Shown one piece after another: positions 1 through 44,889 of a stretch of DNA of 44,889 nucleotides. The stretch covers positions 1-44,889 of the IMG/VR virus record IMGVR_UViG_3300037484_000042. One strand, given 5' to 3'. The notes under the pieces were generated by a model. The model was not told the DNA's origin, did not search any database, and saw only the letters and a program-made list of their open reading frames with translations. How positions within the stretch are numbered: the first letter of the stretch is position 1; each line of letters opens with the position of its first letter. The translations under genes were made by a program, and so were the position numbers. Source of the DNA: a virus. Its lineage: Duplodnaviria; Caudoviricetes.

Positions 1-127
1 GCTAAGCGTATGGGTATGGATGGCATGGAGGTTATCTGTTGTGATGATTGTGCTGCCATGCTTGCCAAGGATGAGTTGTTTAATGCTACTCCTTTTAATA
101 ATGCAATCTACTTACGGGGTAATTAGA
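1..127. repeat. 127-bp terminal overlap identical to 44763-44889 (circular assembly junction)
   Basis: Exact match of the first and last 127 nt. It falls inside the GATase CDS and 127 is a common assembler k-mer, so this is not a biological terminal repeat. Confidence 0.95.
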
Positions 128-304
128 ATGGAGAGGTACCCATGTATTAAGCAACATTTAATCAGTCCATTACGTGTGCTATTCATAACAGATCGGATCG
201 GTATCGTGGTATGTAAAAATGTGTACTGGGAGGCAGGAACCAAGAAGGTTACTTGGTCGCCCACTGCCTTTCGTGAGATTAACGAGATAAGGGGAGGTAA
301 ATAA
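128..304 (+). CDS. hypothetical protein
   Basis: ATG at 128 follows the GATase stop, with a GGGG SD inside the palindrome at 109-125. Confidence 0.5.
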   Translation: MERYPCIKQHLISPLRVLFITDRIGIVVCKNVYWEAGTKKVTWSPTAFREINEIRGGK

Positions 305-305
305 T

Positions 306-500
306 ATGCACTGCAAAGCCTGTGATAAGCAGATGAATGATGATACTTGTAAGTGGAATATGAAGTTAAAATCCTTAGAAAATCTATGCCCTGAATGTTT
401 GGCAGAGGTGGACGAAGTGTTGCTAACTTTTAAAAGACTTGACAATATTAGAGAGGAGAAGTATAATGTATCCAAAGATAAAGATATGGTATCATCCTGA
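306..500 (+). CDS. small Zn-ribbon hypothetical protein
   Basis: GGAGG SD; CKAC...CPEC motif. Confidence 0.6.
   Translation: MHCKACDKQMNDDTCKWNMKLKSLENLCPECLAEVDEVLLTFKRLDNIREEKYNVSKDKDMVSS
439..467 (+). promoter_or_regulatory. sigma70 promoter upstream of the replication module
   Basis: Perfect TTGACA(439-444)-N17-TATAAT(462-467). Confidence 0.85.
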
Positions 501-807
501 TAAGATAAATACTGTAGTTGTACTCTTTAATAAAAATCAATGTGGTATATATTTATCAATGAAAAGTAGTCAACATCGTACGGGTACGCAGTCTGCTGGT
601 TTTGCAGAGAGAGCATTTCTTTTACTGCATCCAGCAGGGAGGCTACTTGTATGATCTACTTTTCTGAAGCAGGAACGGTAATAACGGATAGAGGAATAGC
701 CCTACAATTTCAACCTACGTTTGAATGTCTAAGCTACATCCTTGGCTATGTTGTTCCTTTGAAACCAGCCTATAGGCCTCATCCTGCATATGAAGGAGGT
801 AGAACAG

Positions 808-2409
808 ATGATTATAGGAGATGCCCCTTGCCCCCGATGCCGAGAGAACGGCAGAGATAAGACAGGCAATCATCTTATCCTTTTTGATAATGGCAATGCG
901 TATTGTAATCGTTGCAATTACAAAGTAATTAACAGTGCAAGAACAGAGGAGGAACCATTGAACAAGTACTTCACTATGGCAGAGGTTAGTACATTGCCTA
1001 TCCTACCTATCCAAGCAAGGGGGATACATCAGATCACGTGTGAACACTTCGGGGTACGGGTGGCCTTGGATGAAGAGACAGCATCAACCATCATCAACCA
1101 TGCATACCCTTACTTCAACAGTAAGATGCAATTGCAGAGGTATAAGATACGTGATGTAGCTAATAAGAAGTTCATGCTGATTGGTGATAAGTGTGAGGAT
1201 CAACTACTCTTTGGTCAGCAGAATGTACCGAGTGGTGGGAGTAAGCGATTACTTATCTGTTGTGGTGAGTGTGATGCTATGGCGGCATGGCAGATGTTAC
1301 GTAAGAGGAATAGTAATTATCCTGCTCATGTAGTATCACCCATACATGGGGAGAACTTGGACAGCATCAAACAGAATGCCGCATTCATTCAGTCCTATGC
1401 AGAGATTGTAGTGGCTGGTGATATGGATGCAGTGGGTCGTAAGTTTGCTAATGATATAGCCCTACTCTTTGGCCCTGCTGTACGTATCATGTCCTTCTCC
1501 GAGAAAGATGTGAATGATATGCTGATGCAGGGTAAGGATCAGGAGTTCATTGATGCTTACTACAATGCCAAGCCATACAAGGCAGACTACATTGCATCTG
1601 TTGATGATATCTTTGAGGATGCGATTAAGATGCCAGAGTGGGGTCTCTCATACCCTTGGCCCTCATTGACAGCCTTATCCTATGGTATCAGACGTAAGGA
1701 GTGCATCTTCCTTGGTGCTGGTGTTGGTATCGGTAAGACTGATTGGGCTTTGCAACTACAGGAACACTTGATTAACTTTCATGGGGTAGTGCCGGGGCTT
1801 CTCATGCTTGAGCAACCTGTTGGTCGTACACTCAAGACCCTAGCTGGTAAGTTTGCAGGTATTCCCTTTCATAAGCCTGATGCAAACTTTACACAAGATC
1901 AGCTGATTGAAGGGATTGATAGACTGAGGGATAAGGTCTACCTCTTTAATCATTATGGTGTAAAGGATTGGGATAGTGCTAAGAAAGCTATTCGTACTAT
2001 GGTTGTATATCATGGGATCAAAGATATTTTTATTGATCCTATCACAGCTCTCGTCTCTCATCTGAGTAGTAGTGAAGCTAATGATGAGATCAATAAGATC
2101 GCTGGTGAGTTAGCAAGCATGACACATGAGCTTGACTTCACAGCCTATGGGTTCAGTCACCTTAATCCACCTAAGACTGGCCCCCCACATGAGCGTGGTG
2201 GTATGGTACATGAGTCACAGTTCACAGGTAGTCGTGGATTGATGCGGTATGGTCACTACCTCTTCGGTCTTGAAAGGAATAAAGATCCAGAGTTAACTGA
2301 AGCTGAAAGAAATCTTACCAAGTTCGTACTGCTAAAGGATAGGGAGTTTGGTAATAGTGGTTCCTTTTATATTAAATACAATAAGGATACTGGAACGTAC
2401 TTGGAGTAG
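808..2409 (+). CDS. T7 gp4-like DNA primase-helicase
   Basis: N-terminal Zn finger (CPRC...CNRC), TOPRIM (GECDA, DMD), Walker A GAGVGIGKT, FIDPIT, FTGSRG, LLKDREFG; GGAGG SD before ATG 808. Confidence 0.95.
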   Translation: MIIGDAPCPRCRENGRDKTGNHLILFDNGNAYCNRCNYKVINSARTEEEPLNKYFTMAEVSTLPILPIQARGIHQITCEHFGVRVALDEETASTIINHAYPYFNSKMQLQRYKIRDVANKKFMLIGDKCEDQLLFGQQNVPSGGSKRLLICCGECDAMAAWQMLRKRNSNYPAHVVSPIHGENLDSIKQNAAFIQSYAEIVVAGDMDAVGRKFANDIALLFGPAVRIMSFSEKDVNDMLMQGKDQEFIDAYYNAKPYKADYIASVDDIFEDAIKMPEWGLSYPWPSLTALSYGIRRKECIFLGAGVGIGKTDWALQLQEHLINFHGVVPGLLMLEQPVGRTLKTLAGKFAGIPFHKPDANFTQDQLIEGIDRLRDKVYLFNHYGVKDWDSAKKAIRTMVVYHGIKDIFIDPITALVSHLSSSEANDEINKIAGELASMTHELDFTAYGFSHLNPPKTGPPHERGGMVHESQFTGSRGLMRYGHYLFGLERNKDPELTEAERNLTKFVLLKDREFGNSGSFYIKYNKDTGTYLE

Positions 2410-2745
2410 CTATGAAAATATGTTATTGTAATACATACGAAGCTTACTTCTTGACCCTAGAAAATAATCGGGTGTTGTGGTTAGCTCAGAGACAGGTTGG
2501 TCAGATTGATTACCATCGACTTTGTAGGTACGATACAGAGATCAATGAACGGAGGGTGGAGACATGAAGATCACCATATCAAAAGGGGGATGATAGATGT
2601 GTGCTTCTGCATCGTGGTTATGGGAGGGGGATAGTATTACTACAGTATGGTCCCAACTACGTTGAGCATGAGAGGGATTGGACACCCGATAATTACTTTG
2701 AAAGGTTATCCTCTGATATCAGCCTTAATAGCCGAGGTATACACA

Positions 2746-3543
2746 ATGACACTTATAGGAGATAGTGAGAGTGATGGATTTAAGTATGAAGCTACACGAT
2801 TGTGGATGGTAGTTACTTATAATGTTGAGAGTAAGGGATGGATTATATCCCTTGATCAACCCATTAGTGATTATGATATGGAGGGTATCTGTTTAATTAC
2901 AGGTGTAAGTAGTCCTCAAGTATTCATTGGTCATGAAGAACACCTCATGATTATGAAACAACATAAGCTAGTCTTTCACAATGGTATCATGCATGATTTC
3001 CCCTTGATACGTAAGCTATATCCGTGGTGGAAGGAAGGGGAGAAGGATGATACCTTTATTATGTCCTCTCTCTTCAACCCTGATCGTGAGGCACCTACGG
3101 GTAGTAAGAAACCTCATAGTATTGAGGCATGGGGCATACGCTTCGGACAGAGGAAGGTAGTGTACGATCAGTGGGATAGACAGACAGCCCTTATGCTTAT
3201 CCGCTGTATTGAAGATGTTAAGATAGGACATAGGACGTATGACCATCTACGTATTGAGAGTAAGGGGTGGGATTGGTCACGTTCCTTACAGCTTGAGTAC
3301 ATGATGGGTAAGATACAAGCACAGCAAGAGATGAATGGTGTTACCTTCGATGTGGATAAGGCACACACCATCCTCTCACAGATAGATGAGGAGGTAGCTA
3401 CGATTGACACCGTTGTATTAGAGCAGATACCGAGAAGAGTTGTATCAGTTGGAGCTGAGGTTAGTAAACCTTTTAAAAAGAATGGTACATACACTAAACA
3501 AGTGGAGGATTGGATGCATGAATGTGAAGGGCCCATTCACTAG
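2746..3543 (+). CDS. DNA polymerase A, part 1 (3'-5' exonuclease plus start of thumb)
   Basis: ExoI GDSESDG, ExoII FHNGIMHD, HSIEAWG, ExoIII RCIEDV, QEMNGVTFD; GAGG SD before ATG 2746. Confidence 0.9.
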   Translation: MTLIGDSESDGFKYEATRLWMVVTYNVESKGWIISLDQPISDYDMEGICLITGVSSPQVFIGHEEHLMIMKQHKLVFHNGIMHDFPLIRKLYPWWKEGEKDDTFIMSSLFNPDREAPTGSKKPHSIEAWGIRFGQRKVVYDQWDRQTALMLIRCIEDVKIGHRTYDHLRIESKGWDWSRSLQLEYMMGKIQAQQEMNGVTFDVDKAHTILSQIDEEVATIDTVVLEQIPRRVVSVGAEVSKPFKKNGTYTKQVEDWMHECEGPIH

Positions 3544-4943
3544 GATTAACTACAATGTAATTAACCTTAACAGTGATACCCAAGTCAAGGCATATCTTCT
3601 CTCACAAGGATGGCAACCTACTCAATGGAACTATAAGAAGGATGGTAAGAAGTGGGTGTATGATGAGAAGGGTAATAAGGTAAAGACTAGTCCTAAGCTA
3701 ACGGAGGATAGCTTTGCTAGTGTTGATGGTGATATACCTAAGCTAGTAGCTAGGCGTAGTGTGTTACTGCATCGTAGGGGTACGATAAGTAATCTTAAAG
3801 ACCCTGAGAATAAGGGATGGCTAAGTAATGTTAGACCTGATGGGAAGATTGAGGCATGTGCTGTACCACAAGCATGTAACACTGGAAGATTCAGACACAG
3901 TGTGGTAGTGAATGTCCCTAAGGCTAGTCCCAAGGTACCGTATGGTGAGGCTATGCGTTCCCTGTTCATTGCATCTCCCGGCTATACGATGGTAGGTGTG
4001 GATGCTAAGGCTCTTGAAGCACGCACAGAGGCACACAATTGCTTTCCCTTTACTGGTGGTGAAGCTTATGCTCACACCCTTGTAGATGGGGATGTACATG
4101 CCTTTAATGCCGCTATCTTTGGAACAGATAGGGATGGTGCTAAGGCACCTAAGTATGCGTTATGAGTTGGCGCATATAAAATCCTGTGAACTCAGGAAAT
4201 ATCTCACTGAGACAATCCTGAACCAAGCTTAGCAGAGAACTATATGAGGAATATAGAGTGTCCATAGATCGCACGTGGGTAGCACTGGCGGGGAGACTGC
4301 TTTGAAGGCGCAACGACTATCCCTTTTGGGAGTACACTCAAGTGAGTGGAAGCGCAGGATACCAGCAATGGTAATGATATAGTCTGATCTGTATGGCGAC
4401 ATACAGCAGCTTGAATAAAGCGGGGTGAAGTTAGCGACATCACCTGAACATCATGTAACATATGGAGCATACGCACCGAAGCTAGCCGCTACACTTAACT
4501 GTTCATTAGAGCGTGCCGATGAGTTGTATGCAGCATTCTGGACAGGTAACACTGCACTGGCTGAGTTCAAGGACAGTGTGATAGAAGAATTTAGAAAGAA
4601 TGGAGGTAAGCATGGTGGATTCATAAGAGGATTGGATGGTAGAAAACTGTATGGACGAAGTGAACATAGTCTAGTCAATCTGAAATTTCAGAGCGATGGA
4701 GCAATCCTTGTTAAGGCGGCTATGTGTTTCCTCTTTGCTAAGTGGTTGCCTAAGAGTGGGATAGATTATCGTCTATTGATTCAGCAGCACGATGAGTGGG
4801 AAGTAGAGGTTAGGAATGGACAGGAGGATGAGTATATTAAGCTGGCTCTCCTATCCCTAGAGAAGGCAGGACAATACTTTAATTATAACGTACCAATCCT
4901 AGGTGATGCTAAGGTAGGACAGAATTGGTCAGAAGTTCATTGA
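3518..4943 (+). CDS. DNA polymerase A, part 2 (polymerase domain); join(3518..4160,4456..4943), 376 aa
   Basis: NLNS..QVK, TGRF, motif A VGVDAKALEAR, motif B restored by splicing (RDGAKAPKYALTYGA), FQSDGA, motif C QHDE; GGAGG SD before ATG 3518. Confidence 0.9.
4161..4455 (+). mobile_element. group I intron without ORF (295 nt) in DNA polymerase motif B
   Basis: 5' exon ends in U and pairs UAUGCGU/GCGCAUA (P1); terminal G4455; P10 GUUG/UAAC; core elements GTGAACTCAGGAAA, AATCCTGAACCAAG, CAACGACTA, GATATAGTC. Removal restores the frame and KxxxYxxxYG. Confidence 0.93.
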
Positions 4944-4952
4944 AAATAATCC

Positions 4953-4980
4953 TTGCACTCCACTAAATCTATGGTATAAT
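4953..4980 (+). promoter_or_regulatory. sigma70 promoter (extended -10) for the SSB/nucleotide-metabolism block
   Basis: TTGCAC-N16-TATAAT with TG at the extended -10 position; palindrome copy just downstream at 4995-5011. Confidence 0.75.
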
Positions 4981-5056
4981 ATAGTTAAGAGTATTAATTA
5001 CAGTGTAAGTATGTAAGTAGCATTCTATTATTAATAAAAGAAAGGAGAAGTAAAGT

Positions 5057-5509
5057 ATGATTATCAATGGCGTAGCATATTGGGCATCCCTTCAGACTCC
5101 TAATACTAAGTTTGAACCCTGCTGGTGTATCACTGTGGAAGTAGATGCAGCTACTAGCACTACCCTGCAGGAGGCAGGACTTAAACCTAAGATGGTTGAT
5201 GGTAAGGCTCGGTATCAGTTCAAGCGTTTGACGATTGACAAGAAGACCAATAGTCCTAATCCTCGACCACCTCAGCTTAATGTAGATGGTGTACCCTTCG
5301 CTGATAATGTGGGTAATGGTAGTCTTGTTACTATTCAGGCCTTCATCAAACCTTGGAAGTGGAATGGTAAGAGTGGTGTGAAGTCAGAGCTTCAGGGTGT
5401 TAAGGTTATGGAGCTGGTACCCTTCGGTGAGGTTAAGCCTGATGATGGTAGTGAGTTGGGTATGGCCCCACCTGCATCACCCACTGATGATGAGTTGTTT
5501 AGTGAATAA
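5057..5509 (+). CDS. single-stranded DNA-binding protein (T7 gp2.5-like)
   Basis: VGNGS, LQGVKVMELVPF, acidic aromatic tail DDELFSE; position after the polymerase. Confidence 0.75.
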   Translation: MIINGVAYWASLQTPNTKFEPCWCITVEVDAATSTTLQEAGLKPKMVDGKARYQFKRLTIDKKTNSPNPRPPQLNVDGVPFADNVGNGSLVTIQAFIKPWKWNGKSGVKSELQGVKVMELVPFGEVKPDDGSELGMAPPASPTDDELFSE

Positions 5510-5649
5510 GAAAGGCTATAGGCTAATTCAAGTCCTCTCCTCCTTGAGCTTCTATGGTTGGAAGCCTTGGAAGGGAGGGCTTTACTATCACAAAGAATGG
5601 AGGCGCATCTGCAAGATGCTTAAGGCCTACCATATGGGAGAGTGAATGG

Positions 5650-6351
5650 ATGAGTAATTACTATCAAGACGATAAGGGACGAGATATCCCAAGGGTTACA
5701 AACATTACAGGTCAGCTAGATAAGAGTGATGGGTTGATGCGGTGGTCTGCACAACAGACAGCTCTCTATGTATTGGCACAGTATGGGTTGGATAACAGAG
5801 ACCTTGCAGAGGTATGTAGGGTAGCACCGGAAGAGTATAGAAACTTGAGTCAAGCCGCTTGTGATATTGGTAGTGAGGTTCACTCCCGTATAGAACAAGA
5901 TCTATGGGGCTACAAGTATGCTGGTGAGACGAGTAAGATTGGAGACATGGCCTTTGCTTCTTACAAACAATGGGCAGATGAGTTCAAGCCTGAGCCTATC
6001 GCTACGGAAGAGAGAGTGATGACAGATAGGTATGCTGGTACCTGTGATTTCTATGGGTACATTACAGTCAAGGGTAAGCGAAAGCTTTACGTGCTTGATT
6101 GGAAGACAAGCAACTACCTTGGTAAGGATTACTCATACCAGATTGCAGCCTATCGTCAATGCTATCCTGAAGCTGAGGGTTGTGGTATCCTTCGTATTGA
6201 TAAGGAGCAACCTAGTATCTGGCAGTGGAGGGATACATCTAAGACTTATGAAGCTGATAAGGAAGTCTTCAATACCCTTGTCTCTCTTTGGTGGCTAACG
6301 CATCCCAACAAAAGCAAGGACTATGACAAGAAAACAAAAGAAGCGGAGTAA
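5650..6351 (+). CDS. PD-(D/E)XK exonuclease
   Basis: PRVTNI, GSEVH, YAGTCD, LDWKTS, QIAAY motifs. Confidence 0.8.
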   Translation: MSNYYQDDKGRDIPRVTNITGQLDKSDGLMRWSAQQTALYVLAQYGLDNRDLAEVCRVAPEEYRNLSQAACDIGSEVHSRIEQDLWGYKYAGETSKIGDMAFASYKQWADEFKPEPIATEERVMTDRYAGTCDFYGYITVKGKRKLYVLDWKTSNYLGKDYSYQIAAYRQCYPEAEGCGILRIDKEQPSIWQWRDTSKTYEADKEVFNTLVSLWWLTHPNKSKDYDKKTKEAE

Positions 6352-6700
6352 GGAAGAGGTTACTGGCACCATACAGATCAAACCACTCTCGGTTAATAAA
6401 TGTTGGTTAGGTAAGAAGAGGAAGAGTGCAGACTATCGTAAGTATGAAGAGGAAGTAGCTTCTTGTATTGAAGATAGAGAACCACTATGGGAACGTGGGA
6501 GATTAACTCTTACTCTTACTTTTGGGTTCAGTACTAACAGTGCTGATGTTGATAACCCTATCAAACCTATACAAGATATACTCCAGAAGGTATACAACTT
6601 TAATGATAAGAGGATCTTTCATTTAGTTGTTACTAAGGTACTGGTAAAGAAGGGACAAGAGTTCCTTTCTTATTCGATTATTCCTTACAAGGAGGACTAA
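6323..6700 (+). CDS. RusA-like Holliday junction resolvase
   Basis: KPLSVN and DVDNPIKPIQD...FND motifs. Confidence 0.8.
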   Translation: MTRKQKKRSKEEVTGTIQIKPLSVNKCWLGKKRKSADYRKYEEEVASCIEDREPLWERGRLTLTLTFGFSTNSADVDNPIKPIQDILQKVYNFNDKRIFHLVVTKVLVKKGQEFLSYSIIPYKED

Positions 6701-6703
6701 TGA

Positions 6704-7420
6704 TTGTTAAAAGCATACAGAAATGAAAGCCTAATGTTTCTCTCTGATACCCACCTACCCTACATGCATCCAGATGCACTGGCCTTTCTGTCTAAGGTTA
6801 AGGAGGTGGTTAAACCAGAGCGTACCTTTCACGTTGGGGATCTAACAGATCAATACGTCTTTTCTTCTTATCCTAAGACCCCTGAAGCTGATGGGGTAGG
6901 ACAAGAGATGCGTAGGGTATGGGCTAGTGTTAAGAAGCTTGGCTCCCTATTCCCTGACCTTGTTATTGTCAGCAGTAACCATGATGATCGTGTGTATAAG
7001 AGGAGTAGGACAGCTGGTATTCCAAAGGAAATGGTTATCCCATATAAGGATCTGATTAAAGCAACTAAGTTTAATTGGCGATGGGTTAATGATTACACAT
7101 TGAGACTGAGTAATAAGCAGCACCTATACATCACCCATACAAAAGGAGAGAACACATTAGCCCTTGCTAAGGCAGTAGCTATGAATGTAGTAGTAGGGCA
7201 TCATCATAATAAGCATGGTATCAATTGGTTCTCAACCCCACTCCAGTCACTCTTCGCTATAGATACTGGATGCTTGATTGAGGATAGTTCATACGCCTTT
7301 GCTTATAATAAGATGAGCATCATACGACCCATGCTTGGGTGTGCTGCTATCTGTAATGGTAAGCCCTATCTCTTCACGATGAATTTAAATAAGGCTGGTC
7401 GTTGGAATGGTTTAATCTAA
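6704..7420 (+). CDS. calcineurin-like metallophosphoesterase
   Basis: SDTH, GDLTD, SNHD, GHHH motifs; TTG start with GGAGG SD. Confidence 0.88.
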   Translation: MLKAYRNESLMFLSDTHLPYMHPDALAFLSKVKEVVKPERTFHVGDLTDQYVFSSYPKTPEADGVGQEMRRVWASVKKLGSLFPDLVIVSSNHDDRVYKRSRTAGIPKEMVIPYKDLIKATKFNWRWVNDYTLRLSNKQHLYITHTKGENTLALAKAVAMNVVVGHHHNKHGINWFSTPLQSLFAIDTGCLIEDSSYAFAYNKMSIIRPMLGCAAICNGKPYLFTMNLNKAGRWNGLI

Positions 7421-7443
7421 AACTAATTACGAGGTAATTAAGT

Positions 7444-7596
7444 ATGCCCGTCTATACATTGTTTCATTCTGTTGATAAGGTTAATAGTTTATATCAGGTA
7501 TGGGACTACGGTACGTATGAAGAAGCAGAGGAACATATGGCAGAGCTAAAGGAAGGCTCATCTTATATCCGTCTAACCATTGAGGTAGATGAATAA
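7444..7596 (+). CDS. hypothetical protein (50 aa)
   Basis: Below the ORF-track cutoff; GAGG SD embedded in the palindrome at 7424-7440; TAATG coupling to the next ORF. Confidence 0.55.
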   Translation: MPVYTLFHSVDKVNSLYQVWDYGTYEEAEEHMAELKEGSSYIRLTIEVDE

Positions 7597-7760
7597 TGTT
7601 TACACGTGAAGAGATCAAGGAGAAGATGAAGGAGAGAGAGAGTCCCGATGATATTTTGGATCTTCTCGACCCTACGACAGAGGATCTTGTGGAGGCATTA
7701 GACTTCTTCTTAGAAGATGATGCACTCTTTCTTAATTTGTGTGAGAGGTATGAAGATTAG
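7596..7760 (+). CDS. small acidic hypothetical protein (54 aa)
   Basis: MFTREEIKEK...ILDLLDPTTEDLVEAL; translationally coupled to the upstream ORF. Confidence 0.55.
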   Translation: MFTREEIKEKMKERESPDDILDLLDPTTEDLVEALDFFLEDDALFLNLCERYED

Positions 7761-7784
7761 TACAGTTTGCAATGGGGGAAAGTG

Positions 7785-8408
7785 ATGCAAGTAAATATAA
7801 TTGAAGAGGCAGGTTATAACAGCGCGCTCTATGGGTTCAGCCTGAGTTATAAAGACAGGGCTATTCCTAGGGAGGAGTGGTGGTACACGGATGATGATTC
7901 TGATTTTAACCAGTACACATATGATGCTGGCGACCCTATCTGTCACCGCATGAAGCAGACACAGAAGACAGCCACAGCGAATGCTGGTAGAGGCATGGGT
8001 CATGACAAGTGGTTGCGTCAGGTAGTAGTCTTCTTGGACATAGAAGCTCCACGTTACTGGTGGTCAGAGATGGACACTTATAAGGTCAGTACTGTGGCTC
8101 AGAGTGAAAGCACTATGCACACTCTGATGAAGCGTAATGCTACACATGAGGATTTTGATGGCACTATTTCTAGTCGAGTCCTTCAAGACCTTAACGATTG
8201 TGTATCAGAGAGACAGTCTATACATATTATTAAGGGGCACCTACCTGAGTCTTACCTGCAACGTAGGGTAGTCTCCCTTAACTACGCTGTCCTCCGTTGC
8301 ATCATTGAACAGAGGGGGAAGCATAAGTTACCTGAGTGGCACACACTTATTGATGCACTGTATGCACAGTGTCAGCATCCAGAACTATTACCTAAGAGGG
8401 AGGCATAG
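7785..8408 (+). CDS. ThyX-like (flavin-dependent thymidylate synthase-related) protein
   Basis: GHDKWLR, APRYWWSEMDTYK...SESTMH, LPESYLQRR, HKLPEW resemble divergent phage ThyX-like proteins; no canonical RHR motif. Confidence 0.6.
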   Translation: MQVNIIEEAGYNSALYGFSLSYKDRAIPREEWWYTDDDSDFNQYTYDAGDPICHRMKQTQKTATANAGRGMGHDKWLRQVVVFLDIEAPRYWWSEMDTYKVSTVAQSESTMHTLMKRNATHEDFDGTISSRVLQDLNDCVSERQSIHIIKGHLPESYLQRRVVSLNYAVLRCIIEQRGKHKLPEWHTLIDALYAQCQHPELLPKREA

Positions 8409-8411
8409 CAT

Positions 8412-8594
8412 ATGTCGGTAATCATACAGAACATCTCAGAGTCAGAAGGAAAACCATATGGCAGTGGGGAACAGCTGTATCAGTTACGTATTAACAATCT
8501 ACATAAGGCTTATGTAAGGCATAACTTTGAGGATGGGTTGGCTTCACTTCTCAGAGAGAGTGCCCTAGCACTTGAGGAGGCTGAGAGTATATGA
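8412..8594 (+). CDS. hypothetical protein
   Basis: GGAGG SD; packed within the operon. Confidence 0.55.
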   Translation: MSVIIQNISESEGKPYGSGEQLYQLRINNLHKAYVRHNFEDGLASLLRESALALEEAESI

Positions 8595-8675
8595 TTGCAC
8601 AGTATCTATTCTTAATTGGTTCTGCTTGCTTCTTCGTAGGAACCCTTATCAATGTTTATACATACGGAGGATGAG

Positions 8676-8894
8676 ATGTTATACCAGTACCAATGCACTA
8701 AGTGCTCATTCACTTTTGAACAGATGCAACCTGTAGCTGATAGAGATCATCCTACACTACAGGCTTGCTCTCGTTGTAGGGGGGAGGTTAAGAGATTGAT
8801 AGTACCATGCTCCTTCCACCTTAAGGGTGAGGGATGGGCTAAGGATGGCTATGTTAATAAGACTAAGGTAGCACTAGAGAGGACGGACGTATGA
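8676..8894 (+). CDS. FmdB-family Zn-ribbon protein
   Basis: YQYQCTKC...CSRC..VKRLI...FHLKGEGW. Confidence 0.8.
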   Translation: MLYQYQCTKCSFTFEQMQPVADRDHPTLQACSRCRGEVKRLIVPCSFHLKGEGWAKDGYVNKTKVALERTDV

Positions 8895-9226
8895 GTGGAA
8901 TTAAATTTGATTCTGATAAATTGAAGTGGTCTCTTCTTCCCCTTGCAGCTATGGAAGATGTAGTTAAGGTTATTAACTTTGGAGCTCAGAAGTATAGTAA
9001 GGACGGTTGGCGTAGTGTAGAGCCAGAGAGGTACCGTGATGCATTGATGCGACACCTAATGGCTGTGTGGATTGGTGAGGAAGAGGATGATCCTGAGAGT
9101 GGATTAAGCCACTATGCACACGCTATGTGTAATCTTATCTTCTTATCTATTTTAGAAAAGAAAACAGTAGTTAAATCTCGCAATCAGTTTGATAAGTATA
9201 AATCTCAAATCAATCCGGTGGACTAA
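8891..9226 (+). CDS. DUF5664-type dATP/dGTP diphosphohydrolase domain protein
   Basis: GIKFDSDK..WSLLP, FGAQKY, ALMRHL, DPESGLSHYAHAMCN. Confidence 0.85.
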   Translation: MSGIKFDSDKLKWSLLPLAAMEDVVKVINFGAQKYSKDGWRSVEPERYRDALMRHLMAVWIGEEEDDPESGLSHYAHAMCNLIFLSILEKKTVVKSRNQFDKYKSQINPVD

Positions 9227-9227
9227 T

Positions 9228-9395
9228 ATGAAGAAGCTATTTGAATTTGATACTGATGAGCCATTAGAATCTATACTTGAAATCTTTGAAGAGTACTTGC
9301 TTGATAATGGCTATACCTTTGAGGGTAATCTTTATGTGGTAGATACTTCTGAGTTTGAAGAAGTAGAAGAGGAGGAACCTGATGCATTGGATTAA
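9228..9395 (+). CDS. small acidic hypothetical protein
   Basis: ATG after the upstream stop; very Glu/Asp-rich. Confidence 0.5.
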   Translation: MKKLFEFDTDEPLESILEIFEEYLLDNGYTFEGNLYVVDTSEFEEVEEEEPDALD

Positions 9396-9831
9396 GATTA
9401 AGAGATTGTATGCAGATAGTATCGTTCCACAATATCATAGTGAACAAGCTGCTGGTCTTGACCTTCACTCTTATGAGGACACTGTAATAGGACAAGGTGA
9501 CATAGTATTGGTTAAGACTGGCATTGCTATGGAGATACCTAAGGGTTATGTTGGTATGATTAAGGATCGTAGTGGTATGGCTATGGACTACTACTACACT
9601 CATGCTGGTATAATTGATAGTGATTACAGGGGTGAGGTTAAGGTGCTACTGCACAATGATGATAGTACTTGGAAGGAGATTAAGAAGGGACAGCGTATCG
9701 CACAGCTACTTCTCATCCCTTGCCCACAAATGACTGTGAGTATTGTGGATGAGCTAAGTATGACTGAAAGAAATCAGGGTGGGTTTGGTTCTACGGGGGG
9801 CGGTGCCTATGCACATTCCAACCCGCTTTAA
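9382..9831 (+). CDS. dut: trimeric dUTPase
   Basis: AGLDL, RSG, GIIDSDYRGE, RIAQL, RNQGGFGSTG motifs. Confidence 0.95.
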   Translation: MHWIKIKRLYADSIVPQYHSEQAAGLDLHSYEDTVIGQGDIVLVKTGIAMEIPKGYVGMIKDRSGMAMDYYYTHAGIIDSDYRGEVKVLLHNDDSTWKEIKKGQRIAQLLLIPCPQMTVSIVDELSMTERNQGGFGSTGGGAYAHSNPL

Positions 9832-10132
9832 ACTATTTGCACAAACCATACTTGTAGAATTTGATCTGACATTCTTTCAGGATAGGGAGGGTGTTTATGG
9901 GTATGCTGATTATAGGAGAAATCGGATTATCTTACGACCATCCTCAGAGTTGGTTCCTGTAAATGAGGAGCAGCTTGAACAAACATTCTTGCATGAGCTT
10001 ATGCACTTTATATTATACCATATCCCTAATGTTCCCGAGGATGCGGGATACCTGCATCAAAATGAGGGGATTGTCGATCTATTGGCAAGTCTATTACATC
10101 AAGCACGAACAACTATGGAGTATGAGCAATAA
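9809..10132 (+). CDS. HExxH metallopeptidase-like protein
   Basis: TFLHELMH motif with a downstream E. Confidence 0.6.
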   Translation: MHIPTRFKLFAQTILVEFDLTFFQDREGVYGYADYRRNRIILRPSSELVPVNEEQLEQTFLHELMHFILYHIPNVPEDAGYLHQNEGIVDLLASLLHQARTTMEYEQ

Positions 10133-10177
10133 TTATTGAAATTGGGACTGAATTGAAGAATTTAGGTATTATTATAA

Positions 10178-10244
10178 TTGGTATCTCTTCGGTAACAAAA
10201 CTCTTGTCGACTATTTTACATTATCTATTAACCACCAAGGTGAT
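10178..10244 (+). repeat. 67-bp perfect direct repeat, copy 1
   Basis: TTGGTATCTCTTCGG...CCACCAAGGTGAT is identical to 11082-11148. Confidence 0.95.
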
Positions 10245-10272
10245 GTATAAATGCTTGAATGATAGGTGAGGT

Positions 10273-10551
10273 ATGATACCAATAGAAAAGATAAGGGATG
10301 GGCTGCGTGTTAAGCTTGATCCAACTGCATTCAGGAGTAATGCGTATAACGAGCGTGTCTTACGGATACACCCCAACCTATTCACAACTATCTACAAGGT
10401 AAAGAGGGGTCGTTGTAGGGAGATATTCTTAGAGGGATTAGGCTCCTTTGAGTTTGAGTACTACCTTCTCAACTATGCAGATTCAGTACAGCAATTCCTA
10501 TCCAGAGGATCAGCTAGTGGTAAGTGGAGGGTTGCTGAGAAAGGAAAGTAA
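10273..10551 (+). CDS. hypothetical protein
   Basis: GGTGAGG SD; lies within the repeat-flanked block. Confidence 0.55.
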   Translation: MIPIEKIRDGLRVKLDPTAFRSNAYNERVLRIHPNLFTTIYKVKRGRCREIFLEGLGSFEFEYYLLNYADSVQQFLSRGSASGKWRVAEKGK

Positions 10552-10660
10552 GTAGGGTATGTAGTTATTGTTGGTTGCACCAAGAGAACCTATAAAGGTA
10601 TTATACCATTCTTTTCTTTCCCCTGTCAAGGAAAAAATATACCATAAGGAGTATGTACAA

Positions 10661-10855
10661 ATGGAAACTGAGAGCAGAGACGTAGGGATAAAACAAATTG
10701 AAGAACGTATGGTTGAGTTAGGGAAACAAAGGGACGCAATCGACGAACTAGTTTCAACGCTGTATGGTAGGTACAAAAAGAAAGTAGGAGTAAAGAGAGA
10801 TGAGGAGGGATGCTGGATTACCTATACTGGAAAATATGAGAGATACTGTAATTAA
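10661..10855 (+). CDS. hypothetical coiled-coil protein
   Basis: AAGGAG SD before ATG 10661. Confidence 0.5.
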   Translation: METESRDVGIKQIEERMVELGKQRDAIDELVSTLYGRYKKKVGVKRDEEGCWITYTGKYERYCN

Positions 10856-10888
10856 AATTAATTAGAAGTAGGATTATAGGAGAAAAAA

Positions 10889-11155
10889 ATGAAAAAAGAA
10901 TACAAAGAAAATGAGCCTTGGGGTGCAAAAGCTGATGAAATCCTGGAAAAGAGGGTGTATATTAATAAGCGCTTAGAGGCCAATATCTGCCAGGATTGTG
11001 GAAATGGGTTGACTGATGCTGGTGGAGAGTGGGTTATAGAGATGGTGTGCTGGAATTGTGTTACAGAATGTGAAAGAGAGGTTGGTATCTCTTCGGTAAC
11101 AAAACTCTTGTCGACTATTTTACATTATCTATTAACCACCAAGGTGATTAAATGA
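10889..11155 (+). CDS. Zn-ribbon hypothetical protein (C-terminus read through the 67-bp repeat)
   Basis: AGGAG SD; CQDC...CWNC motif. Confidence 0.5.
   Translation: MKKEYKENEPWGAKADEILEKRVYINKRLEANICQDCGNGLTDAGGEWVIEMVCWNCVTECEREVGISSVTKLLSTILHYLLTTKVIK
11082..11148 (+). repeat. 67-bp perfect direct repeat, copy 2 (contains the RNR SD)
   Basis: Identical to 10178-10244. Confidence 0.95.
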
Positions 11156-13873
11156 TAACTGATTATCAAAAGTATATTCATAAAAGTAGGTATGCCCGAT
11201 GGAGGGAAGAAGATAAAAGGAGGGAGACTTGGGATGAGACTGTTGCAAGGTATCTTGATTTTTTCACTGCTCGCACTATGGATGTGCCTGAGTACACTAG
11301 CCGTGTGGAAAGCCTTCGAGATTCTATCACCAATCTGGAAGTAATGCCCAGCATGCGTTGCCTTATGAGTGCAGGTAAGGCACTTGACAGGGACCATGTG
11401 GCTGGGTATAACTGTGCATACATGCCTATCGACCATCCCCGTTCCTTTGATGAGACGATGTACATCTTACTGTGTGGTACGGGTGTAGGGTTTTCAGTTG
11501 AGCGTCAGTTCGTACAGAAGCTACCTGAAGTAGCGGAGGAGATGTTCGATACAGACACGACAATTAAGGTAGCTGATTCAAAGATTGGATGGGCATCTGC
11601 GTTACGGGAGTTGATCTCCTTACTCTATTCTGGCAAGTGTCCTCAGTGGGACATGAGTAAGGTACGTCCTGCTGGTAGTAGACTACATACCTTCGGTGGT
11701 AGGGCTAGTGGTCCTGAACCACTAAATAGGCTGTTTGCTAATGCAGTTAGGATCTTTAAGGGAGCTAAGGGGAGAAAGCTAACCTCCTTAGAATGCCATG
11801 ATCTTGTTTGCTATATCGCTGATACTGTTGTTGTTGGGGGGGTTAGGAGATCTGCATGCATCTCGCTATCAAATCTCTCTGATGATAGGATGCGTTCTGC
11901 TAAGTATGGTGAGTGGTATCACGACTCTCCGCAACGTGCTCTTGCTAATAATAGTGTGGCGTATACTGAGAAGCCTGACTTCAGATCATTTCTGAGGGAG
12001 TGGGAAACACTGTATAAGAGTAAGGCAGGAGAGAGGGGGGTTGTTAATCGTGAAGCCTTCAAGAAGAAGTGTGCTAAGATCGGTAGAGAAAAGGATTACG
12101 ATTTTGGTACTAATCCTTGCGGAGAAATTATACTTCGGCCTAATCAATTTTGTAATCTCACGGAACTTATTGTCAGACCCGAGGATACACTTGAAACTCT
12201 TAGGGTCAAAGTACGAACTACTACGATACTTGGAACACTACAAGCAACGCTTACTGACTTCAGATACTTGAGACCTATCTGGAAAAAGAATACAGAGGAA
12301 GAGGCATTACTTGGCGTGAGCTTGACAGGAATTATGGATCATCCTATAATGAGTGGCAGGTCTGGTGAAGAGACGCTGATTGAATGGGTAACTATCTTAC
12401 GACAAACTGCAAAGGAGACTAATGAAGAGTGGGCAAGAATCTTGGGGATCAATCCTGCTGCTGCCATTACTTGCGTTAGTGATTAGCGCCAATATAGAGT
12501 AATTTATATTTGCAAACCCTGTGAATTGCTGGAAACTCTTAGCACATTATGGTGAAGACAATCAGCAGCCAAGCATTAGTAACATAAGGCTTGACATATT
12601 AAACAAAATATGTCATACTATATGTATGCTGATGAAGGTTCAACGACTATCTCGAAAGAGAGTACCTTCAAGTGAGGGGAAGTTCAGGGCATCCACTTTG
12701 GATGATGATATAGTCTGGTCTATATGGAAACATATAGCAGTGAGGGTAGGTATGTTCTCTGTTTATTATATTGATTCTGATTTAACTGATGCAATCTATA
12801 TAGGTATGACAAAGAAGGATATTAATACTCGATTTAATTAGCACAAATCTGCTGCTCGTAAGGGTATAAAATCTCCTCTATATGATTGCATACGAAAGTA
12901 CGGAGAACAGGCGTTCTTTATAACTACGATAGAGATATGCGATACACGTGAGTCCTGCTGTAAAGCTGAAATATTTCATATCACACATGCTCGTAGTTGT
13001 AAACGGAGGCTATTAAACCTAGCCGCTGGTGGTGATGGTGGAGATGTGATTCCAAATCATCTGAAGGATGAGCGGAAAGCTAAGTTGTCTGCTTCAAGAA
13101 TCGGTGGAAAACCTTTTCTAGGGAAGCGACATACAGAAGAAACTAAGGCTTTATGTGGAAAATACGGTAAACTTAGATGGGATATGTATGGACGGTATCC
13201 CTCTGAAGTGACCAAGTATTCCTTTAAAGACGCACACCTTAAGTTTAATATTAGCAAAACACATTACTATCGCCTACTAAAACGGGATAAGAGTAACGAC
13301 CTTATCTGAACAATACGTAAGCCATCTGGTACGGTATCTCAGCTCGTTGATTGTAGTAGCGGTATCCATCCTAGGCTTTTTAGTACTTATGTGCGTACAG
13401 TTCGTACCGATAAGTATGACCCTATTGGCCTCATGCTTTCGGATCAAGGGGTCCCATACAGCCAAGACCAGTACAACTACTACTTCAGATTCCCCATCAA
13501 GAGTCCATCACATTCTGTAGTAGCAAAGGATATGTCCTCCTTACAACAGTTGAAACTGTGGAAGATTTATGCAGATCATTGGTGTGATCACAATCCATCC
13601 CAGACTATTTACTATACGGATGATTCCTTCCTTGAGGTAGGACAATGGGTATGGGAAAACTTTGATAGCATTGGCGGTCTCTCCTTCTTTCCACATATGG
13701 ATAATGTGTATGAGAATGCACCATACACAGAGATTAATGAGGAGAAATATGAAGAACTTCTATCTACCTTTCCTGCAGAGATTGACTGGTCTATACTCAC
13801 AGAGTACGAAAAGGAAGATACAACTACAGGAACTCAAGAGTATGCTTGCTCAGGAGGGAAGTGTGATATATGA
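11152..13873 (+). CDS. nrdJ: class II (B12-dependent) ribonucleotide reductase; join(11152..12476,13318..13873), 626 aa
   Basis: PSMR, YNC, GTGVGFS, GGVRRSA, TNPCGE, spliced ITCVKPSGTVSQL, C-terminal CSGGKC; no beta-subunit gene found. Confidence 0.93.
12591..12619 (+). promoter_or_regulatory. intron-internal sigma70 promoter, probably for the homing endonuclease
   Basis: TTGACA-N17-CATACT with extended -10 TG. Confidence 0.6.
12752..13309 (+). pseudogene. GIY-YIG homing endonuclease with one in-frame TAG (12839-12841)
   Basis: SVYYI...IYIGMT...RFN*H...E...LNLAAGG and NUMOD3-like GKRHTEETK; the frame is continuous on both sides of the stop. Confidence 0.88.
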
Positions 13874-14098
13874 TATATCTTAAACGATTAGTAGATTTTC
13901 TAGCAGTGCCGTTCATCCTTGTTGGGGGGATAGCTTGCCTTATCTACTCGGCTATGATTGCTGGATGGGTGGTTATTGGTAATTGGTATGAGACTGTGAG
14001 TAGGGATAATGAAGAGGGTTAGGAGGTATGTGGGTGTGCTACTACTGACACTCACTATCCTTCTTAATTACAATGTAGTTAATCAAGGAGAAGACGCT

Positions 14099-14572
14099 AT
14101 GATTGACAATGTGCAGCTCAAAGGATTGATCGTAAGAGTTCTTAAGGACATGGAGCCAGAGGTACCATACTCTGATACTGCTGTGAACCTACTGATGCTT
14201 ACAGCCGCTGTAGAGAGCAATCTTGGTACGTATCTGGAACAGGTTAGGGGACCAGCGCAAGGTATCTTTCAGATGGAACCAAACACTGAGTATGATATCT
14301 GGAAAAATTATCTAACCTATAAGCCACAGTTGAAGGATAAGATCAATGGGTATAGGGCTGAGGATACAAAACTAGGTAGTGAGGAGTTGAAGTGGAACTT
14401 TGTTTATGCTATTGCTATGGCACGTATCAAGTATCTCCGTTCATCTCATCCACTCCCACCTAATAACAAGGAGGCATTGGCAACCTACTGGAAGTTGGTA
14501 TACAATACCCCACTAGGCAAAGGTACTGTAGAGAAAGCAGTTAAGAAGTATACTGATATGGTAGAAGTATAA
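14099..14572 (+). CDS. putative endolysin (lysozyme-like fold)
   Basis: AVES...GPAQGIFQME...YWK..YNT..GKG; AAGGAG SD before ATG 14099; lies opposite the holin-like genes. Confidence 0.6.
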   Translation: MIDNVQLKGLIVRVLKDMEPEVPYSDTAVNLLMLTAAVESNLGTYLEQVRGPAQGIFQMEPNTEYDIWKNYLTYKPQLKDKINGYRAEDTKLGSEELKWNFVYAIAMARIKYLRSSHPLPPNNKEALATYWKLVYNTPLGKGTVEKAVKKYTDMVEV

Positions 14573-14574
14573 AC

Positions 14575-14618
14575 AAAAATAGGAGAGTCTCAAAGTTCTA
14601 GAGGCTCTCCTATTTCTT
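14575..14618. terminator. bidirectional intrinsic terminator between the convergent arms
   Basis: AAATAGGAGAGTCTC / GAGGCTCTCCTATTT stem with A- and T-tracts on the flanks. Confidence 0.85.
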
Positions 14619-14778
14619 ATTGTCTTAACATCCCTTCCCTTTCCCCTTCTTCTTCACCATACCTCACCTCATGTTCATTCATCCAGCCCTTCTCTTCACG
14701 TTTCCTCTTATAAAGAGTCTTTGGATTAATCCACCTAGTACTCTTACCAATAGGGATACGCCCTCCTTTGTACTTCAT
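14617..14778 (-). CDS. hypothetical protein
   Basis: AAGGAG SD before ATG; last ORF of the late arm. Confidence 0.4.
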   Translation of the reverse strand: MKYKGGRIPIGKSTRWINPKTLYKRKREEKGWMNEHEVRYGEEEGEREGMLRQ

Positions 14779-14785
14779 CTCACAA

Positions 14786-15190
14786 TTACTCCTTAAGTTT
14801 AGAACCAAACCATGAACTGATATTAACTTCAAAGAAGTATCGGATATCTGGTGGAATTGACACATACTCTGGTGCTACACCGAGAGCTACAAAGCATAGT
14901 AATCCTGTAGCCACTGTGATTGGACGTATAGATGCCCTGAGGTTAATAACCCAAAGGGATGGTGCTCCTACGACATCTCTATTGAAGAAGCGTACCTCAG
15001 CATCCTTAGCACCTGTTAGAGCATTGACATAATCTGCCAGTACTTCAGGCTTCGTAGTCGCTAGAGATCCAATGGTTCTCTCAACTGTATCATTCTCAGT
15101 CTTAATGAACTTCTTTTTAATAAAGTCAAAGACTGGGGGTACTATAAGTCCACCAAGTGAAGCCACTATATCAAGTACTGGAATCATCAT
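14786..15190 (-). CDS. putative 3TM holin
   Basis: LRASIRP followed by a hydrophobic segment; C-terminal WFGS. Confidence 0.65.
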   Translation of the reverse strand: MMIPVLDIVASLGGLIVPPVFDFIKKKFIKTENDTVERTIGSLATTKPEVLADYVNALTGAKDAEVRFFNRDVVGAPSLWVINLRASIRPITVATGLLCFVALGVAPEYVSIPPDIRYFFEVNISSWFGSKLKE

Positions 15191-15546
15191 TTAACTCCTA
15201 TAAGAAAATAGAGAAACATACGTAGGAATACGGTAATGGTTAGGCCAATTATAATCTTATCTCTGAATCGAATCTTATTCTGCAGATCTTTTATGTCGTC
15301 TTCAGCGGTTTCAATATCTTTTTTGAGTAAGTTTGCTTTCCCATTACAATCTCCCTTACAGGTGAGTAGTGCCTTATCAACCTCCTCTAACTTATGAAGT
15401 GTCTTTGATAGGGCAGCTAACTCCTGCTGCATTAGTGATTGATTCATAACCATCTGCTGATAGTTAACAACCAACCCATGTATAGCTTGATGCAGATCAT
15501 CTAGTTTATTTTCTATGCGCAAAGTATCCTCGGCTGTTACCATCAC
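15187..15546 (-). CDS. coiled-coil protein with a C-terminal TM helix (possibly lysis-associated)
   Basis: Heptad-rich body with a hydrophobic C-terminus. Confidence 0.5.
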   Translation of the reverse strand: MMVTAEDTLRIENKLDDLHQAIHGLVVNYQQMVMNQSLMQQELAALSKTLHKLEEVDKALLTCKGDCNGKANLLKKDIETAEDDIKDLQNKIRFRDKIIIGLTITVFLRMFLYFLIGVK

Positions 15547-18023
15547 TTAGCACCAAGAGTTCTAAAGAGATCATACATCCCACTAAAAGCACCTGGATCA
15601 GCATCAGCCATATCTCTCAGCTGTACCAGTACTTCTTCCTGCTTACTCTTCTTAACCAACCCATCCTTAAAGAAATTAATAAACTTTTTCTCTTCTGCCG
15701 ACATTACATCAAGCCCTACATCATCAATCAATCCATCCAGATTTTTAATAACCTTTTCTTTTAAGAGATCACGTGCTTCAGTTGAGAGCATGTCAGGTCG
15801 TATGGCTCCTTTAAAAGCAGGGGTATTGCTTGCCTCAAAGACAGCTTTCTTAAATACATCTGGCATCCTTTCTAGGATCTTCTGATCTACTTCCTTTGCC
15901 AGTGTCTTACCAACCACTTTAGTTGCCAATGAACGTAATGGCATAGCAGCTATAGCCCCAATACCAAAGATATCAGTTGGTTCAATTAGTGGGGATTCCA
16001 ATCCCTTTTCTCCTATAATTTGTCCGTCCTTATAATAGACCCCCTGCTTTTCTGTCACACCTAATGGAAGTGTAGCTGGTTCAGGTTGTTTAGAGATTGG
16101 CAATGCATCGCCCCTCCCTACACGTGAGTAATCCGCACCAACATCGGGGCTAACAACATCTAAGAAATTAGAGAACCATGTACTAGCCTTCTCTGGCATA
16201 GTCACTGGTTGTCTCATATCCTCAATGATGGTAGTTACATCCTGCTTCAAAGCCTTGCGTAGCTCTACTGTAGAAGTATCCTGCATGCCTCCAAGGTGTC
16301 TCAGGCTATCAGGAATGTTATTGAGTACCCCTGCCAACTTGTTTAACTTCGCAGCATTCTTCCCCTCAAAGGCAATCCTATCTCCAACCTCAACAACCCT
16401 TGTATCTGGGGTAATATACTCTTTGACATTCTCCGCAATGTATGGCTTAATCTTCTTCTCCAAGATCGTAGAGATATTCGTAAAGAGCTTATCCCCAAAC
16501 TCAGGATCTTTTGCCAGAAGGACAGGCATGTTGGGATTAGAAAGGAGTTTTAAGTACGCATCTACCTCCTTCATATTCAGCATGTTTGGATCACTAGGCA
16601 GATCTGAGTAAGCCTGAACAGAGTTGAGAACAGTCTTAGTAAACTTAGGATTACGCATGTCACCAGATAGAGCAGTATTCAGATCAACCAAGTTACCATG
16701 CAATACCCCTGCTTTCTTATCAGGGTCTAGCTGTGCTATCTCTTTATGGATTGGGGTACCTGCTGGTACAAGTAAAGCATTCTTACCAGCTACCTTCACA
16801 TCGTTTGTAATAGCCTTATATGCAGTATTCGCCATAGGCTGAGTTAGTTGTGCCCCATACAGATTATTAAACAAATCCCTAGGCATGGTAGCCATAGCAT
16901 CAGCCTGATAAGCTAACTCAGGGTGCCCTCTACGAAACTGTAGCTGATTAGCAGCAGTCTCTAGCTTCAACTGGTCCTCTAGCATCTTAGCCCTCGAAGG
17001 ATCATCAATCAAGCTATCCCATAAGTCCCATCTACTACCAACTACAGACGTAGTATTCTTATGATCTTCAGGAGGTACGGTTATATTAACAAAGAGAGAA
17101 TCGATAGTGGATAGAGCAGAGGTCTTACCAGCATGTAGCTCCTGTTTCATAGCAATACGCTGTTCAGGTGTCATATCTCCTGATACTTGGGCCAGATACC
17201 GTGCCGCATTAACCTCATTAGTCTCAGCTGGATCAGCCTGAAAGACTACGTTAGGTGCATACTTCTTACCCAAGCCATTGACAAAGTTAACAGAGCCACC
17301 AAGATGCGTAGGAATTACAGAACGTGCTAGGTCTTGTGATAATCCAAAACCTACACGTACTTTTTCCTGGGCAGACATCTTGTTAAGACGCTCTAAGCTC
17401 ATATAGTTTGCATTATCTGCATTTCTAATCTGATACTTATGCAACTCATAGGCTTTCTGTTCCTCAGAACCTATAGTTAGAAGCATCCTATTACCACCAA
17501 GATCTACAGCATCATCAATGACCTTATTCCAGGCTATAGCTGCACTCTTAGCTTGCTCTGCAGCAGCAGCATCCATCTGCTTTCTCATGGAGAACTGCTC
17601 AGCTGTCCTATCCTCACCAGTACTCTTATATACCTGTTGAAAGTCTGCAGCTAATCCAGGCATATTCTTCGTATGCTCTTTGAGAATTAACTCTCGCTTA
17701 ATCTTATACTCAGATGGAGATAGAGAGCCTGAAAAGATACCAGCATCCAGGTTCTTCATCTTATCACTGAACTTAGATAAAGCTACGTTAGTTTCCCCAC
17801 CCTCAAACAAGACCTCATTTGCATTCTGTGTCTGCTTCTCTAAGGATGTTAGGTCATATGCCAAATCTGCTTCCTTCTCGCCCTTAAATGCTTCGATGCC
17901 CAATGAACCAATCCCACTTACAAGCATCTGTGTACTTGCGTCCTGCCGAGGTGCCTCTAGTACTGCACCACCATACGCAGAGAGTTTAGGGTCTGTAATA
18001 TTTGCCGTGTAAAGATCCGCCAT
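15543..18023 (-). CDS. internal virion (ejection) protein
   Basis: 826 aa helical protein; position in the podovirus late operon. Confidence 0.6.
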   Translation of the reverse strand: MADLYTANITDPKLSAYGGAVLEAPRQDASTQMLVSGIGSLGIEAFKGEKEADLAYDLTSLEKQTQNANEVLFEGGETNVALSKFSDKMKNLDAGIFSGSLSPSEYKIKRELILKEHTKNMPGLAADFQQVYKSTGEDRTAEQFSMRKQMDAAAAEQAKSAAIAWNKVIDDAVDLGGNRMLLTIGSEEQKAYELHKYQIRNADNANYMSLERLNKMSAQEKVRVGFGLSQDLARSVIPTHLGGSVNFVNGLGKKYAPNVVFQADPAETNEVNAARYLAQVSGDMTPEQRIAMKQELHAGKTSALSTIDSLFVNITVPPEDHKNTTSVVGSRWDLWDSLIDDPSRAKMLEDQLKLETAANQLQFRRGHPELAYQADAMATMPRDLFNNLYGAQLTQPMANTAYKAITNDVKVAGKNALLVPAGTPIHKEIAQLDPDKKAGVLHGNLVDLNTALSGDMRNPKFTKTVLNSVQAYSDLPSDPNMLNMKEVDAYLKLLSNPNMPVLLAKDPEFGDKLFTNISTILEKKIKPYIAENVKEYITPDTRVVEVGDRIAFEGKNAAKLNKLAGVLNNIPDSLRHLGGMQDTSTVELRKALKQDVTTIIEDMRQPVTMPEKASTWFSNFLDVVSPDVGADYSRVGRGDALPISKQPEPATLPLGVTEKQGVYYKDGQIIGEKGLESPLIEPTDIFGIGAIAAMPLRSLATKVVGKTLAKEVDQKILERMPDVFKKAVFEASNTPAFKGAIRPDMLSTEARDLLKEKVIKNLDGLIDDVGLDVMSAEEKKFINFFKDGLVKKSKQEEVLVQLRDMADADPGAFSGMYDLFRTLGAK

Positions 18024-21000
18024 TATTCATTCTCCTGTGGTACATTGGTATGTGAGAAAGCCTCAAGACTTTCCTTGTAGTAGGTTATGATACTATCAAT
18101 AGCCTGTCTTTCCTTGGCATCTAACTGCAGTTCATCAGACTTATTCTTTATGTATTGGAGCTGATACAAACTCTGTGCCCCATCCTGTGTAAAATTACTG
18201 TAGAACTTACTCATATTGTAAAGGAATGAATCCTTCCCAAGCTTAGGGTCTCGCTTAATCAGCTTACCCAACTCCTTTTCAATACCTACCCTATAGAATG
18301 GATCAGCTTTGCTAAGCACAGTACCAACATACTGCAAGGAAGCCTTTAACTTCTTATCATAGATCTGGTAAAGATCTGGGGTAAGATCCCCTGCATTCAA
18401 GAGAATGGCATCCTTAGACAGTCTCTCATAGATTGTCTTAGCATCGCTCTCCATACTCTTCTTATACCCACCAGTGGTAAGATCCATGATATCAAAGTAT
18501 GCTGTTCTCTCTTCGTTACCCAAACCAGTTAGTGCAAATAGGGCTGCTTCTCGCTGTGTTACCTTGTTAAAGTAAGTACCCTTAGCATTGGGAAGCAGTC
18601 CCGTATTACGTGCTACTTGCCACTGTAACTGTCGTGAGACTACAGGAAGTATTGAGAACGTATTCTTAATCTGAGAGGTCCAGAATGACTCATCATCCAT
18701 ATCATGTGTCTGATATAGTAGTGCCATAGTCCCAAACATGTCTTGAATAGCTGCGCCCGTACCTGCTGTCGGACCAAAGAAGATATCAAGACCTATTTGT
18801 TTCTCTCCACCAAAGATCGCTAGGGCTGTCTTAACAAGGTTATTCTGTTGCACATTGAACACCGAGAACTTACCTGCCCAATCGACCTTAATATCGTCAA
18901 GGCCAGCCTTGTCTAGCAGGGTAGAGATCATCTTGTCGAAGAGTCCTGACTGTGCAACCTCAATAGCCTCCTTAATCATTTGGGTCTGTTGATCCTTGTC
19001 CACCCCATTCTTAGCTACTAGCTTATCAAATGCACCCTTAAGCCCCAAACCAGCAGTACCCCACAACAGACTCTGTGTAAGTACTAGGCCAACCCTATCC
19101 GATGGGGAGAAGTATTTATTATTCCCAACAATGGAAAGCCATGCCTTATGCTGAAAGCTCATGAACTGTGTGGCTAGGGCTGTGAATTGATTATCTGCAT
19201 AGGCGAAGCTATGCTTCATACCCAATGAGATACCTCTAGCCTCTGCACCAATAGCATCTGTGAATGCACGGGAACCTGCAAGTAATTCAGGGCTTCTCTT
19301 GACAACCCTATCCCTTGCAATTAGCCAGTGACCAAGCATATTCATTTTCTCTGCAGGATTAAAACCTGCATTAGTGAACATCTTATTAACTCTCTTGAGA
19401 TTATTCACAATACCCATTGCTTTCTTCTCAAGAGATGAGTTGTATAAATCACTCAGATTTCCATATGAGACATTCTTTAAGAAGGCATGACTATCTACAT
19501 ACAGGATACCACTCTTTTCAATAGAGTCTAAGACAGCAACAAATTCTTTCTCAGAAGTACCAAAGTGCTTAGCTAACGTACCCATGCTAAGACCTGGGGT
19601 ATGCCGTAGTAAGCTCTTCTCTGGCATATTCTTCAGCAATAGTCCAAAGTGTGCAGCACTCATCTCCCTAGCCATAGAGGTTAGGAAGTACTTAGGTGCT
19701 ATCCCAGCCGTGAACAGGATCTGAGAGGTCTGAGTGATCCACTGTTTGATTGGTTCTGCTGCAATAAGCCGAAAGAAGTTTACACTCCTAGCAGTAGCTG
19801 GAAGGTTGATATCCTTAGCTGACAGAGCAGCTTCAGAGATCTTTGGAAATCCCCAATCGCTCATCTTCTCAGACAGAGCTACCATAGACCTACGTACTGC
19901 AGCACCAACCTTATCCTGTACAGCGTCCAGCCTATCAATAGTCCTATATGCAGCCTTAGCTTGTTTAAACTTGGTAGAGAGTGGGCCTTGGATAAAGCCC
20001 TCATGTAGTGGGAACTTACCATTAGGTGCAAATTCTCCGAATTGATTCTCCCAACCAGACTTCAGGAATGACATACCCTTATCATGCATTCCCAGCCTAG
20101 AGGTGGTAAGGATGCTGGTCTCCATTGCCTTCATAGGATGCTGGATATCAGAAGCAATCTTCTCAATCCCATGCTCATTCCCAAGGAGACTGTCAACAGA
20201 GCTTAAACCCTTACCACGATGCCGTAGATAGGTGCCACGTTCAGAGTTAAGGGAGTGTTGATAGAACTCTCTCTGCTCGTTTGTGAGCTTTCTATCGTGC
20301 TGCCAATCATATTTAACACCATCTTCATTGGCTTCACGTAGCTTGGCAACAGCCTTATCAGCATCACCTTTATTAGCTGCACTGTGGATTACCCTGGTCC
20401 TTCCTACCTTCTTCCCATTAACAACAGCATCTTCAAGAGTCTCTGTAATGAAATACATATCTGTATAATTCTTACGAAACCATCCTGGGATATAGCCCAA
20501 GACAGTTGAAGGCAGCTCTTTTGCCAATACGCCACTACCCTTTTCTAGCAGAACATAGTTAGTGCCCTGTGCCGCAGCTCTCTTACCCTCACCACGTACA
20601 ACCCTTTCAATCAGATCCTTTGTCTTAGCAACCCTATGACCCTTTGAATACAGTGTAGTAAGTTCATCCTTTGTTACATTTTTAAATACCTTATGGATGG
20701 GATCGTATACGGTTGTAATATCTTCTGTAGGTATGGTATCAAAGACCTTTCCAAAGTGAGAGAACTCAGTATCTGCATGAAAGATTTCTTTAGTATAGCC
20801 ATCTCTTATAATCCCACTACGGGTTCGTGAGTTATCCAAGATATGCATAACATCTGTGGTATCAAGCCAACTGTGGTATGCTTTCTGAGCTTCTTCAGTG
20901 CTTAATCCCAGACTATTCAGCTGAGAGGAAGACAACCTTCCCTTCTCCGTAGTGTCGGAGAGTGCTTGCACCAATGCATGCAAGTGTTTCTCATCTTTTT

Positions 21001-22840
21001 CTACAAACTTATTAACAGGTTTAAAGATATGAAACAACTTATTGCGTGCCAGATCACCCTTATCGAGCATTACATTAACTACATCCAATGCCCTACGGGA
21101 GAGAATAGTCTGATAGTCCAGGATATGATTAGTCATGCCACCAAGCTGAGTCACACGACCAAGCTCAAAGACCTCTGGCAACTCATCCCAATATGTGCTT
21201 CTCTTAATCTCAAAGAAGTATTCACCCTTAGTAATGGATGGGACTTCATCCAAATACTTTATAACTCCACCAGTTTCAGGAGAGGCTACAAGTACTTTAG
21301 CCGTATCGTTGGGAAAGTTTCTTTTAGAAATACCTACTGCCTCAGCCCAAGAAGAATAGCCCCTATCAGCATTGCCATAGATACCTTGGAATACAGCACC
21401 ATCGGCACCTACCTTATACACAGGATCACCAGCTACTGTATAGTTTGTATAAAGAGTTGCTTCCTTAATATCTGATAAACCATCTATCAGTCTTTCAAGC
21501 TGTTGATTCTTTACAGCAGGGGTAGTGAAAGCATAGGTAGAGTTTTGATTAGCAAAGAGTTCTTCTGCACTTTCAAACGCTTCTTTATTATTCTGTAAGG
21601 CTTGTATCGTCTTTGTATCTGAGGTGATCTTAGTTACAACAGTATCATCGGTAGCTGTTAAGAGGTGAGAGATATACGAAGATTCAGGGGTAACACCAAC
21701 CTTAGCTGCAACTTCAGGAGAGGTAATGGTCTGTGCTACCAGTGGTTCCGCTAGTTTAGGCGCAACTGGTTCTAGCTTGGCCAGTGTTCCAGATGTTCTA
21801 GCTGCATTAAACATACCACGTACACCATTCTTCAGTACCTTACCAACATAAGCTGCATCAACAATGCCGAAGATGTTCTCAAAGAGCCTACCCCACTTAA
21901 AGTCAGTAGGGTTTCTATCTCCGATAAAACCATTCAAAGCTCCCTCAATGAGGTTAATCTTCTCAATGGCATTACTACCAAAGAATCCCTCAGAGTTCTG
22001 CACAACCTCTAAGAATCTCTGGACTTCGGAGAGTTGCTTCTCAGGGGGAAGTGAGTCGAAGTGCGTTTGAAACTTAGCTCTATACTCGCCAGGAGCAAGT
22101 ACCTTAAGCACACCTGTGTTGGTATTAAAAAACTTATCTGCTATCTCCTTAGCAAAGATCCCATACTCTAAGGGAATTAGAACCTTTAGCACATCTCCAA
22201 ATACACTCAGGTTAGTTGTACCCATAGCGATTTGATTCTGAGCCTCTTCTACAGATAGGTTAATCTTACTATTATTATCTGCATAGGTATCAATATCAGT
22301 ACTCCACATGGCTGCTACTTCAGCATCACGTTGAGTCTTAGCCATAGCTACTTCATTAGTTGAATAAGTCTGAAGCATCTCCCGCTCAAGATTAACATTT
22401 GAATAAATCTGTTCTTCATGTGCAGCACTTAGAAGTTGTGTCAGTCTATTCTTCTCTTCAAGAGGAGTATCAACATCTACCAATTTAGAGGTGATAGATT
22501 GCTGCAATGCATCCTGCTTACTAGTACGAATAGTTTGTCTTAATGCGTCAACACTCGTAGAAGATCCAGAAGATACCAACTCATTTACAATGTTGTCATG
22601 TTGTGATGCAAGATTATCTCCACCAGTCAGCCCAACACTCGTAGAAGATCCAGAAGATACCAACTCATTTACAATGTTGTCATGTTGTGATGCAAAATTA
22701 TCTCCACCAGTCAGCCCAACAGTAGCCGTAGCTATCTCATTGGCTGAAGTGAAGTCCATACCTTTGATCTGTTCTTGAAGAAAGGTATCAGTAGCCGCCG
22801 ATGCAGTGGATAGCTGATCATCCAAAAAATTATCCGTCAT
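18023..22840 (-). CDS. large internal virion (ejection) protein
   Basis: 1605 aa; synteny after the nozzle, GNAT-like and small internal protein genes. Confidence 0.65.
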   Translation of the reverse strand: MTDNFLDDQLSTASAATDTFLQEQIKGMDFTSANEIATATVGLTGGDNFASQHDNIVNELVSSGSSTSVGLTGGDNLASQHDNIVNELVSSGSSTSVDALRQTIRTSKQDALQQSITSKLVDVDTPLEEKNRLTQLLSAAHEEQIYSNVNLEREMLQTYSTNEVAMAKTQRDAEVAAMWSTDIDTYADNNSKINLSVEEAQNQIAMGTTNLSVFGDVLKVLIPLEYGIFAKEIADKFFNTNTGVLKVLAPGEYRAKFQTHFDSLPPEKQLSEVQRFLEVVQNSEGFFGSNAIEKINLIEGALNGFIGDRNPTDFKWGRLFENIFGIVDAAYVGKVLKNGVRGMFNAARTSGTLAKLEPVAPKLAEPLVAQTITSPEVAAKVGVTPESSYISHLLTATDDTVVTKITSDTKTIQALQNNKEAFESAEELFANQNSTYAFTTPAVKNQQLERLIDGLSDIKEATLYTNYTVAGDPVYKVGADGAVFQGIYGNADRGYSSWAEAVGISKRNFPNDTAKVLVASPETGGVIKYLDEVPSITKGEYFFEIKRSTYWDELPEVFELGRVTQLGGMTNHILDYQTILSRRALDVVNVMLDKGDLARNKLFHIFKPVNKFVEKDEKHLHALVQALSDTTEKGRLSSSQLNSLGLSTEEAQKAYHSWLDTTDVMHILDNSRTRSGIIRDGYTKEIFHADTEFSHFGKVFDTIPTEDITTVYDPIHKVFKNVTKDELTTLYSKGHRVAKTKDLIERVVRGEGKRAAAQGTNYVLLEKGSGVLAKELPSTVLGYIPGWFRKNYTDMYFITETLEDAVVNGKKVGRTRVIHSAANKGDADKAVAKLREANEDGVKYDWQHDRKLTNEQREFYQHSLNSERGTYLRHRGKGLSSVDSLLGNEHGIEKIASDIQHPMKAMETSILTTSRLGMHDKGMSFLKSGWENQFGEFAPNGKFPLHEGFIQGPLSTKFKQAKAAYRTIDRLDAVQDKVGAAVRRSMVALSEKMSDWGFPKISEAALSAKDINLPATARSVNFFRLIAAEPIKQWITQTSQILFTAGIAPKYFLTSMAREMSAAHFGLLLKNMPEKSLLRHTPGLSMGTLAKHFGTSEKEFVAVLDSIEKSGILYVDSHAFLKNVSYGNLSDLYNSSLEKKAMGIVNNLKRVNKMFTNAGFNPAEKMNMLGHWLIARDRVVKRSPELLAGSRAFTDAIGAEARGISLGMKHSFAYADNQFTALATQFMSFQHKAWLSIVGNNKYFSPSDRVGLVLTQSLLWGTAGLGLKGAFDKLVAKNGVDKDQQTQMIKEAIEVAQSGLFDKMISTLLDKAGLDDIKVDWAGKFSVFNVQQNNLVKTALAIFGGEKQIGLDIFFGPTAGTGAAIQDMFGTMALLYQTHDMDDESFWTSQIKNTFSILPVVSRQLQWQVARNTGLLPNAKGTYFNKVTQREAALFALTGLGNEERTAYFDIMDLTTGGYKKSMESDAKTIYERLSKDAILLNAGDLTPDLYQIYDKKLKASLQYVGTVLSKADPFYRVGIEKELGKLIKRDPKLGKDSFLYNMSKFYSNFTQDGAQSLYQLQYIKNKSDELQLDAKERQAIDSIITYYKESLEAFSHTNVPQENE
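22549..22721. repeat. 84-bp in-frame tandem duplication (2 copies, 1 mismatch)
   Basis: Encodes VGLTGGDN(F/L)ASQHDNIVNELVSSGSSTS twice. Confidence 0.95.
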
Positions 22841-22842
22841 TA

Positions 22843-23541
22843 TTAGTATCCTGAATTACCTGTATAGAAGGAAACTGAGCCCATTAGATCACTAGAAGAT
22901 GGAGATGAGGAGGATGAGCTACCTGCTGGAACGTCTGGTGACTTACTAAATAGCTCACCAAAGCCACCACTCATGCTAAAAATCGTAGAGCCTAACCCAC
23001 CAACAGTTTTAGCCATGATTAGATCAGACATAATAGCCTCAACCTCTTGAATACGATACCCGCTAGCAGCTTGATTGAACCCAAAGATATCCTTGCCCAT
23101 ACTTTCAATAGCATCGATATAACCAATATTACCACCAACCTGCGATTGAGTAGATGAGATCTGACCCATAGCGGGGGAGAAAGAACTCATCTGTGTACCC
23201 TCAGCACCACCAACATTGATGGCTCTAACAAGATTAGATGCTCTCTGTTGTCTAGCCCCTCGTACCTGAGCCAACCTACCTCTAATATTCTGAGCTTCAC
23301 TCAGTCTCTGCTGTGCTGCCTGTACTTTCTGTTGCTCAAAGTACTGTGCCTGTGAAGCCTCAGAAGCCCTCTCTGCTGCACGGGGGGCATCATACAGTGT
23401 GGTACCTGCGGTGATTCCAAGACCTGCACCACCAGCAGTAGCAGCAAAGGTAGTGCCTAAGAATCCACCAGCGGGTCCAAATGCAGCAGCACCCGCCACG
23501 CCAAGAACTGCTCCAACAATACCACCTATTGCATCTCCCAT
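22843..23541 (-). CDS. small internal virion protein (Gly/Ala-rich N-terminus)
   Basis: Hydrophobic G/A-rich N-terminus plus Q/A coiled coil; synteny. Confidence 0.6.
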   Translation of the reverse strand: MGDAIGGIVGAVLGVAGAAAFGPAGGFLGTTFAATAGGAGLGITAGTTLYDAPRAAERASEASQAQYFEQQKVQAAQQRLSEAQNIRGRLAQVRGARQQRASNLVRAINVGGAEGTQMSSFSPAMGQISSTQSQVGGNIGYIDAIESMGKDIFGFNQAASGYRIQEVEAIMSDLIMAKTVGGLGSTIFSMSGGFGELFSKSPDVPAGSSSSSSPSSSDLMGSVSFYTGNSGY

Positions 23542-23837
23542 TTTAATAACTCCTCTACATTCCCATTAGCATAATAGATCTTAATTCCTGTTTCCTTAAA
23601 ACCAAATAGGTGTGCATACTTTGCATTCATACCTGGGGTATAAATCTCTTGTATTCCTAATGCAAAGAGAACAGAACGAATGACTTCCCAATCATGTAGT
23701 GCTTGCTTCAATAGGGTATGAGACCACTTATGTATGTAGTGGTGAATAAGGAAGAGATTTAATTCCTTATTATGCTCTAGCTTTAAGCTCCATGCATCAG
23801 TCTGATAGATTACCTTAGAATTAGGATTATCATACAT
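23526..23837 (-). CDS. GNAT-like virion assembly protein
   Basis: KYAHLFGFKETG; position equivalent to T7 gp13. Confidence 0.5.
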   Translation of the reverse strand: MYDNPNSKVIYQTDAWSLKLEHNKELNLFLIHHYIHKWSHTLLKQALHDWEVIRSVLFALGIQEIYTPGMNAKYAHLFGFKETGIKIYYANGNVEELLKWEMQ

Positions 23838-26124
23838 TGGTGCGTCCTATGAATGGTAGTGTCCAACCATATAGATGTAGATCTTTACCAGTCTCAGATG
23901 TGAATAGGATGGATAAGGAATGACCAGATCCTCGCAACTTACTCTTAGTGATTATTGTGTTATATCCATAATCGAAACTGGTTGATGTTCCAGTAGTGAT
24001 ATAATTTCTTCGTAATCTGTACGCTTGGAAGTATGGACCCCACTGCCCACTAGCTGTGCTATCACTAAAATTCCATCTGGCCTGTACAAGACAAGAGGAT
24101 GGATGTGTTGCTTCATTATCAACTGTGAATCCATCTTCTGTTCGTTTAAAATAGGTTATCAGATATGGAGTCTGCTTCTTCATAGCAGCTTCACCAGCTA
24201 ACTCATATCCAGTAATTAGGTAAGAGGTATAGTCCTGTCCAACAGAATCATACGAATACCAATCAAGGAAATTAGTATTCTTAAATTCAGAGATAACTCC
24301 GTGGATCGTACCATTATCCACTAGGGTTAAATACTTAGTCTTTACCCTATCACCAACAGAAATAAGTGTAGATATCGTAACCTGATCTGCCCCAATTACT
24401 ACAGGGTCTCCTTCGATAACAACATCTTGAACAGATACCTCGCTCTTATACAGCGTTGTTTCTACATACCCTGCAATCTGAGGATTAGTCACAGCGATGG
24501 TATTTGAGGAGAAGGCTTTCAGATATGAATCATAGATCAACTCTCGATTATATATGGGTCGATAGGAAGAACCATCATACTCGTCTGTATCATTGTATAA
24601 CCACCGTAACTCACGTGTAGATGGGTTAAAGGTAGATGTACAATAGATCTTAGCTGTGTTACTAATACTATTGTAGAGGGTTTGAATAGTTCCCTCTGAT
24701 AGGTTAGCCGCAGATAGCTGTAGGGATACCTGATCTGCTGCCAAGGCATAGATCCCACCCTCACCCCAATAAACAATATTACCCTCAGCACTGATGATAG
24801 ACGAATCAGAGATAGCACCGATGTTGGTTACTCGGCTAACCTGAAACTCCGTAGCTCTAAATCCAAACTCACCACCAGAGATAGTCCATACACCATTATC
24901 AGCAATAACAATGAGAGTGTTCTGTCTAGGTACCAGCTTCAGAATCCTACCAGCATTGGGTATATGAATGGTCCCACCATCTGTTGCTAATACATCTGAG
25001 ATATCTTCTGAAGTAGGATCAGCCTCTTGGTAACACTTTCCAAGATCATCTAAGTCTTGTATAATCTTAGAGAAGAAGATAAAGCCACTATAGCTAATCT
25101 TCTTATGATCGCCAGAAGTCACAGAGTTAGACTCAATGCCAGAATAGAAGGCACGCCCAGCAAAGAAGGCAGTAGTCTGAGGTCTCCCCTGTTCATAATC
25201 AGACCCACTAATAACTACCCCACTTTCACTGGCACGGGAGGCACTCCTATTAAATGCATCTAGGATAAAGTGTCCAGAAGCAGCTGGGGTATTGCCGAAG
25301 TCAAACTTCGCAAGAAGATCTGGTTCATAGTACCTGATGTAGGTACTTCCACCAGCAGTGGTATCCTTTCGAGCTGAACTAATCATATCAGCATTCGAAG
25401 GATAGTAGCCCATAGTGGTATACGTTTGGGCAATAGGGTCTCGAATTGCAGGGGCAGTTACAACTGTACCCGCCTCATTAATGTGACCAGCATAGGTGGT
25501 CGTAGGCCAGCCTTGATTATAAAGATTATACTTATGAGTAGTGGTTAAGGTTGTGGGACGATTACCAACATCTACAGTTTCCTTTAATCCGAAGAAATCT
25601 CTAATCTTTAAATCAATTTGATTGATCTGAAAGGTATCAGTATCCGCATCGTATGAAAGATAGAATGGTTCAATCTCCTTACTGGTGATTAGGAAGATAC
25701 CAGCACCATACGCCGTTTGAATACGAGCTTCACCAATAGTTGTGGAATATGTACTTTGTTGTGTGCTGAAATCCACAGACCCAATAAAGTTACTGGTGAT
25801 ATCAATCTTAGAAGAGTCAAAGATGTAGAGCGTATATCCAAACTGAATTACACTGAACGAGATATTAACATTATCAGCTACATTGCTCCAATGATGGGAT
25901 GAGATAGCATACTGTGCTGCACTGGCTTTAGTTACACCAGTATCAAGAAGCTGATAGTTATCCTCATAGTCGAGTCCTAAACGTCTCTGCCTAGAGCCAT
26001 CATGGTTTAAAACAAAGTTATCCTCACCTATGGAGGCATTCTCTGGAAAAGTTAATGGTCCTGCCTCTGTAATAATACCACGAACAAATGTATTATATGT
26101 TTTTAGACCGCTTGCTTGTGCCAT
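23830..26124 (-). CDS. tail tubular protein B (nozzle)
   Basis: TFVRGIITEA, DGSRQRRLG, YNLYNQGW, CYQEADPTSE...DGG motifs typical of PaP3/phiEco32-like tail proteins. Confidence 0.8.
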   Translation of the reverse strand: MAQASGLKTYNTFVRGIITEAGPLTFPENASIGEDNFVLNHDGSRQRRLGLDYEDNYQLLDTGVTKASAAQYAISSHHWSNVADNVNISFSVIQFGYTLYIFDSSKIDITSNFIGSVDFSTQQSTYSTTIGEARIQTAYGAGIFLITSKEIEPFYLSYDADTDTFQINQIDLKIRDFFGLKETVDVGNRPTTLTTTHKYNLYNQGWPTTTYAGHINEAGTVVTAPAIRDPIAQTYTTMGYYPSNADMISSARKDTTAGGSTYIRYYEPDLLAKFDFGNTPAASGHFILDAFNRSASRASESGVVISGSDYEQGRPQTTAFFAGRAFYSGIESNSVTSGDHKKISYSGFIFFSKIIQDLDDLGKCYQEADPTSEDISDVLATDGGTIHIPNAGRILKLVPRQNTLIVIADNGVWTISGGEFGFRATEFQVSRVTNIGAISDSSIISAEGNIVYWGEGGIYALAADQVSLQLSAANLSEGTIQTLYNSISNTAKIYCTSTFNPSTRELRWLYNDTDEYDGSSYRPIYNRELIYDSYLKAFSSNTIAVTNPQIAGYVETTLYKSEVSVQDVVIEGDPVVIGADQVTISTLISVGDRVKTKYLTLVDNGTIHGVISEFKNTNFLDWYSYDSVGQDYTSYLITGYELAGEAAMKKQTPYLITYFKRTEDGFTVDNEATHPSSCLVQARWNFSDSTASGQWGPYFQAYRLRRNYITTGTSTSFDYGYNTIITKSKLRGSGHSLSILFTSETGKDLHLYGWTLPFIGRTNV

Positions 26125-26353
26125 TCTTTTGCTTTTCCGTATTGTCAGGGATTGTAGTCTTCTTCAATAAGTGAAAGTAAAGCCATTCATCTGCTTTTTG
26201 GTATGAGGTAAAGCTACCCTTCAAGATATCAGGAACTTCCCCACCACCCTGTAACTTAATCTCATACATTCCACGGGAGGTACTATCAATGTATAAGCGT
26301 TTTAGTGCATCTGTAAACTTACTTACGTCCAAATCCTTGATACTTAATGCCAC
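26093..26353 (-). CDS. hypothetical protein
   Basis: GGGEVP..LKGSFTS; lies between the two tail genes. Confidence 0.6.
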   Translation of the reverse strand: MALSIKDLDVSKFTDALKRLYIDSTSRGMYEIKLQGGGEVPDILKGSFTSYQKADEWLYFHLLKKTTIPDNTEKQKNGTSKRSKNI

Positions 26354-27068
26354 GATTCTTTCTCCATTTCTCTTGTGATAAGAAGATACGCTGTCGTCTA
26401 CTCTTCTGTTCTTCTTTAGCAGAAGGAGCTTGTTTTAATTTCTCAAAGCATGAACTCTTGGATTCAGCAGTAAGATACGAGAATGCTTTAGACGGTAGAT
26501 CAGGGATAAAAGTATCAGTCTTTAAGAAAGGTGGTTCTAAGGATACAGAAGCCATTGTCTTACTCGACTGAATTGTGGTGTCTATGCCGCTATCATATGA
26601 ATCAAAGATGATATACTTATCGTCAAAGGAAGTCCAATAGGTAGGAGCACAGTCATTCTTAATAAAGAGTGGGGTGTTGTTAATATCCAAGATCGTAGAG
26701 ATTGAACTAGACGTTGAATCTCTCGCAAGAACTAGATTTAAAAATTCATTAGGTTCTTTATACGACACCAGCTCATACTGTGCCTTATCTGTTGCTACCT
26801 TCTTTTTATCATACTTGATCCAATCAATGATATCTATAGTATCATCCATCAACAAATGAGTAGGACGTATCAATGCCGAGAGGGAGGTCAACTGCCTAAT
26901 CGAATACGTTGTAGGCCATAACCGAGAGTCAATTATCTCATTATATGTATTATGGATAATAGATACAACCTGCTGAGCTTCAACCGTATCGTTAATAGAG
27001 TTGACCTCATCAGATTCCATATCGTTTAGGATATCTTGTACGATTTCAAGCAAGGTTAGACGAGGCAT
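26319..27068 (-). CDS. tail tubular protein A (adaptor)
   Basis: TLLEIVQDIL..M.SDEVNSI.DT.EA.QV, PTYWTSFDD, FIPDLP. Confidence 0.8.
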   Translation of the reverse strand: MPRLTLLEIVQDILNDMESDEVNSINDTVEAQQVVSIIHNTYNEIIDSRLWPTTYSIRQLTSLSALIRPTHLLMDDTIDIIDWIKYDKKKVATDKAQYELVSYKEPNEFLNLVLARDSTSSSISTILDINNTPLFIKNDCAPTYWTSFDDKYIIFDSYDSGIDTTIQSSKTMASVSLEPPFLKTDTFIPDLPSKAFSYLTAESKSSCFEKLKQAPSAKEEQKSRRQRIFLSQEKWRKNRGIKYQGFGRK

Positions 27069-27658
27069 TAGGAGACCTTAGTGATAATAAAGTTAATATG
27101 ATTGAATACAACCTGATCACTCCCACTATTTCTACGAACCATAAGGTAGATACGATCTCCTTGAGCTAGGGTGGGCTGACACATCATTGCAACAGACCCT
27201 TTATCTGCAGAGGTAATGGTTCTATATACCGTTACCACAGAACTCTTCTCCACAATACTTGGATAGGAGGGAGCTACTTCCATGCCAATAGTGAACTGAA
27301 ACTCATTGACTGCAACGATTGCACCTGATAGGGAGATTGCTGCACCAATCATGTAGGTAGCAGAGATATCTGCTTCATAGAAACCAGACGTAGTGTTCGG
27401 CGTGATATTAGAGTTTGTCTGTGTGGTCCACGCAATAGCCCCACCAAGCGTTGCAACATTGATTGGTCTCCAAGTACCATCTACACCAGTGGTAGTCGTA
27501 GAGGTAGCATACATGCAACCATAGGCAGGACTGTGATCTACCCACTCAATATCGGTGCCACCAGCATTCTTCCTAATGAACTGTAGGGGGGATGCTGTAG
27601 AGAAACCTCTAGGTACGTGGATGTTTGGGTCAACACTATTTTTATGTTCTATACTCAT
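27068..27658 (-). CDS. virion structural protein (head fibre/decoration-like)
   Basis: IHVPRG N-terminus with a beta-rich C-terminal domain. Confidence 0.5.
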   Translation of the reverse strand: MSIEHKNSVDPNIHVPRGFSTASPLQFIRKNAGGTDIEWVDHSPAYGCMYATSTTTTGVDGTWRPINVATLGGAIAWTTQTNSNITPNTTSGFYEADISATYMIGAAISLSGAIVAVNEFQFTIGMEVAPSYPSIVEKSSVVTVYRTITSADKGSVAMMCQPTLAQGDRIYLMVRRNSGSDQVVFNHINFIITKVS

Positions 27659-27679
27659 CTATTAAACCTTATTGAGTAA

Positions 27680-27710
27680 GAGGGAGGGGCAGGTTAATAC
27701 CCGCTCCCTC
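27680..27710 (-). terminator. GC-rich hairpin after the capsid/decoration genes
   Basis: Minus-strand stem GAGGGAG...CTCCCTC; weak U-tract. Confidence 0.5.
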
Positions 27711-27722
27711 CACTCAGTTTAA

Positions 27723-28238
27723 TTATACGTTACCAACGGGCATTACATACGTTACTACCAACTCACCTTCACCAGCAGAGAATACCTCAGTTGCATAAAT
27801 AGCTGCAATGTAGTATTCGTCAGCAGTGGTGGGCAGGAGAGGACCAGCAACATGCGCGCCGTCACATGCCAGGACAGAATCAGCTTTCTGCAGTGCAGTG
27901 AGAGCTACGGTTGCATCAATACCCGCAGCATCCAGGGTTGCGATACTACCAGCATTGTTATAGTAAGTACCAATCGTCAGAGTAGCAAGTCCAGTAGACG
28001 TTGCATCCTCAGTGATATAGAACTTAGCACTCTCTACTGCGGCACCAGCAGGCAGGGTAGCTTGTGGAATAAAACAGTTATCAGCGGTGATAGAAGCCGG
28101 GAGATCCTTCAGTACCAACTTCTTACGAATCTCATAGCGAGTGCCCTCAACCTTTGCAGCACCAGCACCAGCATCAAGCACTACAGTACCATAGTGAGCC
28201 ATAGTACCCAAGCCATTAGTATTATATTCAAATCCCAT
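27723..28238 (-). CDS. capsid decoration/cement protein
   Basis: Immediately after the MCP; LPAGA...GELVVTY; GGAGG SD. Confidence 0.65.
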   Translation of the reverse strand: MGFEYNTNGLGTMAHYGTVVLDAGAGAAKVEGTRYEIRKKLVLKDLPASITADNCFIPQATLPAGAAVESAKFYITEDATSTGLATLTIGTYYNNAGSIATLDAAGIDATVALTALQKADSVLACDGAHVAGPLLPTTADEYYIAAIYATEVFSAGEGELVVTYVMPVGNV

Positions 28239-28253
28239 AATTAATTCCTCCTA

Positions 28254-29246
28254 TTACCAGTTAGATGCAGAAGTGAGAACAACACCAAGCGTATCGACAC
28301 GCTGAGCACCAACGCCCCACCGAGCACGGGTTACAAACTCATCACGACCCTTATCTTTGTTTCTTTCAGACTCAACCATCGGCTGTTGCCGCCAAGCTGC
28401 CATCATAGGCTTGGTGCTATCGTCTGCTACACACATGAACAGGTTAGCCTTAGAGCCGATAGGAGCAGTCTCAGCAGCACCAATACCATAAGCAGAAGCA
28501 TCAATAGCCTCAGCAGCAGTGATAGCCGGGAGACGGTTGGAAGTCCAAACATCAAAGCCAAACAGATTGAACATGAAGCTATGCTCCTGAACAAAACCAT
28601 TCTCCAAGATACTCTGGAACTTCGGGCTACGATCCAAAGAAGTAGCAGTGAGAGTGGTCAGCTTATTCAGAGTAGCCTCTACCAGAGGATCTACAATAGC
28701 AATACGGCCAGCCATAGGAACATTAGCCTTATCGAATGCCAGCTTCATTGCAATGAAATAATCAACACTCATCTTGTAGGTATTATCTGCAGCAGCATCA
28801 GCTACAAAACGATGAGGACGACCATTCACCAAGTTAAGACCAGCAGCAGTCTGAGCGGCATTAGCGGCGGCAAACATACGAGTCTCAAAGTATTCCTGAA
28901 TAGCACGGGTAGACTCCATACCACGCATAGAATGTAGGGTATCAATCTGAGCACCATCCTGACGCAATACATCAGTAACATACCAAGCATCCCCCACATA
29001 GTCAGTAATAGCCAGAGTTACATTACCCGTATCAATGGGGTTATAGGTGATAGCAGTATCTTCAGCAACTTCCTGAATGGTGGTAGAACCTACCGTTTTA
29101 ATATTCAGGGTAGTGCCTGCCGGGAAGTCGCTTACATTACGATACACTGCCTGGGGCAGCAAACCATCCTGAAGGTTCTCCAAGATAAACTGTGAATACT
29201 GCTGTGCCTCGATAAAATGAGGAGTGTTAGTGGTAGTCTGAGCCAT
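28254..29246 (-). CDS. major capsid protein
   Basis: FIEAQQYSQFI, NVSDF..GTTLNIKTVG, FDKANVP..GRIAIVDP; synteny after the scaffold gene. Confidence 0.9.
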   Translation of the reverse strand: MAQTTTNTPHFIEAQQYSQFILENLQDGLLPQAVYRNVSDFPAGTTLNIKTVGSTTIQEVAEDTAITYNPIDTGNVTLAITDYVGDAWYVTDVLRQDGAQIDTLHSMRGMESTRAIQEYFETRMFAAANAAQTAAGLNLVNGRPHRFVADAAADNTYKMSVDYFIAMKLAFDKANVPMAGRIAIVDPLVEATLNKLTTLTATSLDRSPKFQSILENGFVQEHSFMFNLFGFDVWTSNRLPAITAAEAIDASAYGIGAAETAPIGSKANLFMCVADDSTKPMMAAWRQQPMVESERNKDKGRDEFVTRARWGVGAQRVDTLGVVLTSASNW

Positions 29247-29259
29247 AATTTAATTCTCC

Positions 29260-29985
29260 TTAATTTTCTTTAGGTTTCGCATTTCTCCATGCAGAAACCA
29301 TATCTTCTGAAGTAGCACCAATCTTATTGATTCGTGCGGAAGTGGCAGAAGGATTTTGTGAGATCAATCCCTCTGAGTTAATTGACTGTGAGGTGTGAAC
29401 GCCCCTACTCTCCAATGCCTTAAGATCAAACATCTTATAGAAAGCAGTTGGGGAAGTACCAGCCAGCTTAGTGAGATAATCCACCGAGACACCCAGCTCC
29501 TGTGCCTTAACAGAAAAGACCTCCTTAGCTTTTTCACCGTACTGTTTCTTCATAGCCGTATCAACAGCTAGAAGGTTATCCCTTACTTTTTGAGTCTCAC
29601 TCATTTCATGCAACTTACGTTCTACTAAAGAATCAAGATCTACGGGAGGAGCAACTGAACTATTGGAAGTCTGCACCTGCTGATTCTTTAGTTCTGCCAA
29701 GTACTCTTCCATTGCTTTCCTCTTAGCCAGTTCTTCTTTTAGATGCTCGACTTCAGCTTCCTTTGCAGTAAGTGTTGCCTTCTGATCGTCAATGTACTTC
29801 TGTGCATGAGGAACAGATTTTAGGGCATCTTCAACGGTTGCATACTTCTTCCCTTCACCAACAAAACTCTTGACTTCCTCCGGTAAGATTAGGCCAGTGC
29901 TTGTAGTCTCAGGGATTGTTGCAGCAATGGTAGTTGCTACAGGTTCGTTCTGAAAGATGGTGGTGCCATCATTTCCCTCTGACAT
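29260..29985 (-). CDS. capsid scaffolding protein
   Basis: VGEGKKY.TVEDAL.S..HAQ..I followed by a coiled coil. Confidence 0.8.
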   Translation of the reverse strand: MSEGNDGTTIFQNEPVATTIAATIPETTSTGLILPEEVKSFVGEGKKYATVEDALKSVPHAQKYIDDQKATLTAKEAEVEHLKEELAKRKAMEEYLAELKNQQVQTSNSSVAPPVDLDSLVERKLHEMSETQKVRDNLLAVDTAMKKQYGEKAKEVFSVKAQELGVSVDYLTKLAGTSPTAFYKMFDLKALESRGVHTSQSINSEGLISQNPSATSARINKIGATSEDMVSAWRNAKPKEN

Positions 29986-29987
29986 AT

Positions 29988-30236
29988 TTACTTCTCCTTA
30001 ATTAATGTTTGGACATATCTTAATGCCCGTTTGTATCCAACCTGATCTGCTTGGTATTCAGACCATCTTGGCATAAAGTACCGCTTCCACGACAGAGTTT
30101 GTTTCTCTGTACTTTCTATTTGCTCCTCTAATAGTTTATGAAGAATGGTGAATACTTTGGTTGAAGAGCTTAGTAAGAATATTATCTCTTCCTTCTCCTT
30201 CTTATCTTCAGCATACTTTAAGAATTGCATGTTCAT
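29988..30236 (-). CDS. hypothetical protein (between portal and scaffold)
   Basis: W.EYQAD.VGYKRAL motif; synteny. Confidence 0.65.
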   Translation of the reverse strand: MNMQFLKYAEDKKEKEEIIFLLSSSTKVFTILHKLLEEQIESTEKQTLSWKRYFMPRWSEYQADQVGYKRALRYVQTLIKEK

Positions 30237-31981
30237 GCGGGGATTGGCATAGCCTCCGTTTCTTGTACATCTCCTTGCAAGCTATTCATAATCTTCTGAG
30301 TCTCGGCTTGTTCAAAGAGGAATACATTAGATTTAACCACATCATACCTGGAAATGTTCAGTGAATCTTCCAGCAACTTAGCCATACCTTCTCCACTAAA
30401 GTGCTGCTGAACCTTGGACCATACATTGCTATTACTCAAACCAATCAGAGACTGCATCAACTGTGCTTGCATAGCAAAGTGTCTTGCACCAATGGGTCTC
30501 AACTTACCCTTACCAGTAATATCCTCTTTTGTAATATCAATGAACACTTCGATACCCAAATCGGTATCCATAGTCTTGATAGTATCCTGTACATCCAGAT
30601 TACGCCGAGCACTCTCAAGCATACTATTCAATAGTTTTTCGAGGAATTCCTCGAACTGAATAATCTTAGCCATAAAGGTACGCTGTGCATTATTCTCTAG
30701 CGTTTGAATCTCAAAGGCTGTCTTCTCTCCAGGAGTACGTATACCCAATGCTTGTCGAGGTGCGCCTGCCATTTCCTCCATGAGATTCATCAGCATCATG
30801 ATCTCGTTATTAACCTGAAAGGCTGCTGCGGCAGGAGGCATAGGCACAACATCACCATCATCTCCTACATGAATCTCAACTAATGGCCCCCACTCAAATG
30901 CTTCTACATTACCTCTAATCTTCATAGGCGGGAGAATATTAAGATCCATCGCATCGGCCTTCATATTTTCCAAATGGTCAATACGATACTGTAGTCCCAC
31001 AAGATTATCCAGTGGTCCCATAGCATACAGATTGTCGGGACGGTATCGCCAACCTACCTGCTCCTTCGGACTCTTGCGAAAGTAAGTAGGATTCTGAATA
31101 TTACGTATAACATATTTACGATCTATTACAGTGATCGTTACATTGTCTAAGAATTCTCCTGCATCTGAATCATAGATAGAGCCATCAAACTCTAGGATCT
31201 CTACATAGTCAGAGTTGTAGTAGTTAAGCAGAGACCCAAAACCATCTATTGCATATGCCTCCGCCTTAGCTAAGTCTGCTTCAGAGTACTGAGAGAGTTG
31301 CAGCCGCTTATCCTTAGCAAGCTTGATAATGTCCACGTTAAACTTAAACTCAGGTTTAATCTGTGCTTCCTGATACAGCTCTCCAAGCGTTTTAATGTAC
31401 CGTACGACCTTGTATGAATCTTTAAAGCTAGATGATAGAGGATTGAATACAACATCAACAGGAGCTATTCTAAGCAGCTTAGGGCCAACGTATGTTGCAT
31501 ACTTCTCTCCGCTCTCTTCATCTACTGCATACTCAGAAATAAAATCCACATCTCCAAAGGCATTGCCAGTATCAATGTAATCATATACCAGCTTAGACAC
31601 GGTATCTTTAAAATCAGAGATACGAACCTTGTTCTGCATATATGCTTCAATGTTCTTAGCCTTCTGCTTCATCGCAGAGTCTAGGGTATATGCTTCCCAC
31701 TTCAACCAGTTATCATTTGGGAAGAGTGCTGCCATATAGTTCGCATGTAGATTATCACGAATCTGACAGAGCTTGGGAATCGTAGTTTTATTTCTCCAAG
31801 GGAGGGATGAGTTAGTTGTTTTAGTCGTATCAGTGGCAAAGATATAGTTACGCCGCTCCTTTACTTCCTTATACCACTCAGTCCTATCACCAGAGAAGCG
31901 ATCCCACATACCAGCAATACTTGTAGCTAGTGCATGTGCATCACTATTAATCTTCTTAATCTCTGCAACTTTACCTGACAT
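30233..31981 (-). CDS. portal protein
   Basis: LPWRNKTT.PKLCQIRDNLHANY, RPDNLYAMGPLDNLVG.QYRIDHLEN, GIRTPGEKTAFE. Confidence 0.92.
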   Translation of the reverse strand: MSGKVAEIKKINSDAHALATSIAGMWDRFSGDRTEWYKEVKERRNYIFATDTTKTTNSSLPWRNKTTIPKLCQIRDNLHANYMAALFPNDNWLKWEAYTLDSAMKQKAKNIEAYMQNKVRISDFKDTVSKLVYDYIDTGNAFGDVDFISEYAVDEESGEKYATYVGPKLLRIAPVDVVFNPLSSSFKDSYKVVRYIKTLGELYQEAQIKPEFKFNVDIIKLAKDKRLQLSQYSEADLAKAEAYAIDGFGSLLNYYNSDYVEILEFDGSIYDSDAGEFLDNVTITVIDRKYVIRNIQNPTYFRKSPKEQVGWRYRPDNLYAMGPLDNLVGLQYRIDHLENMKADAMDLNILPPMKIRGNVEAFEWGPLVEIHVGDDGDVVPMPPAAAAFQVNNEIMMLMNLMEEMAGAPRQALGIRTPGEKTAFEIQTLENNAQRTFMAKIIQFEEFLEKLLNSMLESARRNLDVQDTIKTMDTDLGIEVFIDITKEDITGKGKLRPIGARHFAMQAQLMQSLIGLSNSNVWSKVQQHFSGEGMAKLLEDSLNISRYDVVKSNVFLFEQAETQKIMNSLQGDVQETEAMPIPA

Positions 31982-33513
31982 TAATAAGCTCCACCAAATT
32001 TAGGATGAAAGGAAACACGCTTCTCTTGTTTAATATTAGCACCACGACTGATAGGAGGTATTGCAATCTCTACCACAGCAGCAAGAGCATCTTTAATATC
32101 ATCATGAGGAGGATGAGCAAGAATAAGTTCTTCCTCAAGGATCTCACAGTTACCTCCCTTATAGTGCCAAATGCCGAGATTATCATACCGTGGTTCCAAG
32201 ATTGCTGCTATTCTTTCTTCTTTAGATCCATTGTGTCGTGTAGGACTATTTTCGTCCACACTTAAATATAGACCATCCTTCTGTATATAATCCTTTAGCT
32301 CTCTAACAATAACCTTCTGAGCTACACTAGTCTCAGCCCTTAACTTTCTGAATCCCCACTTAATATGAAGATCTCTGATTTGTCTAAAGTACTCGCTAAT
32401 CTTATCGGTTTTAAATCTAGCAATATCTAAAATGTAAACTGACTTATCCTTATCAATACCTATCACTACGATAGATGTGAAGTCTGCTCTACGACTCTTT
32501 GAGAATGCAAAGTCGATAGCTGCATAAACATTTAATTTATATTCCTTATGAAACCAATCACCATAATGATTTACTATAGCAGACTTATTATAATACTGGA
32601 AGCGAGAACGATCAATGAAATCATTCGAAGGATCGTTGGGATCATTGTAGTACTGTGCTCTGAATTGTGTCTTATCAAGATACTTGGCCCTCTTACCTGC
32701 TAGGATATTAGCATCAAATCCAAACCACTTACCATCACCACGCTGCTGTCTAGGCCATAGAAACTCACCAGTACCGTCCCCAATATCTTCTACCTGTTTC
32801 TGTAATACCTCATATACCGGAACCTTCTCTACCAGTTGTCCATCCTTATCGTATACATCCTTTTCCATCTGAATAAGATCTGTATAAAGATCCTTGGGAT
32901 GATATCTAGTACCAACAATCCACTCCTGTGCTCCCGTTGTCTCAATGGATGCGAGCAAGGAATATTGTTCTTTTACTTTATTTCGTCCCTCAGCAGTATA
33001 TGCATTCTCCTTAATAACTACGTCATCTAGTACTGCGATGTTGAAGTGAAGTCCGGTAATCGTAGTAGTTAATCCTGCAGTAAAGAGTGTACTATCACGA
33101 ATACCCTCTTCCTTTCTCTTAGGATGATCTACACAAATCTCTCGTTCAGTCCACTTCTCCCTCTTACCCTCTTCCTCATGTATCATGTGAGGCCAGTAAC
33201 GTCTATACTGTTTAGAAGACAATATGTTCTTTATGAAATAGAGCTGCTTCTCTGCGAGGGTGGAGGTAGCAGAGATATACAGAACGGTTGTAGCAGGATT
33301 CTTTGTAATCTCCCACGCGACTCTATATGCAATCAAGGCACTCTTCTGATGGTCCCGTGGCATGAGGAGGAGCTGATGATCTCCCCTCTCCTCCCTAGTC
33401 CACCAATCAATTACATCTTCGTGTATACTTCCAAGAACCCTATGTGGTGCCATGATCTTGATAAAGGAAAGCAGATCATTCTCAGCAGCCTTCCTAATTA
33501 GATCTATACTCAT
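31981..33513 (-). CDS. terL: terminase large subunit
   Basis: Walker A PRDHQKS, Walker B AVLDD, GTRY, nuclease AIDFA and HDDIKDA. Confidence 0.95.
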   Translation of the reverse strand: MSIDLIRKAAENDLLSFIKIMAPHRVLGSIHEDVIDWWTREERGDHQLLLMPRDHQKSALIAYRVAWEITKNPATTVLYISATSTLAEKQLYFIKNILSSKQYRRYWPHMIHEEEGKREKWTEREICVDHPKRKEEGIRDSTLFTAGLTTTITGLHFNIAVLDDVVIKENAYTAEGRNKVKEQYSLLASIETTGAQEWIVGTRYHPKDLYTDLIQMEKDVYDKDGQLVEKVPVYEVLQKQVEDIGDGTGEFLWPRQQRGDGKWFGFDANILAGKRAKYLDKTQFRAQYYNDPNDPSNDFIDRSRFQYYNKSAIVNHYGDWFHKEYKLNVYAAIDFAFSKSRRADFTSIVVIGIDKDKSVYILDIARFKTDKISEYFRQIRDLHIKWGFRKLRAETSVAQKVIVRELKDYIQKDGLYLSVDENSPTRHNGSKEERIAAILEPRYDNLGIWHYKGGNCEILEEELILAHPPHDDIKDALAAVVEIAIPPISRGANIKQEKRVSFHPKFGGAY

Positions 33514-34016
33514 TTAATGGCCACCAGTCCTATGCGTGCCATATCCTTTTCAACATCATTGATTAAGGCTGCATCTTGTTTTAACTTTCCTTCCTTCTCT
33601 GCCTTCGATGGTCGCCCTCGTTGCTGCTCCCAACCACGATCAGCTAACCATTTAGCAGCATTATAGTTTCCTTTATTAGCAGCAATAATGTTTTGTTTAA
33701 TACCTTCAGCCCTAAGCTTTAGATCCAACTCTTCGACCCAAGAGTTAATTCTATCCTTGAGGAAGTATTTGCGTAGACGCAACCAATGTGGATAGGACTT
33801 AAAGACCTGCATAGCAAAAAGATACTCAGTAGGATCTGCAATCTCTAAATATAATTTCTTCAGAGAGTAGTACACCTTACCATCAATCTCTCTATCCTCG
33901 TCAGCAAGAGTAAAGACAGCATGAGATTGGTCTATGTAATACTCATAGAATAAGGCTTGTGTTCTGTACTTATTCTGTTCATCCTTGAAACCACTACGAT
34001 CAATATTGAGTTCCAT
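33510..34016 (-). CDS. terS: terminase small subunit
   Basis: Directly upstream of TerL; DPTEY.FA...HW..L, AAKWLA.RGW, RGRPSK. Confidence 0.75.
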   Translation of the reverse strand: MELNIDRSGFKDEQNKYRTQALFYEYYIDQSHAVFTLADEDREIDGKVYYSLKKLYLEIADPTEYLFAMQVFKSYPHWLRLRKYFLKDRINSWVEELDLKLRAEGIKQNIIAANKGNYNAAKWLADRGWEQQRGRPSKAEKEGKLKQDAALINDVEKDMARIGLVAIK

Positions 34017-34443
34017 GCTTATCTCTTTTATTAATATTAATCAGGATTAGATAGAGTTGGTATGGATCAATGATCCTTGTATCGGGCACCTCAATGATAC
34101 CATACTTATCCAATAGGGTGGTCCACATCTCCACACACGTAACAGCATTACCCTTGTTCATTTTAATGCGGAATAGAAAGGCAAATAGTGCCAGTATATC
34201 ATACGACCATCCCCTCATAGAGAGGGCTTCTATCCAAAGGGCTTCTGGTACATCCACAGTGAGATCAACTAATCTAGCATATTTAGGTGCCTTCCGTACC
34301 TGCACACCACCTAGGATTCGTGCTCCATATGTTCTGTTATCTGACATAACCGCTTCTACATGGGAGAATGGAATCCAGCGAAAGAGGCGGATAAAAAGGG
34401 ATGCTGGTAAGTTCTGTGCTGAAAAGCGCAGTACAAGATTCAT
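34000..34443 (-). CDS. permuted papain-like (NlpC/P60, YiiX-like) protein
   Basis: FSHV near the N-terminus, G.SYD, TCVE near the C-terminus. Confidence 0.65.
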   Translation of the reverse strand: MNLVLRFSAQNLPASLFIRLFRWIPFSHVEAVMSDNRTYGARILGGVQVRKAPKYARLVDLTVDVPEALWIEALSMRGWSYDILALFAFLFRIKMNKGNAVTCVEMWTTLLDKYGIIEVPDTRIIDPYQLYLILININKRDKHGTQY

Positions 34444-34454
34444 ATCCAGTGGCC

Positions 34455-35027
34455 CTATTGAGTTGAAACTCTTGCATCACAGAAAGCTTGGTAATCTACT
34501 ACCATCTGTGCTGTAGTTGTTGAAGCATAGTAGGCTGCAAGATAAGCACTCTCTATCTCCGTCATTTTTGCACCAGCTGCTAAATTCTCTGCGAGAACGT
34601 ATGTAGCAAACTGCTCTGCTGTCATACCTAAGGGAGTACCGAAGTCTGCTAGATGAACCGCTGGTGTCTTGCCATTACGAAGGATGGTGGTGTTATCTAC
34701 TGCACCAAGGGTAGCTGCCTGATAGTTCAACACATATACATTATCAATCCCACTATTCTTTGGGAATGTCTCTAGAGTAGAAGCCCGGATCTGCTTTACT
34801 CTTTGCTTATACATTGCGTCCAGCACTGCTGGGTCTTTTTGAGTATTCGAGATATATGGAGGATCATCAAGCTCCTGCACATAGTGTGTCTCATCAGATT
34901 CTCGAAAAGGATCAGGGATTTCGATAACCCCAACCTCTGCCCTAATCTCCGGGGTATCCAACTTACTACGTCCTGCGTATGGGGCATCAATGTTAACTCG
35001 CTTGAGGGTTACTTGATCTATGAACAT
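34455..35027 (-). CDS. tail fibre assembly/chaperone-like protein
   Basis: Immediately downstream of the tail fibre gene. Confidence 0.5.
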   Translation of the reverse strand: MFIDQVTLKRVNIDAPYAGRSKLDTPEIRAEVGVIEIPDPFRESDETHYVQELDDPPYISNTQKDPAVLDAMYKQRVKQIRASTLETFPKNSGIDNVYVLNYQAATLGAVDNTTILRNGKTPAVHLADFGTPLGMTAEQFATYVLAENLAAGAKMTEIESAYLAAYYASTTTAQMVVDYQAFCDARVSTQ

Positions 35028-35039
35028 TATATTCTCCTT

Positions 35040-37028
35040 TTATCGTGCTGGACTTGGGGCTACGTTTGCGCCGCCCGTAGGTTCATCTGCATAAGCACTA
35101 AAAATGTAGGTACCACCGGAGGCGTTGTTCTGTATGTAAGAACCTCTGTGTTTAGCACCAGATGCTATGAAATCCACAACAGGGTCTGGGGATGCATATA
35201 GCGATTCCGCATAGCTTCCGTTAGGAAAAATTACCTTACCCATAAGATTGTATTGGTCTCTTAGCGCATCCCACCTATGCCAACTACCTGTACTACTGGC
35301 ATATTTAACTGTTAAGTCCACGGGCTTAAACCCGAGACTAACAAACGGACCATCCGTCGACCCATTTCCGGTATAGCTCGCGAACTTGGAATATCCTGGG
35401 ATTTCTGCGTGGACGTAAAACACCATACCGCCAGCATTGTTCGTATTGGTGGAACTGCCAAGACTGAACACACTGCTTATAGGAGTCGTGCTATTCCAGT
35501 AGGTTGCACCAGTCGCTTTCGCTGCCGTGGTGTTCAGTACTATATATTCAGTGTTTGCCAGACTGCCGTGATACACAGGCCATTCAGTAATGGCTGCTCT
35601 CGCCTTACTAACTATTAGTTTTGGAACTACACCAAGGCCATGCCCAACCGTAGCATTTGCGGCCGTCCCTGTTGCTGTGACTATCGCAAACCCACTTGTA
35701 ACATTTCGACTCACCGTACTCGTAATCGAGCCATCGGTATTGGTCTGCCGTGCAGCAGTTAGGCCAGCTTTCCAAGCACTGATTACATAGGTACCATCAG
35801 CAAGTGTAGAGCCGAGTGTGCAAGTTGTTCCACTGACACTGATTACATTCGCATCCGTAGTTTCAGCAGCCGTTGAGTTCGACTTGAGAATCTTGTCGTA
35901 GCCACGCAAGCCATCTACGTTGTACCAATCACCAGCCAGATCACGCCGCTTAATCTCAAAGTACGTGTCATAAACTGACGCATCCCAATCAATGGCGAAG
36001 TTCGTACTTCCTGACTTGGTGACGGTGTAGACGTTGTGATGCTCTTGTGGATTGGCGATAGCTGTCGTAGGGAGGTTTGACGTACACAGTGTTGGGTTGG
36101 TGGCAGCATTTGTAAAGGGACGTTGGCCGAAGTTATAATCACCAGCCGCAGAAGGAAAGGCAGCGGGTGGTGTCCAGGTGGTAGAGACCCCGCCTACCTC
36201 GAAGTAGTATGTCCCACTGGCAGGGATTAGTGTCGGGAGATCGGTTGTACCACTAGCGGTAAGATTGCAATTTGATAGGGTTGATTTACCTGTATAGAGC
36301 GCATTCAACACTGCATAGTTATTAGTCGGAGTATCCAGCATCCAATCATACGTTGCACCAGCGGTGAGGCTGAGGTTGTTAAGAGTCCAATCATTACCAT
36401 TGCCAGAGCTGTCATACCCTAGGGTGGTGAGGGATGCACCATTGGAGAATGGGAGGTAGAATCCATTGGTGCCATAGGTGCCTGTGTATTTCTTTGGTAC
36501 CCATACGCCATCTGAGTTGGTTTCTCCGAAGTCAGAAGGTGTGAGTACTTGACCGTCAATGAAATGCACTTCTGCCATATACCCATCAGCATAGTTGCTA
36601 GTATTTGCTGCCCCAAGCTGATGCAGAACCGCCGTATTGAAGACTGCGCTTGTAACCGTGGCAGTCATGGCCGTTCCATTATTCACTTGTAAGCTTGCAG
36701 CCGTTCCGTTCTGTGAATAAAGGATGTGGTACCACGCTGACGGATCACGATAGACTGCCGTACTTGTAATAGCAGCTACCCCTGCAATGGTAAGGACCAA
36801 TGTGTCAGCCGCAGGGAAGCCGAGGCTGTGATTGGTGGATACACCAAACAGGTTTTGTAATACCCCCAGCTTTCCACGCTTTATCCATCCAGACCATGTG
36901 TAAACATTCTGGCTTGTTGGCGTACCAAACGTCCTACTCAAATAAGCAGACGCAGAAGATCGCAGACGCAGGGAGTGTCCTATTTGATATGATTGACTAT
37001 CCCCTATACCAACAGGTAGTACACTCAT
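35040..37028 (-). CDS. tail fibre / receptor-binding protein with a concanavalin A/LamG-like domain
   Basis: SLRL..SASAYLSRT, YRDPSAWYH, YGTNGFYL, DTPTNNY, GTAANATVGHGLG, YTGNGS.DGPFV. Confidence 0.8.
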   Translation of the reverse strand: MSVLPVGIGDSQSYQIGHSLRLRSSASAYLSRTFGTPTSQNVYTWSGWIKRGKLGVLQNLFGVSTNHSLGFPAADTLVLTIAGVAAITSTAVYRDPSAWYHILYSQNGTAASLQVNNGTAMTATVTSAVFNTAVLHQLGAANTSNYADGYMAEVHFIDGQVLTPSDFGETNSDGVWVPKKYTGTYGTNGFYLPFSNGASLTTLGYDSSGNGNDWTLNNLSLTAGATYDWMLDTPTNNYAVLNALYTGKSTLSNCNLTASGTTDLPTLIPASGTYYFEVGGVSTTWTPPAAFPSAAGDYNFGQRPFTNAATNPTLCTSNLPTTAIANPQEHHNVYTVTKSGSTNFAIDWDASVYDTYFEIKRRDLAGDWYNVDGLRGYDKILKSNSTAAETTDANVISVSGTTCTLGSTLADGTYVISAWKAGLTAARQTNTDGSITSTVSRNVTSGFAIVTATGTAANATVGHGLGVVPKLIVSKARAAITEWPVYHGSLANTEYIVLNTTAAKATGATYWNSTTPISSVFSLGSSTNTNNAGGMVFYVHAEIPGYSKFASYTGNGSTDGPFVSLGFKPVDLTVKYASSTGSWHRWDALRDQYNLMGKVIFPNGSYAESLYASPDPVVDFIASGAKHRGSYIQNNASGGTYIFSAYADEPTGGANVAPSPAR

Positions 37029-37573
37029 TAAGCAAGAACCCCACTATTTACAATGTAAACATTAGTACCATCTGATAGGTAAGAGAGAAGGTAAGTTCCT
37101 GTGGTGCTAATGGTGAAAAGGGTATTGGACCCAACCTTAGTCGTAGCTGCTGCAGTAATGGCGTAGTTGCTACCATTAATCAGTAGGATGAAACCAGACT
37201 GTCCTGCCGTGATGTTAGTGAAGGTCAGGGTTCCACCAGCAGAGGGGGTACATTTGAAATTGTTTGTGGCATTAAGATCAAAGGATAAATCATTATCCGT
37301 GGTAATTGTGCCACGCTGTGAGACTGTGAATGTCTGTGCTACATCCGTCTTTGCAGTATCCGCATCATACCCTTGAACAGTTACACCGATATCACCTGTC
37401 TCAAGCATGTTCGTGAGATCACTCTCCTTAGCAAGTGGGAAACCACCAGCAGTTACCCCATCATGTACTACAAGCGTCTCCTTATCGGTATCTACAGTTA
37501 CCTCAGCTGCTACACCAGTAAAGGCAGCGTGTTCTACGGTAGTACCCTTTCTCCATTGTACTTGAGTTGCCAT
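37028..37573 (-). CDS. tail fibre protein with an Mtd N-terminal-like domain
   Basis: QVQWRKGTT.EH..FTG..AEVTVDTDK.TLVVHDG.TAGG.PLA. Confidence 0.75.
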   Translation of the reverse strand: MATQVQWRKGTTVEHAAFTGVAAEVTVDTDKETLVVHDGVTAGGFPLAKESDLTNMLETGDIGVTVQGYDADTAKTDVAQTFTVSQRGTITTDNDLSFDLNATNNFKCTPSAGGTLTFTNITAGQSGFILLINGSNYAITAAATTKVGSNTLFTISTTGTYLLSYLSDGTNVYIVNSGVLA

Positions 37574-37582
37574 ATATACTCC

Positions 37583-38089
37583 TTATACGATTGTTCCAAA
37601 GTCAGTTGGGAATACGATTATAGTATCAGCAATTAAACCAAAGTCATATAGGTTTGAAGCTGAGAGTCCTAGAGTGGAGTAGATGACACATGCTGCTTCA
37701 GAAGATGCTGCTAAAGATGCGGAGGAGGCTGCAGAAAGAGCAGAAGAGGCTGAGTCAATAGAGTAAGAGTAGGAGCTATACTCATCAATAAGATTACCTT
37801 CAGGTACTAGGGTAGCATGGGGATAGATTGCCCAATGCTCTGATTCGGTTGCAAAGTCAGAGGCTTGGGTAACAAGGGTAGAGAGATCTAAGCCACCAAC
37901 CACACCGATGGACCCTACGTTAAGGAGGCTGAACCCATTCATATCAAAGTCAGCACTCATTGTGTTTGGAGTACTACCATCACGTGAGATAGTATTCTCA
38001 AAGGCTGAGATAATGGTATTGAGATTATTATTCAGCTGAGTAGTGGACTGATACCCTGAGCTGATTGATGATAGAGATACTTTAGACAT
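37583..38089 (-). CDS. tail fibre N-terminal/adaptor protein (first late gene)
   Basis: NTISRDG..PN.M.ADFDMNG..LLN. Confidence 0.7.
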   Translation of the reverse strand: MSKVSLSSISSGYQSTTQLNNNLNTIISAFENTISRDGSTPNTMSADFDMNGFSLLNVGSIGVVGGLDLSTLVTQASDFATESEHWAIYPHATLVPEGNLIDEYSSYSYSIDSASSALSAASSASLAASSEAACVIYSTLGLSASNLYDFGLIADTIIVFPTDFGTIV

Positions 38090-38136
38090 TATAATAACTC
38101 CTTAGAGGGATAAGATACATCTCTGCTTATACACAT

Positions 38137-38165
38137 ATTATAACATACTTGTTAGAGAAAGTCAA
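38137..38165 (-). promoter_or_regulatory. sigma70 promoter for the structural arm
   Basis: Minus-strand TTGACT-N17-TATAAT with extended -10 TG. Confidence 0.85.
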
Positions 38166-38669
38166 GATAAATATAACATACGTGTATATAATAATATTTA
38201 GAAGAGTACTATGAGTATATTAAGAGTATATAATACCCATATCCATACTCTAAGGGTTCTTAGTATTATTAATATATATATATATATATAATATAGTATT
38301 AAGAGTTTGTCAAGAGTAGATATTAAATAAACTAAAAAAACTTTAGAGAACTTGTGAGATCTAAGAGTTCTCTTAGATACTTAAGAGATTTTAAGGAACT
38401 CTAGAATTTCTATGAGAAAAAATTTAGTGGTAATACGCACACATACTCCTTATCCCAACCCACAGGGTACTCCCCAAAACTCTGAGATATTAGGATACCC
38501 GAACATTGTTCTCCACAACCATAAAATGTTCAGAGAAACACACAAGATATGGTATGGTGTAAGGGTTTGGGGATACTACATATGGTGCGAAATACCAAAG
38601 ACTATCAATCCCACCCATCCTTAATAGTAATCATTCCCAGTCATCTTAGTTACATACCTAATTAATAGC

Positions 38670-38685
38670 TGGCACACTACTTGCA
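38670..38685 (+). promoter_or_regulatory. sigma54-type -24/-12 element
   Basis: TGGCACACTACTTGCA matches TGGCAC-N5-TTGCW. Confidence 0.6.
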
Positions 38686-38688
38686 TAT

Positions 38689-38704
38689 AGCACATTCCAT
38701 GCCA
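38689..38704 (-). promoter_or_regulatory. sigma54-type -24/-12 element (convergent with the previous one)
   Basis: Minus strand reads TGGCATGGAATGTGCT, with correct GG-N10-GC spacing. Confidence 0.45.
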
Positions 38705-38762
38705 CACTATACTATACTGATCAGTCTACTATTATTTCATCATGAGCGTAAGCGAATTTTTA

Positions 38763-38778
38763 TGGCACGATACTTGCT
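38763..38778 (+). promoter_or_regulatory. sigma54-type -24/-12 element (consensus)
   Basis: TGGCACGATACTTGCT matches TGGCACG-N4-TTGCW exactly. Confidence 0.65.
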
Positions 38779-38834
38779 ACGCGCACACACTACATTATAT
38801 AAAAGAAAAAGATTTGTATGGTTCATTTTTATTG

Positions 38835-38863
38835 TTGACAACCTTTTTAATATATGGGATAAG
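38835..38863 (+). promoter_or_regulatory. early sigma70 promoter
   Basis: TTGACA-N17-GATAAG with extended -10 TG and an upstream T-tract; the -10 is weak. Confidence 0.55.
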
Positions 38864-38869
38864 GACACA

Positions 38870-39220
38870 TAGCTTATTGCTTGCTTTACCTGTTCTCTCA
38901 CATAGCCGCTTGTCTGGTTCTGCCTCTTGCCTGTTCTCTCAACTCTGAGAGCAAGAAGCATCCCAACCGATAGACAACCCGGCCCACAATAGAAACCTGT
39001 TCCCACGTCCTGCCAATGTGTCGTGACTCTCTGACAAAGAGGCACATAACTCGGACCAGTATAGGCGGTAGTCAAGCAACGTGAGATTGGAAAGGGCAAG
39101 CACTAGCCATGTTTGCAGACTGGAACAGAGACAAGGCAATCCCGATTGATATACCCTAGCTAGTTTGAATCACTGGCCGTAATGGGTTGTCCTTGCAAGG
39201 GTATTAACTAGCATCCTTTT
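38870..39220 (+). ncRNA. putative structured leader/ncRNA
   Basis: No credible ORF; several long complementary segments (see findings). Confidence 0.45.
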
Positions 39221-39417
39221 AATGCTTACCACTTGCAAGGCAATCGGTTATCAGGTCTTTGGATGTTATAGGATGCGACTAAATATATTAGGCGTGTCTA
39301 ATAAAATCCAAACCGGAGGGACTATGGTCATAGTAAAATTATTTCCGCTCTGCTGCATTGTATCCGTTCTTGTTGCACTAATCGTAGTTAATTAAACAAC
39401 CAAACCAAAATGAGGAA

Positions 39418-39975
39418 ATGAAAATGAATATCAAAAATGAATTGAAGAAAGCGTTCGAAGCAAACCAGAAGCAAGTTATCACCTATCACGCCATTGTTGC
39501 GGAGTTAAAAGCGAAAAAGGTTAAGCCGGAAAATGTCAATGCCTTCCTCTACTCACTGTTCAATGACTGGCCTATGAAGATTGATAAGAGCAAGAAAGCC
39601 GTTGCCATTGGGATTAGTAATACATTGAAGGATAAGCCAGACTATATGCCTGCCAAGTACGTCAATGCTTTCAGTGTATGGAGAAGCAGAAACTTTGACG
39701 CTGGTACTTTCACCGAGAAAACAAAGGAAAGCAAGGCAAAGGCGAAGGCAAAGAATCTGAAGGCCAAGGTTGAGAAGGAAAAGGCAGAGGAAAATGGTGT
39801 TGCCGTGGCTGGTTCCTTGCGTGAGGTTGACGTGCCTAAATATCTGGCATTAATTGCGGAGCTGGCAAAGAAGAAAGGTAATGAGAAAGCAGTCAAGCTC
39901 TGCTCTGAATTGAACAAAGCATTCGCAGTCAAGGCCGTGGCCAAGCTGGTAAACAAGAAGGGGAAAAGAAGTTAG
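39418..39975 (+). CDS. Lys/Ala-rich basic early protein
   Basis: First large early ORF; GAGG SD; strongly basic. Confidence 0.75.
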   Translation: MKMNIKNELKKAFEANQKQVITYHAIVAELKAKKVKPENVNAFLYSLFNDWPMKIDKSKKAVAIGISNTLKDKPDYMPAKYVNAFSVWRSRNFDAGTFTEKTKESKAKAKAKNLKAKVEKEKAEENGVAVAGSLREVDVPKYLALIAELAKKKGNEKAVKLCSELNKAFAVKAVAKLVNKKGKRS

Positions 39976-40002
39976 GTCAACCATAATTACAAGGTAATTA
40001 AA

Positions 40003-40209
40003 ATGCCAAGAATATGTATAGTAAAAAGGAGTTGCTATATTTACATTGGAGATATGAGGGCAGATGGTGAGATTGAAGAGGGTTGCCATCTTCTCCAAAT
40101 CTATTATGATGGTATGGTGCGTCCATGTGGTTCATATAGTGGTGATATAAAACTCTACAAAGATAGCAGGAGGATTACAAATCATGAGCGTAAAAGAAAT
40201 TCGGGGTGA
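40003..40209 (+). CDS. hypothetical early protein
   Basis: AAGG SD inside the palindrome at 39984-40000. Confidence 0.6.
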   Translation: MPRICIVKRSCYIYIGDMRADGEIEEGCHLLQIYYDGMVRPCGSYSGDIKLYKDSRRITNHERKRNSG

Positions 40210-40385
40210 AGTTGTAGGTGCCATTATTATAATCTCAGTTCTTGTCATGTGTGTAAGTACATGGCTCAATTCAATTTAGAACACTGGACTACCTATAGGA
40301 TCATGGAGTACTGTCACATGGAGTACCATGCTTACTCTCTACGATTCTATAAGGTGTGGACAAAACTAATTACGAGGTAATTAAG

Positions 40386-40568
40386 ATGAAGAATCAAAAG
40401 AATAACTTTGTGGTGTACTTCAAGGGCAAGAGGAATACGATTAAGATTGCCTCTCATAGCAGTCTCCTTGCCGCACAGTGCATGGTCAATGACTTGAAGG
40501 AAGGGACGAAGGGGAAGGGCTATCCCTATATTGCAGTGGTCAATCCCATGCTGGTTAAAAGGATATAG
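40386..40568 (+). CDS. hypothetical early protein
   Basis: GAGG SD inside the palindrome at 40367-40383. Confidence 0.6.
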   Translation: MKNQKNNFVVYFKGKRNTIKIASHSSLLAAQCMVNDLKEGTKGKGYPYIAVVNPMLVKRI

Positions 40569-41046
40569 GTGTATGTCGAGTCTACTATGGGTGGGTAATA
40601 ATGTTTACGTTCTGGTGTGTGTAGGAAATGAAAGAACAGCAATACAACTAGTGGGTGATAGTGTGGGTAAGAGAACGTATGGTTTCATTCCTGTGGATTT
40701 TAATAAGCGTTTAACATTGAGGATTAAACGAGAGTCAGGAGCATAGCACCATGCCCTTGTAAGTACGAAGTATCCTACCCTACTAGGGTTAATACAAACG
40801 TGGCATGGTGGTACCTTTAAGGTGCCTTAATTACAATGTAAGTAAGGAGGGCGATGATGTGAAGATGATTATAAGACATAACGGCAGCTATTACATGCAT
40901 GATATTAATGAAATGAAGGCTGTGTGTTTATCATCTCGTCAAAAAAACCAAGATTCCGGTGAGATTGGGAGGGTTTATCCGAGTGTGAGTGATACACATA
41001 GGCATGAAGAGATCAATTTGATAGGACATGAAAGGAGAATGAAGTT

Positions 41047-41823
41047 ATGTATGACCTCATCACGTACAAAAGAGGAAGTAGAAGTGCCAGTATACTCTCC
41101 CGATTGGTGGGCTGTAGACTATACAGTGCGGAGTCGTTCGCGTCGCTTCAACAACGATTGGTACGAAAGGCTTTTCGTTACACGAGACGAGTAATTAATT
41201 GGGGATCATCCGATTCCTTCCTCCTCAATTACAATGTAATTAACAGGCCAGATAAGGTTGCTATTGCCACTAATAAGTTGAAGACATTTGAAGTACTGCG
41301 TCTGGCTGGTGTTTCAATACCTATATACTTCAAGGGTGTAAGGGGTGAGGCACTACTTGCCAATCCTAATGAGGTGATCTATGCACGACACCTGACTCGT
41401 GCTAGTGGTGGGAGGGGTATCACTGTTGTTCAGCCCGGTTCTCCCATCCCCTATGCTCCACTGTACACGGTAGGTATACCCTGCAAGCGTGAGTATCGGG
41501 TTCATGTATTCAATGGGGCTATGATTGATCTAGTTGCTAAGTGCAAGAGGAATGGAGATAGTGATGTTGGTGATTACATTCACAATCATTCGTTGGGATA
41601 CATCTTCACACGCAATAGTGTGAGAATCCCCGATGATGTGCGGGCTAACCTATCAGCCCTTGCTATCAGTGCTGTTACTGCATTGGGCTTGGACTTCGGG
41701 GCTGTTGATATCATTCGCAGTACAGAAGGACAGCTCTATGTACTGGAAGTTAATACTGCTCCCGGTATTGAGGGTACAACCTTGGAGGCCTACGTTAATG
41801 CCTTTAAAAATTATGATGAGTAG
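41047..41823 (+). CDS. ATP-grasp ligase (RimK/glutathione synthetase-like)
   Basis: VINWG, NKL.TF, GGRGI, EYRVHV, LGLDFGAVD, VLEVNTAPG. Confidence 0.92.
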   Translation: MYDLITYKRGSRSASILSRLVGCRLYSAESFASLQQRLVRKAFRYTRRVINWGSSDSFLLNYNVINRPDKVAIATNKLKTFEVLRLAGVSIPIYFKGVRGEALLANPNEVIYARHLTRASGGRGITVVQPGSPIPYAPLYTVGIPCKREYRVHVFNGAMIDLVAKCKRNGDSDVGDYIHNHSLGYIFTRNSVRIPDDVRANLSALAISAVTALGLDFGAVDIIRSTEGQLYVLEVNTAPGIEGTTLEAYVNAFKNYDE

Positions 41824-41976
41824 TATGAAAAATATTCTCTTACTTGATGATCAAACAGGTAAGACAACACTTCTTCATACCCCTGAGACACATCGCTATA
41901 GAGAGGAGGAGTGTACTGCATGGATCATGTATCGTTTCATCGAGTTGAATAAAAGAAGAGAGGGGGAGGGAAACAG

Positions 41977-42159
41977 ATGATCTTTATCAGTAGATATGGA
42001 ACAGTTATCCTCATACCTGATGCGGAGGATGAGGAAGGTAATATGACTGGTGTTGGCTTACAAAGCAGAGAGAGTGAGTCCTTCATTGGGTATCGTTGTG
42101 GGACATGGTATCGTCCTGTATGTACTGAGATAAATGAACTCCTAACCAAGAGAAAGTAA
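41977..42159 (+). CDS. hypothetical protein
   Basis: GGAGG SD; ends in the palindrome at 42157. Confidence 0.5.
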   Translation: MIFISRYGTVILIPDAEDEEGNMTGVGLQSRESESFIGYRCGTWYRPVCTEINELLTKRK

Positions 42160-42204
42160 TTACAGTGTAAGTAAAAAATCATAATAATAACCGGAGGTAG
42201 TAAG

Positions 42205-43848
42205 ATGAACTGTGCATGGTGCAATACGAGCATTAACGACAAGACCCCCACCGGATACAAATTGAGTGAGGATGCCCCCGAAATTCCAGCCCTGTGTATC
42301 TCCTGTTGGGAGAAGGCGGCTGTGTGTAACACGTGTAATGGTGTCTTTGAATATCCTAAGAACATTATGTACACTGGTCGTGACGGTAGGTATATGTGTA
42401 ATTCATGTGCTACTGACCTTGAAACCTGTGAAGATTGTGGAAAAAAGAAACCACACTTGAAGGACGTGTTTGGTAAGAAGAGGTGTATCTCTTGTGCCAA
42501 GAAGTACTACTACTGTGGGGGCTGTAAGGAGTGGCATACTCTTACTGCTGTTCCTTGTATGGATACCAGTGATGATCTTCACCTTGAGTATCCCTATCTG
42601 TGGGCAGAGTATAAGAGTTTTACTATCTGTCGTACCTTCTTCCTCAACAGTATCACCCCTCGTATGCAGAAGAAAAGAGTCTTTAGCTGTACTCACTGTA
42701 TGGATAAGAGTTCTCATGTGTTTAAGAGAGAGGGTGTGACGTATGATCTGTGTCAACGCTGTGCTAAGACAACAAAGAAGTGTACTCACTGTGGTATATG
42801 GCATCCAGAGGTAAGTAGCTATGGTGGTACACTTCTGTGCTATACGTGTAAGAGGACTCACTATCGTCCCTGTACTTGCTGTAATAAGCTGAGGAAGAAG
42901 GTAGAGTGTAAGAATTATTTCTGTACTGATTGTCGGAAGACTCATCTCCTATGTGCAAACTGTGATAGGTATCATCCTATCGCAGATCACCAAGAATTTA
43001 ATGGTCAATTACTTTGTAATTACTGCTTCAATAATCTTAGGACTTGTAAGGTTTGTAAGAAAAAGGCTCTGTCCCACTATGCTTCTAATATGTGTAGATC
43101 ATGTGCATTGAGTGTAGGGTGTGGTAAGATTGAGCCCTACACTCTCAAGCCTACCCCCGTCTTTCATGGTAAGGGTACGTTGCACTATGGCTTTGAGAAT
43201 GAAGTATCGTTCAGCTCTGAAGTGAGCCTGAAGGGTAAGGTGGCTGAGGTACTGAAAAACTTTGAAGAGAATGAATTGATTGTCAAGTCAGATAGTAGTA
43301 TTGACTATGGCTTTGAGGTAGTCTCTCACCCTCATACCTTTGAGAAGTATCAGGATAAGAAGTGGAAGGATATGTTCGTATCTGAGATGCGTAACTCTGA
43401 TTCATGTGGGATGCACGTTCATGTAAACCTTGAATCCTTTACTTCCTTTCATCTGTATAAGTTTGTATCCTTTATCCATAAGCACCCCACGCTTATGACG
43501 AAGATCAGTGAGAGAAGTCCCAACCATTACTGTCAGCTTTATTCCGAGAGTAATATGGCCCCCGTTATTAAGAAGTTTAAAAAGGATGGGGAGAAAAGTG
43601 ATCGGTATCGTCGTGTTAATCTTGGCAGTAAGACCATTGAACTCCGATGCTTTGCTGGCGTAACCACTTATGAGAGATGGATGAAGAATATTGAGTTTAT
43701 CCGTGCGCTGTATGAGTACACTCTGAACACTGGCAACCTTGATCTTAATCCTCGCACATGGAAGCTCTTTGTTGTCAAGAATAAAAAGATGTACCCCAAT
43801 CTTAACACCTTCATGTGTTCACTCTACTCCATGCCTAGTGGTGAGTAA
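42205..43848 (+). CDS. amidoligase (COOH-NH2 ligase) with a multi-CxxC N-terminal region
   Basis: YGFENE, KSDSSI, GFEVVSHP, SCGMHVH, TIELR in the C-terminal domain; 17 CxxC pairs before it. Confidence 0.85.
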   Translation: MNCAWCNTSINDKTPTGYKLSEDAPEIPALCISCWEKAAVCNTCNGVFEYPKNIMYTGRDGRYMCNSCATDLETCEDCGKKKPHLKDVFGKKRCISCAKKYYYCGGCKEWHTLTAVPCMDTSDDLHLEYPYLWAEYKSFTICRTFFLNSITPRMQKKRVFSCTHCMDKSSHVFKREGVTYDLCQRCAKTTKKCTHCGIWHPEVSSYGGTLLCYTCKRTHYRPCTCCNKLRKKVECKNYFCTDCRKTHLLCANCDRYHPIADHQEFNGQLLCNYCFNNLRTCKVCKKKALSHYASNMCRSCALSVGCGKIEPYTLKPTPVFHGKGTLHYGFENEVSFSSEVSLKGKVAEVLKNFEENELIVKSDSSIDYGFEVVSHPHTFEKYQDKKWKDMFVSEMRNSDSCGMHVHVNLESFTSFHLYKFVSFIHKHPTLMTKISERSPNHYCQLYSESNMAPVIKKFKKDGEKSDRYRRVNLGSKTIELRCFAGVTTYERWMKNIEFIRALYEYTLNTGNLDLNPRTWKLFVVKNKKMYPNLNTFMCSLYSMPSGE

Positions 43849-44021
43849 TATGAAACCATGTATCTGTATCTTTAGGGATAGTAATCAGGTCCCTTCCCAT
43901 GATGGGAAGGGAGTGTGGCTATCCTTGCAAGGCCCGAACATTGGGGAAGTAGTACATTATGATAATCCGGCTCATGCTACAAGACATGAACTTAATAGAA
44001 AAAGACAGGAGAATAAATAAT

Positions 44022-44888
44022 ATGTGTATTGCAATCGTAAAGAAAGCTGGTGCAGTGTTGACAAAAGATACCCTACATAATTGTTACCTGAATAATAAGG
44101 ATGGTTGTGGGTTTGCATATGTAAATACTGATGTGTATGGTGAGAAGAGGGTTAGGATTAAAAAGAGTATGGACTTTGAAACCTTCTATGCTAGGTACAG
44201 TAAGGCTGTTGAACAGAATCCGAACAGTACCTTCCTCATTCACTTCCGTATTGCAACACATGGGATGATTGATAAATATAACTGTCACCCCTTTCAGATC
44301 AACAAGGAACAGGCCTTCATCCACAATGGTATCATCCCCAATATGCCCAACGATGGAAAGGGGGATCATCGCAGTGATACTCGTATCTTTAAGGATCGTA
44401 TCTTACGTCGGTTGCCTAGTGGTTGGGATACTAATCCTGCTGTTAAGTATATGATTGAAGCTGTGATTGGTGCATCAAAGTTGGCTGTATTGAATGTGGA
44501 TAACACCTTCTCAATCTTTAAAGAAGCGAGTGGGCATTGGAAGGATGATATCTGGTACTCGAATAATTCCTATACCTACAAACCTTATTCGGTTATGAAG
44601 CATATGAAAGGGTATTTGGATCATATTGATGCACAGCATGAACGATCAAGGAAGGAGTACAAAGAGAAGCGAGAAGCAAAGATCTTTGGTTTAGCAGAGA
44701 AGGTTGACAGCAGTACCTTCATTGAGTGTGAGTGGTGTTCTGAATACATACTCAAGAAAACAGCTAAGCGTATGGGTATGGATGGCATGGAGGTTATCTG
44801 TTGTGATGATTGTGCTGCCATGCTTGCCAAGGATGAGTTGTTTAATGCTACTCCTTTTAATAATGCAATCTACTTACGGGGTAATTAG
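44022..44888 (+). CDS. class II glutamine amidotransferase with a C-terminal Zn finger
   Basis: MC N-terminus, NKDGCG, HFRIATHG, NCHPF, HNG, SDT, WYSN; CEWC...CDDC. Confidence 0.92.
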   Translation: MCIAIVKKAGAVLTKDTLHNCYLNNKDGCGFAYVNTDVYGEKRVRIKKSMDFETFYARYSKAVEQNPNSTFLIHFRIATHGMIDKYNCHPFQINKEQAFIHNGIIPNMPNDGKGDHRSDTRIFKDRILRRLPSGWDTNPAVKYMIEAVIGASKLAVLNVDNTFSIFKEASGHWKDDIWYSNNSYTYKPYSVMKHMKGYLDHIDAQHERSRKEYKEKREAKIFGLAEKVDSSTFIECEWCSEYILKKTAKRMGMDGMEVICCDDCAAMLAKDELFNATPFNNAIYLRGN

Positions 44889-44889
44889 A

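Follow-up and report, generated by a model that had tools for sequence, protein, structure and literature searches.

The DNA that we analysed is a single stretch of 44,889 nucleotides, here called the window. Its terminase (64% identical to that of ICBM1), its structural gene set and its two convergent arms suggest a Zobellviridae-like podophage, a placement made on gene content and terminase identity. No RNA polymerase was found in the window, and it has this as well as the convergent arms in common with the Zobellviridae (cobaviruses ICBM1 and SIO1, and GX1). The earlier note on this DNA had seen no recognisable repressor or integrase, and the 70 ORFs that we scanned likewise contained neither an integrase nor an HTH repressor. 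The first large ORF of the early arm, gene 1 (39418–39975, + strand), encodes an orphan protein of 185 aa, which we regard as the candidate binder of the sites described below. Ahead of gene 1, a likely early promoter (38835–38863, + strand; TTGACA, 17 nt, weak −10) was identified by eye and was not among the promoter-scan results; between it and gene 1 there was no palindrome at three or fewer mismatches. A promoter-like site of the structural arm (38137–38165, − strand; sigma-70-type, 11/12 match, extended −10) has no palindrome adjoining it.

The early arm carries 12 copies of a 17-bp palindrome, TAATTAC-N3-GTAATTA, which can be compared with those of a close relative, G001 (70–80% nucleotide identity to the window). 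In both genomes the gene 1 stop codon is followed by the first palindrome. Sites 1 and 2 are perfect and have all 14 arm bases kept in G001; site 1 (39984–40000) shares bases with the ribosome-binding site of ORF 40003, and site 2 (40367–40383) with that of ORF 40387 and with a stop codon. Site 3 (40828–40844), immediately 5′ of a ribosome-binding site, is absent from G001. Site 4 (41226–41242) lies within an ATP-grasp gene (41047–41823) and is kept in G001 at 13/14 arm bases, with a changed spacer and 104/180 in the flanks. Site 5 (42157–42173) occupies the gene junction ahead of the amidoligase gene, where G001 has a different site ahead of the same gene, and site 6 (43006–43022), within the amidoligase gene and in a reading frame unlike that of the other coding sites, is absent from G001, as is site 7 (109–125), at the end of the glutamine amidotransferase gene. 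The copy at 44871–44887 is a repeat of site 7 within the 127-bp end overlap of the window. Site 8 (915–931; 13/14 in G001) falls in the part of the primase-helicase gene that encodes its zinc finger, and a sigma-70-type promoter with a 12/12 match (439–467) lies upstream of it. A variant with a 4-nt spacer (2894–2911) is located within the first DNA polymerase ORF; its G001 counterpart is a perfect 3-nt-spacer site a few codons downstream, where the amino acids are changed. Site 9 (3547–3563; 14/14) is some 30 nt inside the second DNA polymerase ORF, which likely starts at 3518, and site 10 (4995–5011; 14/14) lies 14 nt downstream of a TATAAT seen by eye (4975–4980), ahead of the gene for a ssDNA-binding protein. 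Site 11 (7424–7440; 13/14), the third perfect copy, shares bases with the ribosome-binding site of ORF 7444, and site 12 (14065–14081), absent from G001, overlaps the −10 box in a promoter-like stretch (14045–14074) at the last early-arm gene.

The palindromes are far more numerous than shuffled sequence would provide. In 100 dinucleotide shuffles the mean was 0.04 and the maximum 1, and in 200 shuffles in which the proteins were kept and intergenic blocks shuffled the mean was 0.49 and the maximum 2. When only coding sequences were tested, none of 15,876 synonymous shuffles reached the five sites that are wholly coding. Nine copies have one mismatch and none has two, with four further places having three, and the exact core TTAC-N3-GTAA is present in 10/12 sites. 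All 12 lie in the early arm, which makes up 21,162 of 44,762 bp (P = 1.2e-4). These results bear out the earlier note, which had reported the 12 palindromes (all coordinates and letters proved correct, each with at most one mismatch) and their early-arm restriction, and had proposed the comparison with shuffled sequence; the 4-nt-spacer variant (one mismatch) and the lone degenerate core in the structural arm (37045–37061, three mismatches) were also found as it described. The purine-rich spacer that it saw on the + strand in 11/12 sites is there too, and needs no special cause, because the + strand of the early arm has a purine skew and four of the spacers also serve as ribosome-binding sites.

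The changes in the half-sites are symmetric: those seen in one arm recur in the other as reverse complements. This, together with the poor folding of the single strand, fits recognition of double-stranded DNA by a dimer. We therefore considered it highly improbable that the sites are RNA hairpins used for processing or translational control, even though several overlap ribosome-binding sites: calculated folding was only 0 to −2.8 kcal/mol, 4/12 sites do not fold, and the base changes in the variants disrupt pairing, that of the closing pair in G001 included, without compensatory change.

G001 has 10 sites, all in the early arm; seven are co-located with window sites and keep 95/98 arm bases, compared with 58–81% in the flanks, and three are new relative to the window. 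The earlier note had looked to relatives for such conservation, and its suggestion that a dimeric protein would bind the site finds support in the early-arm confinement and in G001. Beyond this relative the motif becomes sparse. There were two matches in G005 and one each in G003 and G004; 7/31 records of distant relatives had a single match at two or fewer mismatches and none had more; and within 14/64 parts of a scan of viral sequences the exact 17-mer was found only in single-site loci. Unlike the window, ICBM1 and T5S1 showed no cluster of palindromes and no homolog of gene 1. We concluded that the palindromes, spread over the early arm, are likely a selected array of putative binding sites.

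A de novo scan of 19 genomes for early palindrome clusters yielded a comparable layout built on other sequences. G029 has five early copies of AGTATCT-N2-AGATACT and G016 has six early copies of TGTCCTAGGACA/G at one or fewer mismatches, and each cluster surrounds an orphan gene of 234–245 aa; comparison of the two gene families gave a probability of 59.5% and E 9e-5. A profile of the G029 protein detected homologs in G027 (E 4e-50) and in GX1 (PQ867844.1), and in both of these GTTGTCTAGACAAC lies around the G029-type gene. G027 and GX1 are not independent, since their motif is shared by likely descent (118/241 residues identical), and as four-copy clusters also arose in 2/30 shuffled pieces, the two count only as a shared-motif pair. 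A search with GTTGTCTAGACAAC only, which served as a prospective test of the motif-gene association, returned 35 contigs including one new multi-site contig, with eight sites at one or fewer mismatches, and this contig encodes an orphan-family homolog (E 1.9e-5) with a site on either side of the gene; among the single-site contigs, 0/33 had an orphan-family match within 4 kb. Thus five other phages have three different palindromes around an early orphan gene of 200–250 residues belonging to one family. A site lies ahead of the gene in all five (G029, G016, G027, GX1 and the new contig), and none does in the window or G001. Searches for more contexts of the family found only G027 and G029, and the G016 protein had no match among cultured phages. 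In the Atlas PF25746, which bears on the comparison with phiC31 below, came up as a weak neighbour of the G029 protein by features (0.81), with no Pfam match to PF25746 at E <= 5.

Gene 1 of the window shares the position of the orphan family, being early and beside the palindrome cluster, with the first site 8 nt past its stop codon and the gaps between sites growing with distance from there, from 383 to 6641 bp. Its sequence homology to the G029, G027, GX1 and G016 proteins is marginal: E was 0.0022 with one profile and 2.7 with a profile of seven sequences, and with an 11-sequence profile gene 1 was not listed at E <= 5; the hhalign probability was 4% and the pairwise z 3.0. The protein is basic (42 K+R versus 20 D+E) and is 76% identical in G001. 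It fell in no Pfam or PHROG family. Other searches with it gave five matches in one case and six in another; viral contigs added only G001, and metagenomes one spurious partial match. The predicted model has a helical N-terminal domain, a Lys-rich helix and a C-terminal helical hairpin. Foldseek gave no match at E <= 0.001, the best VIA Z of 6.9 was confined to the hairpin, and no known DNA-binding fold was matched in these fold searches, which barely covered the N-terminal domain; this does not establish a new fold. The phage-encoded binder that the earlier note had offered as an alternative, with 39418–39975 as an example, has the better support.

That weak link to the relatives' family, and the several small ORFs common only to the window and G001, would suit a different binder, either another small phage protein (for example 40387–40568 or 7444–7596) or an unnamed host regulator. 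We consider this quite unlikely. The 120 bacterial matches with phage-type flanks revealed no recurring regulator. Fifty-six of them were inside ORFs, and the 55 ORFs adjoining such matches included two LysR, one ribbon-helix-helix and one winged-helix protein, with no MazE and no LexA.

Two named host regulators have sites related to the palindrome. The first is LexA, through which the earlier note had suggested that a dormant or pseudolysogenic state of the phage might be under host SOS control. Its statement that the Bdellovibrio LexA box is TTAC-N3-GTAA, the core of the phage site, is correct according to two secondary sources (PMC3323433, PMC8565304). When lexA upstream regions were examined in the two phyla sampled (one locus, L450, being dropped from the set as it gave no translation), the core occurred in only 3/30 from Bdellovibrionota and 0/32 from Desulfobacterota, and the three that carried it had other flanks, with two, three and four mismatches to the phage site. 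None of the 97 scanned ORFs beside exact bacterial matches was LexA. On these two phyla and these ORFs we rejected LexA as the binder and judged SOS control of the phage extremely improbable.

The second regulator is MazE. Of the 113 ORFs neighbouring the 121 exact bacterial matches 97 were scanned, and 14/97 were MazE-family, with two more recognised by sequence. Among mazE upstream regions chosen by protein, 29/79 contained the exact 17-mer and 63/79 a copy with three or fewer mismatches, compared with 1/77 control stretches; locus L311, which had no upstream DNA, was left out. The E. coli mazEF 'c' site is given as GTATCTACAATGTAGATTG (PMC4333400), and its TAC-AAT-GTA core is in common with the phage palindrome. 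As a side observation, these regions provide a 19-bp operator consensus for a widespread bacterial mazEF subfamily, usable in its own right, which consists of two GTAATTAC units with outer G and C/T. The phage sites might then mimic a host mazEF operator and be bound, in the early arm, by a host AbrB-type MazE or MazE-MazF. The phage would in that case be borrowing a repressor that senses stress, or its array would act as a decoy, so that the host operon is de-repressed and the toxin stays neutralised. For phages making use of MazEF there is a precedent at the protein level (PMC10769878). A phage-encoded MazE/AbrB binder was rejected, as no MazE-like gene was found at E <= 10 (best E with a custom profile, 3.5) and PF04014 was absent from G000, G001 and G005; the lack of such a gene would suit reliance on the host protein.

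The likeness to the AbrB-type mazE-mazF operator, although it extends to an identical 17-bp core, stops at the flanks. The outer base is a purine in 145/148 mazE half-sites and a pyrimidine in 34/44 phage half-sites, with G in 106/148 and 5/44, respectively, and when this base was scored most phage sites fell in the lowest quarter of mazE scores. The bacterial operator occurs once per operon, directly upstream of mazE and over a −10 box with a −35 upstream; the phage sites, in contrast, have pyrimidine/purine flanks, mostly no −35 box and no mazE gene, and 1/12 overlaps a scanned promoter. Moreover, the mazE set is mostly from Acidobacteria, with at least five loci in common with the discovery set, and MazE would not account for the fact that other phages have different palindromes around genes of a single family. 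We regard binding by host MazE as unlikely.

Binding by the gene 1 protein need not mean silencing, and the array could instead pace DNA entry, organise or shield the DNA, or steer replication. The sites are densest toward the likely leading end and thin along the arm; five are within genes; and the layout is that of linear cobavirus genomes, in which the early arm is at the left end. We consider such a role rather unlikely, because most palindromes coincide with a ribosome-binding site, a gene junction or a promoter box, as regulatory sites would, and because five relatives have a site ahead of the orphan gene, as in autoregulation.

We propose, giving it slightly better than an even chance, that the array is bound by a dimer of the phage's first early protein (39418–39975), which would turn off the early and replication genes lying behind gene 1. 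Host RNA polymerase would transcribe gene 1 first, and its protein would build up and dimerise. With a site over or after a promoter (14065 and 4995) the dimer would block initiation, and elsewhere it would stall elongation at gene starts, while the site-free structural arm would go on being transcribed. The likely use would be a timed early shut-off during infection, and a further effect could be the exclusion of superinfecting kin with the same palindrome.

Such control would resemble that of known temperate phages. Repressor c of the Streptomyces phage phiC31 binds many palindromic sites, conserved inverted repeats, across the genome, and so also pairs one phage repressor with many palindromes; unlike the window, phiC31 is a temperate siphovirus with an integrase. 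The stoperators of the temperate cluster A mycobacteriophages (L5, TipsytheTRex) are described as 13-bp asymmetric sites bound by an HTH-domain monomer (PMC9283540). Like the window, with its 12 sites and the 10 of G001, these phages have many copies of one site and depend on host RNA polymerase, and as in our proposal a block of both initiation and elongation has been put forward and site sequences are lineage-specific (PMC9283540). The window differs in having symmetric palindromes in one arm only and no integrase or HTH repressor found. The cluster A repressor has HTH and Stoperator domains; the window's candidate protein had no Pfam, PHROG or fold match in searches that barely covered its N-terminal domain.

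More tentatively, and as something possible rather than probable, integrase-less podophages may have an undescribed dimeric repressor family, encoded by the first early gene and paired with lineage-specific palindrome arrays, that provides shut-off or immunity outside lysogeny; here the site would have converged on the host mazEF core, and the host antitoxin may read the array. The literature searched, which included few subscription papers and no supplements, held no report of such a system. These phages encode neither an RNA polymerase nor a sigma factor and have host-type promoters in both arms, which raises the question of how their genes are timed; a repressor made from the first gene and acting on an array of operators would, if true, explain that timing and would extend stoperator-like control to phages without an integrase. 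The seven genomes, with four different palindromes, provide matched candidate protein-site pairs for studying how specificity changes, and these pairs may also be useful as orthogonal repressors.

A scan of the window for TAATTAC-N3-GTAATTA with at most one mismatch gave 13 matches, one of which is a duplicate within the 127-bp end overlap, leaving 12 sites per 44,762 bp. All 12 lie in the early arm (P = 1.2e-4), which bears out the earlier note's claim of twelve palindromes confined to that arm. No place in the window had exactly two mismatches to the motif, and spacers of 0 to 8 nt other than 3 nt never gave more than one match each at the same threshold. Comparison with shuffled sequence, which the earlier note had called for, showed that the array exceeds chance, with mean counts of 0.04 in 100 dinucleotide shuffles of the window and 0.49 (largest 2) in 200 shuffles that kept the proteins fixed, versus the 12 observed. 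Five sites lie inside the tested coding sequences, a number reached in 0 of 15,876 synonymous shuffles.

When the sites are counted from the likely left end, the first falls 8 nt past the stop codon of gene 1 (39418–39975, + strand), the first large early ORF, and the gaps between successive sites then widen (383, 461, 398, 931, 849, 1865, 806, 2632, 1448, 2429, and 6641 bp). Most sites overlap a stop codon, ribosome-binding site, or promoter box; the remaining sites are within the primase, polymerase, ATP-grasp, and amidoligase genes. Identical half-site variants were found in both arms of the palindrome, as reverse complements, and RNA of the sites folds weakly or not at all. These two properties point to recognition of double-stranded DNA by a dimer, and the poor folding makes it very unlikely that the sites act as RNA hairpins.

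The related phage genome G001 is about 70–80% identical to the window in nucleotide sequence and has 10 sites, all early. Seven of these are at window positions, with arm bases kept at 95 of 98 versus 58–81% in the flanks. G001 lacks five of the window's sites and has three of its own, including one in the polymerase gene that comes with altered amino acids. In more distant relatives the window motif was absent apart from a single loose match in 7 of 31 records, none having more than one. A pentapeptide-repeat gene (locus L133, 14255–14920) is inserted past the second site of G001 and is followed by a new site. G005, a distant relative without a gene 1 match, has two or three loose motif copies (L134; 8556, 13146, 13209).

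By its sequence the window is a Zobellviridae-like podophage: its terminase shares 64% identity with the ICBM1 terminase, and as in ICBM1 an early/replication arm faces a structural arm. Group I introns (Rfam RF00028) were found in the DNA polymerase gene (4105–4406) and the ribonucleotide reductase gene (12467–12737), the latter holding apparently broken NUMOD3/homing-endonuclease-like ORF pieces (~12521–13309); the G001 reductase gene has an intron-like match at a different position. DNA polymerase is encoded in two ORFs (2647–3543 and 3518–4943), of which the second has a ribosome-binding site to itself, and G001 has extra DNA between the two. A ~60 bp repeat (10170–10230, 11088–11150) brackets four ORFs (10273–11155) absent from G001, and genes for an ATP-grasp ligase, a Cys-rich amidoligase, and a glutamine amidotransferase are consecutive in the early arm (41047–44889). 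Where the arms meet, an inverted repeat edged by A and T runs (14577–14615; seen by eye, not in the scan) is likely a bidirectional terminator.

The earlier note had suggested host LexA control on the basis of a Bdellovibrio LexA box with the core TTAC-N3-GTAA, which agrees with two papers (PMC3323433, PMC8565304). However, in the two phyla sampled the core occurred upstream of only 3 of 30 Bdellovibrionota and 0 of 32 Desulfobacterota lexA genes, those three regions differ from the phage site at 2–4 arm positions, and no LexA gene adjoined the exact bacterial matches; LexA as the binder is scarcely credible. Host MazE(F) is a real but minor rival. Of the 97 ORFs scanned next to 121 exact bacterial matches (from 3 of the collection's 64 parts), 14 encode MazE-family antitoxins, with a MazF-like ORF next in nine of these loci by eye. 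Among 79 mazE loci chosen by protein, an Acidobacteria-rich set that partly overlaps the exact-match loci, the exact 17-mer lay upstream in 29, and the 17-mer within three mismatches in 63, versus 1 of 77 controls. The palindrome core is also common to the E. coli mazEF 'c' site, as described in PMC4333400. Against MazE, the outer base differs: 145 of 148 mazE half-sites have a purine there and 34 of 44 phage half-sites a pyrimidine. In addition, 120 bacterial matches with phage-type flanks had no recurring regulator nearby. No MazE is encoded by the phage itself.

The bacterial loci L259–L338 form a widespread AbrB-type mazE-mazF subfamily with operator GTAATTAC-N3-GTAATTAC over the −10 box, often reaching the start codon, an arrangement suggestive of leaderless transcripts. 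In L499, L519, L526, L562, L567, and L574 (Prevotella, Selenomonas, others) TAATTA units with an 11-bp period surround the palindrome. One repeated palindrome-bearing element, possibly an insertion-sequence end, recurs in Chitinophagaceae and unlisted genomes, often near contig ends (L488, L497, L498, L506, L530, L568, L583, L593, L594).

The candidate binder within the window is the gene 1 protein, which is basic and has few homologs. Its model (pLDDT 78, pTM 0.55) predicts a helical N-terminal domain, a helix rich in Lys, and a hairpin at the C terminus; fold searches with this model gave no clear match. In position, size, a short motif, and the C-terminal helices it resembles a family of orphan early proteins from other phages flanked by other palindromes, but with marginal statistics for homology (E 0.0022; probability 4%; z 3.0) and E values of 2.7 and over 5 against larger profiles of that family. 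A site lies upstream of the orphan gene in the five other phages, and none upstream of gene 1 in the window. Because the homology is marginal and no site precedes gene 1, it is by analogy and position that gene 1 is linked to the array. Another binder is improbable.

The orphan family came from a de novo search for repeated palindromes in 19 genomes, which picked out the window and G001 along with clusters in two more phages. G029 has AGTATCT-N2-AGATACT at five sites within 4.5 kb and G016 has TGTCCTAGGACA/G at six sites within 3.8 kb, some in genes; each cluster encircles an orphan gene of 234–245 codons. The protein families of these two genes match one another (probability 59.5%, E 9e-5). 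Homologs were found in G027 with the G029 profile (E 4e-50) and in GX1 (PQ867844.1) by tblastn, with 3 and 4 exact copies of GTTGTCTAGACAAC, respectively, around the orphan gene. Counts of this size are no proof by themselves, since 2 of 30 shuffled pieces and five genomes lacking a homolog also have four-copy clusters. In a prospective test, viral contigs were searched by the GTTGTCTAGACAAC motif alone, the protein profile having been built beforehand. Of 35 contigs with the motif, the one new multi-site contig (8 sites within one mismatch) encodes a 200-residue homolog (E 1.9e-5) flanked by a site on both sides; a homolog lay within 4 kb in 0 of 33 single-site contigs.

Strong sigma-70-type promoter matches occur at 439 and 12322 and, for the structural arm, at 38165 on the minus strand, although promoter-like matches in total were fewer in the window than in shuffles. 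A ~540-nt leader (38860–39400) from the likely early promoter to gene 1 is apparently non-coding, is not kept in G001, and has no Rfam match. The 70 ORFs scanned include no gene for an RNA polymerase, a sigma factor, an integrase, or an HTH repressor, in agreement with the earlier note's reading that the phage has no recognisable repressor or integrase. The Cluster A mycobacteriophage stoperator system, as presented in PMC9283540, works in the way proposed here for the array; the symmetry of the window's site and the lack of an integrase or HTH repressor among the scanned ORFs place the array outside that system. The literature searched, of limited coverage, contained no report of palindrome arrays of this kind in this phage group.

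We consider the odds slightly in favor of silencing of the early arm by a gene 1 dimer on the array; the same binder with a role other than silencing is unlikely. Host polymerase would transcribe gene 1 first, and the gene 1 dimer would then bind the array, blocking internal promoters and stalling elongation, so that the early arm would go silent while the site-free structural arm would keep running. Because the structural-arm promoter is site-free and no integrase was found, we favor a timed shut-off plus kin exclusion, rather than true dormancy, as what the array would provide.
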